DNA from: a virus
Strand: one strand, 5' to 3'
Virus record (IMG/VR): IMGVR_UViG_3300012920_000022
Location: 71,756 to 135,755 of that record
Length of the DNA: 64,000 nt
Shown here: in pieces, positions 1-64,000 of the stretch
Numbering within the stretch: position 1 is the stretch's first letter
How the letters are laid out: every line of letters starts with the position of its first letter
Made by a program: the position numbers and the translations under genes
The notes under the pieces: generated by a model
Database searches by the model: none
The model's input: the letters and a program-made list of their open reading frames with translations, nothing else
Told to the model about the DNA's origin: nothing

Positions 1-1
1 G

Positions 2-745
2 GTGAAATATCCAATATATTGTTTAGAATATGGTGTTGAATTATATTATTTTAAATCCATTAATGAACTCACCATAGAAAACTGGTTTTTTGGTGAATTA
101 CCAGATTCTTTATTTAATCTAACTAATCTAACTAGTTTGAACATATTTAATACTCATATAACCAAAATTCCCGATAATATCGGGAATTTAACCAATTTAT
201 GCACATTAAATATAAAATATAACAAGAGATTGACCAAATTACCAGAATCTATTGGTAATTTGGTCAATCTCACAGATTTATGTTTATCTGATAATGGTAT
301 TAATAGTCTACCAGAATCTATTGGTAAACTTGGTAAATTGCACACATTAAATACAACAAATAATCAATTATCCCATGGACTTCCAGAAACAATTGGCAAT
401 TTGAAGAATCTTCAAATTCTTCAAATTGCCAATTGTTTCTTAACTAAATTACCGAAATCTATTATTAAATTGCACAATTTAACAAAATTATATATTAATA
501 ATAATTCTATTACTAAATTACCGGAATCAATAGGTGAATTAAAAAGCTTAACTCATATAATTTTTAATGATAATTATATTACCAAATTACCGAAATCAAT
601 GGGTGATCTGGATAATTTGATTTGTTTGGATATTTCTAATAACCAAATATCAAATAATGTTAGTAAATTAAATGAAATGAAGAATTTGCGTATTTTTAAT
701 AACAACTATAATAATAGTGAATTACATGAAATTCACTTTAAATGA
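2..745 (+). CDS. Leucine-rich repeat protein (LRR-1), 5' end outside the window
   Basis: 23-aa repeats LxxLxLxxNxLxxLPESIGxL; starts inside the family N-cap (YPIYCLEYGVE). Confidence 0.93.
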   Translation: MKYPIYCLEYGVELYYFKSINELTIENWFFGELPDSLFNLTNLTSLNIFNTHITKIPDNIGNLTNLCTLNIKYNKRLTKLPESIGNLVNLTDLCLSDNGINSLPESIGKLGKLHTLNTTNNQLSHGLPETIGNLKNLQILQIANCFLTKLPKSIIKLHNLTKLYINNNSITKLPESIGELKSLTHIIFNDNYITKLPKSMGDLDNLICLDISNNQISNNVSKLNEMKNLRIFNNNYNNSELHEIHFK

Positions 746-1370
746 AATAAAGAAAATGGACTATAATAATTTAGATGATCATATAGATGGTTTAGTTAAC
801 ATATTAGATTCTATAGAACCCAATGGATCTGTATACTTATTAACTGGTTCTAATGGATCTGGGAAATCACTCATAAGATCACAGCTACCACACTATATAT
901 CTAGAAAATTAAATGTTGATGCTGGTAGTTGTACTGCTTCAACTAGCATGGCTTTGAGAACTGGTTCTAACCCAGAAATGGGTGGTCTTAGTGGAATGAT
1001 GAGGGATACTGGATGGTTGCCCACAAGTATGGAAACTTTTGATAATATAATTGGTTTATTGAAAGTTAAAGATAGATTTTTAACTATAGATGAGCCTGAA
1101 ATAGGCATGGGGGAAGAAACTATTATGTCATTGTGTAGCATGCTCAATGATAAACTCAAAGAATTATCATCAGAAGAATTTAAGGGTTGTATGATAATAA
1201 CACATAACAGATATCTAGTCGAAAATTTGGATTATGACTATTTTTTAAATACTGATGGTTATTCCAGCAAAAACGATTGGTTAAATAGAAAAATCATCCC
1301 TATTAACATCGATGAATTGATGGATAATAAACTATCAAAAGCAATAAACAACAGGACAAATAAAAAATAG
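717..1370 (+). CDS. Small ABC/AAA-type P-loop ATPase
   Basis: Walker A GSNGSGKS, Walker B FLTIDEPE, H-loop IITHNR. Confidence 0.8.
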   Translation: MNYMKFTLNEIKKMDYNNLDDHIDGLVNILDSIEPNGSVYLLTGSNGSGKSLIRSQLPHYISRKLNVDAGSCTASTSMALRTGSNPEMGGLSGMMRDTGWLPTSMETFDNIIGLLKVKDRFLTIDEPEIGMGEETIMSLCSMLNDKLKELSSEEFKGCMIITHNRYLVENLDYDYFLNTDGYSSKNDWLNRKIIPINIDELMDNKLSKAINNRTNKK

Positions 1371-1371
1371 G

Positions 1372-1890
1372 ATGTCAACTATAATATACGATGCTTACAA
1401 ATATGATGGTAATTTACAATCACTTATGGATGAATTACCCAGAGTAAGAATTGATTTCCACAAACACATAGAATCTAATCTTAAATCTTTATTTAATGAT
1501 GAGATAATGGATGCAGATAATGCATATCAATCAGTTAAAAATATGGCAAAATCTGATATGAGATGGATTCAAGAATATGAAGATACATGTATACAAGTAT
1601 ATGTGTGTGAAGACATAATATACATACAATTATTTGGAATGATAAAAAGCATACACATACATGATGATTTAATAAAGAAATTATATGATTTTTCCTTTGA
1701 TGACAGATGTATGGATGATAGTGAAAAAGATTGGTGGAAGAGTAGAGAAAAAATCTGGGGGAAAATATTTCATAAATCACCGATACCATTATATGCTGGA
1801 CTATCATATAGTATCGGTGATTCCAATATTATGTTACTTGACACAATAAGGAAAATAAGAGGTGAAAAGCCAATATATGGATACGGATAA
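1372..1890 (+). CDS. Hypothetical protein
   Basis: 172-aa ORF tightly packed in the operon. Confidence 0.7.
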   Translation: MSTIIYDAYKYDGNLQSLMDELPRVRIDFHKHIESNLKSLFNDEIMDADNAYQSVKNMAKSDMRWIQEYEDTCIQVYVCEDIIYIQLFGMIKSIHIHDDLIKKLYDFSFDDRCMDDSEKDWWKSREKIWGKIFHKSPIPLYAGLSYSIGDSNIMLLDTIRKIRGEKPIYGYG

Positions 1891-2959
1891 TAAAATATTA
1901 CAATTATTAAGCAGTGATGATGATGCCAATATTAAATTAGCATTTAGCATTGTTAAACCATTACAGTATGGGGATTCTGTGGCTGTAAAGTTAAGAGAGT
2001 TTCCATATTATTGTTTGGAGCATGATCTGGAGATGGATTTTATGGTTGAATTATGTAAATTAACCATAAAACATGTAAAATTCAATAAATTACCAGAATC
2101 TATTGGTAAATTGACTAAATTGACTAAATTGACTATTGAGGATACTGGGATATCAAAACTACCAGAATCTATTGGTAAACTAATTAATCTTAAAACGCTG
2201 TCTATTATTGGTCATACCATAACCAAACTACCAGATGCCATAGGTGATTTGACCAATTTAAGATGGTTAAATATTGAGAGAGGTACATTATCAGAACTAC
2301 CAGATGCCATAGGTAATCTGGAAAATTTGGATATATTATCTATTGTTAAAAATAATTTGAATTCATTACCAGAATCTATTGGTAAACTCAATATGTTGAC
2401 TATGTTGACTATTAAGTATACTGGGGTATCAAAACTACCGGAATCCATAAGCAATCTGGTAAACTTAAAGCAATTAACCATTGTGGATAGTATGTTATTA
2501 AGTTTACCAGATTGCATAGCTAAATTAGTAAACCTAGACACATTATCTATTCCTGGTAATTTTATTACTAAATTACCAAAATCAATAGGTAATCTAAATA
2601 AACTCACCAGGGTTGATATTAGTGGAAATCAGTTAGTGGAACTACCAGAATCAATAGGTAATTTGATAAACTTAATTTCATTGTATTTACATGACAATAC
2701 CATAGCTAGATTACCAGAATCTATTGTAAAATTACGACAATTGTTGTGTTTAGATTTATCAAATAATAACTTATTTGATTTACCCAAAGAATTTACCAGT
2801 ATGGTTGGTTTACAAGAATTATCTTTATTTAATAATCAACTTATGGATCTCCCACCAACCATATCAAATATGGTTGGTTTAACAACTATAAATGTACGTA
2901 GTAATAATTTTAATAAAATACCCGTATTTTATCATACTCCCATAACTATTTTAACATGA
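1877..2959 (+). CDS. LRR protein (LRR-2)
   Basis: N-cap ILQLLSSDDDANIKLAF...FPYYCLEH followed by about 12 LRRs; ATG at 1877 preferred to the track start at 1862. Confidence 0.93.
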   Translation: MDTDNKILQLLSSDDDANIKLAFSIVKPLQYGDSVAVKLREFPYYCLEHDLEMDFMVELCKLTIKHVKFNKLPESIGKLTKLTKLTIEDTGISKLPESIGKLINLKTLSIIGHTITKLPDAIGDLTNLRWLNIERGTLSELPDAIGNLENLDILSIVKNNLNSLPESIGKLNMLTMLTIKYTGVSKLPESISNLVNLKQLTIVDSMLLSLPDCIAKLVNLDTLSIPGNFITKLPKSIGNLNKLTRVDISGNQLVELPESIGNLINLISLYLHDNTIARLPESIVKLRQLLCLDLSNNNLFDLPKEFTSMVGLQELSLFNNQLMDLPPTISNMVGLTTINVRSNNFNKIPVFYHTPITILT

Positions 2960-3813
2960 TGGATGATAATATATTAATATTATTAGATGGTGATGATATT
3001 AATATTAGATTAGCTTTTACCATGGTTAAATCATTGAATTATGATGAAGTTGTTTCCGATAGATTAAGAGAATTCCCGTTATATTGTTTGGAATATGGTG
3101 TGGAAATGGATTATATGATCAATTTAAAGAGTTTAAAAATTGATCATATGGGGATTGATAAATTACCAGATTCTATCGGGGAATTAAAAAATCTTATATC
3201 TCTGGATATAAGTCACAACCATCTCATGTACCTACCAAATAGTATTGGGGAATTAAAAAATCTTGAACAATTATGGTTAAATAATAATTTTTTAGTTGAA
3301 TTACCTGAATCGATCAAGAATCTATGTAAACTCAACATGTTGAGTTTACATGATAATGAATTTAACCATTTTCCCGAATCAATATGCAAATTACAAAATA
3401 TTCAGTGGATAGATTGTGAAAATAATCTAATATATGAATTACCAGATTCTATCGGGGAATTAAAGAATTTGAGAGAACTAAGTTTTAATCATAATTATAT
3501 TAGCAAGTTGCCAGATTCTATCGGGGAATTAAAGAATCTAAGATCTTTGGATGTTGGTTTTAATAAAATGATTGAATTGCCTGATACTATAGGAGGATTA
3601 TGTAAACTATTTAGATTATCTGTTTGTGATAACTATATATCTGAATTACCAAAATCCATATCAAAACTAAAACATATTAGTTCCATAGATATAAATGATA
3701 ATCCTATCGTTCACATTCCAGAATTTATATATGAATTAGAAAGCTTAAATTATTTACATCATAATGATATAACCATCAATTTAAAAACTTCCGAAACATG
3801 GAAAATAAGGTAA
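2956..3813 (+). CDS. LRR protein (LRR-3)
   Basis: N-cap DDINIRLAF...FPLYCLEYGVE; LPDSIGELKNL repeats; ATGA overlap with LRR-2. Confidence 0.93.
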   Translation: MMDDNILILLDGDDINIRLAFTMVKSLNYDEVVSDRLREFPLYCLEYGVEMDYMINLKSLKIDHMGIDKLPDSIGELKNLISLDISHNHLMYLPNSIGELKNLEQLWLNNNFLVELPESIKNLCKLNMLSLHDNEFNHFPESICKLQNIQWIDCENNLIYELPDSIGELKNLRELSFNHNYISKLPDSIGELKNLRSLDVGFNKMIELPDTIGGLCKLFRLSVCDNYISELPKSISKLKHISSIDINDNPIVHIPEFIYELESLNYLHHNDITINLKTSETWKIR

Positions 3814-4889
3814 TTAGTTTAATAAATAGTGATGATATTACTAATATAGATTTAGCATTTACACTAATTAAATCTATATATGCAAATGATAGTTATAGTG
3901 AAACAATATTATCTGAAATCAAATCATATCCTACATATTGTTTAAAATATGGTATAGCATTATCTTATATTAATAGATTGGATATATCCAATCTTGATGA
4001 ATTTAATCTATTAATCTATCATATATCTGAATTAACATCACTATATTATTTAAATATATATGATATAAATTTAAATGAATTACCCTCTGAAATTGGTGAT
4101 CTAATAGAATTGCGTAGGTTGGATTTGAATAATAACAACCTACGCACATTACCTGATTCTATTGGGAATTTACATAATCTATGCTGGTTATCCATAAACT
4201 ATAATAGATTAGATATTTTCCCAGATTGCATTACTAAGTTATATAATTTAAGATCATTGTTTATAACTGGTAATGGATTGTATGAATTACCAGAATCAAT
4301 AGGCAAACTGAAGAATTTATCCAGTTTACATGCTGGTAACAATTATTTTATTTCAGGCTTACCAGAATCAATAGGAGAATTAAAGAAATTACGTAATATT
4401 AGCTTTGTGAATAGTAGGCTTAACACATTACCTGATTCCATAGGTGAATTGGAAAACTTACAGACTGCTAATTTATTCTATAATCTTATCCCTAGAGTAC
4501 CAGAATCAATAGGAGAATTAAAGAAATTACAAGAACTGAATCTTAACAATAATGAAATTAGTGAATTACCAGAATCAATAGGTAAATTGATAAATCTAGA
4601 ATTATTATATCTTAATTCAAATGAGCTACAAGATATACCATCATGTGTTATTGAATTAAAAAATTTAAAAGAATTACACATTGATAATAATTATTTGTAT
4701 GTAATTCCTGAATCAATGGGTGAATTAACTAATTTACAAGAGTTAAGTTTGGCTAAAAACGAGCTACAGGATCTCCCATCATCAATCAATCAACTAATGA
4801 AATTAAGAGAATTGAATATATCTGAAAATTATATTGATGATTTACCGTGGTATCTATATGACATGAATGATCTTATAGTTATTAGATGA
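3798..4889 (+). CDS. LRR protein (LRR-4)
   Basis: N-cap LINSDDITNIDLAF...YPTYCLKYG; about 12 LRRs. Confidence 0.93.
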   Translation: MENKVISLINSDDITNIDLAFTLIKSIYANDSYSETILSEIKSYPTYCLKYGIALSYINRLDISNLDEFNLLIYHISELTSLYYLNIYDINLNELPSEIGDLIELRRLDLNNNNLRTLPDSIGNLHNLCWLSINYNRLDIFPDCITKLYNLRSLFITGNGLYELPESIGKLKNLSSLHAGNNYFISGLPESIGELKKLRNISFVNSRLNTLPDSIGELENLQTANLFYNLIPRVPESIGELKKLQELNLNNNEISELPESIGKLINLELLYLNSNELQDIPSCVIELKNLKELHIDNNYLYVIPESMGELTNLQELSLAKNELQDLPSSINQLMKLRELNISENYIDDLPWYLYDMNDLIVIR

Positions 4890-4920
4890 CATATAAGATT
4901 AATAAATAACACAAATAACT

Positions 4921-7900
4921 GTGTTATTAATGAATAGACAATTAATACGTACATATCCCACTATCACTGGAAACATTAAAATATCAATTTCCAGAGACAA
5001 TGTTTACTTAACTACCATCAATTCTACTAATAATCTAAACAGAAATAATTATAAATACATCAAGAGACCAAATTCTGGTAACTTTATAGATGATTTAAAA
5101 AACTTCTACAATACTATACAATCAACTGATATGTATAGTATTGTAGAAGAAAGCTTATCCGAATCAATAAGAAATGATTTTAATGATCAATATTCTACTA
5201 TATATGATGCTGGATTACGTAATATATTATCATTAAAAGTACCTGAAAGACTATCTATATTTGCACCTATATATTTTAATAACACTAACGATTTCCCCAA
5301 TTCATATCATATATTTAAAGTACCTGAACCTGATATTAAAAGGAAACCTACTACTGAGATATTACCAAACAAAAAATATAGATATTTTGGTGATCATCCT
5401 ATGGAATATGGTAATAATTTAATAGACAATGATAGCTTCTTAGTAACAGATGATGTATTATTATCATATTCCATACCATCTAATGGTTATCTTATAGAAG
5501 ATAAATCTACTTTGGATAATATTACCATAGAAGAAATATTGGATAAATCAAAACTGGTTCAAAGTTTTGATTTATCCAATATCCCATATATAACTAATAC
5601 CTTAAATTATCCCGATTATCCCAACAAACCATATTATGTCAATTTTGATAACCAACAAATTACGATATATGGTATAGATTATATGAACGGATCTATTAAT
5701 CAAAAATCCATATCCATATCTAAGTTCATAGATAGTGAGTATCAAATCTCTGAATTTGATAGATTTATATCCAATCTATATACTAATAATAATTTAATAT
5801 ACCCAAATATATTAAACATAGAATTTTTATTTGATGATCCCGATGATGGATTTCATAGATATTATGGTTTTTATGGTAATTTGGATGATAAGGCTACATT
5901 TAATTTTGATTCTTTAAAATTTTCTAATGATTATAATTTAAACTTGTTTAATGAAAATTCATTACCATTAAACAGAAATTCTTTGATTACATCAGATGAT
6001 AATGTAATTATATCCCCTACCGATGTAATTGATGGTAATTTACCAATTGATGTAATTGATGAAAATGTAATATCTTTTATTAGATCCCACAATTCTGTGA
6101 TTAAAGTAAATAATCGCAAAGATCCATTAACCATGGTTAATGGAGGCATTAAAATTGGAGATTTGATAAATTATGATGGTATAATAAACATAGAATCATA
6201 TGCTTTTAATAGTCCATCAAAAGCATATGTAGAAATATCGGTAACTGATCAGTTTAAAGTAGGTGATTCTATATCTATACTTAGAAATGGTAAAACATAT
6301 ATGGAAATCATCGCTGATGATTTAAAAGACTATAAGCAATTACCATATGATCCCTATAACACAGATTATGTAGAAGGAACTAATGTTGCATATTATTTCT
6401 ACCCATTTGGTGATATTGAATCTATATCTAATGCCATAATAAACGCAATAAAATGGTTGTCTGATGATATGTCCGGTGTAATAGATGCAATATATCATGA
6501 TGGTAAAATTATAATTTATCACAGCACCCATGGTATACAGGGTAATCTGTTTTCCATAACTGCTAATACTAGTTCGCTGAATTTCACTAATGAAATTCGA
6601 TTCAGTGGTGGCACAGATTTTTCCGATAATAATATCACATTAAAAACTGATAACTTACCGGATTTATCCAATTTATATGTGTTAACTAATGATGGGTATG
6701 AAAAAGTTATAAGTATAAATAAACATTTTGAAATCATCAATAACAATTTAGTTTTTTATGATGAGTATCTCAACATAACCATTAATGATTCTAAAACTTC
6801 AATTTTGGTAAATAATACCAAAGCAACACTGCTTCTAGTAGAACCACTTAAATTCTCATTGCTAAATGTGTCCCCAATATCTGAACTTGATTTTGATTTT
6901 GATTCCGATACATATAATCTAAAATATGAGTCAGAATATTTTAGATATTTTAAAGTCAGAAAGCTGGAAGTGGGAGTTGAGTATACTATATATAAAAATT
7001 CAGATACTGTTATAGATCCTATAATATCCCATAATGGTATTCAATATACTGTTGGTGACAGTTTTACATCAATCACAAATAATTTTGATATATTAGATGG
7101 AGATCCTATAATAATTGCTAATTCTCATTTTAATGATGAGGAGGTTATATCGTTTACAGGGTTTGTAACCCTTAATGATGGTCAATCAACATACAATTAT
7201 GATAATCCGGAAGAAAAGTATAGATCGTTAATCAAACCAACATCTAATGAATATAGTAGATTTAAAGATAATCAATTTAATACTACTGAAAATAAAATTC
7301 ATCCCAATATTTTTAAATTTGCAATTATAGGGGGTGGTGATGTTAGAGACAATCCCTATAGATTAAATTTGTCATCAGTATTTGGTAATAACTTTACTCC
7401 TGGTTTTGATTCCATAAATCAAAACCCAAATTTTTTTACTCATGAATGGTTATATTTATCCGGTAAGCCACATGATTTTGATTTGAATAATAATTTTCCT
7501 TATTTCAATAGTACCATAGATGAAGACACCATCATAAATGATGGATTTGATGACTATTTTGAATCTAATTTCATTACTTATAATGATAATGGTGTAATCA
7601 AAAAATATTATATAAATCCCAAATTAAGATATAGTGAGGTTGAAAAAGATGATAATGGTTATTTTGTATTTTTTAGGGGAGTTAGGATAAAACTAATTGG
7701 AAAACCATTTGATGGATATAGATTTTCTTCAATATTAGTATTCACAAAATCAACTTATTTAAGTCCTAATAAACCAGTAAATTTAAAATTAATTGAAAAT
7801 TCTAATCAGAAATTTGTATTATTAATAGTATATGTTAATATTGAAGATTATAAAGTATTACCAAATTTAAATGAAAAACATTTATATGAATATTCATATT

Positions 7901-9582
7901 TATACATGATGAACAGTCTTAAAAGATATGAGTCTAATCAATTCAAATTTGGAATTTTTTATGATTTTCCACCATTAAGTAATAATGTGTCATTATATGA
8001 TGGTGGGGTTGGTATTAGCGGATTTAGGGGAGTCCAATTATATGGTAAAGTAGATCTATCTTTAACTGATTTACAAAATAGAATGACTTTTGAAACTAAT
8101 AGTTTAATAGAATTATCAATTAAATTAATTGATGGGGAATTAGACAGATTAGTTGCTATGAGTGATGATACATTTATTGGTTTTACCAATCAAAATTTTA
8201 GAATTAATGATACCTCATATGAAATAAATGCTGACAATACATTATTGTCATTTGGTAAAGATTATATAGATTTATTACCAAATGGTATTGGAGTTTACAA
8301 CATACTTAATCAAGTAGCAGGAAATAATTATAGTCCCATAATCCTAAATGATACCATATACCCCATATCTAATGCAACTTGGTTTTATAGAAATGGTGGT
8401 AAAGATTTTTATGAAGATTATGCATCATTATTATCATTTTCTAGTATAGTTGATGGATTAAAAAATGGATTATTTGAAATGATTGGTGATAATATAACCT
8501 TAAATTTTATTGAACCATCTGAAATTACCATAAATAAATCACTGGAGTTAGTGGAAAGTTCTGTGATATCTCCAAAAAATCCCAGTAAATCAATAACCAC
8601 ATATGATGTCATAAACAATGATACTTCATTTAAAATTAAGAGGTATAATGGGTTTTACGATTTGCTATTAAAAGATATATTCCTCCCAGCTTACTTAAAT
8701 ATAGATAAGACATGGCTATCATTTAATTTAATTACCTGGGAGGAATACGGTAGATCTTGGGAATCAGAAATAGAATCAATACCTGTTCAAAATTGGGATA
8801 TTTCTGATGCTTGGGAAGAAATCGATGAATCATTTGATTCATTTGAATTTGATATAGATGATGTAAATAAAAGCAAAACTCTATATGATGAAAATTATAA
8901 TTTTGGATATGATGTATCCAAAATTAATCAATCATTTGGGAAATATTGTAATAAAGTCTCACTATCATCAATAGGATATGAGGGAACCGGATATTTAGAA
9001 ATAGATGATATCCATCTATTCAAGAAAGAGACATCTTTAAATGATAATACTTGGTCATTTGGTTATCTTAATAATTGGATAACACTTAGTGATAATTCGT
9101 TAATATATGGCACATATTCTACCATAGAATTGCCGATATTGTTAATGAGCAAAAACCTTAATGTCAATGAATCATTTTCCATGAATCCTAGTGATTTTAT
9201 TAATATCAGTGGTAATAAAATCATCATCGACTATGGGAATTTATTTATAAATCATATATATGATTTATATCACCAATTATTCGATGGATATATATTTGAT
9301 TGGGAAACCATGAATGGCAAGGAACAATTTATTAGAGATTATATAAATGAAAACATATATGATAGGTATATGATTAAAGATATATCAGTATATACGTCTG
9401 CAAATTATGAAAATAACTCCATTAACATAATACAAGGTAATATCATATCTTTTATTAATAATGATATGATAAATAACAAAAATATTGATACCATATTAAA
9501 TAATAGGGAAATAACAATAACTGTACCAATATCCAATATTGGTATAAATGTGGGCATATCTATAAACTCAATTCATATATGA
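4921..9582 (+). CDS. Large protein, probable virion structural (baseplate/tail) component
   Basis: 1553-aa N/D/I-rich ORF directly upstream of the tail fibre gene; TAATAAATA motif upstream; function inferred from context only. Confidence 0.55.
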   Translation: MLLMNRQLIRTYPTITGNIKISISRDNVYLTTINSTNNLNRNNYKYIKRPNSGNFIDDLKNFYNTIQSTDMYSIVEESLSESIRNDFNDQYSTIYDAGLRNILSLKVPERLSIFAPIYFNNTNDFPNSYHIFKVPEPDIKRKPTTEILPNKKYRYFGDHPMEYGNNLIDNDSFLVTDDVLLSYSIPSNGYLIEDKSTLDNITIEEILDKSKLVQSFDLSNIPYITNTLNYPDYPNKPYYVNFDNQQITIYGIDYMNGSINQKSISISKFIDSEYQISEFDRFISNLYTNNNLIYPNILNIEFLFDDPDDGFHRYYGFYGNLDDKATFNFDSLKFSNDYNLNLFNENSLPLNRNSLITSDDNVIISPTDVIDGNLPIDVIDENVISFIRSHNSVIKVNNRKDPLTMVNGGIKIGDLINYDGIINIESYAFNSPSKAYVEISVTDQFKVGDSISILRNGKTYMEIIADDLKDYKQLPYDPYNTDYVEGTNVAYYFYPFGDIESISNAIINAIKWLSDDMSGVIDAIYHDGKIIIYHSTHGIQGNLFSITANTSSLNFTNEIRFSGGTDFSDNNITLKTDNLPDLSNLYVLTNDGYEKVISINKHFEIINNNLVFYDEYLNITINDSKTSILVNNTKATLLLVEPLKFSLLNVSPISELDFDFDSDTYNLKYESEYFRYFKVRKLEVGVEYTIYKNSDTVIDPIISHNGIQYTVGDSFTSITNNFDILDGDPIIIANSHFNDEEVISFTGFVTLNDGQSTYNYDNPEEKYRSLIKPTSNEYSRFKDNQFNTTENKIHPNIFKFAIIGGGDVRDNPYRLNLSSVFGNNFTPGFDSINQNPNFFTHEWLYLSGKPHDFDLNNNFPYFNSTIDEDTIINDGFDDYFESNFITYNDNGVIKKYYINPKLRYSEVEKDDNGYFVFFRGVRIKLIGKPFDGYRFSSILVFTKSTYLSPNKPVNLKLIENSNQKFVLLIVYVNIEDYKVLPNLNEKHLYEYSYLYMMNSLKRYESNQFKFGIFYDFPPLSNNVSLYDGGVGISGFRGVQLYGKVDLSLTDLQNRMTFETNSLIELSIKLIDGELDRLVAMSDDTFIGFTNQNFRINDTSYEINADNTLLSFGKDYIDLLPNGIGVYNILNQVAGNNYSPIILNDTIYPISNATWFYRNGGKDFYEDYASLLSFSSIVDGLKNGLFEMIGDNITLNFIEPSEITINKSLELVESSVISPKNPSKSITTYDVINNDTSFKIKRYNGFYDLLLKDIFLPAYLNIDKTWLSFNLITWEEYGRSWESEIESIPVQNWDISDAWEEIDESFDSFEFDIDDVNKSKTLYDENYNFGYDVSKINQSFGKYCNKVSLSSIGYEGTGYLEIDDIHLFKKETSLNDNTWSFGYLNNWITLSDNSLIYGTYSTIELPILLMSKNLNVNESFSMNPSDFINISGNKIIIDYGNLFINHIYDLYHQLFDGYIFDWETMNGKEQFIRDYINENIYDRYMIKDISVYTSANYENNSINIIQGNIISFINNDMINNKNIDTILNNREITITVPISNIGINVGISINSIHI

Positions 9583-9733
9583 TTTTAAAGGAATCTATAT
9601 AAGATATTGATATATAATATTGCAATAAAAATATCCAGTTTACTTAATTGGAAAAGATTTTTAATGGGTATGTTGAATAATGGAATAAAATTAATATTTT
9701 TCCATAAATGATAATATGTACTATATATAGATT

Positions 9734-12058
9734 ATGACTGATATAATAGAAATTCCAAATCTGGAGATCACCCTGAGATCTATAAAAAATAGTGATAAAT
9801 TACCAACTTTAACTGATAAATTAAACTGGAATTTTGATCAATTCCTAAATTTATATAATAAGCTTAAATTTATAACCACTGTTACTGGTAACAGAGGCAT
9901 ACCTGGGGCTACTGGAAGAGGTGAACAAGGTGAACAAGGTACAAGAGGAAGTAAAATAATATTTGAAAATAGGGTTATACAAGATACAGATCCTGTTACC
10001 AATCCGGATTTGAATATAGATGATGTAGTCATAGATTCTCAAGGAAATTATTTCACTATTATAGAAAATAATGGTTTAAAATATTCATTCTCATTCAACG
10101 TTGCTAGTGCATCCGCAGAAATATATTTGTTAACGTGGACTCAATTCCAAAGCATCAGCAATAAACCCATCATACAAAGGTTTGGTATTAATTCTGGTAC
10201 CCCCACTGATTTTTTGTTGCTCATGGGTAGGAGAACCAATAATGATGATAACGCAGAATTTTATAAATTAGCCGTTGGATTAGAAAATAATTCTACTTCA
10301 ATCCCATCATCATTAACAGTGTGTAATATAATAGATGATGTGGATGGTAATACTCAATCAGCACCAGATAATTTTTTCAACATAGCATTTAAGTATAGAA
10401 AACAATCTAATTTGTTACCATCATCATTTACATCTGGAATACAATATACCCAAGAAGCTGATGATATACCAGTATTAAAAATAAAAAATGTAATAGGAGA
10501 ATTAAATATATTATCTAATAGCAATGATCCAAATCTTAGCTATATATCTCATAATACTCCAAGAACCATATTTTGGGGATATGATCCATTACAAACCCAA
10601 AGTACATACTTTGAAATTAATGTAAACAGTAATGATAATATAAAATTATTATCATCAAAATCCACCGATATAATAGGAACTGGCACATTATCTACATTTG
10701 GATATAGTGTAATGTCATTACATGATGTTCAAGAATTCAACTATAATAACCTAAGCACACTTAGATTTAATAATATACCAAATGTATCAATAGAAGCTGA
10801 TACAATAAATCACAATTATACTGCTAATTTTAATAAGACTGCTAATTTTACCCAGGGTACTGGTACTATACCAAATGTTGGTTCTAATAATTTTGGTATA
10901 GAATTAAATGGTGATGGTAACTATTTTGAAGTAGGAACCCTTAGCTCCAATTCGGTTAAAAATATTGTTAGTATTTCATTACTGAGTGCATTAACTGGCA
11001 CTATAATATGGGTAAAAGTTGGCTCCACTGGTTCAGGTAATTTAAGAATTACTAAAAACATTGCTTCTACTAATTATATAATTGGTGCTCAAGATACATT
11101 ATATGATGAAATTGAAGGTAGTGGATCTTTTGTGTTAAGATTTGTAAGGGTTAAAGATCCATCCAATAATGCAGATTGTTGGTGGTATCTTGGTAGAGAA
11201 TCTGAAAATCAATACATAGGTACCAAAATAGTTAATAATATTACTGAAAGAAACAATTTATCCAGGTGGAATGGTAGAACTGTTCATGTTATAGATGCAT
11301 CCGCTGATCTGGGTCATACAGGATATGCCGGATACATGTGGGGGGGTGCTGGTTGGATCATTCAATATGATAGTAAGTTTGGTGGTACAAAAGTTGTTAA
11401 TGATATAGCCACTAGAAATTCATTGGTGGTTTGGGATGGTAGAACTGTTCATGTATTAAATGCAATATCGGATATCGGATATGCCGGATATGCCGGATAT
11501 GTTTATAACCCCACATATGGATGGATCATTCAATATAAACAAGTTCAACCAGAAGATAATACATTAATTGGTGCAATAGATGCATATGCTGGTGATAATG
11601 ATCCTAATGGTAAATGGTTAATATGTAATGGCAGGTCATTAAGTAGATTCACTTATTCAGATTTATTCAGTTTAATAGGAACCAGATTTGGTGCTACTTC
11701 TGCAACTACATTTAATTTACCAGATTTTAGGGGTAGATCACCCATAGGTGCTGGATCATTATTTGCTGGATGGGGTGGTGCATTTAACGTTGGTACAATT
11801 GATGGTGTCTATGCCCACGCATTAACCATTAGTCAAATGCCACCACACAATCATCAATTGTCAGGTTTTGTGAGTGGGTATAGACAAGTATCATCACCAC
11901 CTAATGGGGCACCATCTGGTATTGATAGTGGTGGGGGTGGTGCAGACGTGGGACTATGGAACATAAAACCATTTGCATCATCGTCTGGTAGTGGTCAGTT
12001 ACATAATAACCTGCACCCAGTTCTTGGTATTAACTTCATCATAAGAGTTTTACTGTGA
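9734..12058 (+). CDS. Tail fibre protein with collagen-like segment and C-terminal tail-collar domain
   Basis: GNRGIPGATGRGEQGEQGTRG; collar motif GAIDAYAG...WLICNGRSLSR..YSDLFSLIG..FG....FNLPDFRGR; HNH and HNNLHP tip motifs. Confidence 0.85.
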   Translation: MTDIIEIPNLEITLRSIKNSDKLPTLTDKLNWNFDQFLNLYNKLKFITTVTGNRGIPGATGRGEQGEQGTRGSKIIFENRVIQDTDPVTNPDLNIDDVVIDSQGNYFTIIENNGLKYSFSFNVASASAEIYLLTWTQFQSISNKPIIQRFGINSGTPTDFLLLMGRRTNNDDNAEFYKLAVGLENNSTSIPSSLTVCNIIDDVDGNTQSAPDNFFNIAFKYRKQSNLLPSSFTSGIQYTQEADDIPVLKIKNVIGELNILSNSNDPNLSYISHNTPRTIFWGYDPLQTQSTYFEINVNSNDNIKLLSSKSTDIIGTGTLSTFGYSVMSLHDVQEFNYNNLSTLRFNNIPNVSIEADTINHNYTANFNKTANFTQGTGTIPNVGSNNFGIELNGDGNYFEVGTLSSNSVKNIVSISLLSALTGTIIWVKVGSTGSGNLRITKNIASTNYIIGAQDTLYDEIEGSGSFVLRFVRVKDPSNNADCWWYLGRESENQYIGTKIVNNITERNNLSRWNGRTVHVIDASADLGHTGYAGYMWGGAGWIIQYDSKFGGTKVVNDIATRNSLVVWDGRTVHVLNAISDIGYAGYAGYVYNPTYGWIIQYKQVQPEDNTLIGAIDAYAGDNDPNGKWLICNGRSLSRFTYSDLFSLIGTRFGATSATTFNLPDFRGRSPIGAGSLFAGWGGAFNVGTIDGVYAHALTISQMPPHNHQLSGFVSGYRQVSSPPNGAPSGIDSGGGGADVGLWNIKPFASSSGSGQLHNNLHPVLGINFIIRVLL

Positions 12059-12271
12059 TGAAGTTAATATATTTTCAACTTTTGTTAATAAGTCTTTGTC
12101 ACTAAAGGAAGACTTATATTTGGTTTTAAGTACATTTAACCAAAAACTACCCTCTGAAAATTTTGTTTCCATTATTTCCAATATCCATAAAACCAATATA
12201 ACATCAGGGTTATGATCCATGGATAAATTTTCTCCCAGGAATTCTATATCAATTCGCTTTTTCTTTTCCAT
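12050..12271 (-). CDS. Hypothetical protein
   Basis: 73-aa ORF continuing the minus-strand operon. Confidence 0.55.
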   Translation of the reverse strand: MEKKKRIDIEFLGENLSMDHNPDVILVLWILEIMETKFSEGSFWLNVLKTKYKSSFSDKDLLTKVENILTSSQ

Positions 12272-12677
12272 TAATCATAGATTTTACAAAATCAGATCCT
12301 GCATTATATGATTCTAATTTCTTTTTTAAATGTTCTGCATACTCTGCATTCTTTTCTATATTTAATGCTAATTGTTCTACATGATCCTGATTATTGATCT
12401 TAGATATTATGTCTATAACATCTATCCTTGGGCATTTTGTCACCATATACCCCAACAGCAAATTCATATCATAATAATCTATTATTCTATTAACATTTTT
12501 ATTAAATACAGTATCAAAAAACACATTAACCTCTATCATGGGTCTTGTGTTCAAATAAGTTTCTAATAATGAATATAACTTATTTGATATTTTATATACC
12601 ATGATATATTTTTCTGGATTTTCCAGGATTTCTTCCCTGCTTATAGTTCCTTCTTCTACTTTTACGTTCTCATCCAT
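12249..12677 (-). CDS. Hypothetical protein
   Basis: 142-aa ORF 4 nt downstream of the 693-aa gene. Confidence 0.7.
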   Translation of the reverse strand: MDENVKVEEGTISREEILENPEKYIMVYKISNKLYSLLETYLNTRPMIEVNVFFDTVFNKNVNRIIDYYDMNLLLGYMVTKCPRIDVIDIISKINNQDHVEQLALNIEKNAEYAEHLKKKLESYNAGSDFVKSMINGKEKAN

Positions 12678-12681
12678 ATTT

Positions 12682-14763
12682 TTAAATTATAGAATAAATG
12701 AATTTTAAATCGATATTATTGGTACATGTTATTATAATTTCTGGTTTCTCAATACCATTTAATTCATTATATTGTATTGCTACAACCCTTTTTGAATAAT
12801 TGCTAGGTAATGAAAATCTATTGGGTTTATCAGTATATATTATTAGTCCAAAATTATTGAAATCTATTTTTTCATTAATTTTTATTGATAATATTTGACC
12901 ATTATTCCATCTGTTAGTAGTATCATCAATAAACAAAACTAAGTTTTGTTTCATTATTCTAGTTTGATCATCATTATGCAAAATTAATGTGTCATATATT
13001 CCAAGGTTATATGAGTTAAGTCTTGACGATTCACTACCAGAAATATTAAATTTGGTATTGATTACCGAAGAATATCTTTGTCTGGTGTTGCTAATAACAA
13101 TATTGTTACCATCATTATTGACTGATATTCCTCTAATGCCAATTATATTGAATAAACTATCAATGGAAACAGAGGTTTGACCAGATAATATCTCATTAAT
13201 TTTTGTGGTTATTTCATCAATTTTTCCACTAAAGTCAACCTCCCCGACTTCTAATATAGATTCTAATATGGAATTTATTTGTTGCTGCATACCATTATTA
13301 ACAAGAGATTGATTAGTCAGTTCTAATTGATTAATCCTTTCTCTCATTTCATTATTCTCAAGTATAAGTCTTTCCACATTTCTTGTTAATGCCGATATTT
13401 TAGTTACTGCTTCTGCAAATAATTGAGTAGAAAATGTATTATAATCATTTACATTAACTTCCACGTCGGGTATGACATTATCAGCATTAACATCAAATTT
13501 CAATGATAATCTTACTCCATATGATGTTCCATTCTTTTTTAATAAAGGATCTGGTTTTACTTTGGTTATGGTTGGGATTTTTGCCGCTGCTGTACTAAAG
13601 GATTCAAGATCTTCTAAAAATAGTATACCAAATAAGTTATGAGTACTACCATCTTCTGGTCTATTTTCATCAAATAATTCATAATATATCAATATTGCAT
13701 TAAATTCATAATCTTTTGATTTATCCAATGCTGCATAATCATAGAAATTAAGAAGATTTCCAAAATCCTGGAAATCTTTATACGATGATGTGTCAAATTC
13801 AATTGATATACCATCCAATCTATTACGAACATAATCTATGGTTTTTCCACTACCACTATCTGTTCTATTGATTTCATCATTGCTGGAATCATTAAAATCA
13901 ATATCTGTGTAATATGCATTTTCACCATTTACTGATTGATCCTTAAACCAATACTCATTTGGTGTTCCATTACTAGTATAATCATATGATCCAGTCGGAA
14001 CATCCATATCATAGAATGCTCTAACATCTAGACCAGCATTACTTGGATTATTAGAACTGCTTTGACCTTGAATAAATTCTATATTATCGCTACCAGTTTG
14101 TTGGATAAATTTACTTGGATGGTAATTTTCATCTGATATGGTTTTAAATAAACACACTGGTGTATCACCACACTGAGTTGGCAATGTCATTAATATTTCC
14201 TTAAATGCATTAAATTCATTTCTATAATTATTTTCTTGGCTTATTTCTCCTATGAATTTAACCACTCTATTGTATAATGATGAATCATCTTCCTCAACAT
14301 ATCTATTTTCTACCAACGATTCATCACTAGTAGAATCTCTAAATCTTATCGCACCTATTTCTTTCAACCATTTCCAAAATACTCTTTCTGATACATTAAG
14401 TGTATTATCAGAATTATAATTTGGTTGTTTTGTTAACAATGTTTCTAAATTTAGTGCATAATTTTGAAAAGATTCCACAAAATCAAATCTATCTCCCTCT
14501 GGTGGTGGTGATGCTACACTTAGTCCTTTTGTGAAATGACCCTCTATGTTTTCGAATTGTATATTATTATTACCAGCTGATTCTTGTATTGGTGGGATTT
14601 CCAGCATAATAAATTTACTAAAATTAAATTTAACGTTGCTATTATTAAATGCTGATAGAGTTAAATCTTCACTTGCAGATGGGAAGGTTATAAATGTACC
14701 TTTTTTACCAAGTTTAGTTATGAGAGGAGTATTTATCATTTTATATTTATTTATTACTGACAT
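12682..14763 (-). CDS. Probable virion structural protein with coiled-coil segment
   Basis: 693-aa acidic ORF with a heptad region (LTRNVERLILENNEMRERINQLEL); true start may be Met9 at 14739, just after a TAATAAATA motif. Confidence 0.55.
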   Translation of the reverse strand: MSVINKYKMINTPLITKLGKKGTFITFPSASEDLTLSAFNNSNVKFNFSKFIMLEIPPIQESAGNNNIQFENIEGHFTKGLSVASPPPEGDRFDFVESFQNYALNLETLLTKQPNYNSDNTLNVSERVFWKWLKEIGAIRFRDSTSDESLVENRYVEEDDSSLYNRVVKFIGEISQENNYRNEFNAFKEILMTLPTQCGDTPVCLFKTISDENYHPSKFIQQTGSDNIEFIQGQSSSNNPSNAGLDVRAFYDMDVPTGSYDYTSNGTPNEYWFKDQSVNGENAYYTDIDFNDSSNDEINRTDSGSGKTIDYVRNRLDGISIEFDTSSYKDFQDFGNLLNFYDYAALDKSKDYEFNAILIYYELFDENRPEDGSTHNLFGILFLEDLESFSTAAAKIPTITKVKPDPLLKKNGTSYGVRLSLKFDVNADNVIPDVEVNVNDYNTFSTQLFAEAVTKISALTRNVERLILENNEMRERINQLELTNQSLVNNGMQQQINSILESILEVGEVDFSGKIDEITTKINEILSGQTSVSIDSLFNIIGIRGISVNNDGNNIVISNTRQRYSSVINTKFNISGSESSRLNSYNLGIYDTLILHNDDQTRIMKQNLVLFIDDTTNRWNNGQILSIKINEKIDFNNFGLIIYTDKPNRFSLPSNYSKRVVAIQYNELNGIEKPEIIITCTNNIDLKFIYSII

Positions 14764-14844
14764 ACTGTCAGTTTGTGTAATTTGGCACGATTTTTGTAAT
14801 ATTTTATGTAAAGATTTTTTAACTTATAAATTATTAATATCATG
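14756..14844 (+). promoter_or_regulatory. Regulatory cassette copy 1: TGACA-N3-TGTCA palindrome + sigma54-like element + conserved leader
   Basis: ACTGACATACTGTCAGT (14756-14772), TGGCACGATTTTTGTAA at 14783, leader identical to the copy at 24454-24517. Confidence 0.85.
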
Positions 14845-15456
14845 AAATCATTGAAACGTATAGATCCATTGAATTTAGTTCACGTATTAGATGTAATTGA
14901 TGTAAATCCAGAAGAAATAAAGCATGAGATATCTAATGCTCATGTCATTTATCATGGTAATTTCATGAAACAACTACATGGATATGATTGTAAATCTTTG
15001 GTTGCTGTAAATGATGAGGGTGAATTTTACATAGTATTAGATAATGACGGTTATCAAACCATTAAAATGTCTGATAAACAAATTGAGTTACTAAGACAGG
15101 AAATAAAAAGACCATTTAGCTCCAGCGATTATAATATACATATTGTATTGTGGAATGAGATTGATTATTCCAGCGTGGGTGATATATCATCCTTCTATGA
15201 TGAATGTGATGAACCAGCAAAAGAATGGTTGAAATGGGCAAATGCCAATTATTATTGTGAAAAATGTATAGCTGGTGAAACAACCATATTCATAGAATAT
15301 CACAGAAGCAAACGACCTACCGAAGAAAATGATTGGAGTGAGGGTAAGGTGAGAATGAAGGTAACCAATCTTGATAATGGTAATTTTGCCATTGGTAAAA
15401 TAAATGATGAATCAACTGATATAGTTAAAATCATATCAGAAGCAATCAATAGCTAA
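14842..15456 (+). CDS. Unknown paralog family member A
   Basis: Shares IDPLNL, YHG, AVNDEGEFY and KVTNLDNG motifs with ORFs at 21457, 22241 and 22993. Confidence 0.75.
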   Translation: MKSLKRIDPLNLVHVLDVIDVNPEEIKHEISNAHVIYHGNFMKQLHGYDCKSLVAVNDEGEFYIVLDNDGYQTIKMSDKQIELLRQEIKRPFSSSDYNIHIVLWNEIDYSSVGDISSFYDECDEPAKEWLKWANANYYCEKCIAGETTIFIEYHRSKRPTEENDWSEGKVRMKVTNLDNGNFAIGKINDESTDIVKIISEAINS

Positions 15457-15482
15457 TTATTTTAAAAATATCAGTTAATCTA

Positions 15483-15514
15483 TAGAGATTGCATCTATTA
15501 TGGTGTAATCTCTA
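15483..15514 (+). terminator. Probable terminator hairpin
   Basis: TAGAGATTGCATC-tattat-GGTGTAATCTCTA: 13-bp stem with two G-U pairs, intergenic, weak U-tract. Confidence 0.55.
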
Positions 15515-15537
15515 CATATATATTAAATATTACATAT

Positions 15538-16218
15538 ATGAAAAACGAAGAAATATTGAAAATATTGAAACATATAAATGATCCAATTTCCCTCGATAGT
15601 CTTTTTGCGACTATTAAAAAAGATCGCATTAAATATAATGGTGAAGTTGCTAAAATTATTAAGGAAAAATTTATATTTTACTGTATAAAATATAAATTAG
15701 AAATTAAACACTTGAAAAAGATTACTGAACTGAATCTATCAGATACTATTGGTGATCATTTTGAATTACCACCATCAATAGATGTTATGGTTAATTTAAA
15801 GAAGTTGGTTATAAATAATACCAGGATAGTGAGTTTACCAGAATCGATGTGTAAATTGAAAAAATTAGAAAGATTATCTTTAAACCGCAACCAAATTATA
15901 AATTTACCAAATTCCATTGGTAAATTGAAAAATCTGGAGAGACTATCATTAAATGACAACCAAATTATAAGTTTACCAAATTCCATTGGTAAACTAAAAA
16001 AATTAAAGTACTTGTCTTTGCGTAATAATAGATTATCAAAATTGCCATCCACTATCAATAAATTAACTAATTTAATGGTAATGTATCTAGATAATAATGA
16101 ATTGGAAGAATTGCCATTTGAGGACATTGGACTTACAGAACTAACACTTAATGGTAATATCATCGACACCAGCAGAGAAATTAAATGGATCTATGGTTGG
16201 GAAAAACCATGGATATGA
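15538..16218 (+). CDS. LRR protein (LRR-5)
   Basis: LERLSLNxNQIxxLPNSIGKLK repeats; variant N-cap with FIFYCIKY. Confidence 0.92.
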   Translation: MKNEEILKILKHINDPISLDSLFATIKKDRIKYNGEVAKIIKEKFIFYCIKYKLEIKHLKKITELNLSDTIGDHFELPPSIDVMVNLKKLVINNTRIVSLPESMCKLKKLERLSLNRNQIINLPNSIGKLKNLERLSLNDNQIISLPNSIGKLKKLKYLSLRNNRLSKLPSTINKLTNLMVMYLDNNELEELPFEDIGLTELTLNGNIIDTSREIKWIYGWEKPWI

Positions 16219-16269
16219 TCTGTTTTAATTTCTAGTAACCCAATTATATACCAATAAATTTATGATATT

Positions 16270-16927
16270 ATGACAAGTAAAGAAATAGTAGATATACTAA
16301 CTACCATAAATGATCCCATTATTATTGATAGTCTTTTTGCGACTATTAAATATAAAAATATTAAATATAATGGTAAGGTCAGAAATATGATTAGAAAACA
16401 TTTCATATACTATTGTATTAAATATGAACTAGAGGTTAAATATCTGAGAAAAATTACTATTTTAAACCTATCAGGTAGTATAGGTTTACATCATGAATTG
16501 CCTTCACCCATAGATGTTATGGTTAATCTAGAAAAGTTAGTTATACAAAATACAAAGATGGTTACCTTACCAGAATCAATTGGTAATCTTAAAAGATTAA
16601 AATCACTATGTCTAAATAATAATAGGCTGGTTACCTTACCAGAATCAATTGGTAATCTTAAAAGACTGAACTTTTTATATTTGAATAATAATCAACTTAC
16701 AGAATTACCAAATACGATTGGTAAGCTAAAAATATATGAGCTATATTTGAATAATAATCAACTTACAGAATTGCCAAATACCATCAGTAATTTAACCAAT
16801 TTTAAATGTATTACATTTGAACAACAATCAGCTCATAGATTTACCATCAACTGATAATATGGAGTGGTTGGTTGAATTACTGCTAGATAATAATATAATG
16901 GATAATAGTAGACAATTTAAATTATGA
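16270..16927 (+). pseudogene. LRR-6, paralog of LRR-5 with a +1 frameshift near the 3' end
   Basis: Removing one T from the run at 16800-16803 restores NLNVLHLNNNQLIDLP...LLLDNNIMDNSRQFKL ending at TGA 16925-16927, parallel to the LRR-5 C-terminus; as written the ORF ends at 16854. Confidence 0.75.
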
Positions 16928-16978
16928 TGACTATTTTCTAGTATTATCCGATAGAATAATACTAAACATTTTTGATAC

Positions 16979-17536
16979 ATGACTGAAAAATTACATGATC
17001 TATTAGTTGCTGATGATATTAAATATGTACATTTAGCATTTGTCATGATTAAAGGAAATCCACATCTTATAACAAAAGATATTATACCATATTTGAAAAT
17101 ATATCCATGGATGTGTCTAGAATATGGTATATTGATGGAGGACTATAAAAAGGAATCTTCTATATATTTAACTAATTCAAATAATAGTTGTTTACCCGAT
17201 AGATTATTTGATCTTACAAACATAACTGAACTATATTTATATCATAATCAGATTAGTGAATTACCAAAATCATTGTTGAAATTACATAAATTACATAAAT
17301 TATCATTGAGTGGTAATTTAATATATGATCTACCAAATTGGATAATCGATCTAAAATATCTTAAAGTATTAGATATATCCAATAATCCTCTCCCAGATAT
17401 TCCACAAGTTTTATTTAATAACCATAATTTAACAGAAATTATTTTACCTAAAGGTTTGAGATACAGTTTCCATGTACATGTTATTGACAAACCATCAATT
17501 AGAACAAAATTAGAACAAATTTTTAAATTTACTTAA
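16979..17536 (+). CDS. LRR protein (LRR-7), 185 aa
   Basis: N-cap LLVADDIKYVHLAF...YPWMCLEYG plus about 4 LRRs. Confidence 0.9.
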   Translation: MTEKLHDLLVADDIKYVHLAFVMIKGNPHLITKDIIPYLKIYPWMCLEYGILMEDYKKESSIYLTNSNNSCLPDRLFDLTNITELYLYHNQISELPKSLLKLHKLHKLSLSGNLIYDLPNWIIDLKYLKVLDISNNPLPDIPQVLFNNHNLTEIILPKGLRYSFHVHVIDKPSIRTKLEQIFKFT

Positions 17537-17537
17537 T

Positions 17538-18095
17538 ATGAAGGAAGAACACAATATATTATCACTGATAAAATCTGGTATAGAATCAAATATTAGATTG
17601 GCTTTTACATTAATTAAAAATGTTGGTATTATTTCGGAAGATATAGTGTCATATGTGAGAAATTATCCATGGTTGTGTTTAGAATATGACGTAGAAATTA
17701 ATCATTTAATGAAACAATCCAGCCTATATTTGGTGAATACTGACAACACATGTGTACCTGATGGTCTAAGTTCATTAGTAAATTTGAAAGAAATAAATTT
17801 GTTTGATAATAAAATAACAGAATTACCAGAATTTATAATGAAACTAATCAATCTATCAACCATTAATGTTTCAAATAATTGTCTAAATAAAATACCCGAA
17901 TGGATAGTAAAACTCCCAAATTTAAGAAATTTGGACATATACTGTAATCCCTTATATGATATGCCACTATTTCTATTACATGACAATAATATAAGTAATA
18001 TAACTATGTCATTTGATTGTAAATATCATTTCTATCCATATGCGCATGATAATCCACATATAAAACATAATCTAAAGAAATTCAACTTTTTCTAA
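17538..18095 (+). CDS. LRR protein (LRR-8), 185 aa
   Basis: N-cap LIKSGIESNIRLAF...YPWLCLEY; colinear with LRR-7. Confidence 0.9.
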   Translation: MKEEHNILSLIKSGIESNIRLAFTLIKNVGIISEDIVSYVRNYPWLCLEYDVEINHLMKQSSLYLVNTDNTCVPDGLSSLVNLKEINLFDNKITELPEFIMKLINLSTINVSNNCLNKIPEWIVKLPNLRNLDIYCNPLYDMPLFLLHDNNISNITMSFDCKYHFYPYAHDNPHIKHNLKKFNFF

Positions 18096-18652
18096 TGGAA
18101 GATTTTACTGATAAACTACTGGAATTATTAAAATCCGATGATGAATCTAATGTAAAAACTGCTCTTAATATAATGCAAGGTGATATACCATGTGATATAC
18201 AAAGATTATCACCATATTTGAATCATTATCCGGATCTTTGCTTAGATTATAGTATAACGGATTGGATGTTAAATCGTAAAGAAATATTCATAGTAAACAC
18301 CAAACTTGAAAAATTACATCAAAATATAGGTAAGTTAATAAATCTTAAAAGACTGTATTTATACAATAATAATTTATAAGAATTACCAAATGAATTATCC
18401 GAACTAGTAAATCTTGAGAGATTAGATTTACATGGTAATAAATTAACTCATCTATCAGGATGGATTATGAATATGCCTAATTTGAAATACCTGGATATAA
18501 GTGAAAACCCATTATTAGATGTGCCAACTGCGATATTTAGGGATCATAAACTAAAGGAAGTTATATTACCACTTAGATTAAAAATAAGTTTTGGTATCCA
18601 TGCATACAGACACGGTAAATTTAAATCAAAAACGCTATATAGATTTTTGTAA
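18095..18652 (+). pseudogene. LRR-9 with in-frame TAA
   Basis: TAA at 18377-18379 interrupts NNNL*ELPNELSELVNLERLDLHGN; read-through gives 558 nt, the same length as LRR-7 and LRR-8. Confidence 0.85.
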
Positions 18653-18958
18653 TTTTATTATTCTATCAATTATATGTTTTTCCACCATCCTATCATTATC
18701 CCATAGTTCACTAGATATGCAACAATATGTCCCACAATTTGTTAAATTATATTTACCGGATCTTATCAACTTTATCAAGTCATGATGGGTTTTTATAAAT
18801 TCATCATCCGATGGATTATTAATAAATTTATTATGAAATGCTTGGATTTTTTGATTTTCTTTATTGATAAATAGCATGGATTCATAATTAAACCAAAATT
18901 TTTGGTTTAATTCATCTCCACATTTATCATCTGGTGTGTAATCTTCCCATATATTCAT
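18635..18958 (-). CDS. Hypothetical protein
   Basis: 107-aa ORF with ATGA-type overlap to the upstream gene. Confidence 0.6.
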   Translation of the reverse strand: MNIWEDYTPDDKCGDELNQKFWFNYESMLFINKENQKIQAFHNKFINNPSDDEFIKTHHDLIKLIRSGKYNLTNCGTYCCISSELWDNDRMVEKHIIDRIIKLQKSI

Positions 18959-19404
18959 ATTAGACTAATTATTTCATGAAAATCGTTTTTATTGTAATAT
19001 TTGTGAAAACTGTTTTCCCTGTTTTTTCTATCTATACATAAAAATTCAATATCCCCATCATCATCAATAATAATATTTTTACTATGGGTATTATTATTAA
19101 AATATATCAATATTTCACCATCACCCGTTCTTGATATGGTAAAGTCGATTTTGTTATTGTTAAATAATAAAACAAATTTGTTATTTAACAATAACAAAAT
19201 CGACTTATTTTTGAAATCTAATAGTGAATAAATTTTAAAGACTTCTGCCGATTTATTTAATGCAAAATTTACCACGCAGTTGTTAAAATTTTGATAATAT
19301 GATAACTCATTCATCATTATGGTTATTGACATCATGCGCCTGATATTGTCTATTTGAGTAACCATATCAATGTATGCAACTAAACATATTATTAATATTA
19401 TCAT
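18955..19404 (-). CDS. Hypothetical protein
   Basis: 149-aa ORF overlapping both neighbours by 4 nt. Confidence 0.6.
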   Translation of the reverse strand: MIILIICLVAYIDMVTQIDNIRRMMSITIMMNELSYYQNFNNCVVNFALNKSAEVFKIYSLLDFKNKSILLLLNNKFVLLFNNNKIDFTISRTGDGEILIYFNNNTHSKNIIIDDDGDIEFLCIDRKNRENSFHKYYNKNDFHEIISLI

Positions 19405-19685
19405 ATTTTAGACTCTTTATCAAAATTAAAATATGATTCACGACCTCTTCTAGAAACACCAAATTTAGGGAATCTAACATCTTTTATACCCATCATATCC
19501 AAATATACATATGGGTTATGCCAACTGATATTTTTGCCAACTGATAATTGATTATGGACATTGGCTGGTATTTTTGCCCTAATCATAATATATTCATCAT
19601 TGGTTTTCATTAAAAATTTTACTACATCTTCTTTTACAGTTTCTTCGCTGATTTTACACCAATTTACTATGACACCTGATATCAT
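19401..19685 (-). CDS. Hypothetical protein
   Basis: 94-aa ORF. Confidence 0.6.
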   Translation of the reverse strand: MISGVIVNWCKISEETVKEDVVKFLMKTNDEYIMIRAKIPANVHNQLSVGKNISWHNPYVYLDMMGIKDVRFPKFGVSRRGRESYFNFDKESKI

Positions 19686-19725
19686 TGTTTTCTAAAAAAT
19701 TTTTAATTTTTACTATTCTTTTTAT

Positions 19726-21354
19726 TTATTCTTCCAATATCCATTCTCCCATAACTATTTTATTATGGGAATCACCAGTAGTATGTTTTAATATAAAAAA
19801 CTTTCTACTATTTAATGATTTTAATTCTCTATAATATTCAGATTCAATTGAGAATACTAATTCTCCCTGGGATTTATTAGATGTTATATCCAAATATTCA
19901 TTTATATGAATGAATGAATTGTCATTCTTTATGAATGACAATCTAAATATTCCATCTAATAAATCTATGGGGGTAAGTGAATCACCTTCTTTATTATATA
20001 GATTAAATTTTAATATATTATCAAATGGGTTTATGGATATGGATAATTCTGATTGAGAAATAATGTTGTTGGAGTCATCATTACCATAACTAACATACAC
20101 ATCATTGTTTGATATGAATCTTATTATGTTTTTTGTTTTAACTAGTACTTGCCCACTATTTGATATAGATATGTTATCATTTGATACTATCTTATTAACA
20201 ATGTTTAATGGTCTATTGTTAGTTCCGATATTTAATCTAAGTCTGGTTTTACCATATTTAGATACATCAAATGATGATAAAAATGACGATTTATTTATTG
20301 AGGTTCCATCTGCCCTGTTATATAATCTTAATGTATATTCTATGGAAAATGATACTGCAATAGCAGCATTTTTTACTATGGGTATCCATTCATTGGGTAA
20401 ATCAAAATTATCATCTTGATTTACTGTCATATCAAAGGTTTTTATAAAATTACCACCCAATTGTTCTAGTAAAGTTATTTCGTGTATTATATAATATGAA
20501 TTTCCTGCCAATGAATTTAATGAAAATATGTAATCTTCAATAGATCCACCATCCCATTGACCAAAATATCTAAAATAGTCCCCGTCTTCGGCTTCTTCTA
20601 TAACAGCAGTCAATAAATCGAATTCATCTTTAGACTTTATGGAGAACCTAAAGTTATTACCTATTATCAGATTCGCATACCCATTAACATAATCTACTGA
20701 ATTTATTTCTTTAAATTCATAATATAAATTAACTTGATCTACTAATCCCACACCATTAGTTATTATATGGGAAAAAGTATTGGGATTACCTATATTTGCC
20801 TGTTGGTTATCAAGTGACCATGCAAAACTTGGTATGATATATTCTACATATTTATCAAATACAATGCCTGATATAAATATGGGTTTTGGATTAAAGTATA
20901 TTAATTCATTATCTATATTTATATATGCATTTTCCAGTATTTTAATTTTATTATTATTTTTCATTCTCCAATATATGGTGGATATAAATCCAGATATATT
21001 TGGAAAATTGTATCCGGATATCATGTGTATTCTTAATACATCATATTTGATATTTAGATTTATTGGGAAAGTTATATCATTCACCGATACATTATCATCA
21101 AATAATTCATAGGGATATGCATTATCTTCATCTAATAATATAAATTTATTAGATAATAAATCTACCGCAGTTTTGTCTTTTGTATTTTTAGTTTTTAATT
21201 TGGCGTTTTCTTTATTGATAATTATATCCGCATTATCATATTCGTTGGTTACTCGTTGAAACCCATAGGTGGAGGTATCAAATGATATATCATTTGATTT
21301 ATACATGTATTCTGCTAAAAAATATTCATTAATGCGGAAAAATATGGAAGCCAT
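19726..21354 (-). CDS. Hypothetical protein, possibly structural
   Basis: 542-aa ORF, N/I/D-rich composition like the other putative virion proteins. Confidence 0.6.
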   Translation of the reverse strand: MASIFFRINEYFLAEYMYKSNDISFDTSTYGFQRVTNEYDNADIIINKENAKLKTKNTKDKTAVDLLSNKFILLDEDNAYPYELFDDNVSVNDITFPINLNIKYDVLRIHMISGYNFPNISGFISTIYWRMKNNNKIKILENAYINIDNELIYFNPKPIFISGIVFDKYVEYIIPSFAWSLDNQQANIGNPNTFSHIITNGVGLVDQVNLYYEFKEINSVDYVNGYANLIIGNNFRFSIKSKDEFDLLTAVIEEAEDGDYFRYFGQWDGGSIEDYIFSLNSLAGNSYYIIHEITLLEQLGGNFIKTFDMTVNQDDNFDLPNEWIPIVKNAAIAVSFSIEYTLRLYNRADGTSINKSSFLSSFDVSKYGKTRLRLNIGTNNRPLNIVNKIVSNDNISISNSGQVLVKTKNIIRFISNNDVYVSYGNDDSNNIISQSELSISINPFDNILKFNLYNKEGDSLTPIDLLDGIFRLSFIKNDNSFIHINEYLDITSNKSQGELVFSIESEYYRELKSLNSRKFFILKHTTGDSHNKIVMGEWILEE

Positions 21355-21378
21355 ATGATTTTTAGATTATATATCATA

Positions 21379-21459
21379 TGACAATATGATATATTACATT
21401 ACATGGCACGATTTTTGTAATATTTAGTGTAAAGATTTTTTAACTTAAAAAATAATATG
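21379..21459 (+). promoter_or_regulatory. Regulatory cassette copy 2 (diverged)
   Basis: TGACA-ata-TGATA (21379-21391), 12 bp, TGGCACGATTTTTGTAATATTT at 21404, then TGTAAAGATTTTTTAACTTA. Confidence 0.8.
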
Positions 21460-22197
21460 GAAACATCAATAAACAAAGTAAATCCAATTGATTTAACTAA
21501 ATTTGATTTAGTTAATCCAGTTACTAAAGAATTAGTAACATCATATTTGGTATGTTATGGTAATAGCATGGAATCTTTGGTTGATTATTATAATATTAAC
21601 CAAAGATCATTTATTACCGTGGATTCTGTTGGTAATCATTATTTAGTTAATGGGGATGATACTACATTGTTGACTAAAAATCATCTAGAAATACTGGAAA
21701 AAGATATTGGAAAACATTATAATTCATCAGATTTTTACATGGATGTAGACGTATCCGATTTCATTGATTGGGGGGATATTGACATAAAGTATATAGTGAA
21801 AATCGCGGATAAACAGGAACTAGATAGAAAGCTTGCTGCGCTAAGCAAAATTGAATCCATTGTGAATAGATCTGATCCAGATTTTTCATATAAAGACATA
21901 TACATACACGATAAACCAAAGGACTATATAGCTGCAAAAACTTGGCTGCGTGAAATAGATCCAAACTACCATTTTGTTACTTATGTGATTAATGGTGAGC
22001 ATGAGATATTGCTGGAAGTTACAAGATCGCTTGCACCATCTCAGTTGGATACTGAATCTCAGTTCAATGATATGGTGGTAAAAATTACTAATCTTGATAC
22101 TGGTATATATAAACATGATGGATTGATTAATAGTTTAAATTACGATATCAAATCATTGAATCGTAGCATAATCGAGCTAACTCACTGTGTAATTTAG
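21457..22197 (+). CDS. Unknown paralog family member B
   Basis: Close paralog of 22241 (KPKDY.AAK.W, LLEVTRS.APSQL, NDMV.KITNL). Confidence 0.8.
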   Translation: METSINKVNPIDLTKFDLVNPVTKELVTSYLVCYGNSMESLVDYYNINQRSFITVDSVGNHYLVNGDDTTLLTKNHLEILEKDIGKHYNSSDFYMDVDVSDFIDWGDIDIKYIVKIADKQELDRKLAALSKIESIVNRSDPDFSYKDIYIHDKPKDYIAAKTWLREIDPNYHFVTYVINGEHEILLEVTRSLAPSQLDTESQFNDMVVKITNLDTGIYKHDGLINSLNYDIKSLNRSIIELTHCVI

Positions 22198-22240
22198 TAA
22201 CTTATCATATTATAAAATTATTAAAAACTGAAAAAATCAT

Positions 22241-22984
22241 ATGGGAACACCAACAAACACAATAGATCCTCTTAATTTATCTAGTTTTACTTTAACTAAT
22301 CCCAAAACTAAGAAATCAGATTCATTCTATTTAGTTTATAATGGGAATCATATTAATTTTTTGATTAATTATTATAATATCAGCCAAGAATCGTATATTG
22401 CTATTAATTCTGCTGGTGACCATTGTATAGTAGATGGAAATAATATGATGATGATATTAGAAGATCATCATATTATGAAATTAGAACATAACATCACAAA
22501 ATGTTATATTCCATCAGATTTTTATATGAGTACCCAAATTATTGACCGCGTAAATTGGGGAGATTTTAATATCAAACCAATAATAATGATAGAACACCAG
22601 GAAGAGCTGGATAAAAAAACCAAATTATTGGATAGGATTGGATCTATGATTAATAAATCCAATCCCAGTTTTTCATATGAAAATATCTTCGTTCTTGGTA
22701 AGCCAAAAGATTATATGGCTGCAAAGAAATGGATAACAAGAATAAATCCAAATTACTATTGTTGTGCTTATATAATTGATGATAAGCACGAAGTGTTATT
22801 GGAAGTTACAAGATCATTTGCACCATCTCAGTTGAATGATAAATCTCAGTTGAATGATATGGTAATAAAAATTACTAATCTAAATAATGGGGATGTTATA
22901 CATGACGGTGTGGTCAATAATTTATATTATGGTTTAGATAATATAAAAAATAGTGTTATTAAATTATTAAATAATTTAATATAG
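22241..22984 (+). CDS. Unknown paralog family member C
   Basis: Tandem duplicate of 21457, nearly the same length. Confidence 0.8.
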   Translation: MGTPTNTIDPLNLSSFTLTNPKTKKSDSFYLVYNGNHINFLINYYNISQESYIAINSAGDHCIVDGNNMMMILEDHHIMKLEHNITKCYIPSDFYMSTQIIDRVNWGDFNIKPIIMIEHQEELDKKTKLLDRIGSMINKSNPSFSYENIFVLGKPKDYMAAKKWITRINPNYYCCAYIIDDKHEVLLEVTRSFAPSQLNDKSQLNDMVIKITNLNNGDVIHDGVVNNLYYGLDNIKNSVIKLLNNLI

Positions 22985-22992
22985 ACAATAAT

Positions 22993-23616
22993 ATGAGGTT
23001 ATCGGATGAAATTAATTTGTTTAATTTGCAAAAATTAACAGATTCATTATTACTTGATCCAGCATTTGCTGATGAATATAGTCATTTAGAACAACACATG
23101 ATACTATATCACGGTGATTATATGGATTACATACTAGACAATTTATATGATAGTCATATGGCTATATTAAATTCATGTATTTCCATAAATCAGCATGGTG
23201 AATTATATTTGATAATTGAAAATAATTATAATTATCATGCTGAATTAATACCAGATGAGTATATTGAAGCTCAACGCGTGATATTTAATAAAAGATATAT
23301 GGAGTTTATTGATTGTGATCATTTACCCTGGGATGATGTAAATTATGATAAGTGTTACGGATTGATAAAACTTGATAACATAGATGGTTTTTATAAATCG
23401 TTATCATTAATTATGCCGAATTATCATTACCAGTATTGCCAAATTAAAGATATGAATATAGTGATAGAGTATGCTGATAATAGATTTTTAGGTGGTGATC
23501 ATATGTTTGTCAAAACTACTAATGTTGATAATGGTAAATCAATATGTAATAGATCCATTGACAATTTGGAGGATACTGTAATAAATTTACTTCGCAATCT
23601 AGACTTTATCATGTAG
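22993..23616 (+). CDS. Unknown paralog family member D
   Basis: INLFNL, LYHG, SINQHGELY, PNYHY, KTTNVDNG motifs. Confidence 0.7.
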   Translation: MRLSDEINLFNLQKLTDSLLLDPAFADEYSHLEQHMILYHGDYMDYILDNLYDSHMAILNSCISINQHGELYLIIENNYNYHAELIPDEYIEAQRVIFNKRYMEFIDCDHLPWDDVNYDKCYGLIKLDNIDGFYKSLSLIMPNYHYQYCQIKDMNIVIEYADNRFLGGDHMFVKTTNVDNGKSICNRSIDNLEDTVINLLRNLDFIM

Positions 23617-23684
23617 TTATCATAATATAGATATCCCCAACTATAACTAATTTATAGTTGGGGATATCTATATTATGATAACTA
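23614..23684. repeat. Perfect 33-bp inverted repeat with 5-nt loop, probable bidirectional terminator
   Basis: TAGTTATCATAATATAGATATCCCCAACTATAA-ctaat-exact reverse complement. Confidence 0.9.
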
Positions 23685-23828
23685 ATAAGTTCCTGGTGGT
23701 GGATTACCAGCATCTAAACCATAATTACCAGCTAATACATCTATAGCCATTGATGTATATTTAACATATTGATCATGATTTGGTAAAGGATCAACCATGT
23801 TAGTCCTAACACGCATGGTATATGACAT
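23682..23828 (-). CDS. Putative 48-aa peptide between two hairpins
   Basis: Manual translation MSYTMRVRTNMVDPLPNHDQYVKYTSMAIDVLAGNYGLDAGNPPPGTY*; fills the gap between the hairpins. Confidence 0.45.
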   Translation of the reverse strand: MSYTMRVRTNMVDPLPNHDQYVKYTSMAIDVLAGNYGLDAGNPPPGTY

Positions 23829-23839
23829 TTTGTCATACT

Positions 23840-23888
23840 ATACATATATCCCCAACTATAAATTAGTTATAGTTGGGGATATATGTAT
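23840..23888. repeat. Perfect 22-bp inverted repeat with 5-nt loop; inverted sister of the 23614 hairpin
   Basis: ATACATATATCCCCAACTATAA-attag-TTATAGTTGGGGATATATGTAT. Confidence 0.9.
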
Positions 23889-23895
23889 TATGTGA

Positions 23896-24456
23896 TTATT
23901 TATTTGCCTTTTTGTTAATTATTTTGATGGCTTTATTATAAACCATTTTACCAACTTCAATATTACGCTCTTTACAAGCCTGTGTAAGCTCTTCTGCACT
24001 ATTTAATGCGCCAAGTTCTTTTACTAGAGAATTTATTTTTACTGATTTAACTCTTTGGTAAGTCAAATCCATAGATTTGGCAATTTCAGTTATCGAATAA
24101 TTTTTACTCAATAACTCTCTAATTCTGTCATTTTTTGTTAATTCTTCGTTAGATGCTATTTCCATTCCAGCATCGTCCATTTCCTTACCATTTAATCTCC
24201 TGGTTGCTGTTGTTTTAGGCTTTTGAGTGGTAAAATGCTTTCTCAACTGGATTTTAATATTTGACTTATTTGGGTCAATATTGTTGTCTATGATAGCTTT
24301 ACCAATAGACCAGCAATTTTTTGTATAAACCGCTACATCAGCTTCACCAGTGATCTGTTTAATCTGAGATATTAATTTTGTAGAAATACCTCGCTTTGTG
24401 ATTTTGTTAAATGTAACTTCAGAGATTTCTTCTATTTGATTATTTGTTAATTCCAT
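23896..24456 (-). CDS. Basic protein with helix-turn-helix, putative DNA-binding regulator
   Basis: TKNDRIRELLSKNYSITEIAKSMDLTYQRVKSV fits an HTH pattern. Confidence 0.7.
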   Translation of the reverse strand: MELTNNQIEEISEVTFNKITKRGISTKLISQIKQITGEADVAVYTKNCWSIGKAIIDNNIDPNKSNIKIQLRKHFTTQKPKTTATRRLNGKEMDDAGMEIASNEELTKNDRIRELLSKNYSITEIAKSMDLTYQRVKSVKINSLVKELGALNSAEELTQACKERNIEVGKMVYNKAIKIINKKANK

Positions 24457-24542
24457 GATATTAATAATTTATAAGTTAAAAAATCTTTACATAAAATATT
24501 ACAAAAATCGTGCCAAATTTATTTTGGTGACATTTTGTCATA
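24454..24542 (-). promoter_or_regulatory. Regulatory cassette copy 3
   Basis: TGACATTTTGTCA at 24528-24540, 12 bp, TGGCAC on the minus strand at 24515-24510, conserved leader to the ATG at 24456. Confidence 0.85.
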
Positions 24543-24734
24543 TTTCTGTCATTTGGTGATCTATATAATTTATTATTGGGTAATTTTGTCATATTTACTA
24601 TGTCAAAGTGTCATAATTTCTTTTAAATCATAAATTTATAAAGAGTTTATGGTTACACGCAATAAATTTAATAAATTTGAAACCCTGTATGACAAGATAC
24701 CGTATATAAGATACAAATATTATATAAGATACTT

Positions 24735-26189
24735 ATGATAAGCTACCAATTATTAAACAATAAGTTATTAATATCATATATTAATGATAAGGGCAAAATA
24801 GCCCACTATAGTCACGTTATTCCTGATGACGAAATGTTTACTTGGGAGAAATCTAGAACCAAAACCGGATATAGAAACCACCTGGGTGGATATGCCAGAA
24901 AGAATTATAATAAGAAACCCAATAGATTTAGGATTTGGGAAATAATATATGGATTTGATGATGAAATTAGAAATACCATATCTAACGATAATGAACCCGA
25001 TACTTGGTTCATGGATATAGAAACCGAAGTTATAGATGGATTCCCAGATGTTGATAATCCAAGAGAAAAAGTACTAACTAATTCATTTTGTAATAACAAT
25101 ATAGTTGTATCTACTGGTATAAAAGATTTATCAGCCATGGATAAAGAGTGGATACAACAAGAAATAAACCGACATCTTGCACCAATCAACAAGAAATATA
25201 ATTTCAAATTTAAGCATTACCCAAGTGAACAATTGATGCTTAAAGAATTATTTTCAGTATTTGTCCCATCCATGCCCATGATAGTTGGTTGGAACTTCTT
25301 AAAATTTGACTGGGCTTATTTAGTAGCTAGGGCTACCAGACTTGGACTCAATAAATTTGTATTAAAATCTTCTCCAACCGGGGTTATGGAAGATTATTAT
25401 ATTAAAGACAAATATAATAGGAACCATAAGCAAAAAATAAGATTACCACTCCATAGAATAGTATTAGATGATCTGACATTATGGGAAAAATACGATTATT
25501 CTATGAAAATAAAATCATCCGCGAAATTAGATAATGTTGCAAAGGAAGTACTGGGTATCAAAAAAGTGGAATATAATGATACATTTATGGGAATGTATAA
25601 TAAAGATTATAAAAGATATGTATTTTATAATGCAATAGATACTATTCTTAATAAAGAGATACACGATAAGTTGGGATATTTTAACTCCCTCAATAAACTC
25701 AGTATGTTAACCCATACTCCAATGAATCAGGCACTATTTGTGTCACATTGTCTGGAATCTAGATTTGTGGAAAGTTATCTTGCAAGAGGTAGACACATGG
25801 TTAGTAATTCAAATAACGATACTGATACTTACTCTGGGGCATTTGTTAAAGAACCGAATCCAGGGATATTCGATAATGTGTTAATATCGGATTTTGAGAG
25901 TCTATACCCCAATTTAACCATGAAGTTTAATATTAGTACTGATACGTACATGGGTGTAAAATCAAGCGATAGTACGTACATATGTAGATTCACTAATGAG
26001 GAAAAAAAATTGCAGTTGGGAGAAAAGCACATAGTAACAGAAGAAGGTACTGTATTTGCATCTGATAAAATAGGTGTTGCTCCGGAGATTATCAATAGGC
26101 TTATAAATGAAAGACTATATTCTAAAAAAACAGCCAATGAAATAGATGCTGAAAAAAATTATTTGGAAAATTTGCTAAAATCAATGTAG
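24735..26189 (+). CDS. gp43: Family B DNA polymerase, N-terminal subunit (3'-5' exonuclease + motif A)
   Basis: ExoI FMDIET, ExoII GWNFLKFDW, ExoIII YNAID, YSGAFVKEP, motif A DFESLYP; ends after RLINERL without motifs B and C. Confidence 0.92.
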   Translation: MISYQLLNNKLLISYINDKGKIAHYSHVIPDDEMFTWEKSRTKTGYRNHLGGYARKNYNKKPNRFRIWEIIYGFDDEIRNTISNDNEPDTWFMDIETEVIDGFPDVDNPREKVLTNSFCNNNIVVSTGIKDLSAMDKEWIQQEINRHLAPINKKYNFKFKHYPSEQLMLKELFSVFVPSMPMIVGWNFLKFDWAYLVARATRLGLNKFVLKSSPTGVMEDYYIKDKYNRNHKQKIRLPLHRIVLDDLTLWEKYDYSMKIKSSAKLDNVAKEVLGIKKVEYNDTFMGMYNKDYKRYVFYNAIDTILNKEIHDKLGYFNSLNKLSMLTHTPMNQALFVSHCLESRFVESYLARGRHMVSNSNNDTDTYSGAFVKEPNPGIFDNVLISDFESLYPNLTMKFNISTDTYMGVKSSDSTYICRFTNEEKKLQLGEKHIVTEEGTVFASDKIGVAPEIINRLINERLYSKKTANEIDAEKNYLENLLKSM

Positions 26190-26190
26190 T

Positions 26191-26679
26191 ATGAAGAAGT
26201 ATGATAACATGACTATACTGAGTATATATATTCCATATGGTGTAGAAGTAATTGTTGGTAATACTGGTATGGGTGGAAAATTATATGGTGTGGGTGGAGA
26301 AAAATCAAAATTAATATCACCAGATGATGCAAAAAGCAATCATTGGGTTGATGATGATGTTTATCCTATCCTATACCCCATAGATTGTATATACAAACAA
26401 ATACAAGTATTAAAGTCCACGATATGCCCCATAAATGAATTGATATGCATGATGCATGATAGTGAGGTTGATACTCAATTGACTAATCATGTGATTATGT
26501 CAGATGAATCCATAATTGCAAACTATGAATATGGTTATAAGCTATATGGATCACTAGAAATCGATATTGAAAATATTCTTAATAATCCATATTGGATAGT
26601 TCAAAGCCTATTATCATGGCATATAGATGTTTTTGGATTGATAAAACAAAAACAAGCAATTAAAAAGGACATTATTTAA
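26191..26679 (+). CDS. Hypothetical phage protein
   Basis: PILYP and LLSWHIDVFGLI motifs, recalled from Bacteroidota phage proteins (not verified). Confidence 0.7.
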   Translation: MKKYDNMTILSIYIPYGVEVIVGNTGMGGKLYGVGGEKSKLISPDDAKSNHWVDDDVYPILYPIDCIYKQIQVLKSTICPINELICMMHDSEVDTQLTNHVIMSDESIIANYEYGYKLYGSLEIDIENILNNPYWIVQSLLSWHIDVFGLIKQKQAIKKDII

Positions 26680-26693
26680 TAATTAAAAATTAT

Positions 26694-26873
26694 ATGAAAA
26701 CTTATATAGAATTATCTCGTAAATGTGACGGGGCTGTAGAATTAAGAATGGATGTTACTAATATGACACCCAGTAATCAAAAAAGTTGTTATGATGGTTT
26801 ATATAATCAAATGGATCGTGATGAATTTGAAATATTTATATACGAATCTGAAAAATCGTTGGAAGAAATATAA
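26694..26873 (+). CDS. Small hypothetical protein (59 aa), missing from the ORF track
   Basis: MKTYIELSRKCDGAVELRMDVT...SLEEI*; preceded by AATTAAAAATTAT, like the gene at 27072. Confidence 0.55.
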   Translation: MKTYIELSRKCDGAVELRMDVTNMTPSNQKSCYDGLYNQMDRDEFEIFIYESEKSLEEI

Positions 26874-27060
26874 GGAAAGTAAGCGATTTGAGGAGGGAGA
26901 AGGAATTGAATTTAGAACAATAGTGGGGTGGGAATTTGCCATTATCCTAAAAATAGATGGTAAGCGATTCTGGGTAAAGTGGGAAGATGGTCATAGTTCT
27001 GGTCATTTTTGGGTAAAATCAAAAAGGTGTAGAAAATACAAAAGTATATTTGACGATTAA
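26821..27060 (+). CDS. Small basic hypothetical protein, SH3/KOW-like
   Basis: FEEGEGIEF...ILKIDGKRFWVKW pattern; start uncertain (26791 or 26821). Confidence 0.5.
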   Translation: MNLKYLYTNLKNRWKKYKESKRFEEGEGIEFRTIVGWEFAIILKIDGKRFWVKWEDGHSSGHFWVKSKRCRKYKSIFDD

Positions 27061-27071
27061 AATTAAAAATT

Positions 27072-27530
27072 ATGGACGATTATCCAAAAAATTTGCTATC
27101 AGTGAATGGATTCACTGATAGCAAACATCTCATGGAACATATGGGATTTTGCATAGTTCACTCAAATTTAGATTATCATCCTATACATAGCGCACATCAA
27201 TTCATCAGATTATCATATCAATTTGATATAGATGTTAGAGAAACCTTTGATGGAATTAAATATTCCGATGAATCCACCAGGAAAATCAAATACTATTCTA
27301 AGCAACACGGTGATATTTTACATAGGTTAACTAGTATAATGTATCCAGATGTTAATTTTAGATGGAAAGGCGATGAAAATTTTGGTAATATAATAATAGA
27401 ATTAAATCAATATGATTATATGTGTTTATGCTACATGTATAATCTGATTACCAATGAATATGATCAATGCAATGATGATTTTGAATACTTCATGAAATAT
27501 TATAGATTAATTGATGAATCGGATGAGTAA
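27072..27530 (+). CDS. Hypothetical protein
   Basis: 152-aa ORF in a tightly packed operon. Confidence 0.65.
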   Translation: MDDYPKNLLSVNGFTDSKHLMEHMGFCIVHSNLDYHPIHSAHQFIRLSYQFDIDVRETFDGIKYSDESTRKIKYYSKQHGDILHRLTSIMYPDVNFRWKGDENFGNIIIELNQYDYMCLCYMYNLITNEYDQCNDDFEYFMKYYRLIDESDE

Positions 27531-28014
27531 TATATTGCATCATATAAACCAGATTGAGAATAAGGAATTTGAATCACTCATACATCTAATAAATTCAGAT
27601 GATATCAATAATCATTTATTATTTTTTAAAATATTGTCTGGAAAACAGTTATCAGTTAGTGATATTATCTGTTGCTTCATATATTGTATCAAATATCCAT
27701 TTGACTTAATTGAAAATAAGCTGGTTGATGGTGGTACTACAGACATGAGTGAAAGATATACTTATTATACAGGATTTAATAATTTAATAAAATTCCATAT
27801 ATCTTTTAGTATAATGCAACAGTTATGTATTGGCTTTTCAACCAATAGTGATGAAAAGCCCAGTAATCGAATATTATATAAAAGCAACTATTTGGTAAAT
27901 GGTGGTATACCAACTTACAATAGAGTCATAGATTGGTTTGATAATGAATATAAGCCATCTGCAATAAATCACATAAAAATAGAATCTGAATATATTAACA
28001 AATATAACATATGA
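27511..28014 (+). CDS. Protein carrying the LRR-family N-cap but no LRRs
   Basis: LIHLINSDDINNHLLFFKIL...FIYCIKY matches the cap of the LRR genes. Confidence 0.65.
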   Translation: MMNRMSNILHHINQIENKEFESLIHLINSDDINNHLLFFKILSGKQLSVSDIICCFIYCIKYPFDLIENKLVDGGTTDMSERYTYYTGFNNLIKFHISFSIMQQLCIGFSTNSDEKPSNRILYKSNYLVNGGIPTYNRVIDWFDNEYKPSAINHIKIESEYINKYNI

Positions 28015-28361
28015 TGGATGATAAACCTAATATTATATGCCTATGTGGATCTACTAAATTTAAGCACTACTTTGGTTTGATAAATAGAAAATTTACGTTA
28101 GAGGGATACATAGTATTACTGCCTGGGGTATATCCCCATTCAGACGGCATCAATATATCTGATGATGCTAAAATAAAACTTGATGAATTACATAAAAGAA
28201 AAATAGACATGTCAGATCAAATATTTGTAATTGATCCTGATGGATATATTGGTAATTCCACTCAAAGTGAGATTGACTATGCAAAGAATAAAAATAAACC
28301 AATCACATACTTATCTTGCATGGATTTAAAACTTGAATTTAAAACTAAAAAATCAACATGA
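28011..28361 (+). CDS. Nucleoside deoxyribosyltransferase-like (NDT fold) protein
   Basis: ICLCGSTKF...HKRKIDMSD.IFV...GYIGNSTQSEIDYA with the conserved Glu. Confidence 0.7.
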   Translation: MMDDKPNIICLCGSTKFKHYFGLINRKFTLEGYIVLLPGVYPHSDGINISDDAKIKLDELHKRKIDMSDQIFVIDPDGYIGNSTQSEIDYAKNKNKPITYLSCMDLKLEFKTKKST

Positions 28362-29065
28362 AAAGAAAGATATTTTTTGATACAGAATTTATAGAAACCA
28401 ATGGTGTATTTTTTGATAATATGGGTAACAAAGTTATACTACCCATATTAGAACTCATATCTATAGGTATGATAGATCAAAATGGTAAAGAATATTATGC
28501 AGTATCCAAAGATTTTGATTATAACAGAGCATATAATGATAACTGGATAAGGGAAAATGTGCTTATTAATTTGTTCCCCCAATCATATATTGATAAAGAT
28601 TTGTTAAACAAATATGGAAAGTGTAATGCTAATATAGCAGATGATATAAAAGATTATATATATGAACCAATATTATGTGATAAATGCAATTCTCATATGA
28701 CCTATTTTGAACAAACATATTGGTGTGAAGATAATAATTGTGGTAACTGTAAAGATTTAGATGATGTGGAATTCAATATAGAATTTTTGGCATACTGTGG
28801 AGCCACAGATTTTACTAATTTATATAGAATATTTGATACCAAGTTACTCAATATTCCCAAACATTTTCCTTGGTATTTTACTGATATTAGATATCTGGTT
28901 GATAAACATTGTGATGATCATGGTATTACCAGAAAGCAGTTAAAAAATCATCATATGTATCCTAAAAATAATAAAGAACATAATGCTCTTGATGATGCCA
29001 TATGGAATAAAAAATTATGTGATTTATTACAAATATTAGATGATTATGGTAACAAGAGTAAATAG
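28358..29065 (+). CDS. DEDDh 3'-5' exo(ribo)nuclease, Rv2179c-like
   Basis: FFDTEF, LISIG, HNALDDA; Cys-rich insertion CDKC...CEDNNCGNC. Confidence 0.85.
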   Translation: MKRKIFFDTEFIETNGVFFDNMGNKVILPILELISIGMIDQNGKEYYAVSKDFDYNRAYNDNWIRENVLINLFPQSYIDKDLLNKYGKCNANIADDIKDYIYEPILCDKCNSHMTYFEQTYWCEDNNCGNCKDLDDVEFNIEFLAYCGATDFTNLYRIFDTKLLNIPKHFPWYFTDIRYLVDKHCDDHGITRKQLKNHHMYPKNNKEHNALDDAIWNKKLCDLLQILDDYGNKSK

Positions 29066-29426
29066 ATTTGATATTGAAGACATGATTATAGAGGGTAACC
29101 GTCTATACACACATGGGTATATGTTAGATGGAAGAAAAATCATATATGAAATTGGCATGTATTATGATAAGTACTATGACTTGCCATCAAACATGAATCT
29201 AGATAGTATGGATTCATATGTTAAAATACCAGATCTTAAATGTTTTCAGACAACAAAGCTTGACAACAAAAATATCATCAGAGAATTAAATGAGGATGGC
29301 ATGGTGGAATTAATAAAGTATATCAAAGGGTTTATCAAAATCAATGATAATTTTGATCACATAGATTCTTTTATAAAAAGGTTAATTGGTGAAGAAGTAT
29401 ATGACACTATATATGGAGTAGTATGA
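29040..29426 (+). CDS. Hypothetical protein
   Basis: 128-aa ORF. Confidence 0.6.
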   Translation: MIMVTRVNRFDIEDMIIEGNRLYTHGYMLDGRKIIYEIGMYYDKYYDLPSNMNLDSMDSYVKIPDLKCFQTTKLDNKNIIRELNEDGMVELIKYIKGFIKINDNFDHIDSFIKRLIGEEVYDTIYGVV

Positions 29427-29510
29427 CAAAATGTCATCAAAATAAATTTGGCACGATTTTTGTAATATTTTGTGTAAAGATTTTTTAACTTATAAATTAT
29501 TAATATCATG
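29422..29510 (+). promoter_or_regulatory. Regulatory cassette copy 4
   Basis: TGACAAAATGTCA at 29424-29436, 12 bp, TGGCAC at 29449; differs from copy 3 at about 2 positions. Confidence 0.85.
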
Positions 29511-30017
29511 AGACAAATTATCATAACACAGACTGACATAGCAAATAAAAATCAGCTTAAGAAGGCTTGCCAAAAATTAATTGATGATGAAAGACTGTCA
29601 TTTAAGGGCAAAGAGCCTGAAGATATGAGACCTATCATTACCGAAATATTAGCTGAACTCAACATATGGGAGACATCATTGGAATCCTCTGTTAATAAGG
29701 TTATATCTCACATATTCACTGATAGCAGAAGCAGCATGCCAAAGCATAGTGATGGTACATCTATTGTGGTTAATGCCGTAGTAGACTCATTTGATTTTAA
29801 TGAGGAGATTCCAACTACTACTAATGGTGTTGATGAAATAACCATTTCAGTGGATGAATGTAAGAAAAAATACCAAAAAACATTAAGCACAATACCCACC
29901 AGAGCTGATAAAATAAGATTTTTGATCAGAAATGTTGGATATAAGCCATCATTTATAAGGGATGTGTTGGGTATGAAAAATTCAGTCCAAATTGTATCAA
30001 TAAGAAAAAAGATGTGA
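29508..30017 (+). CDS. Protein with C-terminal HTH-like motif
   Basis: TRADKIRFLIRNVGYKPSFIRDVLGM resembles the HTH of the 23896 ORF. Confidence 0.6.
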   Translation: MRQIIITQTDIANKNQLKKACQKLIDDERLSFKGKEPEDMRPIITEILAELNIWETSLESSVNKVISHIFTDSRSSMPKHSDGTSIVVNAVVDSFDFNEEIPTTTNGVDEITISVDECKKKYQKTLSTIPTRADKIRFLIRNVGYKPSFIRDVLGMKNSVQIVSIRKKM

Positions 30018-30868
30018 ATATGGGAAAATTGAAAAAAATATTAGATGAATCCTTTGGCAAGTTGCCATATGTCATTTACCGCAAAATTCAACAGTTAGAA
30101 AGCGATATTAATGGGGGACATTATAGATATCTCCCATTATCTATACCTGAGATTTCAGATGCAGAGGTAGAAAAATTAATTCAATTCATTAACACTGATA
30201 TTGATGAAATCTCAGGTTATCAAACCATATTTAATCCTGGTGATTTGGTGATTGATAAATTTACTAATGTTAAAGGAGTCATTAAAGATATTAATCCTAA
30301 TAGTTCTCTATATCGCATTATCATGGAAGATAATCCAACAAAGTTATCCCATAATAGTGCTGATAATCTGGAATTTATATCCACCATGGATGAATTATCA
30401 CCCACCAATTTATCATTAAAGTTAATAAAAATATATGTCACTAACTTTTTTAATATAACTATATTGGAAAATAATGAAATACAATATGGATTAGAGAAGT
30501 ATGATTATGTGGGTAATTTTGAAGTGGTTACTGAGAAAATGATTTTATATAAGTGTATTGGTATACTGGAAAATGTGAATGGTATACCAATACACTTATA
30601 TAAAATCTTTGAAGATTTTTTGACTAATACTTTGATTTATTCATGTTTTGATAACATAAATCAAAGTATTAGTCAACTTATTCTTGTTAATAAGGTGATT
30701 TTACATAATGCTAATGCTATGGAGATTGTATATGGAGGCAATATAAACATAAATGATCTATATAGTAAATGTACTACCATAATTAGTGAATCAGTTGGTG
30801 AACACATAGAATCTAATTTAGTTAATAATTATGGGAATTCTATAACAATACTTTTAAATTTCAATTAA
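30014..30868 (+). CDS. Hypothetical protein with internal KOW/SH3-like segment
   Basis: FNPGDLVIDKFTNVKGVIKDI. Confidence 0.6.
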   Translation: MNMGKLKKILDESFGKLPYVIYRKIQQLESDINGGHYRYLPLSIPEISDAEVEKLIQFINTDIDEISGYQTIFNPGDLVIDKFTNVKGVIKDINPNSSLYRIIMEDNPTKLSHNSADNLEFISTMDELSPTNLSLKLIKIYVTNFFNITILENNEIQYGLEKYDYVGNFEVVTEKMILYKCIGILENVNGIPIHLYKIFEDFLTNTLIYSCFDNINQSISQLILVNKVILHNANAMEIVYGGNININDLYSKCTTIISESVGEHIESNLVNNYGNSITILLNFN

Positions 30869-30869
30869 T

Positions 30870-31070
30870 ATGAGAAAGCTATTTTACTTAGTTGATAATA
30901 AAAAATCACATTGTAAGTCATTAATAGGAATTAATGAGGGATATTCTATAATAAGATATGACAAGCTAGATCATATCAATACAGTTGTAGTTGATTACGC
31001 AGATGCTTACAACAAAAATCATGCAAAATACCTTTTTAAATTATCAGATTCTAATATAAACATAATTTAA
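30870..31070 (+). CDS. Small hypothetical protein (paralog of the next gene)
   Basis: YLVDN, YSII, VVDY and terminal NII shared with 31073. Confidence 0.6.
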   Translation: MRKLFYLVDNKKSHCKSLIGINEGYSIIRYDKLDHINTVVVDYADAYNKNHAKYLFKLSDSNINII

Positions 31071-31072
31071 TT

Positions 31073-31282
31073 ATGGCAAATAATATCAAAATGTATTGTT
31101 TAGTTGATAATCAAAATTCAAATCCACCAATAGTCTCCAATGACACACAATATTCAGTAATATCACGTGAACAAACCCAAAATCACGAAGGCATATGTAT
31201 AGTAGATTTTACATATGCTACTAATCATGATATTGCTAAAAATAAACTCAGATCAGATCATCCTAAAAAGAATATAATATAA
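31073..31282 (+). CDS. Small hypothetical protein (paralog of the previous gene)
   Basis: CLVDN, YSVI, IVDF, terminal NII. Confidence 0.6.
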   Translation: MANNIKMYCLVDNQNSNPPIVSNDTQYSVISREQTQNHEGICIVDFTYATNHDIAKNKLRSDHPKKNII

Positions 31283-31650
31283 TGGAAGGTAAAATAACAA
31301 TAATATATTATCTAGTAGAGGATAAATGGGGTAATAGGGCATCAGTAGTTTGTGAAGATCCATCGGATGATGTAGAACTATCCGATGGAATTTTTGATAA
31401 AGATCACCAGAATTTGTATTCTGGTGATCAAGCGTTTAAATTAACTGAATGGTGTATAAACAATGGTTTAAAGCTCAAATCATTGGTTGAATATAAAGAT
31501 ATACACTCATTATTTGATGAAAAGCATAAAAGAATAAAGTATAATGATGATGGTACCATTGATATTATTGATGAAAATAGCTTTAATCCAACAGCAAAAT
31601 ATTTCATCAATAATGAATCCGCCAATATATTCTTAAAAAAGTTTAAATAA
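31282..31650 (+). CDS. Hypothetical protein
   Basis: 122-aa ORF, TAATG overlap. Confidence 0.65.
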   Translation: MEGKITIIYYLVEDKWGNRASVVCEDPSDDVELSDGIFDKDHQNLYSGDQAFKLTEWCINNGLKLKSLVEYKDIHSLFDEKHKRIKYNDDGTIDIIDENSFNPTAKYFINNESANIFLKKFK

Positions 31651-31651
31651 T

Positions 31652-31954
31652 ATGACCAACAGAGATTATTTTTCAAATAGAATCGTAATACCTAAATTTA
31701 AAGTGTACTATATGGGTTCTAAGAAAAAATTTGTACTCAATGAATATGAATTAACTGAACTTATGTATAGAGTGGCTAATGGTGATGTTGATCATCATAA
31801 CTTAATGGTAGAAGATGAGGATGGTAATATATCTGAGTTTGATGATAGTGGTGTGGTTGAAGGTAATTTCAAAAACGGGTTATCAAGGTATGGTATAATT
31901 GCAAATAATCATATGAAAAGAGTTAAAGTTATAAGAAACAAAAAACAATTATAG
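31652..31954 (+). CDS. Hypothetical protein
   Basis: 100-aa ORF. Confidence 0.65.
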   Translation: MTNRDYFSNRIVIPKFKVYYMGSKKKFVLNEYELTELMYRVANGDVDHHNLMVEDEDGNISEFDDSGVVEGNFKNGLSRYGIIANNHMKRVKVIRNKKQL

Positions 31955-31955
31955 T

Positions 31956-32246
31956 ATGACACATCATAATGAAATTTCAGAAATACCAATACCAGATGGA
32001 TTAAATGAATCATATATATTGGATAACTATTTGGATATAAAAATGGAATATGATAATCTAATACATCCATACATCATTATTTTACCATTGAATCAAGATG
32101 CTGAATTATTAAGAGAATATCTATATAAATATCTATGGAAAGATGGTATCTTGATCTGGCAAAATATATCAAGATACGGATCACGTGAATTCAATGTATC
32201 TTATAATAGTGAAATATATTTGGTAATATTAATTAGTAATGACTGA
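31956..32246 (+). CDS. Hypothetical protein
   Basis: 96-aa ORF. Confidence 0.6.
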   Translation: MTHHNEISEIPIPDGLNESYILDNYLDIKMEYDNLIHPYIIILPLNQDAELLREYLYKYLWKDGILIWQNISRYGSREFNVSYNSEIYLVILISND

Positions 32247-32255
32247 ATTTTATAT

Positions 32256-32381
32256 GGCACAACATCCACGCCCATAAGCACTCTAACCAACAAAAACATG
32301 CGCGGAGAAATATGGGTTTAAACTTGGTGTTAGTGGATGACACATTAATTGTGATATTGGGTTCGATTCCCTATTGTGCCA
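32256..32381 (+). ncRNA. tRNA-like RNA with enlarged D-arm region
   Basis: Acceptor GGCACAA/TTGTGCC, T-arm GGG-TTCGATT-CCC, extra stems CATCCAC/GTGGATG and CCCATA/TATGGG; intergenic and GC-richer than its flanks. Confidence 0.6.
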
Positions 32382-32403
32382 CAAACCAAATGAATATAAT
32401 ATT

Positions 32404-32700
32404 ATGAATAAACTAATAGGATATTTTGAATGTAATAGTATACTTATAAAATTGCTAATATTAGCTATGGTTTTGATTGTTCTAATTATAAGTATGTCAT
32501 CATATATTGCCAGATCCAGGAACAAAAAGTTCATTAATAATATAAATATAGGGGATTTTGTGAAATATAGATCGGAATTAGGGTGGATTAAAGGCAAAGT
32601 TATTGATATTAAAGATAATAAATTTAAGGTTAATGTCAGAAGTATCTGTACAGATACCACCAGATGGATAAATAAATCTAATTGTAAAAAGCCATGGTAA
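32404..32700 (+). CDS. Small membrane-anchored protein with KOW/YajC-like soluble domain
   Basis: Hydrophobic ILIKLLILAMVLIVLII followed by INIGDFVKY...KGKVIDIKD. Confidence 0.6.
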   Translation: MNKLIGYFECNSILIKLLILAMVLIVLIISMSSYIARSRNKKFINNINIGDFVKYRSELGWIKGKVIDIKDNKFKVNVRSICTDTTRWINKSNCKKPW

Positions 32701-33179
32701 AATATAGACTAGAAAGAATCACTATCAATACTACCAAATTATATTATACTAGCCCCAAATTATATTATAACCAGTTTAATTCTGCTGGTAATAGATATTC
32801 ACAAAATAAAATCAGAGGTGGTAGCTGGATACCAATTAATGTAAATATATTGGATAAAAATGGTGTTATATTGGCAACCACTAATGTGAATGTAGATAAG
32901 TCAGTAGTTAGTCTTGGTAATGATTTTATAATAAAATTGGTAAATGTGGGTGATAGGATTAGTGATAATGAGATAGAATCATTTATTAATAAAGATAAAA
33001 ACCATATATGTGATATGGAAATGTTCATGGATACTATTACTCGCGTAGTTAAAAATGACAATAATCTAAATAATGAGGAGTTGAATAATGTAAGAAAATT
33101 TATTAATATGATGGGTAAATCAAAAAGATTTTCTATTATGGCTCATAATTATATAAAAAATCATGAGCGTCATGAATAA
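32694..33179 (+). CDS. Hypothetical protein
   Basis: 161-aa ORF, last gene of the plus-strand run. Confidence 0.6.
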   Translation: MVKYRLERITINTTKLYYTSPKLYYNQFNSAGNRYSQNKIRGGSWIPINVNILDKNGVILATTNVNVDKSVVSLGNDFIIKLVNVGDRISDNEIESFINKDKNHICDMEMFMDTITRVVKNDNNLNNEELNNVRKFINMMGKSKRFSIMAHNYIKNHERHE

Positions 33180-34516
33180 TATGATAACCCTTGGTAGTTT
33201 GATATATCAATGTTATTTTTTATTTCTTCTATGACACCGGATGATATGCCATATTTGTGTAAATTGTCACAGAATTTCATTATATCATCCGGTGTCATAT
33301 TATTTTTTGCATTAGACCAGTTTTTACATATTTCATATGCATTAACAACACCCTCCCTTTTCATTATTGTTTGGATACCCTCCATTAATACTATACTATA
33401 CTTACTCAATTCTTCTAATATAAATTCCTTGTTAAATGATATTTTTTTCATACCCTTTAAAATTTTTCTAATGCCCACTATAAAATATCCTAAAGGAACT
33501 CCAATATTATCATATAGCACACTGTTTGATAAATCACCATATAACCTAGATTTAGTTAATCTTATCTTCATTGAGTTAATAATATAGCTTGACATATTTA
33601 GATTACCTTCAGCCAAGTCAAATTCTGATAAATCAGTTTTGTGTGGCATAGAGGAATCTCCTATGATGGTACTACCTTTTTTTATTATGTACCCCATAAG
33701 ACCATAAGACCACATATCCATGGATAAATCAACAAGCACTCCATTAATTTTATTAATGGAATCAATAAAAGATACCAAACCATCATTACTACCAACCTGA
33801 GTGGTAAATTTTTCTCTTGGTAAGTCATATTTATATACAAATTCATCCATTAATTTATGCCAATCTGCATTAGGTAACGACATGTAGTGTGCATTCAAAT
33901 TACCAGTTGTGCCACCAAATTTCACATAAACTGTTGATTGTTTGTATTCTTTTAAACACCTACATATCCTATCTTTATAAACTCTAAATATTTGTGATAT
34001 AGTGGTGGGAGTACATGGTTGACCTTGTGACCTGGGTATGAAAACTGTTTCATCATATTTATCTATAAATACATCAAATTGGTTAATTATATCATCTGTA
34101 TATTTTGATATTGTTGGTTTGAAATCATTTATCATAATAGCCATAGATAATGATGATACATCTTCGGATGATAATCCATAATGTATATAGGATATATTAC
34201 TATCTATATGTTTTTTAATATATTCATTTATGGCATATATTTGATCACCGTATTTTTTAGCTAAATCTATAATAAATTTAGCTGATGACATATCATATTT
34301 AATATATAGTTGCTTAATTTCGTTTATCTCACCTATATTGAATGGTCTGCATGGTGTTTCATCCAGATTACAAATATAGATGAGATAATCGCATGCAACC
34401 ATTAGTTTATATTTTATGGTTGCATATTCTGAGAAATAATATGATAGATCTATTAAATCTTCAAAATACTTACCAGTTAATGGTGATATAGATAATATTT
34501 CACTATTAGTTAACAA
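33170..34516 (-). CDS. purB: Adenylosuccinate lyase homologue with degenerate active site
   Basis: SISPLTGKY, FSEY, IHYGLSSED, KFGGTTGNLNAH, FTTQ, SSMPHK are colinear with E. coli-type PurB. Confidence 0.85.
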   Translation of the reverse strand: MLTNSEILSISPLTGKYFEDLIDLSYYFSEYATIKYKLMVACDYLIYICNLDETPCRPFNIGEINEIKQLYIKYDMSSAKFIIDLAKKYGDQIYAINEYIKKHIDSNISYIHYGLSSEDVSSLSMAIMINDFKPTISKYTDDIINQFDVFIDKYDETVFIPRSQGQPCTPTTISQIFRVYKDRICRCLKEYKQSTVYVKFGGTTGNLNAHYMSLPNADWHKLMDEFVYKYDLPREKFTTQVGSNDGLVSFIDSINKINGVLVDLSMDMWSYGLMGYIIKKGSTIIGDSSMPHKTDLSEFDLAEGNLNMSSYIINSMKIRLTKSRLYGDLSNSVLYDNIGVPLGYFIVGIRKILKGMKKISFNKEFILEELSKYSIVLMEGIQTIMKREGVVNAYEICKNWSNAKNNMTPDDIMKFCDNLHKYGISSGVIEEIKNNIDISNYQGLSYYS

Positions 34517-34520
34517 TTTA

Positions 34521-35264
34521 TTATATTTTTGATTTTAAATTTCTGACTCTGCAATATTCCATGATAAAAAACGAATCCACCATATCATTTATTGGTGATT
34601 CCACCTTATTTTTAATCACAGTTGGGGTTTCCTGAATTTGAGTTATATATATGGATTCATCCTCGTTATTTAAAAAATTGAGCAACGGATCTGATTCATT
34701 ACCAATATTTTTAAATAAATTTAACATATCAAATTTATTATAATTACCTTTTCCAAAATGAGCTTTCACACTTGGTGATGGATAAACTTCAATACCATTT
34801 ACAGGTTTAAACATATTGATAATATTTAGCTTCATGAATGATGTTATTTCCACCAATTGAACCAATGTATCACTTGGTGATCCATATGAATAATGTTCAA
34901 ATGATATAATAAATTCATCGGTACCAGATAAACCATTTAAATGTGGTGATATTGCATCACATAAAATATTAGATATCTTATAAGCCCTATCCATTATTTC
35001 GGTATGCCACGAATTAATATCTTTTTTTCTTTTGGCGGATGATATTGCTGGTGACCTAAAATACATACCATTAATACCGTCATAATTTGTCAAATTTGTC
35101 AATAAATCTGATTTACTAATCCAGTCTGCATCATTCTTTAAAGATTTAGATTTAGATATAGTTAATAAATTAGTTAGATGATAATATGTTATCTTATCAT
35201 CTTTACTATCATGAACACATATTGATGTACTATTTACTGAAGCATCTATTCCTATGGTTACCAT
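34521..35264 (-). CDS. RuvC-like Holliday junction resolvase (RNase H fold)
   Basis: IGIDAS, FEHYSYGS, PSPSVKAHFGKGN, DMVDS. Confidence 0.7.
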   Translation of the reverse strand: MVTIGIDASVNSTSICVHDSKDDKITYYHLTNLLTISKSKSLKNDADWISKSDLLTNLTNYDGINGMYFRSPAISSAKRKKDINSWHTEIMDRAYKISNILCDAISPHLNGLSGTDEFIISFEHYSYGSPSDTLVQLVEITSFMKLNIINMFKPVNGIEVYPSPSVKAHFGKGNYNKFDMLNLFKNIGNESDPLLNFLNNEDESIYITQIQETPTVIKNKVESPINDMVDSFFIMEYCRVRNLKSKI

Positions 35265-35352
35265 ATGTTATTTTTACGTAACATAAGTGAGCTAAAATAA
35301 TAAAGTTACATAAAATTAATAAATAATAAATAATAAAAATATTGAAAAATCT

Positions 35353-35904
35353 ATGGCATACCATTTCAAAGATTCTAGAACATCCACGTCGCTGGATGAG
35401 CCAGTTTATTTAACTAAATTTGTGGCAACTTTTATATTACCACCTTCACTTAGAGAAAGATATGGGACAGAACTATTAACTGAGCAAATAAAAAGAATAG
35501 GAGGGCTAGAGACTAACAAAATGCCAGAAGCAGTTGAGCAAATGTATAGATTTCATAAGAGAAGATTTGCTGGATCTGTGGTGGAGACTAATGTTGATTT
35601 AGAAATGGAATTTGAAGCCAATGTTGATGAAAATCTAAGGATATATCCATATAATATACTAGAAGATTGGAGTAAATTAGTATATGATCCAAACACTGGG
35701 TTCCAGACCATCAAAAGAGAATATGCAGGTCAAGTTATTATAGATCTACATGATAAAGTTGGGAATATACTAAGAAAATGGTATTTCAAAACTATATTCC
35801 CAGTAGTTGGATTGACCGCCATGGAATTGAATTATGGAGAAGAGTCTATATATGTACCCTCAATAACATATGCAGCTGAAAATTTTGAAGATTTAACCAA
35901 CTAA
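35353..35904 (+). CDS. gp19: Tail tube protein, T4 gp19-like
   Basis: 183 aa; EPVY..KF, W...VYDPNTG...KREYAG, DKVG...RKW....FP pattern; TAATAAATA upstream. Confidence 0.75.
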   Translation: MAYHFKDSRTSTSLDEPVYLTKFVATFILPPSLRERYGTELLTEQIKRIGGLETNKMPEAVEQMYRFHKRRFAGSVVETNVDLEMEFEANVDENLRIYPYNILEDWSKLVYDPNTGFQTIKREYAGQVIIDLHDKVGNILRKWYFKTIFPVVGLTAMELNYGEESIYVPSITYAAENFEDLTN

Positions 35905-36687
35905 ATTGATAAATATATCATTATCTTCACAAAAATCATCTGCATGATAACATTCGCCAACTCCCAAATTCCTGGCAAATAATAAATCACTATCAGAAAA
36001 ATCTTTTTTATGAGTTTTTATGAGTTTAACATGATCTCCAGTAACAATGCATCTATAAACTGAGTTACTTGTCTCTATGGTATCATCACTGTCGTTGATT
36101 TCATGAACGTAATCTTCACCGTAATCTTCACCAATAGTTAATATTAATTTTCCGTCTACATTTCTAGTATAATTTATTGGTTTTCCAAATGGGTTTAAGT
36201 TTTCGTGCCTTCCATCATCTATGGGATATACATATTTGATTTCTTTTTTTGGTAATTCTATTTTTAATCCCATAGCATCACCCACCATTATTGATTCTGA
36301 ATAATCATATTCATTTTGATCATATAATTCTAAGAACCATTTTGCGTTGGGTTTTCTAATATCATGACCATCGTGTAGCCCAATATGATATGATAATACA
36401 TTATTATCATAATTATGGGCTGTGTTGGTATTGATCATTTTGTTATTGTGATCAAAGTTAATATATTGGGTTATTTCTCTAACAACTTCATTTACCTTAT
36501 GTGATACAAATGAGGGTTTATCATAGCCCTTGTTAATACCACCCTGATTGGTAACTATAACTATACTATAGCCTGATTTATTATATTTGTATATATTTTT
36601 TAAAATACCGGATTTAAACCTCCAGTTTCCCATATTATCAGATACAATAATGGTATCATCTAAATCTAATATCAATAATTTTTTCAT
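35893..36687 (-). CDS. HAD class III phosphatase (polynucleotide 3'-phosphatase/GmhB-like)
   Basis: DLDDT, VTNQGG, RKP, MVGDA, SDSD with a long insertion. Confidence 0.85.
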   Translation of the reverse strand: MKKLLILDLDDTIIVSDNMGNWRFKSGILKNIYKYNKSGYSIVIVTNQGGINKGYDKPSFVSHKVNEVVREITQYINFDHNNKMINTNTAHNYDNNVLSYHIGLHDGHDIRKPNAKWFLELYDQNEYDYSESIMVGDAMGLKIELPKKEIKYVYPIDDGRHENLNPFGKPINYTRNVDGKLILTIGEDYGEDYVHEINDSDDTIETSNSVYRCIVTGDHVKLIKTHKKDFSDSDLLFARNLGVGECYHADDFCEDNDIFINLVG

Positions 36688-36698
36688 AATTACAATTT

Positions 36699-37589
36699 TT
36701 AATTTGGATCTTTTAAATATCTATCGTGTTCGCCATTTTTCAGTTGTCTCATAACATCTTTAATATTATAACCAATATGAATATGACTTAATTGATCACA
36801 TTGACAATACCATCCATCATTAGCCCAATAGAAAAGTTCTATATTACCAGTAAATCCTCTATTTTTCATTTCATTTATTATCTTTCTTTTATTTTTACTC
36901 ATTGGGGTTTTTTTGATGTTTATGTGATTTTTTGTATTTATTTGATCACGCTTAGTTAATTTTATTGGTAGTATGCCAACTCCATTCATATTTATGCTCC
37001 AAGCTTTTTTATGATCTATTCTAAGTTCATCCCCACATACCACCATACCTTTCATACCATTTATAAAGAAATTCAATGTACACATTTTTGCGCACATTTC
37101 ATCAATATCGGTACAATAAAAATAGTTATTAGGGTGATCCTTAGCTATATCCAACATAGTTCTACCAGATCCCGCAGAAGGATCATAGAATGACTTATCA
37201 GTAATCACATCAGGAACACATATCATACCCATTAATTTACATATAGAACTTGGTGTAAATACTTGACCCATCTTCTTATCACTAAAATTCTCCATAAATA
37301 TGTGACCCAATATATCTGAATAATTATGATCATATGCACTATTTACAAATATGGATATGAGTTCTGAAAATGAATCTATTTCATTCCTGTCATAATTTTT
37401 TATGATATCCATATATAATGATTCATTATTCTCATCTTTCATGGATAAAGAAGACTGTATATTAATTGAATGGTATGTACATATGGCTAATTGTAAAAAA
37501 TCTTTAAATATTTGTCTTCTGCCGTGTTTACCACCCAAATCAAATAATATATCAGTAAATCGTTTTATATAGGGATTTAAATTAATCAT
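36699..37589 (-). CDS. N6-adenine methyltransferase-like protein (HsdM-type SAM-binding domain)
   Basis: GQVFTP, FYDPSAGSG, DID; no NPPY/F catalytic motif visible. Confidence 0.7.
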   Translation of the reverse strand: MINLNPYIKRFTDILFDLGGKHGRRQIFKDFLQLAICTYHSINIQSSLSMKDENNESLYMDIIKNYDRNEIDSFSELISIFVNSAYDHNYSDILGHIFMENFSDKKMGQVFTPSSICKLMGMICVPDVITDKSFYDPSAGSGRTMLDIAKDHPNNYFYCTDIDEMCAKMCTLNFFINGMKGMVVCGDELRIDHKKAWSINMNGVGILPIKLTKRDQINTKNHINIKKTPMSKNKRKIINEMKNRGFTGNIELFYWANDGWYCQCDQLSHIHIGYNIKDVMRQLKNGEHDRYLKDPN

Positions 37590-37798
37590 ATTATGTCTAT
37601 TTCATGATTACTAACAGTACATGAAAACCCATCTGTATTTAATGTATCCTCTACATGATATTCACCATCACTATTTTGATATAATACAGTTACAATATCA
37701 CCAGATTTTCTACTGGTTCCATTGTCTAATTCTATATCAACTTTTAATATTCCTTTTTTGTTGATGGTATTACCAAATATTTCGCTTAGTTTTGCCAT
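37586..37798 (-). CDS. Small hypothetical protein
   Basis: 70-aa ORF with overlapping stop and start. Confidence 0.55.
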   Translation of the reverse strand: MAKLSEIFGNTINKKGILKVDIELDNGTSRKSGDIVTVLYQNSDGEYHVEDTLNTDGFSCTVSNHEIDII

Positions 37799-37799
37799 A

Positions 37800-38357
37800 T
37801 CAAAATTTATTATATGTGTCTAAATGTTTATACTTTTTTCTGATTTTGGTGGGTGATTGATATATTTTCCACAAACCACGTTTCTTATTTTTAGCGTGAT
37901 TTTCTGCTTTTCTTAATATGCTTATGTGCTTATTGTTTGGTAAAACTTCGTCAACAAACCCCATACCATTATATGCTATCATTTTATTAATCATTTCACC
38001 ACCCATATATACATAACACAGATGCCTATTAAATTTATCAATTCTTTGTTTATCATATGATATAGTAACCTTTTGATTTAATATGAGTTTAATCAACCAT
38101 TCTTTGGATTCTTTACCATATGGTTCTATATCTTTAAATGATTTTTGGGATTCCGGAGCATTGACACCTATTAGTCTAATAACTTTTTCACCTCTATACT
38201 TACGACTCCTGGGTACTTTTTTAGCATTCTTATTTCCTATTGCTATTGTATCTCCATCTAATACCCTTAATACAGTATATTTTTTATTATAAACTGATAT
38301 CTTTATAAACAATAGCAATAAAATACAAATTATTAAAATTATTATAGTAATGTCCAT
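37800..38357 (-). CDS. Thermonuclease (SNase family) with N-terminal membrane anchor
   Basis: VLDGDT, IRLIGVNAPE, DKFNRHLCYV, AKNKKRGLW. Confidence 0.9.
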   Translation of the reverse strand: MDITIIILIICILLLLFIKISVYNKKYTVLRVLDGDTIAIGNKNAKKVPRSRKYRGEKVIRLIGVNAPESQKSFKDIEPYGKESKEWLIKLILNQKVTISYDKQRIDKFNRHLCYVYMGGEMINKMIAYNGMGFVDEVLPNNKHISILRKAENHAKNKKRGLWKIYQSPTKIRKKYKHLDTYNKF

Positions 38358-38806
38358 TATATACCGTTTTTTAATTCAACATTAATGGTCTTATCATAGC
38401 AGGTTACATTGATAAAATTTATTAGACCATAGGGTAAGCAAAGTAACAGTAGGTTATATACATCGTTGGAACTGTGTTCTATAATTAATCTATTGCTAAT
38501 TATACGCTTACTTTTAATCCAACTTGTATCGCCACTATCACCGATCAGTGTCATTAAATCAGTAATGTCAGATATATATGGTGAGTGTATTTCTGGGAAT
38601 GGATCTGCTGGTATATTAGTCCAGCACTTTATTTCATTATCATTAAAACAATCGGTAGATATACCAGTGTCACCAATCCATTTATATCCACCCCATCCAC
38701 CATTAGATTTATATTTAACTATACGATGATGACCATTGGTTAATATAATATAATAATCACCATCACGTTTTGGCTTGTTATATGGACTTTTCCATTGATT
38801 ATTCAT
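38357..38806 (-). CDS. Hypothetical protein with DUF551-like N-terminus
   Basis: W....KP...G.Y...W..IP..P pattern. Confidence 0.55.
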   Translation of the reverse strand: MNNQWKSPYNKPKRDGDYYIILTNGHHRIVKYKSNGGWGGYKWIGDTGISTDCFNDNEIKCWTNIPADPFPEIHSPYISDITDLMTLIGDSGDTSWIKSKRIISNRLIIEHSSNDVYNLLLLCLPYGLINFINVTCYDKTINVELKNGI

Positions 38807-38937
38807 ATGGTTATTCGTTTAATTTAATAAATATACTCTTAATTTTATCCAAATTATTGAGTTCTATTTTAGATATAATACCATCACCATTATATTTGGT
38901 AATTTCTTTGGTAATTTCACCACAAACTTGATAGAAT

Positions 38938-39495
38938 TTAGATAAATTCTTTATCATTTTTAGGATATAGATGTATTAGCATGCTTTGTTCAAATTTATA
39001 TAAATTCTTTACCATCATGTGGGATTTTATATTATGCTCAATCAAATTATCATAATAGTCCACAAAATAGGTATAATATACTACCATAGTATCATCGCTG
39101 TCATTGCCCATCAAAAATTCCTCGAATGAATATAGTGCAAATCTATACCTGGAAATCTCAATTTCATTCGTAGGAATTTCATATTTTTGATAAATATTAC
39201 CATCAATGCTAAGGTAGTGTCCTATATTATCCATACCCAAACTAACCACATGGCAATTTTTGATAAATCTGAGATATGATAAAACCAACTCCATATCCAG
39301 AATATTTTTATTAATTGAATCATGATTTGATAGAAGCTTTAAATGATCTTTGGGTACTTTCTTAGCCTCACTTTGACTATAAATACCAATTAATATGTCA
39401 TCATCAAAAGCACCATTACCATCAATAACCAAATATTTATTACCATCAAATTCAACTATATCACCTATGTTATAATCCATAATTTTACCAAGCAT
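38938..39495 (-). CDS. Hypothetical protein
   Basis: 185-aa ORF, YNIGDIVEFDG N-terminal motif. Confidence 0.6.
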   Translation of the reverse strand: MLGKIMDYNIGDIVEFDGNKYLVIDGNGAFDDDILIGIYSQSEAKKVPKDHLKLLSNHDSINKNILDMELVLSYLRFIKNCHVVSLGMDNIGHYLSIDGNIYQKYEIPTNEIEISRYRFALYSFEEFLMGNDSDDTMVVYYTYFVDYYDNLIEHNIKSHMMVKNLYKFEQSMLIHLYPKNDKEFI

Positions 39496-39730
39496 TATAT
39501 TGTAATTCTGTAACTTCTTGAAATCCTGTTATTGATAAGCTATGGGTAACAATATTTTTAATTTTTTCAACTAAATGATTGTTGATTTCTAATATAACTT
39601 CTTCCTCTGATATAAACTGTTCATCACCCAATGGGACTTTAAAACTACTTTTAGTTGTCATTTTGTTTGTTTTAAATGATTCCTCATTTATCCCATACAC
39701 ACATTCATAAAAAAATATATAGTATGTCAT
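39485..39730 (-). CDS. Hypothetical protein
   Basis: 81-aa ORF. Confidence 0.55.
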   Translation of the reverse strand: MTYYIFFYECVYGINEESFKTNKMTTKSSFKVPLGDEQFISEEEVILEINNHLVEKIKNIVTHSLSITGFQEVTELQYNAW

Positions 39731-39733
39731 AAT

Positions 39734-40237
39734 TTAATGATTAATTTTCCTCCAATACATAGCAGTAAATCCAGATAACAGATGATAGTCACTATTTAAA
39801 TTTATGTTTATTATATTATATTCCCCATCACTGTGATATCCCACATAACTATTTTCCATATCAGATAGTATGATTATCTGATCATTTGGTGGGTGTGCAG
39901 ATATATGATTCCAGGATATATTCATTTTCCTAGTGATGAAATCGTCTATGAGATCATTAAAATTCTCATAAACAATATCATTTACATCAATAAAATTTTT
40001 AAAATTGTCTATGTCTATAAGATGTTTATTATCCATAGCACAAATAGGTTTGTAGAACAAAAAATCTTCACCATATTTTTTCATTCTATACAATATGCCA
40101 TTTGGCGTATATGCATTACTAACGCCAAATTTTTCACATCCACAGAATCTACATTCATGAGTGCCATTATCAGTAAGATTCCATGAATGATTATTATTGA
40201 TTATTTTACTCATAATTTTTAACTTATGTGTTTCCAA
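39734..40237 (-). CDS. Cys/His zinc-ribbon-like protein (paralog pair)
   Basis: NNHSW...CRFCGC...PIC shared with 40219. Confidence 0.65.
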   Translation of the reverse strand: METHKLKIMSKIINNNHSWNLTDNGTHECRFCGCEKFGVSNAYTPNGILYRMKKYGEDFLFYKPICAMDNKHLIDIDNFKNFIDVNDIVYENFNDLIDDFITRKMNISWNHISAHPPNDQIIILSDMENSYVGYHSDGEYNIININLNSDYHLLSGFTAMYWRKINH

Positions 40238-40704
40238 TAATATGGGATAGCAATATCATGACTATCATTCAATGAATCATCCATAACATTGTTATCTAAT
40301 AATCTCCAATATTGGTTACTATTTTTATATCCTACTACACATGATGTTAAATCGGTGATTATGATTAATTTATTAATTGGCATATTTTCATCTATATAGT
40401 TCCAGCCTTGGAGCTGTTTTCTAATAATGAAATCATTAAACGCATCTGGGTGACCTATCTTATTGAGTTTCAAAAAATTTCTAAAGCTATCAAAACTCTC
40501 CAAAATCTTTGAGCCTAACTTACATATGGGTTCCATCATAAGATATTTACTGGATATATTAACATCTCTATACATTGTTGGTATGTGTGACATACTAAAG
40601 TGATGTCTGCTGCACCCACAAAAACTACACTTATCGTAGTTATTATAAGGTTCATTTTTGATATTAATCCATTTATGATTATTTGTAATTATTTTATCCA
40701 TCAA
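40219..40704 (-). CDS. Cys/His zinc-ribbon-like protein (paralog pair)
   Basis: NNHKW...CSFCGC...PIC. Confidence 0.65.
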   Translation of the reverse strand: MMDKIITNNHKWINIKNEPYNNYDKCSFCGCSRHHFSMSHIPTMYRDVNISSKYLMMEPICKLGSKILESFDSFRNFLKLNKIGHPDAFNDFIIRKQLQGWNYIDENMPINKLIIITDLTSCVVGYKNSNQYWRLLDNNVMDDSLNDSHDIAIPYYWKHIS

Positions 40705-41531
40705 AATACATTGAGATTATTTTTAAATTTATTTTCAGTATATGGTATATATAAACCCTTATTTATGGGATCACAATGTTTAAAAAATATGTCACGATTC
40801 TTTTCAAATCCTATAAAATTTCTACCAGTTTCTATACAAGCCTTAGCCGTAGATCCAGAACCCATACACGGATCTAATATTACACTGTTTTTATCTGAGT
40901 ATGTTTCTATTATATGTCTCATTAATGATGTGGGTTTAAGTGTGGCAAAAAAAGGGGATGGTATGGGGCTAAAATCCAATACAGAATTTACTAATATTTC
41001 TAATTCATAGTCATTATAGTCACTCACTATAATGGATTTAGGGTATTTTAAATTGCTTTTATTGGTATCTAAACTTTTGAATTTACCATAGTTATTATTA
41101 GTTATGTTTTTATGTTTGTGGGCATTACCTTTTGAATGGGAGGGTTTACCAGTAGTAAATTGGGGGTTATAGATAGGCAGTTTTTTATAATATATTGTTA
41201 TTTCTTCATGATTAACCAAAGGAATCCTGTTAGAATTTAAAAATCCTGTTGTTTTTTCACCTTTCTTCCATATATTAGTATATCTATAGTATTTTTTATT
41301 GGACATCATTAATTCGGCAGTAAATATGCCCTGGGATGTTAATATAATGGGAGTGTTTGATTTAGATACTCTGAATATATTATTCCAAAATTTATCTAAA
41401 TCAATTTTAATATCCCATTCATTTTTACTATGACCATATGGTAAATCGGCAAATACCATATCCACAAAACCATCCGGTATATTATCAAAACCATCAAACA
41501 TATCTATATGTTGTATTTGATTTAGCATCAT
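40701..41531 (-). CDS. Beta-class N4-C/N6-A DNA methyltransferase
   Basis: Motif IV DLPY precedes motif I ILDPCMGSGST; IWKK, GRNFIGFE. Confidence 0.9.
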   Translation of the reverse strand: MMLNQIQHIDMFDGFDNIPDGFVDMVFADLPYGHSKNEWDIKIDLDKFWNNIFRVSKSNTPIILTSQGIFTAELMMSNKKYYRYTNIWKKGEKTTGFLNSNRIPLVNHEEITIYYKKLPIYNPQFTTGKPSHSKGNAHKHKNITNNNYGKFKSLDTNKSNLKYPKSIIVSDYNDYELEILVNSVLDFSPIPSPFFATLKPTSLMRHIIETYSDKNSVILDPCMGSGSTAKACIETGRNFIGFEKNRDIFFKHCDPINKGLYIPYTENKFKNNLNVF

Positions 41532-41752
41532 ATCATATAACTATCATAGTCTTCAATCCAATCACCAAACATCAATCTATTTATGGATTTCATGTCGTCT
41601 TCTGTGGTTTTTCTATTGATATTTTTATTATTGAGTTTACCTTTTATAAACATGGCACCACATTTAGTGCATTTCAATAATTGGAAGTTATTTTTACCAT
41701 CTATAGAACTGTATTCTAATGTGTGTTTTTTCTTATGGAATATATGGATCAT
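41528..41752 (-). CDS. Small CxxC protein (paralog pair)
   Basis: MIHIFHKKKH...CTKCG.FIKGK. Confidence 0.7.
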   Translation of the reverse strand: MIHIFHKKKHTLEYSSIDGKNNFQLLKCTKCGAMFIKGKLNNKNINRKTTEDDMKSINRLMFGDWIEDYDSYMI

Positions 41753-42018
41753 GATATTTTATATGATTTTAATCTATTAACCATATCAGCATTGATTGAT
41801 AACAACATAGGATTAGCATCATTGGGTATACACTGAATTGTATTCAATATAATATCTATGTCATCATCAGATGCTTTTCTATTAACAGATTTTTTACCAA
41901 TTTTTCCTTTTACAAACAATTTGCCACATTCTTTACATTCTTTTAATGCAAAATCATGGTCGCCATCATCGGATTTATATTGTAAGCAATGTTTTTTCTT
42001 ATGGAATATATGAATCAT
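41749..42018 (-). CDS. Small CxxC protein (paralog pair)
   Basis: MIHIFHKKKH...CKECG.FVKGK. Confidence 0.7.
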   Translation of the reverse strand: MIHIFHKKKHCLQYKSDDGDHDFALKECKECGKLFVKGKIGKKSVNRKASDDDIDIILNTIQCIPNDANPMLLSINADMVNRLKSYKIS

Positions 42019-42446
42019 TTTTTCTTATGTTTATCTTTTTTGGTTAAATCTTTTTTTATTTTTTTTAAATCAGATATCAATATATCAGGTACAAATCTTA
42101 TCATGAAATTAATATCACTATCATTCAACTGGTTTAATTTCATATACACATTTAAATGATCTTTATCAATTTTGGTATTGTTTGCTTTATCAGTTTTAGT
42201 AAATATCCACCTGGGTGGTGAACCACGATGCTTAGATAGTAAAAATCTATGCATATAATCCATAGCATAAACTGGATTAATCTTTATTACAGTGAGGTTG
42301 GATGCAAATACCGGATATGCTATGGATATGGTTCTTAATGACATAAAATAATACTTCTTTTTATCTGCATCTAATAAGGTATCCCATTTATCTTTACTCC
42401 CAAACAGATACAACTTTATAAAATCAAATAATGATATTTTATTCAT
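42015..42446 (-). CDS. Possible clamp-loader small subunit (gp62-like)
   Basis: Size, LFDFI and YYFMSLRTIS segments, and position near the clamp loader; weak similarity. Confidence 0.45.
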   Translation of the reverse strand: MNKISLFDFIKLYLFGSKDKWDTLLDADKKKYYFMSLRTISIAYPVFASNLTVIKINPVYAMDYMHRFLLSKHRGSPPRWIFTKTDKANNTKIDKDHLNVYMKLNQLNDSDINFMIRFVPDILISDLKKIKKDLTKKDKHKKK

Positions 42447-42448
42447 AA

Positions 42449-43480
42449 TTAAAACACATCTTCTTTAGTAGAACTACCAATATTAATAAAATGTTTTAAA
42501 TATTTCTTATCTGGTATTTTATGGGGTTTCCATCCAGAAATACATTTTATTAAATCGTTCAAAACATAGTTTGGATATGATTCTTTACGAAGCAATATAG
42601 CTTTCATATTTAATTTGATATTTTCTTCTATTTTGATGGTGTCTTTAGAATGGCTATCTTTACCATTACACGAAGCAAACACATACTTGGCTATCTTAGC
42701 AGGATCACTTAATGATAATTTGTCCATAGACTCATTAAGCATATTGGTAGCTCTTGATTTCGTATAGCTAATATTTTTAGCCCCCCTATAATAACAGCTT
42801 GGTATGTTATCTGTTTTATCTCCGGACAGTATCTTTACCATAATATCCAATTTTGGATCAATTAATTTGACTATTGAATTAATTGAATTAATTATGGCTG
42901 TTTCTCTCATATCAAGATTAAAAAAATCATCCACATTGGTGGATCTGGGTAATTTTTTATCAGATACAAATTCACCATCAGATTTCATCACTACACACCA
43001 TGAACTATTATCAACCCTTATTAATTGATGGAGATCACTATCATTACTAATAATGATTGAATTTCTACCATTTTGCCTATCGCTATCAGTGAGACCAAAT
43101 ATTATATCATCAGCCTCCAATTTATCAGCACTTAAAGTCTGAAACCCAAGTTCATTTAGTCTGTTTATGAATCTATTTATACAATCTATTAATATATTTT
43201 GATCAAATGGTTTGTCTTTATGTTTTCTATTACCCTTATAATCTATATCCAGGCTATGTCTCCAAGAATCACCTTGATCAGTTATAAAAGTAATGGTGGA
43301 TGATTTAGATATGACCGGATGATTTAGATAATGTATAAATCCTGAATAAAATCCTTTCATCAATTCATCAATATCATTTTGATTAGTTAAGTATTTTTCA
43401 GGTCTGTCTTTATATTTATATGAAAACTTATATGCAAACCTGTAAAACATTAAATTGCCATCTATATATGTGTTTACCAT
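42449..43480 (-). CDS. rnh: 5'-3' exonuclease / T4 RNase H (FEN family)
   Basis: IDGN, SWR...YKGNR, EADD, SNDSDL, GDKTDNIP. Confidence 0.92.
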   Translation of the reverse strand: MVNTYIDGNLMFYRFAYKFSYKYKDRPEKYLTNQNDIDELMKGFYSGFIHYLNHPVISKSSTITFITDQGDSWRHSLDIDYKGNRKHKDKPFDQNILIDCINRFINRLNELGFQTLSADKLEADDIIFGLTDSDRQNGRNSIIISNDSDLHQLIRVDNSSWCVVMKSDGEFVSDKKLPRSTNVDDFFNLDMRETAIINSINSIVKLIDPKLDIMVKILSGDKTDNIPSCYYRGAKNISYTKSRATNMLNESMDKLSLSDPAKIAKYVFASCNGKDSHSKDTIKIEENIKLNMKAILLRKESYPNYVLNDLIKCISGWKPHKIPDKKYLKHFINIGSSTKEDVF

Positions 43481-43482
43481 GA

Positions 43483-44433
43483 TTATTTTTTTGTAATTAG
43501 CATATTTAATTTAAATATGCAAGATTTAAGGTGAAGAATTGGGTCAATAGAATTCTCAATCTGGGTTAAGCAATTTGATAGAATTACGTTGATATTTCCA
43601 ATTTTATCACCCAAACTTGGTTTATTCTCCATTATCCAATCTATGAAACTAGTGTGAAGAGATTTTATGATCATCTCTTCACAACCAGCATATTTCATCA
43701 ATTTAGTATGAATACTAAATTGATCTGATGTTGACTTGATTATTAGTCCATATATATCCATGTATTCATGTAAGCTACTATCAACATCTTTTGAGGTAAC
43801 TTCTTTAACACCGGATCTATATATACCTTCTATGGCATTATATGCAGATCTATAGTTTGGAAATAACCTATATATTTTCCCAACTGAATCATCATCAAAT
43901 GACATTTTCAATAATTTTATGATATCATCCATTCTTTTATTAAATTTGGATGACATTTCATCACGTTCATCACCCATTTGTGGAGTAAAGTCTATCTTAG
44001 TGAATCTAGACATTACATATTTATCAATCTTAGATGGATGATTAGTAGTTGCTAAATAGTACACATTAGAAAATTGATCCATGAATGATTTCATGGCATC
44101 TTGGAATTTATCAGATGACCTATCTAATTCTTCTAAGTATACTATTTTAGGATTATTGTTATCCTTAAATGATATGGAATTGTTTTCACAAAATGGTTGT
44201 ATAACTTCCCTAAGATAATCTATATTACCATCAGACGACGCATTAATGTATTTATAATTGTAGTCTTTCAATAATATCTTTGCGGTTGCACTTTTACCCA
44301 CTCCAGGTGAATCAGAATAAAACATCAAATTACAATTAATACCATCAGATATTAAATTTTTTATTCTTTTGGGTAATATTAATTGAGAAATATCCTTTGG
44401 AGCTAATTTTTTTGTTATAGGTTCTTTTAGCAT
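43483..44433 (-). CDS. gp44: Clamp loader AAA+ subunit (T4 gp44/RFC-like)
   Basis: SPGVGKS, INAS, VYLEELDR, TTNH, SRF. Confidence 0.9.
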   Translation of the reverse strand: MLKEPITKKLAPKDISQLILPKRIKNLISDGINCNLMFYSDSPGVGKSATAKILLKDYNYKYINASSDGNIDYLREVIQPFCENNSISFKDNNNPKIVYLEELDRSSDKFQDAMKSFMDQFSNVYYLATTNHPSKIDKYVMSRFTKIDFTPQMGDERDEMSSKFNKRMDDIIKLLKMSFDDDSVGKIYRLFPNYRSAYNAIEGIYRSGVKEVTSKDVDSSLHEYMDIYGLIIKSTSDQFSIHTKLMKYAGCEEMIIKSLHTSFIDWIMENKPSLGDKIGNINVILSNCLTQIENSIDPILHLKSCIFKLNMLITKK

Positions 44434-45048
44434 TTATTTGTAAGTTAACTGATTAAAACCATTTTGATCAGATTCTACTGGTGACTGATTGGAAAAGTTT
44501 ATGAGATCTACTATCACAGATTTGGTATAGAGCCATTTATTTTTAGCATATTCTGGTGACCAAAATTCATCTCTGGGAGCAGTTTTATCCATCATAAACG
44601 ACATTTCATATTGGGCTAAATTCTTATCCATCTGTTTCACCAATTGGGACATATCATGGGGGAAGTTGAATCTTTGACCTAACATAAACATTATTTGGTT
44701 TTCTATCTTATCTACTTGATCTCTAACCAAATTTTTCAACGGTCTTGTCATATCACCTATAAATGCTTCAGAAGCGTCATGATATAAAAACTGGTAAGCA
44801 TCATAGATGTGACCCATTAACATCAATGATTCTGCACCTTTTACACAGTGTTGGGCTATAGAATAAAAATAGCCAGTGTTACCCACATATCTACACTGAT
44901 TGGATAATGATGATGCAATCAATTCATCATTTATCCAATCATAATTTTCAAAATCGAGTATGTTGTATACAACATTATTTTGTCCAATAGTATCGCCAAC
45001 TTTGTTAGCGTCATTGTTTATGGATTGTAATCCTATTAATCTTTTCAT
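44434..45048 (-). CDS. HD-domain nucleotide phosphohydrolase (YfbR/YfdR-like)
   Basis: YSIAQHCV, LYHDASEAFIGDMTRPLK; start moved to the ATG at 45048 to avoid overlap with the protease gene. Confidence 0.85.
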   Translation of the reverse strand: MKRLIGLQSINNDANKVGDTIGQNNVVYNILDFENYDWINDELIASSLSNQCRYVGNTGYFYSIAQHCVKGAESLMLMGHIYDAYQFLYHDASEAFIGDMTRPLKNLVRDQVDKIENQIMFMLGQRFNFPHDMSQLVKQMDKNLAQYEMSFMMDKTAPRDEFWSPEYAKNKWLYTKSVIVDLINFSNQSPVESDQNGFNQLTYK

Positions 45049-45135
45049 AAATGATGTTTTATATTGATGATGTTTTATATAATAACATATACCCATAATC
45101 TTGGTTACTAATAAATAAATAAATATAAAACTCAT

Positions 45136-46872
45136 ATGGCGCATAAAAATAAAACTCATATTTTTATATATGAGGAAATGGATATAATGTTAAGTCAGTC
45201 AGATAAGGAAAATGTATACACTGGTATATGTGCAGACTTTAATGGAAGGAATGAAAATAACAGATTATATGACAAAGATGACTATTTAAAACATTTGCCA
45301 TATTTAAATGAGTTAATTAAAGATAATAAACTATATGGGGAAATAGATCACCCACATCGATATGAGGTGGATGAGGATAAGATAAGTCACCAAATAATAG
45401 CCCTATGGTATGATGAAGAGGCTAATCAAGTAATGATAGCCATAAAATTACTTGATACTGATGAAGGAAAAAGAGCCAAAGCGAAAGCTCTGGAAAATGG
45501 TAATCAGATAAATATAAGTTCCAGAGCATCCGGATACATGGATGAAGAATTAAACGTAGAATTGGAACGCATTTACACATATGACATAGTAGACGTACCA
45601 GGATTTAAAAATGCTACACTCAAACCATTGAATGAGAATAGAAACAATGGGAACAACTCGTCGATATATTTATTAGTTATAAATGAAAATAAAATTGTGC
45701 ACAATATGGATGACAATAATAAATCCACCAACATAGATGATTTAATTAACGAAAATAGATTGCTTAGATCTACTGTAAATAGCTTGCTTGAAAAAGCAAA
45801 TGAATCAGATAGGAAGTTGAATGCAGTGGTAGCATATTTATCTATGATCAATGAAGATTCAAATCATCATAAAAATTACACTAACAGTATTGCCAAATAC
45901 GTGAATAAACTCACTGATCACGTTGATAAAAATTCTGAGTTTACCAACAAACTTGCAGATCACGTTGATGAAAGCAATAGGTATGTGAATAAACTCACTG
46001 ATCACGTTGATAAAAATTCTGAGTTTACCAACAAACTTGCAGATTATGCAGATTACCTTGGGATTAATCTCAATAAATCTATGAGTTTCATTAATGAAAA
46101 TTCTGAGTTTACCAACAAACTTGCAGATTATGCAGATTACCTTGGGATTAATCTCAATAAATCCATAAACGTAATGGATGAAAATTCTGATTTTACCAAC
46201 AAACTTGCAGATTATTCAAATTATATGAATGAAAATTTGAATAATGTTATATCAAAATTGGATGAAAATTCTGATTTTACCAACAAACTTGCAGATGCTT
46301 ATGATAATACTGCTGATTTCATAAACAATAAAGTGGGTGCTGGTAAAATTAAACCGAAAAAGAAAAAGACCGAAAAAGAAAAATCAATGGAGTTGGTTGA
46401 AAAAGTGAAAAGTAGACAAAATGACAAACAACTCCAAATATTAGTATCCAAATATCCCTTCGTAAAAAGTTTAAATGAATCATATTTAACAAAATTCAAA
46501 TTACTAAATTCCAATAAAAAACGAATTATATCTGATTTTATCAATGAAAACAATGATGTTACAGTATCATCATTAATGGGTAAAATTGATGAAATAAATA
46601 ATGTAACTACATTAGAAGAACAATTTGAATCCAGGATACCCCAATACATATTTCCAATATGGGAATCATTATCTACAACCGATAAACATAATATAGTATC
46701 CCAATATAATAGCAGAAAGATTGAAAGTAATGAAGACAATAAAAGATTTTGGGAGTCTATAGATTTGAGGAAGTATAAAAATAGTAAAATCGTTAATGAG
46801 AACCATGGTGGTGGTGAATATAATATGTCGGGATATAGCATGGATGATGTAGACAAATTGCTGAAATTTTAA
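45136..46872 (+). CDS. gp21: Prohead protease (gp21-like) fused to a coiled-coil scaffold region
   Basis: NENNRLY, LYGEIDHP, ISH, ISSRASG, TYDIVDVPGF; long repetitive helical C-terminal region; directly upstream of the capsid gene. Confidence 0.88.
   Translation: MAHKNKTHIFIYEEMDIMLSQSDKENVYTGICADFNGRNENNRLYDKDDYLKHLPYLNELIKDNKLYGEIDHPHRYEVDEDKISHQIIALWYDEEANQVMIAIKLLDTDEGKRAKAKALENGNQINISSRASGYMDEELNVELERIYTYDIVDVPGFKNATLKPLNENRNNGNNSSIYLLVINENKIVHNMDDNNKSTNIDDLINENRLLRSTVNSLLEKANESDRKLNAVVAYLSMINEDSNHHKNYTNSIAKYVNKLTDHVDKNSEFTNKLADHVDESNRYVNKLTDHVDKNSEFTNKLADYADYLGINLNKSMSFINENSEFTNKLADYADYLGINLNKSINVMDENSDFTNKLADYSNYMNENLNNVISKLDENSDFTNKLADAYDNTADFINNKVGAGKIKPKKKKTEKEKSMELVEKVKSRQNDKQLQILVSKYPFVKSLNESYLTKFKLLNSNKKRIISDFINENNDVTVSSLMGKIDEINNVTTLEEQFESRIPQYIFPIWESLSTTDKHNIVSQYNSRKIESNEDNKRFWESIDLRKYKNSKIVNENHGGGEYNMSGYSMDDVDKLLKF
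45901..46296 (+). repeat. Coding tandem repeats in the scaffold region
   Basis: AAAATTCTGA(G/T)TTTACCAACAAACTTGCAGAT recurs five times at an 84-nt period (NSE/DFTNKLAD). Confidence 0.85.
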
Positions 46873-46884
46873 TGAACAAAAACA

Positions 46885-48618
46885 ATGAGTAGAGAAAATT
46901 TAATAAAACAACGCATATATGATTCCTGGATTCCAAGAATCAAAAAAAGAATTAAAGCTGGTGAAAAATCCGGTAAAATATTCAATAATATATCAGAAGC
47001 TAAACTGAAGAAAATAGCAGAAATGGCTGATGTTAGATTCAGATCATTACAAAGACCCAAATTGATTACTGAAAGTACAGCAACATTAGATGGAACTCCT
47101 GGTAGACCAAACTTTGATTTTGGTAACAACCCAATGCAGGGCTTACAGGATTTCTATACCACAAAAGGCTCCGCAGAAGTTTATCAAAGTTTGTTTGGTG
47201 TATTTGTAGAAGCTGCTGCTACAACGGTGATATTTGATCTATTACCCATGTTGGTGCAAACTAAATCATCTGGTAGTATATATATAGCAGAACCTATTTA
47301 TTCCAATGGTAGATTGGAAAGTACTGAAAATAGGGTTGATGTTGTTCAAGTCAAAACAAGTCAAACAGGTAATCCTGCTGCTCTGGTAGTCGGTAACACA
47401 TACACATTAAAAACTGCTGCTACTGGTGGTGAGGATATAGCAGATGTAATCTATGTGGGGAAACACCGGGTTAGTGGTCATCCAGTGTTTAGAATAGAAA
47501 CTAATGGTAATGATAACTCCGGTGGTGGAGGTACAGACTGGACTAGCGCGCTTATTAAAGATTGGTTTGATGGAACATCCGGTATATATGATGATGCATC
47601 AAATTACTATTCATTTGATGCAGATAGTGTTGATTATGTAGAGGGATTCCTAAATAACATCATGGGATTCTCAGGTGCAGGTTTAAATAATGATAAACCT
47701 TGGTACATAGGTAGAAATGATGGTAAAACATATAATGAACATATGTCAAGGGATACTGGTAGAAGAACTGAGTATAGATCGTCTGCTATAAGAACTTGGC
47801 ACCGTAATTTTTCTCCTGGAACTGTTCATTTAGATATGGAATTCCTAACAGAGGATATTCAAGATGCAATGATGGATCATTCATTTGATCTAATCGCATT
47901 TGGTGATCAAATACTTGCAGATCAATTGAGCCAGCAAATGAATGACCACGGTCTTGCCAGAATGTTTGCCAATGGATGGTCACACCATCACGCACTACAT
48001 ACTGGTAGTGATGGATCATTTAACTTAAATTTCGTGTTGGATGAAAGTAGCAATACTGGTAGTAGTTTGGATTATCTTGGTAAGGAAGATACATTGTTAA
48101 ATATTAGTGGTGCTGCGGGTGTTTTACCAGCAAGTGGTGCAATATCAGAAAATCTATCAACTCTACAAAGAAGGCTTGTAACCAGAATAGGGTATGCTAG
48201 TAGTGTAATACACACTAGAGCCAGAAAAGGTAAAGGTGACCAAGTGGTAATGAACACCAAATTTGGTAATGCAGTAGAGGATATAAGAGGATTCGTTCCC
48301 GTTCCCTTCGATAATGATTTAAATGATGGGAATTTGGCATACATAGGCACATTTAAAGGCATGAGAGCTTATGTAGATCCATTAATGGATCTGAATGATG
48401 ACAGAATCAATGTTAGCAGACATGGTGGTGAAAAAGATCCTGGGATCAAATTTGCCCCATATATCTTGGCGGAAAAAATCAGTACCACGGCTGAGGGTAC
48501 CATGGCTGAAAAAACAGCCTTGAAATCAAGGTATTCTGTTGTAGAAGCTGGTAGTAATCCAGAACTCAATTATTTGACTTTTGTAGTAGAAGAAGCAGAT
48601 GGTTACGGATTAGTTTAA
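46885..48618 (+). CDS. gp23: Major capsid protein, T4 gp23-like
   Basis: Follows the protease; C-terminal YIGTF.GMRAYVDP, PGIKFAPYI, LKSRYSVV motifs typical of the gp23 family. Confidence 0.88.
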   Translation: MSRENLIKQRIYDSWIPRIKKRIKAGEKSGKIFNNISEAKLKKIAEMADVRFRSLQRPKLITESTATLDGTPGRPNFDFGNNPMQGLQDFYTTKGSAEVYQSLFGVFVEAAATTVIFDLLPMLVQTKSSGSIYIAEPIYSNGRLESTENRVDVVQVKTSQTGNPAALVVGNTYTLKTAATGGEDIADVIYVGKHRVSGHPVFRIETNGNDNSGGGGTDWTSALIKDWFDGTSGIYDDASNYYSFDADSVDYVEGFLNNIMGFSGAGLNNDKPWYIGRNDGKTYNEHMSRDTGRRTEYRSSAIRTWHRNFSPGTVHLDMEFLTEDIQDAMMDHSFDLIAFGDQILADQLSQQMNDHGLARMFANGWSHHHALHTGSDGSFNLNFVLDESSNTGSSLDYLGKEDTLLNISGAAGVLPASGAISENLSTLQRRLVTRIGYASSVIHTRARKGKGDQVVMNTKFGNAVEDIRGFVPVPFDNDLNDGNLAYIGTFKGMRAYVDPLMDLNDDRINVSRHGGEKDPGIKFAPYILAEKISTTAEGTMAEKTALKSRYSVVEAGSNPELNYLTFVVEEADGYGLV

Positions 48619-48651
48619 TGCTAATTGCTCATGTATAGCAGGGTCGAAAAC

Positions 48652-48673
48652 GGTGGGTAAAAACTTACCCACC
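48652..48673. terminator. Hairpin between convergent genes
   Basis: GGTGGGTAA-aaac-TTACCCACC; right arm is the end of the convergent ORF. Confidence 0.7.
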
Positions 48674-49672
48674 TATTTCTTCCATAACTTTTTTACCGTT
48701 GATAATATATTGATCCTTATTAAAAATACTTTCCCAATTGCTTATAAAAATTTCGGTTTCTAATAATTTTTGTTCATCTGAATCCGGATTTTGCCTCATA
48801 TTGGTTAACGCACCTTTTTTACCAGCGATCTTATTTCTCATCTTGCCCATATCTATCTCAGATATAATATGCCTTATATCATTCAATAAATTTTTATTAT
48901 TTTCACCCAATACTTGATTTTCAGATTTTAACTCATCATTTTTAGCCACTAATTTATCATAATTAAATTCAAGATCATTTAGCGATTTATTTACCATATC
49001 AAGTTCCTTACTTGAATTCTCTAATTCTTTTTTGATTATGCTATTATCAGATTCATTGGTTTTTAGCTGATTCTCATGAGATGCCAATGTATCCTTAATG
49101 TCATTTATACTGGATATGATATTGTCTGTAATATTGTCTGATGTTGCATCCACGCCCAGTAACTTAGATAATAAACCAACTAAATCATCATAATCATTAG
49201 TAATCTTAATGGCTTGATCTCTTTTAACATTATTGATCCTGAATTGTTCAGACAGGTGATAAAGACCTCTGGCAGTAAATATGGAAAAGAACACTACCAC
49301 ACCTATCAAACCATAATTTTCAGTTGTTATAAATTTAGGTATCAAATTCCCATAAAAAAATAGTGATATTATTAAATCGTAAAATAGGAATTCTCTATTT
49401 ATATTTATACCTTTTTTTCCATCAGCAGTATTATTAATTAATATGCTAGCAGTTATATTCATGGATGAGAAAGAAAAAAATAAAGCAGATATTATGCTTA
49501 TGCTTATATGGTATTTACTAAACATAAGTTCTGAGATCATCCAGCCCAACTTAAAATACATTTGGGCAAAATATATCATAACACTCAAAAGTGAAAATAG
49601 AGAATAATCCTCATGTTTCATAAATTCGCTTATCGGGGATACGAATTTATTCATTATAGTATTTTTGCTCAT
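48665..49672 (-). CDS. Membrane protein (about 4 TM) with C-terminal coiled coil
   Basis: Hydrophobic N-terminal segments, then heptad-rich K/E/N region. Confidence 0.7.
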   Translation of the reverse strand: MSKNTIMNKFVSPISEFMKHEDYSLFSLLSVMIYFAQMYFKLGWMISELMFSKYHISISIISALFFSFSSMNITASILINNTADGKKGININREFLFYDLIISLFFYGNLIPKFITTENYGLIGVVVFFSIFTARGLYHLSEQFRINNVKRDQAIKITNDYDDLVGLLSKLLGVDATSDNITDNIISSINDIKDTLASHENQLKTNESDNSIIKKELENSSKELDMVNKSLNDLEFNYDKLVAKNDELKSENQVLGENNKNLLNDIRHIISEIDMGKMRNKIAGKKGALTNMRQNPDSDEQKLLETEIFISNWESIFNKDQYIINGKKVMEEIGG

Positions 49673-49673
49673 C

Positions 49674-50489
49674 TTAAAAAATTTTATGTATATTCAATGA
49701 AATATCAAAATTTGTAATTATAAGTTCTGATGTTTTTCTCTCCCTATCATTTTTATGTAATGAATAATTCACATTAGTATCAAATATATTATATTCATCA
49801 TATAAATCTCTATAGAATTGATTATCAGGAACAGTTAATATAAACTTACCGGATATATTAGATATATTGTTTTTCAATGTAGTCTGATCATCTATATTAT
49901 CCATATTATGGATATAATATTTAGTACTAACGGTATTACTAGTAATATATGGTGGGTCTATGAAAAATAATACATGTTCATCATCATATTTTGATATAAT
50001 AACCTCATATGATTGATTTTCTATATATACGTCTTTAATTCCTTCATAGATGTCTTTGATGATATTTATTATGTGGTCTTTGCTAGTGGGTTTTCTAGTT
50101 TTTGAAGTACCAAAAGAATTGTAATTATCATTGCTAAATCTTCCCCTATATCCATATATAATTAAATACAAAAACCTATATGCTTTATCGATATTATTTT
50201 TGGGTTTTGATTTTCTGATATTATCATATAATAATCTGGAACATATATTCCATTCAAATTTATCCAACAATTCATCTAAATTGTTGGATATCACCGTAAA
50301 TAAATTTGTTATATCACCATTGATTTCATTCAAACATCTGGGATATTTGGTATTATTGATAGTATATACGCAACTTCCACCAAATAATTCTACCAAAAAT
50401 TTTGCATCAGAGTTTTTGGTAATATCGAGTAGCATGTTTAAAATCCTGGATTTAGAACCAAGATATGGAAAAGATTTTTTTAACCCCAT
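49674..50489 (-). CDS. Dam/D12-class DNA adenine methyltransferase
   Basis: PYLGSK, ELFGGS, NEIN, FIDPPY, ELIITNF. Confidence 0.92.
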   Translation of the reverse strand: MGLKKSFPYLGSKSRILNMLLDITKNSDAKFLVELFGGSCVYTINNTKYPRCLNEINGDITNLFTVISNNLDELLDKFEWNICSRLLYDNIRKSKPKNNIDKAYRFLYLIIYGYRGRFSNDNYNSFGTSKTRKPTSKDHIINIIKDIYEGIKDVYIENQSYEVIISKYDDEHVLFFIDPPYITSNTVSTKYYIHNMDNIDDQTTLKNNISNISGKFILTVPDNQFYRDLYDEYNIFDTNVNYSLHKNDRERKTSELIITNFDISLNIHKIF

Positions 50490-50704
50490 TATTCCTCCAA
50501 TTGTAGTGAATCTATCATGATTTCAGTATTGAATCCATCAGAATATACTTCTTCTGCGGTTTCACAATCTTTACCAAAATAAAGATAGCCCCAACCAGCC
50601 CAATCTAATGCAATAGGTAATATACCCTCATTCTTTAACGATTCCAATTTTTGGATAACAGTTTTGACTTTCTTTATTTGTCTTTTTGTGAGTTTTTTGC
50701 CCAT
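50489..50704 (-). CDS. Hypothetical protein
   Basis: 71-aa ORF, 1-nt overlap. Confidence 0.6.
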   Translation of the reverse strand: MGKKLTKRQIKKVKTVIQKLESLKNEGILPIALDWAGWGYLYFGKDCETAEEVYSDGFNTEIMIDSLQLEE

Positions 50705-50707
50705 GGT

Positions 50708-51031
50708 TTATATGTTAGAATAATTATCTAATGTAGACAAATTATCAATACAATCATACTCAGTGTGGACTAAGCTATTATTGGAATTGTATATTTCTGC
50801 ATTAACAATAATATCTTTGGTTATATTATTATTGTTAATGTATCCTCCAAGGTAGTTGCTTAGTATCACCAGATATCCATTATCAAATTCTTTTGCATAA
50901 ACCAGATCAGTTGTATCACTATCTCTATTAGATAGTTCATGTAATGTGTAACCAGCAGATGTGATTTTACCTATAATTTCATTAACGAAATCAGTGTTAT
51001 CATTATCAAACTTTTTAATATCAAACTCCAT
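50708..51031 (-). CDS. Hypothetical protein
   Basis: 107-aa ORF. Confidence 0.6.
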   Translation of the reverse strand: MEFDIKKFDNDNTDFVNEIIGKITSAGYTLHELSNRDSDTTDLVYAKEFDNGYLVILSNYLGGYINNNNITKDIIVNAEIYNSNNSLVHTEYDCIDNLSTLDNYSNI

Positions 51032-51045
51032 AATATGAAAGTGTT

Positions 51046-51573
51046 TTAATAAACAATAATTTTATTAGCCAAATGATCAGTAACCTTATCCGGATTATCC
51101 ATCATTGTCCTGCAGTATTTTCTTAAATCATTGGAATATTTCGTAAATTTAAAATCTTTAACAGCAGTAGTGAATTTGGATGTAAATTTACTATAGCTAT
51201 TGGCTAATTCTGTAAATCTGTCATATGATTCACTATAATAAGATTCATATAACTGTGATATCCTTAATATTATTTTTGATATCCTTGCGTTATCATTATT
51301 TAATATCATTCTAGACATATTATTATCCATATAATCACTATTTATAATATATGAATAGTGAGATATGTGGTCGTCAAGTCCTAGTAATGATTTAACATCT
51401 AATTTATTACCATATAATGATATATACATCATTATTTCATCATTATAGACATCAAAATGGTCTAACAACAATTTTGAATATTCATATATTACATTATATG
51501 AATTTATTTCATCTGGTGATAATCCTTCCAGTACTTTGTTTTTTATTTCTTCGTGATTTATTAATATATCCAT
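51046..51573 (-). CDS. Hypothetical protein
   Basis: 175-aa ORF. Confidence 0.65.
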   Translation of the reverse strand: MDILINHEEIKNKVLEGLSPDEINSYNVIYEYSKLLLDHFDVYNDEIMMYISLYGNKLDVKSLLGLDDHISHYSYIINSDYMDNNMSRMILNNDNARISKIILRISQLYESYYSESYDRFTELANSYSKFTSKFTTAVKDFKFTKYSNDLRKYCRTMMDNPDKVTDHLANKIIVY

Positions 51574-54500
51574 TCTATATTAGATAAGTTATTAGATTTT
51601 TTCACACTTATAACATGATCAGCATCTATATCATGAGAATGCTCAACTATAAAAATAGTATTTATACCATTACTAATATGTTTTAGTATTTTTTTGAATT
51701 CTTCAACACTATTTTTACTTAATTTACCAAGTATTTCGTCAATAAGTAATATATTACAGTTAAAATTAGAATTATACTTTCTTATCAAAAATCTTAATAT
51801 CAATGATATTAAAGTTCTTTCTTTACCAGATCCATCCAATACAGAATAATGACCATCTGGGTTGTTTATATTATACATAAACAATGACATGTCATCAAAA
51901 AATATGTTGAATTCTTGATCACTCAATATATGATCAAATTCAATTTGCATATTTTTAAGTATATCAGTTATTATTATATAAGGAATACCATCTCTACCCA
52001 TCATTTCCATATAGTAATTGAATATAGATATTTCCCATCTTTGTATCAAATATTTTTCTAATGTTTGGTTTGCTTCACTTATATCATGTGTTATTTTACC
52101 ATATTCTATATTACTATCTGAAAGCTTACCATTCAGTTCATTGATAGTATTATCAAGTATTGATATCTCATTATTGATATCAATTAATTTAGATGCTTGT
52201 GCTAAATTAATTGATATGTTTTCCTTCACTAAATGCACTTTGGATATTTTTTCTTTAATATCATCTAATTTATTAGATATTTCTTTAATATCATCATCAA
52301 TTAATTTAATATCATCATCAATATTTTTCTTTAGATTCAGATTTTCGCTATTTATATTTTCTATATTTTCTTTATGGGCAACAATAGAAATTTCCAAATT
52401 AGTTTTCTCAGTATCGATATTGGATAATTTATTATTTACATTAATTTGATCATTGGTTAATGATGACAAATCTTTTTGTATATCAGATATGTCTATTAAT
52501 TTGGAATTTAATTTGTTTAATTTAGTCTCTAGTTTCTTTATTAATCCAACATATTCATTATTAGTAGATTCAATAGATTTTGTCAATGCTGATATTTTTA
52601 ATTCAATTTCATCTATATCACATCTAGTAGAATTAATGGATGAATTATTGTCATCAATTTCTTTATTAGATGACAATATCATCTTATCATCCACCACATC
52701 TCCACCACAAGTTGGACATATGTTATTATCAATAGATTCACGATCATCTTGTAATCTATCTTTTATATCCAAATAACCATTTAGCTTTTGATTAAGTGTA
52801 GATTTGTTTATATTGAGGTTATTTAGATGTAATTCATGTTGCTGATTTTGTTTATTAAATTTATCGTTAGTAGATTCAATCTCAGCTCTGATTTCTGATA
52901 TACTATTATCTATACTATTATTGGTATCATTAATATTATTAAATTTTTGGTTTATATCAACAAGCTTGTTATTAATGATAGCCAATTTATCGTTTAACGA
53001 TTTTTTTCTGCTATTAAGTAATTCAAGTTTATTTTCACACAATTTAATATTTTTATTGATATCCAATATTTTAGTTTTGTTGGTAGATATTATTTTATCT
53101 ATATTTTTATTAAGTATGTGATGTTTTTTTATTTGAAGTTCTTTAAGCTTACCATTGAGTTCTTTAAGCTTACCATTGAGTTTGGTTTGGATATTATCAA
53201 TTGCATCCATAGTATCCAAGTTTTTGGGTAATTCTTTTATAGATAAATAGGTATCATTTTTTTCTAATTCTAGATTTGATTTATTGGTTTTATTGGTTTC
53301 TATGGATTTTTCTAAAAAAGTTATATCATCAATGATCTTAGCTTTTTTAGATGACAATTCACTTATTTTTTCCCTATGCTTAGATTCATCTATTTTTATT
53401 AAACCATTATCGCTGATATATTGATTTTTCAATTTTTTAGCTTCGCTATGTTTTCTTTCAAATATGTGTAATCCAAAGTCAGATATTAATCTATCTTTGA
53501 ATATTCTATTATCCATAGATAAGACATGATTTAAATTATCAGAATTTATAAAACAAGAATTCATAAATTCTGATAGATCTCCAAAATATTTGATCATGTC
53601 ATCCTGATTTTCACTACACTTGGTACTTATAGATTTTATCTCATTATTTTTATTCCTTTTTATAGTCGTTTCCCTGGATATGATTATTTCATCATTATTA
53701 ATAATAAATGTGCCTTTGACATAACATTTATCTGATTCAGTATTATTATTGATAAATTTTAAATCCTGATGTTTTACTTTTTTAGATAAGTATGTCTTAC
53801 CATATAACAAATAAGTAATTGCATTATATATGTTACTTTTACCAGATTGGTTCTCACCATCTATTTTTATAATACCATCCTTAAAATCGATTGTTATTTC
53901 ACGATCTGGATAACTCCTAAAATTGAAAATAGTAATGCTTAATATGTTCCAATCAATATATTCATTATTATCAGTAACCAGAGTGCTAATTTCGTGATCC
54001 ATGTTTTTTATAGCAGCTGTCATTTTATCTGATAAATTCATGTCAGATAAGTATTTATTAACATGTAATTCAGTGTCAATTAGACTATACTTATCAAATT
54101 TATCAACAGATTCTGAAAAATATGGCTTTATAACTAAATCTTTGATATTTTTAAATCTATCATTGAACTCAAATATTATTTGATTTTTTATAGATTTAAA
54201 TAAATCGTGATTTTTTATATGTAATTTTACCTTAATTCTATATAAAAAATCGCTATCTAAACTAATTCCGTTAATTTGTTCAATAAAGTTATTCTCAAAC
54301 ATATTATATTGAACAAACCTTATTTCATGATCTATTGGTATTTGTTCAATGATATTTTTGGGTAAATCCCATAATAACACTCCGTGGAATGAATCAATTT
54401 CACCAAAATTCTGACATATAGGACTAGAACTATATGCAGCAAATAGTTTGCTTGATTTATCAAATGTTTGAAATTTATGTATATCACCCATTAACAAAAA

Positions 54501-55055
54501 ATCTAAATCACAAAAGTCTTCTATGGATCTGAATTTTTTATTATTAAATACATCATGATTACCACCAAATGGATGACATTCTCTTATAGGATCATGGAAT
54601 AATCCAATGTATGTATATTCATTGGATTTTAACGGTATATCAACTAATTTTTTATCTGGATGATGATAAACTACCCAGGCTATATTATCATCATGGTATA
54701 TGCCAGTCTTATTATAATAAATTATATTATCACCAACAGCTTTCTTTATTGATGATACAACAGTTTCAACAGAGTCTACTCTATTTGAAGATGATAGATT
54801 TATATCGTGATTCCCAACTGTTATTATAATTTTAGATATTTTAGACAGATTGAAAAGGAATTCAGAAGCCATAACAATAGCCTCATTAGATATATTGGTA
54901 TAATTATGAAAAAGGTCACCAACAATACATATCCTATCGGGTAATGTAGTTTTGGCAACCGATATGATATGATTCAGTGAATTCCTATATTGTTGATGGT
55001 ATTCAGGAGAATTTTTTATATGTATATCAGCAATATGTAATATTTTATTGATCAT
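51561..55055 (-). CDS. Fused Mre11-Rad50 (SbcD-SbcC; gp47-gp46) nuclease-ATPase
   Basis: ADIH, VGDLFH, GNHD, GDIH; Walker A GENQSGKS; hook CPTC; signature GSGKE; Walker B LLIDE. Confidence 0.92.
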   Translation of the reverse strand: MINKILHIADIHIKNSPEYHQQYRNSLNHIISVAKTTLPDRICIVGDLFHNYTNISNEAIVMASEFLFNLSKISKIIITVGNHDINLSSSNRVDSVETVVSSIKKAVGDNIIYYNKTGIYHDDNIAWVVYHHPDKKLVDIPLKSNEYTYIGLFHDPIRECHPFGGNHDVFNNKKFRSIEDFCDLDFLLMGDIHKFQTFDKSSKLFAAYSSSPICQNFGEIDSFHGVLLWDLPKNIIEQIPIDHEIRFVQYNMFENNFIEQINGISLDSDFLYRIKVKLHIKNHDLFKSIKNQIIFEFNDRFKNIKDLVIKPYFSESVDKFDKYSLIDTELHVNKYLSDMNLSDKMTAAIKNMDHEISTLVTDNNEYIDWNILSITIFNFRSYPDREITIDFKDGIIKIDGENQSGKSNIYNAITYLLYGKTYLSKKVKHQDLKFINNNTESDKCYVKGTFIINNDEIIISRETTIKRNKNNEIKSISTKCSENQDDMIKYFGDLSEFMNSCFINSDNLNHVLSMDNRIFKDRLISDFGLHIFERKHSEAKKLKNQYISDNGLIKIDESKHREKISELSSKKAKIIDDITFLEKSIETNKTNKSNLELEKNDTYLSIKELPKNLDTMDAIDNIQTKLNGKLKELNGKLKELQIKKHHILNKNIDKIISTNKTKILDINKNIKLCENKLELLNSRKKSLNDKLAIINNKLVDINQKFNNINDTNNSIDNSISEIRAEIESTNDKFNKQNQQHELHLNNLNINKSTLNQKLNGYLDIKDRLQDDRESIDNNICPTCGGDVVDDKMILSSNKEIDDNNSSINSTRCDIDEIELKISALTKSIESTNNEYVGLIKKLETKLNKLNSKLIDISDIQKDLSSLTNDQINVNNKLSNIDTEKTNLEISIVAHKENIENINSENLNLKKNIDDDIKLIDDDIKEISNKLDDIKEKISKVHLVKENISINLAQASKLIDINNEISILDNTINELNGKLSDSNIEYGKITHDISEANQTLEKYLIQRWEISIFNYYMEMMGRDGIPYIIITDILKNMQIEFDHILSDQEFNIFFDDMSLFMYNINNPDGHYSVLDGSGKERTLISLILRFLIRKYNSNFNCNILLIDEILGKLSKNSVEEFKKILKHISNGINTIFIVEHSHDIDADHVISVKKSNNLSNIEWIY

Positions 55056-55062
55056 GATTGTA

Positions 55063-55620
55063 TTATTTCTTTAATATTCTAGTTCTACCTCTACCCAACG
55101 ATGGTATGTCATATATTATATCATAGTTATCGATATTATTATTGACAATATTAATAACTCTAATATTACATAAATTTACTATGGTATCTGGTAATTTATT
55201 GATATGGTTATTATGTAGATTTAACCATCTCAATGATACTAGATCCCCAATTGAATCTGGTAAACTAGTCAATAGATTATTGCTTAAATCCAACAAAACT
55301 AGATTTTTCAATTTACCAATTGAATCTGGTAAACTAGTCAATGAACTACCAATTAATCTAAGTGATTTTAAATTTGATAATTGATGTATCGAATCAGGTA
55401 TGGTGCCAACAGGTTTATTATAAACATATATATCTTTTTCACCATCCAATAAGGTGGGTAAAAACTGTATACACATCTCATGATGCATCTTTAATTTAGA
55501 TATAACATTATTGGGTATATTATTTATACCCATGCCCAGGGTTAATTGAAATGCCAGTTCTATGTTTTCATATAAACCGGAATCTAACAAATTACCAATT
55601 TTATTTAAATTCTCTTTCAA
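55063..55620 (-). CDS. LRR protein (LRR-10)
   Basis: N-cap LLDSGLYENIELAF; LTSLPDSIG repeats. Confidence 0.9.
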   Translation of the reverse strand: MKENLNKIGNLLDSGLYENIELAFQLTLGMGINNIPNNVISKLKMHHEMCIQFLPTLLDGEKDIYVYNKPVGTIPDSIHQLSNLKSLRLIGSSLTSLPDSIGKLKNLVLLDLSNNLLTSLPDSIGDLVSLRWLNLHNNHINKLPDTIVNLCNIRVINIVNNNIDNYDIIYDIPSLGRGRTRILKK

Positions 55621-55864
55621 TTATTTCAATTATATTTTCAGGTAATTGTATTTCTTGTAATAGTAATTGGTCATAATATGGTTTACCTAATATATTTAAC
55701 ATGCATATTATATTAGCCATATGCAAGTCATCCGTTGATATTATTGTATGACCAAATAAATTATATTCTTTTTCATTCATAACTTTCAAGTATTCTTTAT
55801 AAAATGGATTCTTTTTGCGTTCTGTGGATATTGATGAACCAAGCTTTATACATGGTCTAGACAT
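55601..55864 (-). CDS. Hypothetical protein
   Basis: 87-aa ORF. Confidence 0.6.
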   Translation of the reverse strand: MSRPCIKLGSSISTERKKNPFYKEYLKVMNEKEYNLFGHTIISTDDLHMANIICMLNILGKPYYDQLLLQEIQLPENIIEIIEREFK

Positions 55865-55865
55865 T

Positions 55866-56414
55866 TTAAAATACTTTATATCTATCCGAAAATATTTTAG
55901 TAATATCTTCCAATTCTTCAGCGAGTAATGTTTGATTAGTAGGTGATAGACTATTGTAGACTATTTTGGGGTCTAACATAAAATGGTCTACAAATATGCT
56001 AAAGTATGGTAAAATAGATTTATTGATAGGATTTAATTCTAGTATGGTAAGCCTAACAGATTCATAAATAAATCTTATTTGATCATACTTTAATTTATTA
56101 GAATTATCTATGATCAAACTAGATTTATCTACCAAACACTTTATATTTTCGTTATATTTTATTAATACATATTCAGATACAAATAGTACTTCACATACAA
56201 CACCAGTATTTATATACATAACTTCATCACCAGGATTCAACGATTCTATATTAGTATCCAAAAAATTGTATTCTGGATTATTTATATAAAATAATCCTAG
56301 TGAAGATATGAATGCATCATACAGATCAGTTCTCTCTATATGGAATTCGGGATTTAATAAATTATCAAGACCCTCTGCATATTCATTGTTGAGTATTATT
56401 TTGTTATTAACCAT
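55866..56414 (-). CDS. Hypothetical protein
   Basis: 182-aa ORF. Confidence 0.65.
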   Translation of the reverse strand: MVNNKIILNNEYAEGLDNLLNPEFHIERTDLYDAFISSLGLFYINNPEYNFLDTNIESLNPGDEVMYINTGVVCEVLFVSEYVLIKYNENIKCLVDKSSLIIDNSNKLKYDQIRFIYESVRLTILELNPINKSILPYFSIFVDHFMLDPKIVYNSLSPTNQTLLAEELEDITKIFSDRYKVF

Positions 56415-56453
56415 ATAACTATTATATATTAACTATATATGATAGTTACATTA

Positions 56454-57923
56454 TTATAATCCCTCAAAATCAAACCCAGCATTATCATTATTGATGTCTA
56501 TTTTAGTATCATTATTGATGTTGGCATCTGTCCCATAATGATATGGAACTTCATCTATTGGATTAAAATGTTTACCAGTGGATGAAATTCTCATTCTGCT
56601 ATAGTCAACATCCATTATGGTTTTGTAATTTTTATATCCCCCACCATTTCTAGATTTTAATAATTTATAGAGATATATGTTATTTTCCTTCATGTTAGGG
56701 GTTTGCATCATACCTATAATATTATCAGTTTTAAATGCTATTCCTTTAGACTCTCCAGAATCGGCTAACGTAATATCATCTTCATCTATAGATCCCACTG
56801 GTATTTGGTGAGCAGATACCATAGCCCAATCATTTTGAACACCCACATCAAAAAAATCTCTACTATTTAATCTATGATACATGTAACTATTTTGTGGTGG
56901 CACACCATATGAATTATCCAATTCGGTAAAGTAATCTAAAATTATGATATCCCATTTTATATCCAATTTCTCTTCAAGCTGTCTAGCATATGCAGCTATA
57001 TCAAGTATGTTGGCTCTAGAAAACCTTTTCATTTTAAAATGACCCACATCTTTGTCATTATTAGACTTCATATCATTTAACCACTTATCAATGATATTTT
57101 TCATGAAATCATGATTCAATGATATTTCATCGTATTGATCCATGGATATATCAAACAAATTAGATCCACCTCGTTTAGCTATTCTATGGGTAGCCATTTC
57201 TAAACTAGGAAAAAATACATTATAACCCAATGATGATGCATTAATGGCTAGATTTATCAGTTTTATAGATTTACCAACATTAGTACCAGCATAAAACATA
57301 GTAGATGTACCTTTTTCAAATCCACCACCCAACCATTTATCTATAATAGGATATCCAGAGGGTATTAAATCATCAACAGGAGGCTGTGCATGTGTAGATG
57401 CATCATAGAAATCAACTGCATCACCATCATTTAAATCAACGCTAGATCTGGTATTTATAAGTGTTTTACACTTATTGATAACATCCCCCACATTACTAGT
57501 GGTTATGTCAGTTAATTTTTGATATTTAATTGCATCTGATAATCCAGTTATGAAATTCTTCCATTTTATCCAGGCTTCGGTTTTATCCTTAATAAAATTT
57601 TGGTCATATGATTTATAATCTTTTTCTATGATATACTTTAATGAATCTTTAAAGTTTGATATTTTTTCATCATCAGATAAATCTTGTGATATATGTACTA
57701 TAACTTTTTCCCTATTGAAATTTAAATATTCTAATGTATTTTCAATATCCATATCAATCATCCTGATAATGGGTGATCTATATGTTTCATAAAATGATTT
57801 GGATAATGAAAAAAATGCTTTTAGATAATCATTGGTAAAAAAATGGGGTTCAGAATGTTGAAATAGAATGGGGTTTTCTATAATGTATAATGCTGCAAAT
57901 CTTTCAAATCCGGCTATGTCCAT
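56454..57923 (-). CDS. gp41: Replicative DnaB-family helicase (T4 gp41-like)
   Basis: PSGY..ID..LGGG, AGTNVGKS, SLEM, IILDY, SAHQ, LKSR. Confidence 0.9.
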   Translation of the reverse strand: MDIAGFERFAALYIIENPILFQHSEPHFFTNDYLKAFFSLSKSFYETYRSPIIRMIDMDIENTLEYLNFNREKVIVHISQDLSDDEKISNFKDSLKYIIEKDYKSYDQNFIKDKTEAWIKWKNFITGLSDAIKYQKLTDITTSNVGDVINKCKTLINTRSSVDLNDGDAVDFYDASTHAQPPVDDLIPSGYPIIDKWLGGGFEKGTSTMFYAGTNVGKSIKLINLAINASSLGYNVFFPSLEMATHRIAKRGGSNLFDISMDQYDEISLNHDFMKNIIDKWLNDMKSNNDKDVGHFKMKRFSRANILDIAAYARQLEEKLDIKWDIIILDYFTELDNSYGVPPQNSYMYHRLNSRDFFDVGVQNDWAMVSAHQIPVGSIDEDDITLADSGESKGIAFKTDNIIGMMQTPNMKENNIYLYKLLKSRNGGGYKNYKTIMDVDYSRMRISSTGKHFNPIDEVPYHYGTDANINNDTKIDINNDNAGFDFEGL

Positions 57924-58174
57924 TATATATGTTGTTTAATATTGTCTGATGACATCAATAATAGCTCATCATATGAATATAATCCTCCCGATGATATATT
58001 TTTCAATATAGATGAATTTATAGTGCACTGATTATCAATTTCTTGGAGCACCTGATAACCATAATTATTATCATCTTTACTGATTGTGAAAACACAATCA
58101 GTCAATAAATTATTGACTTTTATTGATGATTTGGAGTCTATTTTTTCCACAAATAACTTTATATGTTTTCCCAT
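57923..58174 (-). CDS. Small hypothetical protein between UvsX and helicase
   Basis: 83-aa ORF at the position occupied by gp40 in T4; no sequence support for that identity. Confidence 0.55.
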   Translation of the reverse strand: MGKHIKLFVEKIDSKSSIKVNNLLTDCVFTISKDDNNYGYQVLQEIDNQCTINSSILKNISSGGLYSYDELLLMSSDNIKQHI

Positions 58175-59517
58175 ATTTCATTTTCTTCAAAATAATCAGA
58201 TTCATTAAACATAAACATATTCTTGATAACATTATCATCAAGTTCTTGTAATACCTTTTGGGTAAATACTTTCTCATTAAACATGGCTTCAAATGTAAAA
58301 GATTGGTCTAGGTGTTTGGCAACCCAAACATTTGAGTTGGGATTTGGTACGGCTATTTTTTCAGTTGGTTTATTTGGAATGGCATTGGTGACTCTATCAT
58401 CAATTATTTTTTTATTGAATGACCAACTACCATCATCAAGTTCATTCATATATCCTTTATCTTTCATCCATTCCATAGATGATTTTAATGATTTCTTTTT
58501 ATTATTAGCAACTATACTCAATAAGTCTTCATATGTTATTGATATTCCATCAAGCACATTATTGATGTTAAATGATTTTTTATCATTTAAATATATTTCA
58601 TATAAAGGATCTACCAGATCCTTTATTGATCCTTTATCAATACCGCAGTTATCCCAGCTAACATAATCATGGAGTCCTATGTATGGGTTCATACCTTTTA
58701 TATAGGATATATAGAAGCTTGTATCAACTGGTTTAGAATATCTACCTTCATATAGTAAGGATTTAACCTCTATACCTTTCCTAACATAAGATCCATTGGA
58801 GTATTCTTTATCTTGTTTTTTCTTCAATATAGTTACTATTGATGCCATATATATGGCTTTTCTACCACCACTGGGTATTGTAGTGGTATTACCAAACATA
58901 TCAGATTTATCATACGTGTGTGCAGTAAATATTATCGGTATTCCAGCCTTACCAGCCATGGGAACCATTGCTTTCATAAGGGCACCCATCTCTTTAGCTT
59001 CGGTACCCATATCAGTTTTAACCTTACCTTTATCAGTATCACTAAATACTTTTTGGGACGATAATCCACTAATAGAATCTATGGCTATTATAACCTTGGG
59101 TCTATCCTCTTTTTTAGAATTTTTTATGTCCTTGAGAAATGGTAATATCATAGCTTGAACTTCACTAATGGAATCCGGTTGGCTAATTCTCATATTATCA
59201 AAATCTATATTCTGATTTTCCAACCTTGATTTATCAGGACTGCCCTCAGTTTCAATCAACCAAACAAAATATCCCATTTTTTGGGCTTCTCTGCACATAT
59301 TCAGTAACAAATAACTTTTGCCAGTTTTAGGATCACCAGCAATACACATAGCTTTTGGTATGGGAAATCCCCTAAGTAAACTCCCAGAAATATGTGCATT
59401 AAATAAATAGTTACCAGTATGTATGTGATCTGATATTTCTATATCTTCATAATTTGATAAAAGTTCACCAGTTTTATCAAATTTTGATATTAAATCATTT
59501 ATATTAGAATATGACAT
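58159..59517 (-). CDS. uvsX: UvsX/RecA-like recombinase
   Basis: IHTGNYLFNAHISG, GDPKTGKS, IETE, IAIDSI, SGGRKAIYMAS. Confidence 0.9.
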   Translation of the reverse strand: MSYSNINDLISKFDKTGELLSNYEDIEISDHIHTGNYLFNAHISGSLLRGFPIPKAMCIAGDPKTGKSYLLLNMCREAQKMGYFVWLIETEGSPDKSRLENQNIDFDNMRISQPDSISEVQAMILPFLKDIKNSKKEDRPKVIIAIDSISGLSSQKVFSDTDKGKVKTDMGTEAKEMGALMKAMVPMAGKAGIPIIFTAHTYDKSDMFGNTTTIPSGGRKAIYMASIVTILKKKQDKEYSNGSYVRKGIEVKSLLYEGRYSKPVDTSFYISYIKGMNPYIGLHDYVSWDNCGIDKGSIKDLVDPLYEIYLNDKKSFNINNVLDGISITYEDLLSIVANNKKKSLKSSMEWMKDKGYMNELDDGSWSFNKKIIDDRVTNAIPNKPTEKIAVPNPNSNVWVAKHLDQSFTFEAMFNEKVFTQKVLQELDDNVIKNMFMFNESDYFEENEIWENI

Positions 59518-59520
59518 AGT

Positions 59521-59784
59521 TTATGATTTATAATACTTATTAGTTAATTTGTTATTATTATTGGGGAGACCATCTTTTACGGTAACTATGGTAATGGGGA
59601 TATTTTTTTCATTAATATATGATTCCAATGAATCCAAGTCTCGTTTCCTCATATGGTATATTTGAGCATACATCCTGTTATTATCAAAATATATAACAGG
59701 ATTTTGGTAATTTTTTTTAGCAAAACTTGGATGATTACGTATTTCCTCCATATAGGTAACCATTTTCTGATACATCTCCTCCAT
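59521..59784 (-). CDS. Hypothetical protein
   Basis: ORF between polymerase C-subunit and UvsX; internal ATG preferred to avoid overlap. Confidence 0.55.
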   Translation of the reverse strand: MEEMYQKMVTYMEEIRNHPSFAKKNYQNPVIYFDNNRMYAQIYHMRKRDLDSLESYINEKNIPITIVTVKDGLPNNNNKLTNKYYKS

Positions 59785-59785
59785 A

Positions 59786-60964
59786 TTAGAATATTTTAGG
59801 TATATAAACAAAATTTTTATTAACCTTATCTTTACCTATGGACAACAATATTGTATTTATAGGGTCTAAAAATGTCTTATTGTACATAGAAGATAGGTTT
59901 ATTTTTGGTGCTATCTCTTTTGGAAAATCTCCATTTAACGGAAAACCAAATGGCTGATCATTGATATCGTAATACCAGCATATTTTATCACCATTGGTTA
60001 TTAATGGATATGAATTCAACAGATTATGTTTTTTTATCATGTGATTATACCTAGCAGATGCTTTAACTTGTATGGGAGTTCCAGAATTTACCTTCACCCC
60101 ATGCTGATCATCTTGTATGACATTCTTAGTATATGTGGTTATTCTTTCAGTTTTAGATATGGAGTAATAATTTAAATCATCAGCATGAAGCTTATACATA
60201 TCCTTTATAGATTTGGCTTTGGATAATATTTTCTCATGGCTAGCATTATTAATTATCAATTTAACCATATCTAACATGGAATCTCTTGAAAATTTGCTAT
60301 AAACATATTTAATAATTTCAAGACCTTTCACGGAAAATTTATCCATGAATTCATATGTTTGTTTTTTATACCATTGGCTAACCTTCACATATCTTTTTTT
60401 AGTAGCCCATAATATTTTATAACAAAATTCCTCTAATTCCAACCTAGGTTCCCCTATATCTATATCACCAGCACCCATTGCAGCGAAATATTCCCTGGAT
60501 TTATCCAGATAATAAGGATAGATGTGATAATTCCATACTTTCATGGAAAAATCTAACATATTCATATCAGTGATTGTGGAATCATATATAGTTTGCATAT
60601 CTAAAAATATGGAATCTGTATCCATATATAACACTACATCACTATCAATTGGATTATTAAACGATATATCATCATCATTCTCTATTGATGATTCCCATTC
60701 TTGACTGAAAAAATCATTTATAATTTTTTCAGTCAATTTAATTAAGCCAACTGCTGATGCGGTAACTGATTTAGCAACATCTCTCATGTAATCAACAAAA
60801 TAGGGATAACCCATAACTCCATAAACACTATTTAGAAGTATTTTTAGTGCCTGATCAGCATTTCTATGCAAAGATGATAATCTAGTTAATCTTTGGATTT
60901 CTTTTTTTATATCATCAGAATTTGTTAAATCAAGATTGGGGTCTATATGTACAAAATCTTCCAT
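59786..60964 (-). CDS. gp43: Family B DNA polymerase, C-terminal subunit (motifs B and C, thumb)
   Basis: Motif B QALKILLNSVYG, motif C YMDTDS, KKRY, VKGLE. Confidence 0.92.
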   Translation of the reverse strand: MEDFVHIDPNLDLTNSDDIKKEIQRLTRLSSLHRNADQALKILLNSVYGVMGYPYFVDYMRDVAKSVTASAVGLIKLTEKIINDFFSQEWESSIENDDDISFNNPIDSDVVLYMDTDSIFLDMQTIYDSTITDMNMLDFSMKVWNYHIYPYYLDKSREYFAAMGAGDIDIGEPRLELEEFCYKILWATKKRYVKVSQWYKKQTYEFMDKFSVKGLEIIKYVYSKFSRDSMLDMVKLIINNASHEKILSKAKSIKDMYKLHADDLNYYSISKTERITTYTKNVIQDDQHGVKVNSGTPIQVKASARYNHMIKKHNLLNSYPLITNGDKICWYYDINDQPFGFPLNGDFPKEIAPKINLSSMYNKTFLDPINTILLSIGKDKVNKNFVYIPKIF

Positions 60965-60967
60965 ATG

Positions 60968-61903
60968 CTATATTAATATTTCTTCACAATTACATAATAA
61001 TTCCAAACAATGGGCTTTATCAACAATATTATTATTGCGCAAATCAATGCGTTTCAAATTATTCAAATCACCAATGGATTCTGGTAAATGAGTTAATTGA
61101 TTATCGTTCAAATAAAGATAATCCAACTTTTTTAATTTACCAATGGATTCTGGTAAATGGGTTAATTGATTTACATTAAAATTTAACCCAATAATTTCAC
61201 TCATATTACCGATGGATTCTGGTAAATGAGTTAATTGGTTATCAAATATGCTTATTTGATAAACCTTAGTTAAATTACCAATAGATTCTGGTAAATGAGT
61301 TAACTGATTAGTGAAACATTCTATCCATTCTAAATTGGTCAATTTACCCATAGATTCTGGTAAATTGACCAATTTATTGGAACTGACTACTAACTCTTTA
61401 AGCTTTTTCAAATTACCAATAGATTCCGGTAAATGGGTTAATTGATTACGTTGAGCATCCAGTGATTCTAAATTAACCAATCTACCAATAGAATCTGGTA
61501 GATTGGTTAATTTATTTTTATGTACATGTAAACTTATTAATTTGGTTAGATTACCAATAGAATCTGGTAGACTGGTTAATTGATTAAATTGCAGATGGAG
61601 ACTAGATATGCCCCATATATAATCTCCAAAATTTGTGGGTAATTCACATATAGATTTATCACCTAAAAGCAGGTGTTTCCTATCACATAATATGCTTGGC
61701 ATATAATGAATACATATATGGGGATATAAGTCTGCAAATATGGATTTGATATTATCAGGTATCCTATCAACTGGTATACCTGTACATATTTGGAATGCTA
61801 AATGGATATTATTGATGTCATCAGATTTCAATAATTTCAGCAAACTCCTTTCTGTATATTCAGGTAATACCATATCATTCATTATCATTGATACCCAACA
61901 CAA
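60968..61903 (-). CDS. LRR protein (LRR-11)
   Basis: N-cap LLKSDDINNIHLAF...YPHICIHY; NQLTHLPESIG repeats; true start probably a few codons downstream. Confidence 0.93.
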   Translation of the reverse strand: MCWVSMIMNDMVLPEYTERSLLKLLKSDDINNIHLAFQICTGIPVDRIPDNIKSIFADLYPHICIHYMPSILCDRKHLLLGDKSICELPTNFGDYIWGISSLHLQFNQLTSLPDSIGNLTKLISLHVHKNKLTNLPDSIGRLVNLESLDAQRNQLTHLPESIGNLKKLKELVVSSNKLVNLPESMGKLTNLEWIECFTNQLTHLPESIGNLTKVYQISIFDNQLTHLPESIGNMSEIIGLNFNVNQLTHLPESIGKLKKLDYLYLNDNQLTHLPESIGDLNNLKRIDLRNNNIVDKAHCLELLCNCEEILI

Positions 61904-62708
61904 ATAGATAGGTTTCTTCTATGAAATGATAATCTTTGGGTAATTCCAAACTACATTTAAACATATGTAATCCACTGGTAGTTTTAATGATTTCAGCATC
62001 ATATCTATAATTACCCATATTACTAGTGGCTGCTTTATGTACATTAAAACCAGTGGTGATATTAGTCTTAACTCCATTATTGTGGGTTAATTTCCATAAA
62101 TCATCATTTATATCACTAAATACAACCTTGTTGTTATCAAATGACATTTTATAGACTATATTATCTTTATCCATGGAAAAATACTTTTTGATCCTAAACA
62201 AAATATTAGGATCAATAACTAACTGCCCCAGTACTTCTCCGGTGGTGATTTTATCCCACTTATCATCATCCAGGTATTTTATTAAATTAAATTCAACACC
62301 AGGAATATTGAGACTATCAGTGGAGGTATTTAAGTTTATAGAGAGACCATCATATATCCCATCACCAACGCTATTACAGTCTATGACCATTTTAGCATAT
62401 TCAGAATCAGAATATTTGTTTATAGTCTCTAACCATGCGGCAAAACTCTTCATTTTCCTAAATGGGAACTTGAGCAGCTTAAAATCATCAGGGCATTTGG
62501 TAATTTTATATATATTTTCAGAATGAGCACGAGTATATTTTACATAAGTAGTATCTATTGGAAAACTTTTACAATCTATACTATCTTTTCTAAAATTTAC
62601 TATATCAAAATCTTGGATTATATCATGTTTAGAAGATTCCTTGGTTACCCATGCATTTACTAAATGGGTATATAAATTTAGTAAATTTATTTCAAACGAT
62701 ATTTTCAT
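61875..62708 (-). CDS. Possible sliding clamp (gp45-like)
   Basis: 277 aa, alpha/beta composition, located in the replication cluster; no diagnostic motif. Confidence 0.4.
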   Translation of the reverse strand: MKISFEINLLNLYTHLVNAWVTKESSKHDIIQDFDIVNFRKDSIDCKSFPIDTTYVKYTRAHSENIYKITKCPDDFKLLKFPFRKMKSFAAWLETINKYSDSEYAKMVIDCNSVGDGIYDGLSINLNTSTDSLNIPGVEFNLIKYLDDDKWDKITTGEVLGQLVIDPNILFRIKKYFSMDKDNIVYKMSFDNNKVVFSDINDDLWKLTHNNGVKTNITTGFNVHKAATSNMGNYRYDAEIIKTTSGLHMFKCSLELPKDYHFIEETYLFVLGINDNE

Positions 62709-63241
62709 TTTTTTAGTTGTTTACTGATAATGTTATTTTCTGATTCCTCATCTCTACTATATTTCACATCAGGTCTGCCACCTGGATATCTATTTTCTAA
62801 TTTTATGATATTAAACTCCATTACATCATAAATACTAATATCTAATAAAGTTATAATATTCATAAAATACCACAATAGATCACCAGATTCTGTTATAACT
62901 TTGTACTTTATGTCGTCTCTACCGTGAAATGCAACTTTTTTCACAGAACCCAGCATTTCTCCCATCTCTTCAGCCAATCCCATGAGTAGATAATAAAAAT
63001 CATCGGTGGTACCAGATGATCTCATGTTGAATTTCTCTTTACAAAATGATACATAGTTAGCCAATATGGTATCCCTTATATTATAAGGTAAAGGTACTTG
63101 TAATTCATCCAACACTATTTTTCTACCATACCATTTGCGTTTTATGGCTTTTATAGAAATCAGATCATTGGATATTCTATTAATTGTTATATCACCCGAA
63201 TCTGACCATTTATCTATAAATTCATTTATCTTAATTTTCAT
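62705..63241 (-). CDS. MazG-like NTP pyrophosphohydrolase
   Basis: GLAEEMGEMLGSVKK...ESGDLLWY...NIIKLENRY. Confidence 0.88.
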   Translation of the reverse strand: MKIKINEFIDKWSDSGDITINRISNDLISIKAIKRKWYGRKIVLDELQVPLPYNIRDTILANYVSFCKEKFNMRSSGTTDDFYYLLMGLAEEMGEMLGSVKKVAFHGRDDIKYKVITESGDLLWYFMNIITLLDISIYDVMEFNIIKLENRYPGGRPDVKYSRDEESENNIISKQLKK

Positions 63242-63758
63242 AAACAGTCATAATTATATTAATACATTGATTGATATTAAACCTATGTGTATCTATTATA
63301 ATACCATCGTGGTTATAGTTATCAAATATATCATTATCTCTATTAATCCTGGTTGATATAGAATCTTTGCTCATGTTCCTATCTATTAATCTAGATTCTA
63401 TAATATCTGGTGGAGCAGTTAACAATACCAATATCCATTTAAAATCGGTAAATTTTAAAAAGTGGTTAATTTTTGATGGCAAACATATAAAAACATCACA
63501 AGAATCTATGTGATTTTTACTAGTTCCATAATAATTATCCTTAAAATTAGAATATTGTAGGAATTCACCATTATCTACCATTTTTTCAAATATATGTGGA
63601 CTTACAAAATGGTAGTGTTTACCATCAATCTCACCATCTCTGGGAATTCTGGTGGTATATGATATAGACGATATTAATGATAACTCTTGGAGTGCGTGTT
63701 GTATTGTAGATTTACCAGTGCCACCTCTACCTAGCAATATTATTTTGGGCTTTTTCAT
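63231..63758 (-). CDS. gmk: Guanylate kinase
   Basis: GRGGTGKS, SYTTR.PRDGEIDGKHYHFVS, YYGT. Confidence 0.9.
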   Translation of the reverse strand: MKKPKIILLGRGGTGKSTIQHALQELSLISSISYTTRIPRDGEIDGKHYHFVSPHIFEKMVDNGEFLQYSNFKDNYYGTSKNHIDSCDVFICLPSKINHFLKFTDFKWILVLLTAPPDIIESRLIDRNMSKDSISTRINRDNDIFDNYNHDGIIIDTHRFNINQCINIIMTVYEN

Positions 63759-63797
63759 ATGTTTGCTAAGTAGAAATAGCGTTTCTGGTTACCAATA

Positions 63798-64000
63798 TTA
63801 TTTAGTGGTAGACTTGGTAGATTTTGATTTAGTGGTAGACTTGGTAGCCTTTACTGATTTAGTGGTAGACTTGGTAGCCTTTACTGGTTCAGTTGGTTCA
63901 TCCTTTACTGGTTCAGTTGGTTCATCCTTTACTGGTTCAGTTGGTTCATCCTTTACTGGTTCAGTTGGTTCATCCTTTACTGGTTCAGTTGGTTCATCCT
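63798..64000 (-). repeat. 3' end of a CDS built from tandem repeats (start outside the window)
   Basis: 24-nt unit CCTTTACTGGTTCAGTTGGTTCAT x5+ (DEPTEPVK), then KATKSTTKSV-type units; stop TAA at 63800-63798. Confidence 0.85.

What the first reader, a model, noticed from the sequence alone, without database searches (positions are those of the whole stretch)
2..61903. Expanded repertoire of eleven capped LRR genes in a phage genome
Seen: eleven LRR genes (about 8 kb) in two tandem arrays (2-4889, 15538-18652) and two singletons (55063, 60968). Each has a 23-aa LxxLxLxxNxLxxLPESIG repeat, a variable repeat number (about 4-12), no signal peptide, no effector domain and a shared helical N-cap (LLxSDDxxNIxLAF...YPxxCL(E/K)Y) with an invariant Cys. 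Known: LRR solenoids are adaptable binding scaffolds (lamprey VLRs, plant NLRs, Leptospira LRR families); I know of no large LRR families as a standard part of T4-like phages. Inference: a phage-encoded library of binders with a common docking cap and variable recognition surface, for example inhibitors or decoys of host immune sensors, or adaptors that bring many targets to one partner. This is the best candidate for an undescribed system here.
Basis: partly seen in the sequence, partly recalled or inferred. Interest (0 to 1): 0.9.

Follow-up and report, generated by a model that had tools for sequence, protein, structure and literature searches.

The report
Phage family of 26 LRR binders
An uncultured marine giant relative of phage T4 spends about a tenth of its genome on 26 small leucine-rich-repeat binding proteins related to a family from Microscilla-type bacteria, and eight of them carry a tag that resembles T4's capsid-loading signal.

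Summary
All 11 LRR genes are real (Pfam). One is cut by the window edge and one has an in-frame TAA.

The window is part of a 135.8-kb viral contig. A second contig overlaps both of its ends, giving a circle of about 182 kb (GC 28%) with 26 clear LRR genes, about 10.5-11% of the genome.

Each protein is a five-helix, HEAT-like N-cap with a conserved Cys, followed by 23-residue repeats.

The cap is not a phage invention. It is rare (63 hits among 1.84 billion representatives), always precedes LRRs, and is concentrated in Microscilla (18-19 copies per genome) and a few other Cytophagales.

No target or function is shown. My best reading is intracellular protein binders. Fourteen sit behind one shared promoter module.

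Eight copies outside the window carry a leader, MxxYIKNFxxFINE. The same tag sits on LRR and non-LRR proteins of a distant 462-kb phage and resembles T4's capsid-targeting sequence. These eight may be packaged and injected.

This scan has noted similar leader-tagged LRR families in other jumbo phages.

The parts
2..745 (+). LRR gene 1 of array 1. It is cut by the window edge; the full gene is contig 71643-72500 (285 aa) with the cap.
   Evidence: Pfam LRR_14 7e-36 and LRR_8 4.4e-26. Full ORF and cap.
717..1890 (+). Two non-LRR genes inside array 1: a small P-loop ATPase-like protein (717-1370) and a 172-aa protein with no match (1372-1890).
   Evidence: Only weak hits (AAA_16, AAA_29, PHROG ABC-like, PADLOC mad3 7e-06).
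1877..2959 (+). LRR gene 2 (360 aa from the ATG): cap plus 12 detected repeats.
2956..3813 (+). LRR gene 3 (285 aa). This is the member I modelled.
   Evidence: AF2 pLDDT 95.8: five cap helices (residues 2-54), then a regular strand/helix solenoid. Best PDB matches are Leptospira LIC10831 and SHOC2.
3798..4889 (+). LRR gene 4 (363 aa). It lies directly upstream of a 1553-aa gene and a tail-fibre gene.
14758..14812 (+). Shared promoter-like module: palindrome TGACA-N3-TGTCA followed by a 31-nt core beginning TTGGCACG. It heads the cassette 14842-18652.
   Evidence: The core has 8 copies with at most 3 mismatches on the circle, plus 2 looser copies.
15538..16218 (+). LRR gene 5 (226 aa), with a divergent cap subtype.
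16270..16854 (+). LRR gene 6 (194 aa), sister of gene 5.
   Evidence: The pair has SH-aLRT 98 in the quick tree.
16979..17536 (+). LRR gene 7 (185 aa).
17538..18095 (+). LRR gene 8 (185 aa).
18095..18652 (+). LRR gene 9, interrupted by an in-frame TAA at 18377-18379. Probably a recent pseudogene.
55063..55620 (-). LRR gene 10 (185 aa, TTG start), second cap subtype, among replication genes.
   Evidence: It groups with a Microscilla copy in the quick tree (SH-aLRT 91).
60968..61888 (-). LRR gene 11 (306 aa from the ATG), second cap subtype, 9 detected repeats.
45136..46872 (+). Prohead protease of the T4 gp21 type, fused to a coiled-coil scaffold-like part.
   Evidence: Pfam Peptidase_S77 3.3e-09, 37 bits against a cut-off of 27. 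It matches 215 phage records, including T4-like phages.
46885..48618 (+). Major capsid protein, Gp23 type.
   Evidence: Pfam Gp23 1.3e-11. Best phage hit is Flavobacterium phage MaF61 at 36.7% identity.
27511..28014 (+). Marginal item: a 166-aa ORF with a weak cap-like N-terminus and no LRR.
   Evidence: Cap HMM E 0.0034 among the ORFs of the circle. No Pfam family.

Best explanation
The eleven genes belong to a 26-member paralogous family of small, soluble, LRR-only proteins. The phage is an uncultured marine jumbo phage of about 182 kb, distantly T4-like, whose host is probably a Cytophagales bacterium of the Microscilla type.

Each protein has a HEAT-like helical N-cap of about 55 residues with a conserved Cys, then 23-residue repeats of the SHOC2/Leptospira type. 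The cap is the N-terminal cap of a bacterial LRR family. The phage lineage shares it with Microscilla and has multiplied it by tandem duplication, repeat gain and loss, and substitution on the concave face. One copy has recently been broken.

Inferred mechanism: the proteins act inside the infected cell as stoichiometric binders (inhibitors, decoys or adaptors) of host proteins, each paralogue with its own target surface.

Delivery appears to be two-tiered. The window's copies have no leader, and many are transcribed from one shared promoter module. Eight paralogues elsewhere in the genome carry a T4-CTS-like leader ending in I-x-E. I infer that these are loaded into the prohead, trimmed by the gp21-type protease and injected with the DNA, like T4's internal proteins.

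Shown: gene family, architecture, fold, bacterial cousins, leader, protease, shared promoter module.
Inferred: binding function, targets, packaging, host.
For: - Family and fold: Pfam LRR hits on the 10 of 10 submitted. 23-residue period and position-specific variability. AF2 pLDDT 95.8. Best PDB matches are Leptospira LRR proteins and SHOC2, E 1e-15 to 1e-18, 31-35% identity.
- Size of the family: 49 LRR_8 matches on the contig; the census on the closed circle gives 26 genes totalling 19.2 kb.
- Phage ownership: uniform low GC, and two contigs that overlap at both ends at 100% identity.
- Bacterial cousins: the cap profile finds 63 of 1.84 billion representatives at E <= 1e-3. Ten are the phage's own, two look like false positives, and 45 of the other 51 show an LRR motif by my regex. 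One is Microscilla marina WP_002694415. One Microscilla genome has 37 matches at E <= 0.01. In Cytophagales 13 of 201 genomes match, two of them with 18-19 matches. In the phylum-wide sample none of the 400 other genomes matches.
- Co-regulation: by my reading of the gene map, 5 of about 10 copies of the promoter module head cassettes that hold 14 of the 26 LRR genes.
- Leader: eight genes share MxxYIKNFxxFINE(S), with M1, I5 and E14 invariant in the 9-row alignment that also holds one outside homologue. AF2 gives the leader pLDDT 43 for residues 1-10, against 88 or more from residue 21 on.
- Portability of the leader: the distant 462-kb phage LR756500.1 has ten ORFs with this leader or a near variant of it. 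Six are LRR proteins and four are not; one of the four is a DUF2201 metallopeptidase/VWA protein.
- T4 precedent: the T4 CTS is MKTYQEFIAE (PMC8442874, passage). gp21 cuts after L/I-x-E, and CTS residues 4 and 7 target while 8 and 10 direct processing (PMC9026906, passages). T4 internal proteins are described as diverse anti-restriction proteins that share only the CTS (PMC3012670, passage).
- The phage has a Peptidase_S77 protease and a Gp23-type capsid protein.
Against: - No target, binding partner, expression or virion datum exists. No RNA run was listed, and the tool says this blank is not evidence either way.
- None of the eleven window genes has the leader, so packaging cannot explain them.
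- In this phage the leader is found only on LRR genes. Portability is shown only in the distant relative.
- The excess of 'INE' near N-termini (22 of 241 ORFs, 6.3 expected) comes mostly from two paralogue families and fades once these are collapsed.
- dN/dS on the concave face is about 0.9 with saturated dS (pS about 0.6). That is compatible with relaxed constraint as well as with diversifying selection.
- Neighbours of the Microscilla cousins are ordinary housekeeping genes, so they give no functional clue.
- The LRR proteins are not basic like T4 internal proteins; pI ranges from 4.4 to 9.6.
- Array 1 sits directly upstream of tail genes on the same strand, and several other copies lie inside virion modules. 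This also fits a structural role.
- The host assignment rests on the distribution of one domain only.
Confidence: 0.5

Rival explanations
1. Virion-surface or tail-associated proteins. The conserved cap anchors each LRR to a common site on the baseplate, fibre or capsid, and the variable solenoid binds cell-surface or environmental ligands. This would be a branched receptor-binding or adhesin set that widens host range.
For: Array 1 lies directly upstream of, and on the same strand as, a 1553-aa protein and a 774-aa tail-fibre/collar protein (PHROG tail families down to 1.5e-28). Other copies flank a tail sheath, a virion structural protein and a 1007-aa protein with a weak tail hit. A constant N-terminus with a variable C-terminus is the layout of multi-receptor-binding-protein phages (recalled, not tested here).
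Against: The cap is shared with dozens of bacterial cytoplasmic-looking proteins that have no phage context. No trimerisation or fibre domain is present. The two singletons sit among replication genes. The leader on eight copies points to the inside of the head, not the outside.
Confidence: 0.13
2. Host mimicry through the cap. Microscilla-type hosts use their own capped LRR proteins as sensors or adaptors that dock by the cap onto one hub. The phage copies keep the cap in order to compete for that hub as dominant-negative decoys, or to redirect it.
For: The cap is the best-conserved part across phage and bacterial members. Cys and Phe are invariant or nearly so in A1; Cys and Glu are invariant in the 20 non-phage representatives aligned in A2, some of them Microscilla proteins. 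The family is highly expanded in exactly one bacterial lineage. In some representatives of unknown origin the cap+LRR unit follows another domain (FGE-sulfatase-like, DUF6624).
Against: N-caps of LRR families are conserved for structural reasons anyway. No hub candidate is known. The neighbours of the bacterial genes are unrelated to each other. One phage copy (circle 172429-173079) has lost the Cys half of the cap and still looks intact.
Confidence: 0.12
3. Immunity-type LRR proteins (Imm-LRR). They would neutralise toxins, either polymorphic toxins of neighbouring cells or abortive-infection toxins of the host, one paralogue per toxin.
For: LRR immunity proteins in heterogeneous polyimmunity loci are described, and Microscilla marina is rich in polymorphic toxins (PMC3482391, passages). 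Tandem arrays resemble polyimmunity loci.
Against: None of the 20 immediate neighbours of 11 Microscilla loci has a toxin domain. No toxin domain was found among the flanking phage genes I scanned.
Confidence: 0.08
4. A largely functionless, drifting expansion: duplication-prone repeat genes tolerated in a large genome.
For: One copy carries a nonsense codon and one is degenerate (circle 22888-23436). Concave-face dN/dS is about 0.9.
Against: Twenty-five of the 26 frames are open. Scaffold positions are under constraint (dN/dS 0.36). The promoter module and the leader are conserved. About 10.5-11% of the genome is devoted to the family.
Confidence: 0.07
5. Assembly chimera or host DNA at the LRR loci.
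For: Close bacterial homologues exist.
Against: GC of the LRR genes is 24-29%, against 36-41% in the Microscilla loci. The copies are scattered over more than ten places in the genome, between phage genes. The circle closes through two contigs. Identical short contigs, including LRR segments, occur in two further marine runs.
Confidence: 0.01

Closest known systems
T4 internal proteins IPI, IPII, IPIII (and Alt) with the capsid-targeting sequence MKTYQEFIAE
   Same: A short N-terminal tag with aromatic residues that ends in I-x-E. A gp21-type (Peptidase_S77) protease and a Gp23-type capsid protein are present. Unrelated or fast-diverging cargo sits behind a constant tag. IPI* is an injected inhibitor of a host restriction enzyme.
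   Different: The cargo here is an LRR solenoid of 200-310 residues, not a small basic protein. Only 8 of the 26 genes carry the tag and none of the 11 window genes does. Packaging and cleavage are untested.
Capped LRR proteins of Microscilla and other Cytophagales (e.g. Microscilla marina WP_002694415, 'leucine-rich repeat domain-containing protein')
   Same: The same N-cap profile with the same conserved Cys, directly followed by 23-residue LRRs. There is no signal peptide, and the proteins are small and LRR-only. There are many paralogues per genome.
   Different: The bacterial genes have 36-41% GC. At the 12 loci fetched they stand alone or as two or three copies within a few kilobases, among housekeeping genes. 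Many end in a C-terminal cap motif that most phage copies lack. Their function is also unknown.
Leptospira interrogans LRR proteins (LIC10831, LIC11098, LIC12759) and human SHOC2
   Same: The closest solved folds: 23-residue repeats with an LPxxIGxL convex face, 31-35% identity, TM-score by query 0.72-0.76 for the best-fitting chains.
   Different: The matches cover about 210-270 alignment columns against 285 residues, and the tool does not list which residues. I could not establish that the helical cap has a counterpart. The Leptospira proteins are reported as secreted or surface proteins (recalled).
LRR genes of the 462-kb metagenomic phage LR756500.1
   Same: A distant relative by capsid protein and protease-scaffold. 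Multiple LRR genes (18 matching places). The same leader type, MKYIKxYxxFIxE.
   Different: It has no Microscilla-type cap; the best cap-profile hit is E 0.003. There the leader also sits on non-LRR proteins.
Imm-LRR immunity proteins of polymorphic toxin systems
   Same: Small cytoplasmic LRR binders in multi-gene loci (PMC3482391, passages).
   Different: No toxin partner lies next to the phage genes or the Microscilla genes I examined.

Membership tests
Leucine-rich repeat superfamily (Pfam LRR_8 / LRR_4 / LRR_14) | Tandem 20-30-residue units with LxxLxLxxN, scoring above the curated Pfam cut-offs | tested here: met
   The 10 of 10 submitted are above the cut-offs for LRR_8, LRR_4 and LRR_1, and 8 of 10 for LRR_14. 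123 units of exactly 23 residues gave L1, L4, N9, L14, P15 and L21 at 84-98%.
Leucine-rich repeat superfamily (Pfam LRR_8 / LRR_4 / LRR_14) | Curved solenoid with a parallel beta-sheet on the concave face | tested here: met
   AF2 pLDDT 95.8 with a regular strand/helix period. Foldseek finds LRR structures at E down to 6.6e-18.
Microscilla/Cytophagales capped LRR family (no Pfam model) | N-terminal helical cap of about 55-65 residues matching the cap profile, with a conserved Cys, directly followed by LRRs | tested here: met
   The cap HMM hits 24 of the 26 phage genes at E <= 0.01. The Cys is present in 25 of 26. The same profile hits Microscilla proteins at 1e-10 to 1e-21. Pfam has no model for the cap.
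T4-type capsid-targeted internal proteins (CTS cargo) | N-terminal leader of about 10-14 residues with aromatic residues, ending in L/I-x-E | tested here: not met
   Not met for the 11 window genes, which start directly with the cap. Met for 8 paralogues outside the window.
T4-type capsid-targeted internal proteins (CTS cargo) | The genome encodes a gp21-type prohead protease and a Gp23-type capsid protein | tested here: met
   Peptidase_S77 at 37 bits against a cut-off of 27. Gp23 at 44.9 bits against a cut-off of 24.4.
T4-type capsid-targeted internal proteins (CTS cargo) | The tag is portable between unrelated cargo proteins | tested here: inconclusive
   In this phage it occurs only on LRR genes. 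In LR756500.1 it occurs on 6 LRR and 4 non-LRR ORFs.
T4-type capsid-targeted internal proteins (CTS cargo) | The protein is present in the virion, with the leader removed | not testable with these tools
   The phage is uncultured and no proteome is available.
Imm-LRR immunity proteins of polymorphic toxin systems | Adjacent to a toxin gene, or inside a polyimmunity locus | tested here: not met
   None of 20 Microscilla neighbours has a toxin domain. The phage neighbours I scanned have none.
DGR-diversified binding proteins | A reverse transcriptase and a template repeat in the genome | tested here: not met
   RVT_1 has no match in either of the 2 contigs. I did not search for a template repeat.
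Secreted or injected bacterial LRR effectors (YopM/IpaH/internalin types) | A signal peptide, secretion signal, E3 ligase or wall-anchor domain beside the LRR | tested here: not met
   Pfam finds no significant non-LRR domain. The N-termini show no hydrophobic stretch by inspection; no signal-peptide predictor was run.
Known anti-phage defence proteins (PADLOC) | Match to a PADLOC model | tested here: not met
   Neither of the 2 LRR proteins I submitted matches.

The most novel reading that the evidence does not exclude
A two-tier phage arsenal of LRR 'antibodies'. Eight CTS-tagged binders are pre-loaded in the capsid and injected with the DNA. Eighteen leaderless binders are made from a dedicated promoter class. 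All are built on a cap borrowed from the host's own expanded LRR network, so the phage copies plug into, or jam, a host pathway that depends on that cap while each LRR face captures a different host protein. This would make LRR solenoids a general, evolvable counter-defence and takeover scaffold of T4-like jumbo phages, as the variable-lymphocyte-receptor scaffold is in jawless vertebrates.
Probability: 0.15. Interest if true: 0.85.

Novelty: new variant of a known kind. Interest (0 to 1): 0.62.

Why it matters
If the reading holds, a tailed phage spends about a tenth of its genome on a diversifying set of protein binders built on one scaffold, and delivers some of them pre-made with its DNA. 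That would extend the T4 internal-protein principle (a constant loading tag with variable anti-host cargo) to a modular, repeat-based scaffold whose specificity can change by point substitution and by repeat gain and loss.

It would also link a phage repertoire to a lineage-specific LRR expansion in its probable host group. That opens a route to finding what the unexplained Microscilla LRR family does.

Practically, the proteins are small, soluble and confidently modelled. They are good candidates for binder discovery and for testing against defence systems of Bacteroidota.

My six full-text searches for it found no description of such a family in tailed phages (one search looked for the related phage MaF61). 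A review of LRRs in dsDNA viruses (Matsushima 2021) was not held. Its text or supplements could bear on the novelty claim.

Tried and rejected
- Chimera or host contamination: rejected on GC, on the scattered positions of the copies, and on closure of the circle.
- DGR-type mutagenesis: no reverse transcriptase in either contig.
- Imm-LRR / polyimmunity reading: none of 20 Microscilla neighbours carries a toxin domain.
- Defence-system homology: no PADLOC hit for the LRR proteins.
- Close relatives, needed to test turnover:
  - capsid-protein scan of viral contigs: none;
  - scan with the promoter core: only the second contig of the same phage;
  - word-based search with the leader-plus-cap part: only an own paralogue.
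  Turnover between relatives therefore could not be tested. Only within-genome signs are available (a nonsense codon, a degenerate copy, varying repeat number).
- Positive selection: not demonstrable, because dS is saturated.
- Tree of caps: the careful search did not finish, and the quick tree on 71 columns is mostly unresolved. Eighteen of 24 phage caps fall in one group (SH-aLRT 92) together with 2 unlabelled representatives. The two window singletons group with a Microscilla copy (91), and two others with Cytophagales copies (93). Single versus multiple acquisition is not settled.
- ESM Atlas search by features: no usable hit. The search by structure gave HEAT-like neighbours for the 58-residue cap, which means little for so short a stretch.
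- Small 'MKN..LP.RLGKF...INE' proteins: no match in phage records and no informative Pfam or PHROG family.
- Upstream regions of the leader-bearing genes: no shared late-promoter motif that stands out in this AT-rich DNA.
- Charge: the LRR proteins are not basic.
- Expression: no RNA holder listed.
- Read laying: two further marine runs hold short contigs identical to parts of the stretch, including LRR segments. None bridges a junction, and none covers the TAA at 18377.
- Complex prediction was not used. I claim no pair of binding partners, and the tool advises against enzyme-substrate pairs.

Full report
**What the DNA is**

The window has 24-34% GC throughout and no tRNA. It is bases 71756-135755 of a 135,755-bp viral contig that CheckV rates 55% complete.

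The capsid protein (46885-48618) matches Pfam Gp23. Upstream of it lies a Peptidase_S77 (T4 gp21-type) prohead protease fused to a coiled-coil part (45136-46872).

The nearest capsid proteins are Flavobacterium phage MaF61 (36.7% identity), then Tenacibaculum, Sphingomonas PAU, Lak and 'huge' metagenomic phages. The protease matches 215 phage records, including T4-like cyanophages and coliphages. 'T4-like' is therefore true only at a distance.

A second viral contig of 46,587 bp came to light through one of the cap hits. It overlaps both ends of the first contig at 100% identity, over 108 and 88 nt. Together they close a circle of about 182,146 bp at 28.4% GC. Another collection lists a 182,191-bp contig that carries the same proteins.

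**The observation**

All eleven genes are real. Four details need correcting.
- Gene 1 is cut by the window edge.
- Gene 18095-18652 has an in-frame TAA at 18377-18379.
- Array 1 holds two non-LRR genes.
- The window genes have 3-12 detected repeats. Spacing is almost always exactly 23 residues.

From 123 units the consensus is L-x-x-L-x-(L/I)-x-x-N-x-(L/I)-x-x-L-P-(E/D)-S-I-G-x-L-x-N. Entropy is 3.2-3.7 bits at positions 2, 3, 5, 7, 8 and 10, and 0.8 bits or less at L1, L4, N9, L14, P15 and L21.

The cap is present in 16 of 16 contig genes with an intact N-terminus, and Cys44 is the only invariant column.

**Size of the family**

The contig holds 17 LRR genes. The closed genome holds 26, totalling 19.2 kb or about 10.5%. 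There is also one degenerate copy and one weak cap-only ORF.

The LRR genes have 24-29% GC, like the phage and unlike their bacterial homologues at 36-41%. This and the closure of the genome exclude a chimera.

**Structure**

AF2 models gene 3 at pLDDT 95.8. Five short helices (residues 2-54) are followed by a regular solenoid.

The best solved matches are Leptospira LIC10831, LIC12759 and LIC11098 and human SHOC2, at 31-35% identity over about 210-270 alignment columns. The tool does not list the matched residues, so a counterpart of the cap in those structures is not established.

The cap alone resembles HEAT/PBS-lyase-type hairpins in the ESM Atlas (TM by query 0.66-0.72). That is only a lead for 58 residues. 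Pfam has no model for the cap.

**Where the cap occurs**

A 66-position profile of the cap was run against 1.84 billion representative proteins. It gave 63 hits at E <= 1e-3.
- Ten are this phage's own proteins.
- Two look like repeat-driven false positives.
- Of the other 51, 45 show an LRR motif by my regex, and six (82-187 aa, mostly short fragments) show none.
- In the examples I scanned, the cap always precedes LRRs. Twice it lies behind another domain: FGE-sulfatase-like and DUF6624.

One hit is Microscilla marina WP_002694415. One Microscilla genome has 37 cap matches at E <= 0.01.

At E <= 1e-5:

| Sample | Genomes with a match |
|---|---|
| Bacteroidota, phylum-wide | 1 of 401 (the Microscilla genome itself) |
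| Cytophagales | 13 of 201 |

Two of the Cytophagales genomes have 18 and 19 matches; the other eleven have one or two.

The bacterial proteins start with the cap and have no signal-like N-terminus. Many end in a C-terminal cap motif.

The 20 immediate neighbours at 11 Microscilla loci are unrelated housekeeping, regulatory or helicase genes, with no toxin or defence domain.

So the cap is a family-specific N-cap shared with a narrow bacterial lineage. That points to a Cytophagales host and to gene exchange with it. It makes a purely structural role for the cap the default.

The quick tree on 71 columns is mostly unresolved. It suggests one large in-phage expansion (18 of 24 caps) plus two or three other subtypes that sit nearer to bacterial copies.

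**Regulation**

A palindrome, (A)TGACA-N3-TGTCA(T), is followed after 8-12 nt by a 31-nt core, TTGGCACGATTTTTGTAATATTTTATGTAAA. The core occurs 8 times with at most 3 mismatches, plus 2 looser copies.

By my reading of the gene map, five of these copies head cassettes that hold 14 of the 26 LRR genes. These include both window arrays; the module of array 1 lies 121-175 nt upstream of the window. The others head non-LRR accessory genes.

The core resembles a sigma-54 -24/-12 element (GG-N10-GT). I did not test that further. Earlier notes of this scan say the same.

**The leader**

Eight paralogues, none in the window, have an extra N-terminus, MxxYIKNFxxFINE(S). M1, I5 and E14 are invariant in the 9-row alignment, which also holds one outside homologue.

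AF2 gives the leader low confidence: mean pLDDT 43 for residues 1-10 and 73 for residues 11-20. The cap and repeats score 88 or more up to about residue 220, before the C-terminal tail falls off.

The 462-kb phage LR756500.1 is the best full-length protease-scaffold match and a distant capsid relative. It has 18 LRR-matching places but no Microscilla-type cap. Ten of its ORFs carry this leader type: eight begin MK(Y/F)IKx(Y)xx(F/Y)(I/L), and two begin with near variants (MKYIQ-, MKYIL-). Six of the ten are LRR proteins and four are not. Of the four, one is a DUF2201 metallopeptidase/VWA protein and three have no Pfam family.

The T4 capsid-targeting sequence is MKTYQEFIAE (PMC8442874, passage). 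In T4:
- gp21 cuts after L/I-x-E;
- CTS residues 4 and 7 target, and residues 8 and 10 direct processing (PMC9026906, passages);
- the internal proteins are described as diverse anti-restriction proteins that share only the CTS (PMC3012670, passage).

The match in pattern (aromatic residues, then F-I-x-E), the portability in a relative and the presence of the protease make a capsid-loading tag the best reading for these eight genes. I put it at about 55-60%.

Caveats:
- in this phage the tag is seen only on LRR genes;
- the excess of 'INE' near N-termini (22 of 241 ORFs, 6.3 expected) is driven by two paralogue families;
- nothing is known about the virion.

**What the window genes do**

They lack the leader, so they are presumably made in the infected cell. 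No function is shown.

I commit to stoichiometric protein binding of host targets (inhibitor, decoy or adaptor). The grounds are the scaffold, the variability pattern, the absence of any other domain, the co-regulation with accessory genes and the T4 precedent.

Evidence that weakens this:
- concave-face dN/dS is about 0.9 with saturated dS;
- there is no defence-related homology;
- several copies lie next to virion genes.

Rivals and their odds are listed separately.

**Novelty**

Only 7 of 50,697 phage records match a member at E <= 1e-3, and two of these have many places. My six full-text searches found no paper on expanded LRR families in tailed phages.

One paper reports a single weak LRR-like tail-module gene in a vibriophage (PMC10945359, passages). 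It cites a survey of LRRs in dsDNA viruses that I could not read.

This scan's own earlier notes describe several leader-tagged LRR families in other T4-like jumbo phages, one of them with Cytophagales cousins. They are AI notes, not independent evidence, but my results agree with them.

I class the finding as a new variant of a known kind: CTS-type cargo diversification and phage multigene families, here built on an LRR scaffold shared with the probable host lineage.

Noticed in passing
window 24735-26189 (+) and 59786-60964 (-): The family-B DNA polymerase is split into two genes 33 kb apart on opposite strands. The first part holds the exonuclease domain plus DNA_pol_B profile positions 31-143. 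The second part starts at profile position 134 (Pfam). No intein or joining element was looked for.
   Followed up: partly
window 14758-14812, 21403-21433, 24486-24540 (-), 29424-29478; further copies on the contig at 47451, 63265, 68713 (-), 71580, 31967 (-) and on G001 at 1919 (-): About ten copies of a fixed module: the palindrome TGACA-N3-TGTCA, then a 31-nt core that resembles a sigma-54 -24/-12 promoter (TGGCAC-N5-TTGT), then an ATG 30-50 nt downstream. The sequence between core and ATG is also near-identical in several copies.
   Followed up: partly
window 14842-15456, 21457-22197, 22241-22984, 22993-23616: A four-member paralogous family of 204-247-aa proteins with no PHROG match for the two members scanned and no Pfam match for those same two. 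Two members stand directly behind the promoter module, and one heads LRR array 2.
   Followed up: no
window 18377-18379: An in-frame TAA inside an otherwise intact LRR gene. It could be a recent nonsense mutation or an error. Only the run that may be the source of this DNA covers the base.
   Followed up: partly
G001 26098-27254 and 24646-25080; contig 11596-11979 and 18791-19123: A family of small (110-144 aa) proteins that begin MKNxxKLPxRLGKF and mostly have I-N-E about 17-22 residues in. Three stand in tandem inside a virion-gene module. They may be processed head proteins. They have no homologue in phage records.
   Followed up: partly
window 19726-21354 (-) and 46885-48618 (+): Further possible gp21-type cleavage sites: the 542-aa protein starts MASIFFRINE, and the capsid protein has KLITE-S near residue 63.
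   Followed up: no
window about 63858-64000 (contig end): Hits offset in 24-nt steps show a 24-nt tandem repeat at the contig end. This is probably why the assembly broke there. The 45-bp difference between my circle and the 182,191-bp contig may come from it.
   Followed up: no
LR756500.1 (loci L058-L082): Only 699 ATG-started ORFs of 60 aa or more under table 11 in 462 kb, which may point to another genetic code. Its leader MKYIKxYxxFIxE sits on a DUF2201 metallopeptidase/VWA protein and on three unknown proteins, besides six LRR proteins.
   Followed up: partly
window 33170-34516 (-): An adenylosuccinate-lyase-type gene in the phage (Pfam ASL_C and Lyase_1). I did not check that.
   Followed up: no

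What the first reader, a model, noticed from the sequence alone, without database searches (positions are those of the whole stretch)
61060..61590. LRR repeats have near-identical DNA frameworks but hypervariable binding-face codons
Seen: in LRR-11 the 69-nt units keep NQLTHLPESIG almost unchanged at DNA level (CAAT(G/A)GATTCTGGTAAATG on the plus strand), while the beta-strand positions differ in every unit: LHLQF, LHVHK, LDAQR, LVVSS, IECFT, ISIFD, LNFNV, LYLND, IDLRN. The TTACCAGAATC(T/A)AT(T/A)GG framework also recurs across LRR-1, -2, -4 and -6. Known: these x positions form the concave ligand-binding face. Inference: shared frameworks could act as recombination anchors for repeat shuffling within and between genes, aided by the phage UvsX, Mre11-Rad50 and resolvase, giving combinatorial diversification.
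Basis: partly seen in the sequence, partly recalled or inferred. Interest (0 to 1): 0.78.

Follow-up and report, generated by a model that had tools for sequence, protein, structure and literature searches.

The report
Ordinary repeat architecture in phage LRR gene
A marine phage gene encodes a leucine-rich-repeat protein whose repeats keep one half constant and let the other half vary, which is the normal build of such proteins and shows no sign of active repeat shuffling, although the phage carries an unusually large family of these genes.

Summary
LRR-11 (window 60968-61888, minus strand, 306 aa) holds eight clean 69-nt units (61049-61600). Their 33-nt framework (N-Q-L-T-H-L-P-E-S-I-G) is 84.5% identical at DNA level. 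The other 36 nt are 44.9% identical.

Most of the framework identity follows from amino-acid conservation plus AT-biased codon use, which predicts 0.72-0.76. A real excess of 8-13 points remains (0 of 2000 simulations reach it). The flanks show no excess.

"Near-identical" overstates it:
- A third of framework synonymous sites differ (pS 0.37).
- The longest exact repeat in the gene is 26 nt.

I found no support for shuffling:
- No cross-gene mosaics.
- No reverse transcriptase.
- Contig pieces from two other marine runs are identical where they cover (weak data).

Recent whole-unit duplication does occur in a paralogue, g87 (74-nt exact repeat).

Best reading: tandem unit duplication inside the gene, purifying selection on the convex-side segment, and drift or diversification of the rest.

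The context is the more unusual part. About 25 paralogues share a private helical N-domain in a roughly 182-kb jumbo phage whose capsid resembles those of Bacteroidota phages.

The parts
60968..61888 (-). LRR-11 coding sequence (306 aa, stop at 60968-60970). It overlaps the end of the upstream ORF (61875-62708) by 14 nt. It ends 3 nt before the start of the C-terminal half of the family-B DNA polymerase (59786-60964).
61679..61888 (-). N-terminal helical domain, about 70 residues with four predicted helices. It is shared by the paralogue family.
   Evidence: The profile of 14 paralogue N-domains (A1) matches here at E 2.4e-23. Helices 10-21, 25-36, 45-54 and 56-68 have pLDDT 85-90.
61604..61672 (-). 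Degenerate first unit (LLLGDKSICELPTNFGDYIWGIS), modelled with low confidence.
   Evidence: pLDDT 47-60
61049..61600 (-). Eight regular 69-nt (23-codon) LRR units, u1 to u8.
61070..61102 (-). Framework of unit 8 (codons 6-16, NQLTHLPESIG). The frameworks of units 7 to 1 lie at 61139-61171, 61208-61240, 61277-61309, 61346-61378, 61415-61447, 61484-61516 and 61553-61585.
   Evidence: Coordinates are computed from unit starts.
60971..61048 (-). Ninth unit (IDLRN...) and C-terminal cap (…LELLCNCEEILI).
   Evidence: strands 280-282 and 303-305
1..4889 (+). Cluster of four paralogues: 1-745 (starts before the window), 1877-2959, 2956-3813 and 3798-4889.
15538..18652 (+). Cluster of four paralogues (15538-16218, 16270-16854, 16979-17536, 17538-18095) and one broken copy (18095-18379 carries the N-domain only; 18467-18652 is a C-terminal piece).
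55063..55620 (-). Single paralogue (185 aa) next to the SbcCD-like gene.
   Evidence: (P0127)

Best explanation
LRR-11 is an intact gene for a soluble LRR protein of the SHOC2/Leptospira 23-residue class. It has a four-helix N-terminal cap domain, nine to ten repeats and a C-terminal cap.

It is one of about 25 paralogues of a roughly 182-kb AT-rich marine jumbo phage whose capsid protein is closest to those of phages of Bacteroidota.

Shown:
- The array consists of 69-nt units.
- Its framework is specific to this gene.
- Neighbouring paralogues show every stage from freshly duplicated units to fully diverged ones.

Inferred:
- The array grew by tandem duplication of units inside the gene, partly in two-unit blocks.
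- Purifying selection has held the 11-residue segment N-x-L-x-x-L-P-x-S-I-G, which builds the convex side and the loop.
- The other 12 codons, including the beta-strand face, were free to change and are now saturated.
- The DNA sameness of the framework is mainly a by-product of conserved residues read through a strongly AT-biased codon table. The small remainder is left over from common descent, or comes from occasional short-patch homogenisation.

Inferred function: the protein binds a host or phage partner on its concave face. The family is a germline set of differently shaped binders that evolves by gene and unit birth and death, not by an active shuffling mechanism.
For: Fold and class. 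Pfam LRR hits are far above cut-off. The AlphaFold2 model has pLDDT 90.2 and pTM 0.86. The best solved matches are Leptospira LIC11098 (E 3.8e-17), LSS01692 (TM 0.68/0.70, rmsd 1.4 A over 216 columns) and SHOC2.

Codon accounting.
- Codon pairs with the same residue share the same codon in 182 of 253 framework comparisons (0.72). Expectation is 0.44 from genome codon usage and 0.58 +/- 0.03 from shuffling within the array (p 0.0005).
- In the flanks the figure is 35 of 83 (0.42) against 0.43 expected (p 0.83).
- Expected framework DNA identity is 0.72-0.76 against 0.845 observed.

Age. Framework pS is 0.37 and pN 0.09. At x positions pN is 0.57 and pS 0.64.

Gene-specific framework.
- 8 of 8 LRR-11 units have their nearest framework neighbour in LRR-11.
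- The closest paralogue has its own consensus, NNQLTTLPDSIG.
- Holding the LRR-11 units as one clade is not rejected (AU p 0.56).

Duplication series in the family.
- g87 has a 74-nt exact repeat. g108 has 38 nt, g91 34 and g100 33.
- In the array codon-shuffle test, 5 of 10 arrays had p at or below 0.05 for the framework and 5 did not.

Same build outside the phage. A non-phage metagenome homologue (P0133) repeats LPPELGQLQ eight times with varied beta-strand residues.

Family and host hint.
- The N-domain profile hits 17 places in G000 and 9 in G001.
- The two records overlap exactly at both ends, by 88 and 108 nt.
- The N-domain family is rare, with 62 representatives among 1.84 billion proteins. 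It includes a Microscilla marina protein.
- The major capsid protein is 36.7% identical to that of Flavobacterium phage MaF61.
Against: - The synonymous signal is uneven. Leucine codons in the framework are TTA in 13 of 16 cases. Leucine codons in the flanks are TTA in 8 of 21 (Fisher p 0.018). Plain common descent without any homogenisation does not obviously predict this, unless flank leucines turn over through I/V/M intermediates.
- Beta-strand x positions in LRR-11 have pN 0.68 against an overall pS of 0.54. Positive selection rather than drift is therefore possible, but both values are near saturation.
- The unit trees have little resolution. There are 52 changes of gene label against a minimum of 13 and a shuffled mean of 68.3.
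- Binding, partner and expression are untested.
- Population data are contigs only.
Confidence: 0.6

Rival explanations
1. Concerted evolution limited to the framework. Short-patch gene conversion or unequal exchange between misaligned units, started in the conserved 33 nt, keeps the frameworks of one gene alike while the flanks diverge freely. The process is passive, not a diversity generator.
For: - Excess codon sharing is confined to the framework (0.72 against 0.58, p 0.0005; flanks p 0.83).
- The leucine-codon contrast has Fisher p 0.018.
- Each gene has its own framework consensus.
- The T9 and S14 third positions show all four combinations among units, read.
- g87 unit 6 carries the framework of units 4 and 5 and a tail like that of unit 1.
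- A RecA/UvsX-like gene and an SbcCD-like gene are present.
Against: - Framework pS of 0.37 means a third of synonymous sites differ, so homogenisation, if any, is weak or old.
- The longest exact repeat in LRR-11 is 26 nt and barely exceeds the codon-shuffle null (p 0.03).
- The four-combination pattern can arise by recurrent C/T change.
- Flank leucines may simply turn over faster through I/V/M.
Confidence: 0.2
2. Frameworks serve as anchors for frequent recombination that shuffles units within and between the LRR genes, giving combinatorial diversity of binding faces in the phage population.
For: - 17-nt and 19-nt framework motifs recur in five genes.
- Recombination genes are present.
- Recent unit duplications exist in g87, g108 and two G001 genes.
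- 19 of 120 gene pairs share an exact tract longer than 95% of codon-shuffled controls.
Against: - The longest between-gene tracts lie in the N-domain (31 and 24 nt). Framework tracts are at most 23 nt.
- 0 of 8 LRR-11 variable halves have a close copy in any gene.
- Seven paralogue pairs show flat 61-73% identity with no converted blocks.
- The variable-part tree carries almost no gene signal and no cross-gene clusters (64 label changes against a shuffled 68.2 +/- 2.3).
- Pieces from two other runs are identical, including 61427-61631 inside the array.
Confidence: 0.05
3. Targeted hypermutation of the variable codons by a diversity-generating retroelement or a similar enzyme, with the framework spared.
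For: Only the contrast itself.
Against: - No reverse transcriptase (PF00078) was found in G000 or G001, which together close the map. The control rang in 3 of 14 known genomes.
- The variable codons differ at all bases and are at random expectation, not a template-like pattern.
- No variants were seen in other runs.
Confidence: 0.01

Closest known systems
Leptospira LRR proteins (LIC11098, LIC10831, LSS01692) and SHOC2 / RSU1: the 23-residue LxxLxLxxNxLxxLPxxIGxLxx class
   Same: Same repeat length and consensus. They are the best structural matches (E 3.8e-17; TM 0.68/0.70 and rmsd 1.4 A for LSS01692). The generic sequence relatives are SHOC2-like proteins.
   Different: LRR-11 has a private four-helix N-domain, found in only 62 representatives of 1.84 billion proteins. 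It is phage-encoded. No partner is known.
Plant NLR/RLP LRR gene clusters: birth and death, unequal crossing-over, diversifying selection on solvent-exposed xxLxLxx residues
   Same: A multigene family in tandem clusters with conserved scaffold residues, variable beta-strand residues, recent unit duplications and a broken copy. The plant literature was seen only as search listings and abstract starts (for example PMC3645687). The rest is recalled.
   Different: Excess non-synonymous change is not shown here. The ratio is below 1 in the two least diverged arrays, and LRR-11 is saturated. No sequence exchange between paralogues was detected.
Lamprey variable lymphocyte receptors: LRR cassettes assembled by a gene-conversion-like process
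   Same: The abstracts of PMC11160967 and PMC3900441 describe combinatorial cassette assembly and a gene-conversion-like mechanism mediated by cytosine deaminases (abstract starts only).
   Different: LRR-11 is a complete open gene. The profile matches in G000 and G001 at E <= 0.001 lie in open frames without internal stops. No bank of silent cassettes was seen, and no variant molecules.
LRR genes in other phage records (uncultured 462-kb phage LR756500.1; Leptospira phages LE1)
   Same: Multi-copy LRR genes of the same class occur in a large phage: 23 matching places in LR756500.1, and 21 and 5 in the Leptospira phage records. The two LR756500.1 arrays scored also have near-identical frameworks with differences concentrated on the beta-strand x positions (pN 0.51 and 0.62 against pS 0.37 and 0.34).
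   Different: LR756500.1 lacks the N-domain (0 matches), so its expansion is independent. Only 5 of 50,697 phage records match LRR-11 at all.

Membership tests
Leucine-rich repeat proteins, 23-residue SHOC2/Leptospira class | Pfam LRR models above the curated cut-off | tested here: met
   LRR_14 at 108.5 bits (cut-off 40), LRR_8 at 87.1 (27), LRR_4 at 58.5 (27)
Leucine-rich repeat proteins, 23-residue SHOC2/Leptospira class | Regular 23-residue period with LxxLxLxxNxLxxLPxxIGxLxx | tested here: met
   Eight units spaced exactly 23 residues apart.
Leucine-rich repeat proteins, 23-residue SHOC2/Leptospira class | Curved solenoid with one short beta-strand per repeat on the concave side | tested here: met
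   Predicted model with pLDDT 90.2 and strands every 23 residues. Foldseek top hits are Leptospira LRR proteins and SHOC2. This is a prediction, not a solved structure.
Leucine-rich repeat proteins, 23-residue SHOC2/Leptospira class | Binds a partner through the concave face | not testable with these tools
   No partner is known.
Phage/Bacteroidota N-domain + LRR family (defined here by profile A1) | N-terminal domain of about 65 residues, ILxLLxSxDxxNIxLAF…YPxYCLEY | tested here: met
   LRR-11 matches A1 at E 2.4e-23. It was one of the 14 sequences used to build A1, so the match is partly by construction.
Phage/Bacteroidota N-domain + LRR family (defined here by profile A1) | C-terminal cap ending in an LPxC-hydrophobic motif, as in the non-phage homologues | tested here: inconclusive
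   LRR-11 ends …LELLCNCEEILI. The non-phage homologues end …LPECTINF or …LPKCNLEL. Compared by eye only.
Somatic or population-level LRR cassette assembly (VLR-like) | Incomplete recipient gene plus a bank of silent donor cassettes | tested here: not met
   LRR-11 is an intact ORF. Every profile match in G000 and G001 is listed with 'stops inside: none'. One copy is broken into two pieces (window 18095-18652).
Somatic or population-level LRR cassette assembly (VLR-like) | Molecules with different unit order or number in one population | tested here: inconclusive
   Only assembled contigs could be laid. Pieces from runs X2 and X3 are identical. Of the array, only 61427-61631 (X3) is covered by an identical piece.
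Somatic or population-level LRR cassette assembly (VLR-like) | AID/APOBEC-type cytidine deaminase | not tested
   No search was made.
Diversity-generating retroelement | Reverse transcriptase gene | tested here: not met
   PF00078 gave 0 hits in G000 and 0 in G001. The control rang in 3 of 14 genomes.
Diversity-generating retroelement | Template/variable repeat pair differing at adenines | not tested
   No formal search was made. The variable codons differ at all bases.
Tandem-repeat arrays evolving by recent unit duplication (unequal exchange or slippage) | Near-identical whole units, variable positions included | tested here: not met
   For LRR-11 the variable part is 0.449 identical, at the null value, and the longest exact repeat is 26 nt. 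The feature is met in paralogue g87, with a 74-nt exact repeat and units 4 and 5 differing at 1 of 69 nt.

The most novel reading that the evidence does not exclude
The family of about 25 LRR genes, with its private N-terminal domain, takes 9% of the 136-kb record. It could be a phage-encoded germline repertoire of binding modules aimed at variable host targets in marine Bacteroidota. It would evolve like plant resistance-gene clusters, with framework-anchored unequal exchange now and then creating new unit numbers and head-tail combinations that selection then sorts.
Probability: 0.2. Interest if true: 0.65.

Novelty: new member of a known kind. Interest (0 to 1): 0.35.

Why it matters
The pattern that was flagged is how LRR proteins are normally built, so on its own it changes little. 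What may matter is the setting.

- LRR genes are rare in phages. Only 5 of 50,697 phage records match LRR-11.
- This phage devotes about 25 genes to one LRR family with its own N-terminal domain. That domain is otherwise seen in a few unnamed metagenome proteins and in Microscilla marina.
- Three literature searches found no description of such a phage family.

If these proteins bind host factors, the family would be a tractable example of a virus keeping a diversified set of recognition modules.

Tried and rejected
- DNA search of the region against the phage collection: no match.
- Relatives through the polymerase C-terminal half: none in viral contigs or metagenome contigs. No orthologue of LRR-11 could be compared.
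- Whole-protein homologue search: 4918 generic LRR hits covering only the repeat part. This was uninformative about close kin.
- Read laying: only Logan contigs, fragmentary at low depth. The three joints listed in table 5 have short sides (25-29 letters) at 80% likeness and include matches from other LRR genes, so I did not read them as variants. Parts of the array without cover say nothing.
- Alignment A3 of N-domains from non-phage homologues was too divergent for a genome-contig scan. The single-protein scan gave one generic LRR gene in a Clostridia MAG, which had no regular 23-residue array to score.
- The Leptospira phage LRR gene, used as a comparator, showed no framework codon excess (0.37 against 0.45, p 0.99).
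- Atlas look-up of the N-domain: only weak HEAT-like structural leads, all under the bar.
- dN/dS in LRR-11: both classes are near saturation, so the nominal ratio above 1 (0.68 against 0.54) is not interpretable.
- Unit trees of 33-69 nt have too little signal to prove or disprove strict clustering by gene.

Full report
**What is there.** The window is the right-hand 64 kb of a 135,755-bp virus record with 28% G+C.

It is a tailed phage:
- a major capsid protein at 46885-48618
- a head protease at 45136-46872
- a tail-fibre protein at 9734-12058
- a DnaB-like helicase at 56454-57923
- a RecA/UvsX-like protein at 58159-59517
- a fused SbcD/SbcC-like nuclease at 51561-55055
- a family-B DNA polymerase in two halves, at 24735-26189 (+) and 59786-60964 (-)

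The capsid protein is closest to Flavobacterium phage MaF61 (36.7% identity over 99% of the length). Next come Tenacibaculum, Chryseobacterium, Sphingomonas PAU and Prevotella Lak phages.

A second virus record, G001 (46,587 bp), overlaps both ends of this one exactly, by 88 and 108 nt. The two close into a map of about 182,146 bp. One family protein is recorded on a 182,191-bp contig. The 108-nt overlap lies in a 24-nt tandem repeat, so its length is ambiguous.

**The gene.** LRR-11 is the minus-strand ORF 60968-61888 (306 aa). Pfam LRR models match far above cut-off. An AlphaFold2 model built on 21 family sequences has mean pLDDT 90.2 and pTM 0.86. It shows a four-helix N-terminal domain (residues 10-68), a poorly modelled linker, and a solenoid with a strand every 23 residues from 96-98 to 280-282, plus a final strand at 303-305. 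Foldseek places it with Leptospira LRR proteins (LIC11098 at E 3.8e-17; LSS01692 at TM 0.68/0.70 and rmsd 1.4 A), SHOC2 and RSU1. It is therefore an ordinary member of the 23-residue LxxLxLxxNxLxxLPxxIGxLxx class.

**Checking the observation.** Eight regular 69-nt units lie at 61049-61600, and TRF sees periods of 69 and 138 nt there. The 17-nt motif is exact nine times in five genes. Neither is expected at all in shuffled sequence.

Mean pairwise DNA identity among the eight units is 0.845 in codons 6-16 and 0.449 in the other twelve codons. Unit extraction gave 100 regex hits in 18 ORFs. For the counts I kept the 14 genes with units spaced 23 or 47 residues apart (multiples of the repeat), dropping g5, g10, g65 and g101. 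I also dropped the degenerate unit 0 of LRR-11, which leaves 90 units (still included it, so it had 91).

**How much of the contrast is trivial.** Redrawing every codon from the usage of the phage's non-LRR genes, with the protein kept, gives framework identity of 0.716 +/- 0.020. Shuffling synonymous codons within the array gives 0.763 +/- 0.015. Neither reaches 0.845 in 2000 runs. The variable part sits at expectation. So roughly 0.72-0.76 of the 0.845 follows from conserved residues read through an AT-biased codon table, and 8-13 points are a real extra.

The same result appears codon by codon. Framework pairs with the same residue share the codon in 182 of 253 cases. Expectation is 0.44 from genome usage, or 0.58 +/- 0.03 from the shuffle (p 0.0005). 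Flank pairs share it in 35 of 83 cases, at expectation.

The framework is not young. Its synonymous difference is 0.37 per site, against 0.64 at x positions, and the longest exact repeat in the gene is 26 nt (null mean 17.1, maximum 27).

**Is LRR-11 typical of the family?** No. Of the 14 arrays, only g87 (0.874/0.685), LRR-11 (0.845/0.449) and to a lesser degree g90 (0.713/0.491) have homogeneous frameworks. The rest have 0.51-0.63. In the codon shuffle, 5 of 10 arrays have framework p at or below 0.05 (LRR-11, g87, g90, g98, g108) and 5 do not.

g87 shows fresh duplication: a 74-nt exact repeat, with units 4 and 5 differing at one base. Two G001 genes look similar. The family thus spans a series from just-duplicated units to fully diverged ones, and LRR-11 lies in between.

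**Tests of shuffling.**
- By framework, 8 of 8 LRR-11 units have their nearest neighbour inside LRR-11. By variable part, 0 of 8 do.
- Trees of the 90 units need 52 (whole unit), 53 (framework) and 64 (variable part) changes of gene label. The minimum is 13 and shuffled labels give about 68 +/- 2. Holding the LRR-11 units together is not rejected (AU p 0.56). These trees rest on 33-69 nt and are weak.
- Between genes, the longest exact tracts are 31 and 24 nt, both in the N-domain. Framework tracts reach 21-23 nt. 19 of 120 gene pairs exceed 95% of codon-shuffled controls, which fits shared ancestry.
- Seven paralogue pairs aligned at DNA level have flat profiles at 61-73% identity. The longest identical run is 36 nt.
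- No reverse transcriptase is present in either record.
- Only assembled contigs could be laid. Two runs other than the likely source carry pieces identical to the window, including 61427-61631 inside the array. No credible variant was seen. This is weak evidence.

**Selection.** In LRR-11, non-synonymous difference at the beta-strand x positions is 0.68, against 0.54 synonymous overall. Both are near saturation, so the ratio cannot be trusted. In the two least diverged arrays of this phage the values are 0.29 against 0.42 (g87) and 0.27 against 0.33 (a G001 gene). That gives no excess. In two arrays of the unrelated huge phage LR756500.1 they are 0.51 against 0.37 and 0.62 against 0.34.

One result favours some homogenisation. 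Framework leucines are TTA in 13 of 16 cases and flank leucines in 8 of 21 (p 0.018). Faster turnover of the more permissive flank positions through I/V/M could also explain it.

**The family.** A profile of the N-terminal domain finds 17 places in G000 and 9 in G001, all in frames listed without internal stops. LRR-family genes take 9.2% of G000.

In 1.84 billion representative proteins the profile finds 62 at E <= 0.001. Several are this phage's own. The non-phage ones that I read have the same N-domain followed by LRRs. One of them is a Microscilla marina protein. A non-phage homologue, P0133, repeats LPPELGQLQ eight times with varied beta-strand residues. A gene-specific constant framework with variable strands is thus not peculiar to the phage.

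Only 5 of 50,697 phage records match LRR-11. LR756500.1 has 23 matching places but lacks the N-domain.

**Literature.**
- Three searches for phage LRR families found no description of such a family.
- Plant LRR evolution and lamprey VLR assembly were seen only as listings and abstract starts. Beyond those, what I say about them is recalled.
- Supplementary files were not consulted.

**Verdict.** Its mechanistic reading is not supported by any test I could run, though the population test was weak. The best explanation is tandem unit duplication inside the gene, strong purifying selection on the convex-side segment, and free or diversifying change elsewhere. There may be a small contribution from framework-limited homogenisation.

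Noticed in passing
window 24735-26189 (+) and 59786-60964 (-): The family-B DNA polymerase is encoded as two separate genes on opposite strands, 33.6 kb apart. The N-terminal part matches phrog_2062 at E 2.4e-66. The C-terminal part matches Pfam DNA_pol_B at 9e-16. LRR-11 ends 3 nt before the start of the C-terminal half.
   Followed up: partly
G000 ends and G001 (L016-L018) ends: The two virus records overlap exactly at both ends (88 and 108 nt) and close into a map of about 182 kb. One break lies inside an LRR gene, the other in a 24-nt tandem repeat. CheckV-type completeness values of 55% and 21% are listed for the two pieces.
   Followed up: yes
window 63800-64000: Perfect 24-nt tandem repeat (5.1 copies, 100% matches) and a 30-nt repeat (3.2 copies) inside a minus-strand ORF that runs off the window. 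They encode DEPTEPVK and ATKSTTKSVK repeats. The same repeat ends G001.
   Followed up: partly
window 45904-46296: An 84-nt tandem repeat (3.4-3.8 copies, 83-84% matches) lies inside the gene that matches head maturation protease families (45136-46872).
   Followed up: no
window 18095-18652: A broken family member. One 94-aa ORF carries only the N-domain (profile E 1.1e-10). A separate 61-aa ORF resembles the C-terminal end of the neighbouring paralogues.
   Followed up: partly
window 51561-55055 (-): A single 1164-aa protein joins a metallophosphoesterase (SbcD/Mre11-like) N-terminus to an SbcC/Rad50-like body.
   Followed up: no
L020 (LR756500.1, 462-kb uncultured phage): It has 23 places matching LRR-11 but none matching the N-domain profile. 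In the two arrays scored, differences are concentrated on the beta-strand x positions (pN 0.51 and 0.62 against pS 0.37 and 0.34). Its capsid protein is distantly related to this phage's (28.8%).
   Followed up: partly
P0136: A Microscilla marina protein carries the same N-domain followed by LRRs. This fits a Bacteroidota host lineage, or gene exchange with one.
   Followed up: partly
window 4930-9582 (+): A 1550-aa protein directly after the first LRR cluster and before the tail-fibre gene. Its only match is to PHROG 31887 (unknown function), over its first 137 residues.
   Followed up: no
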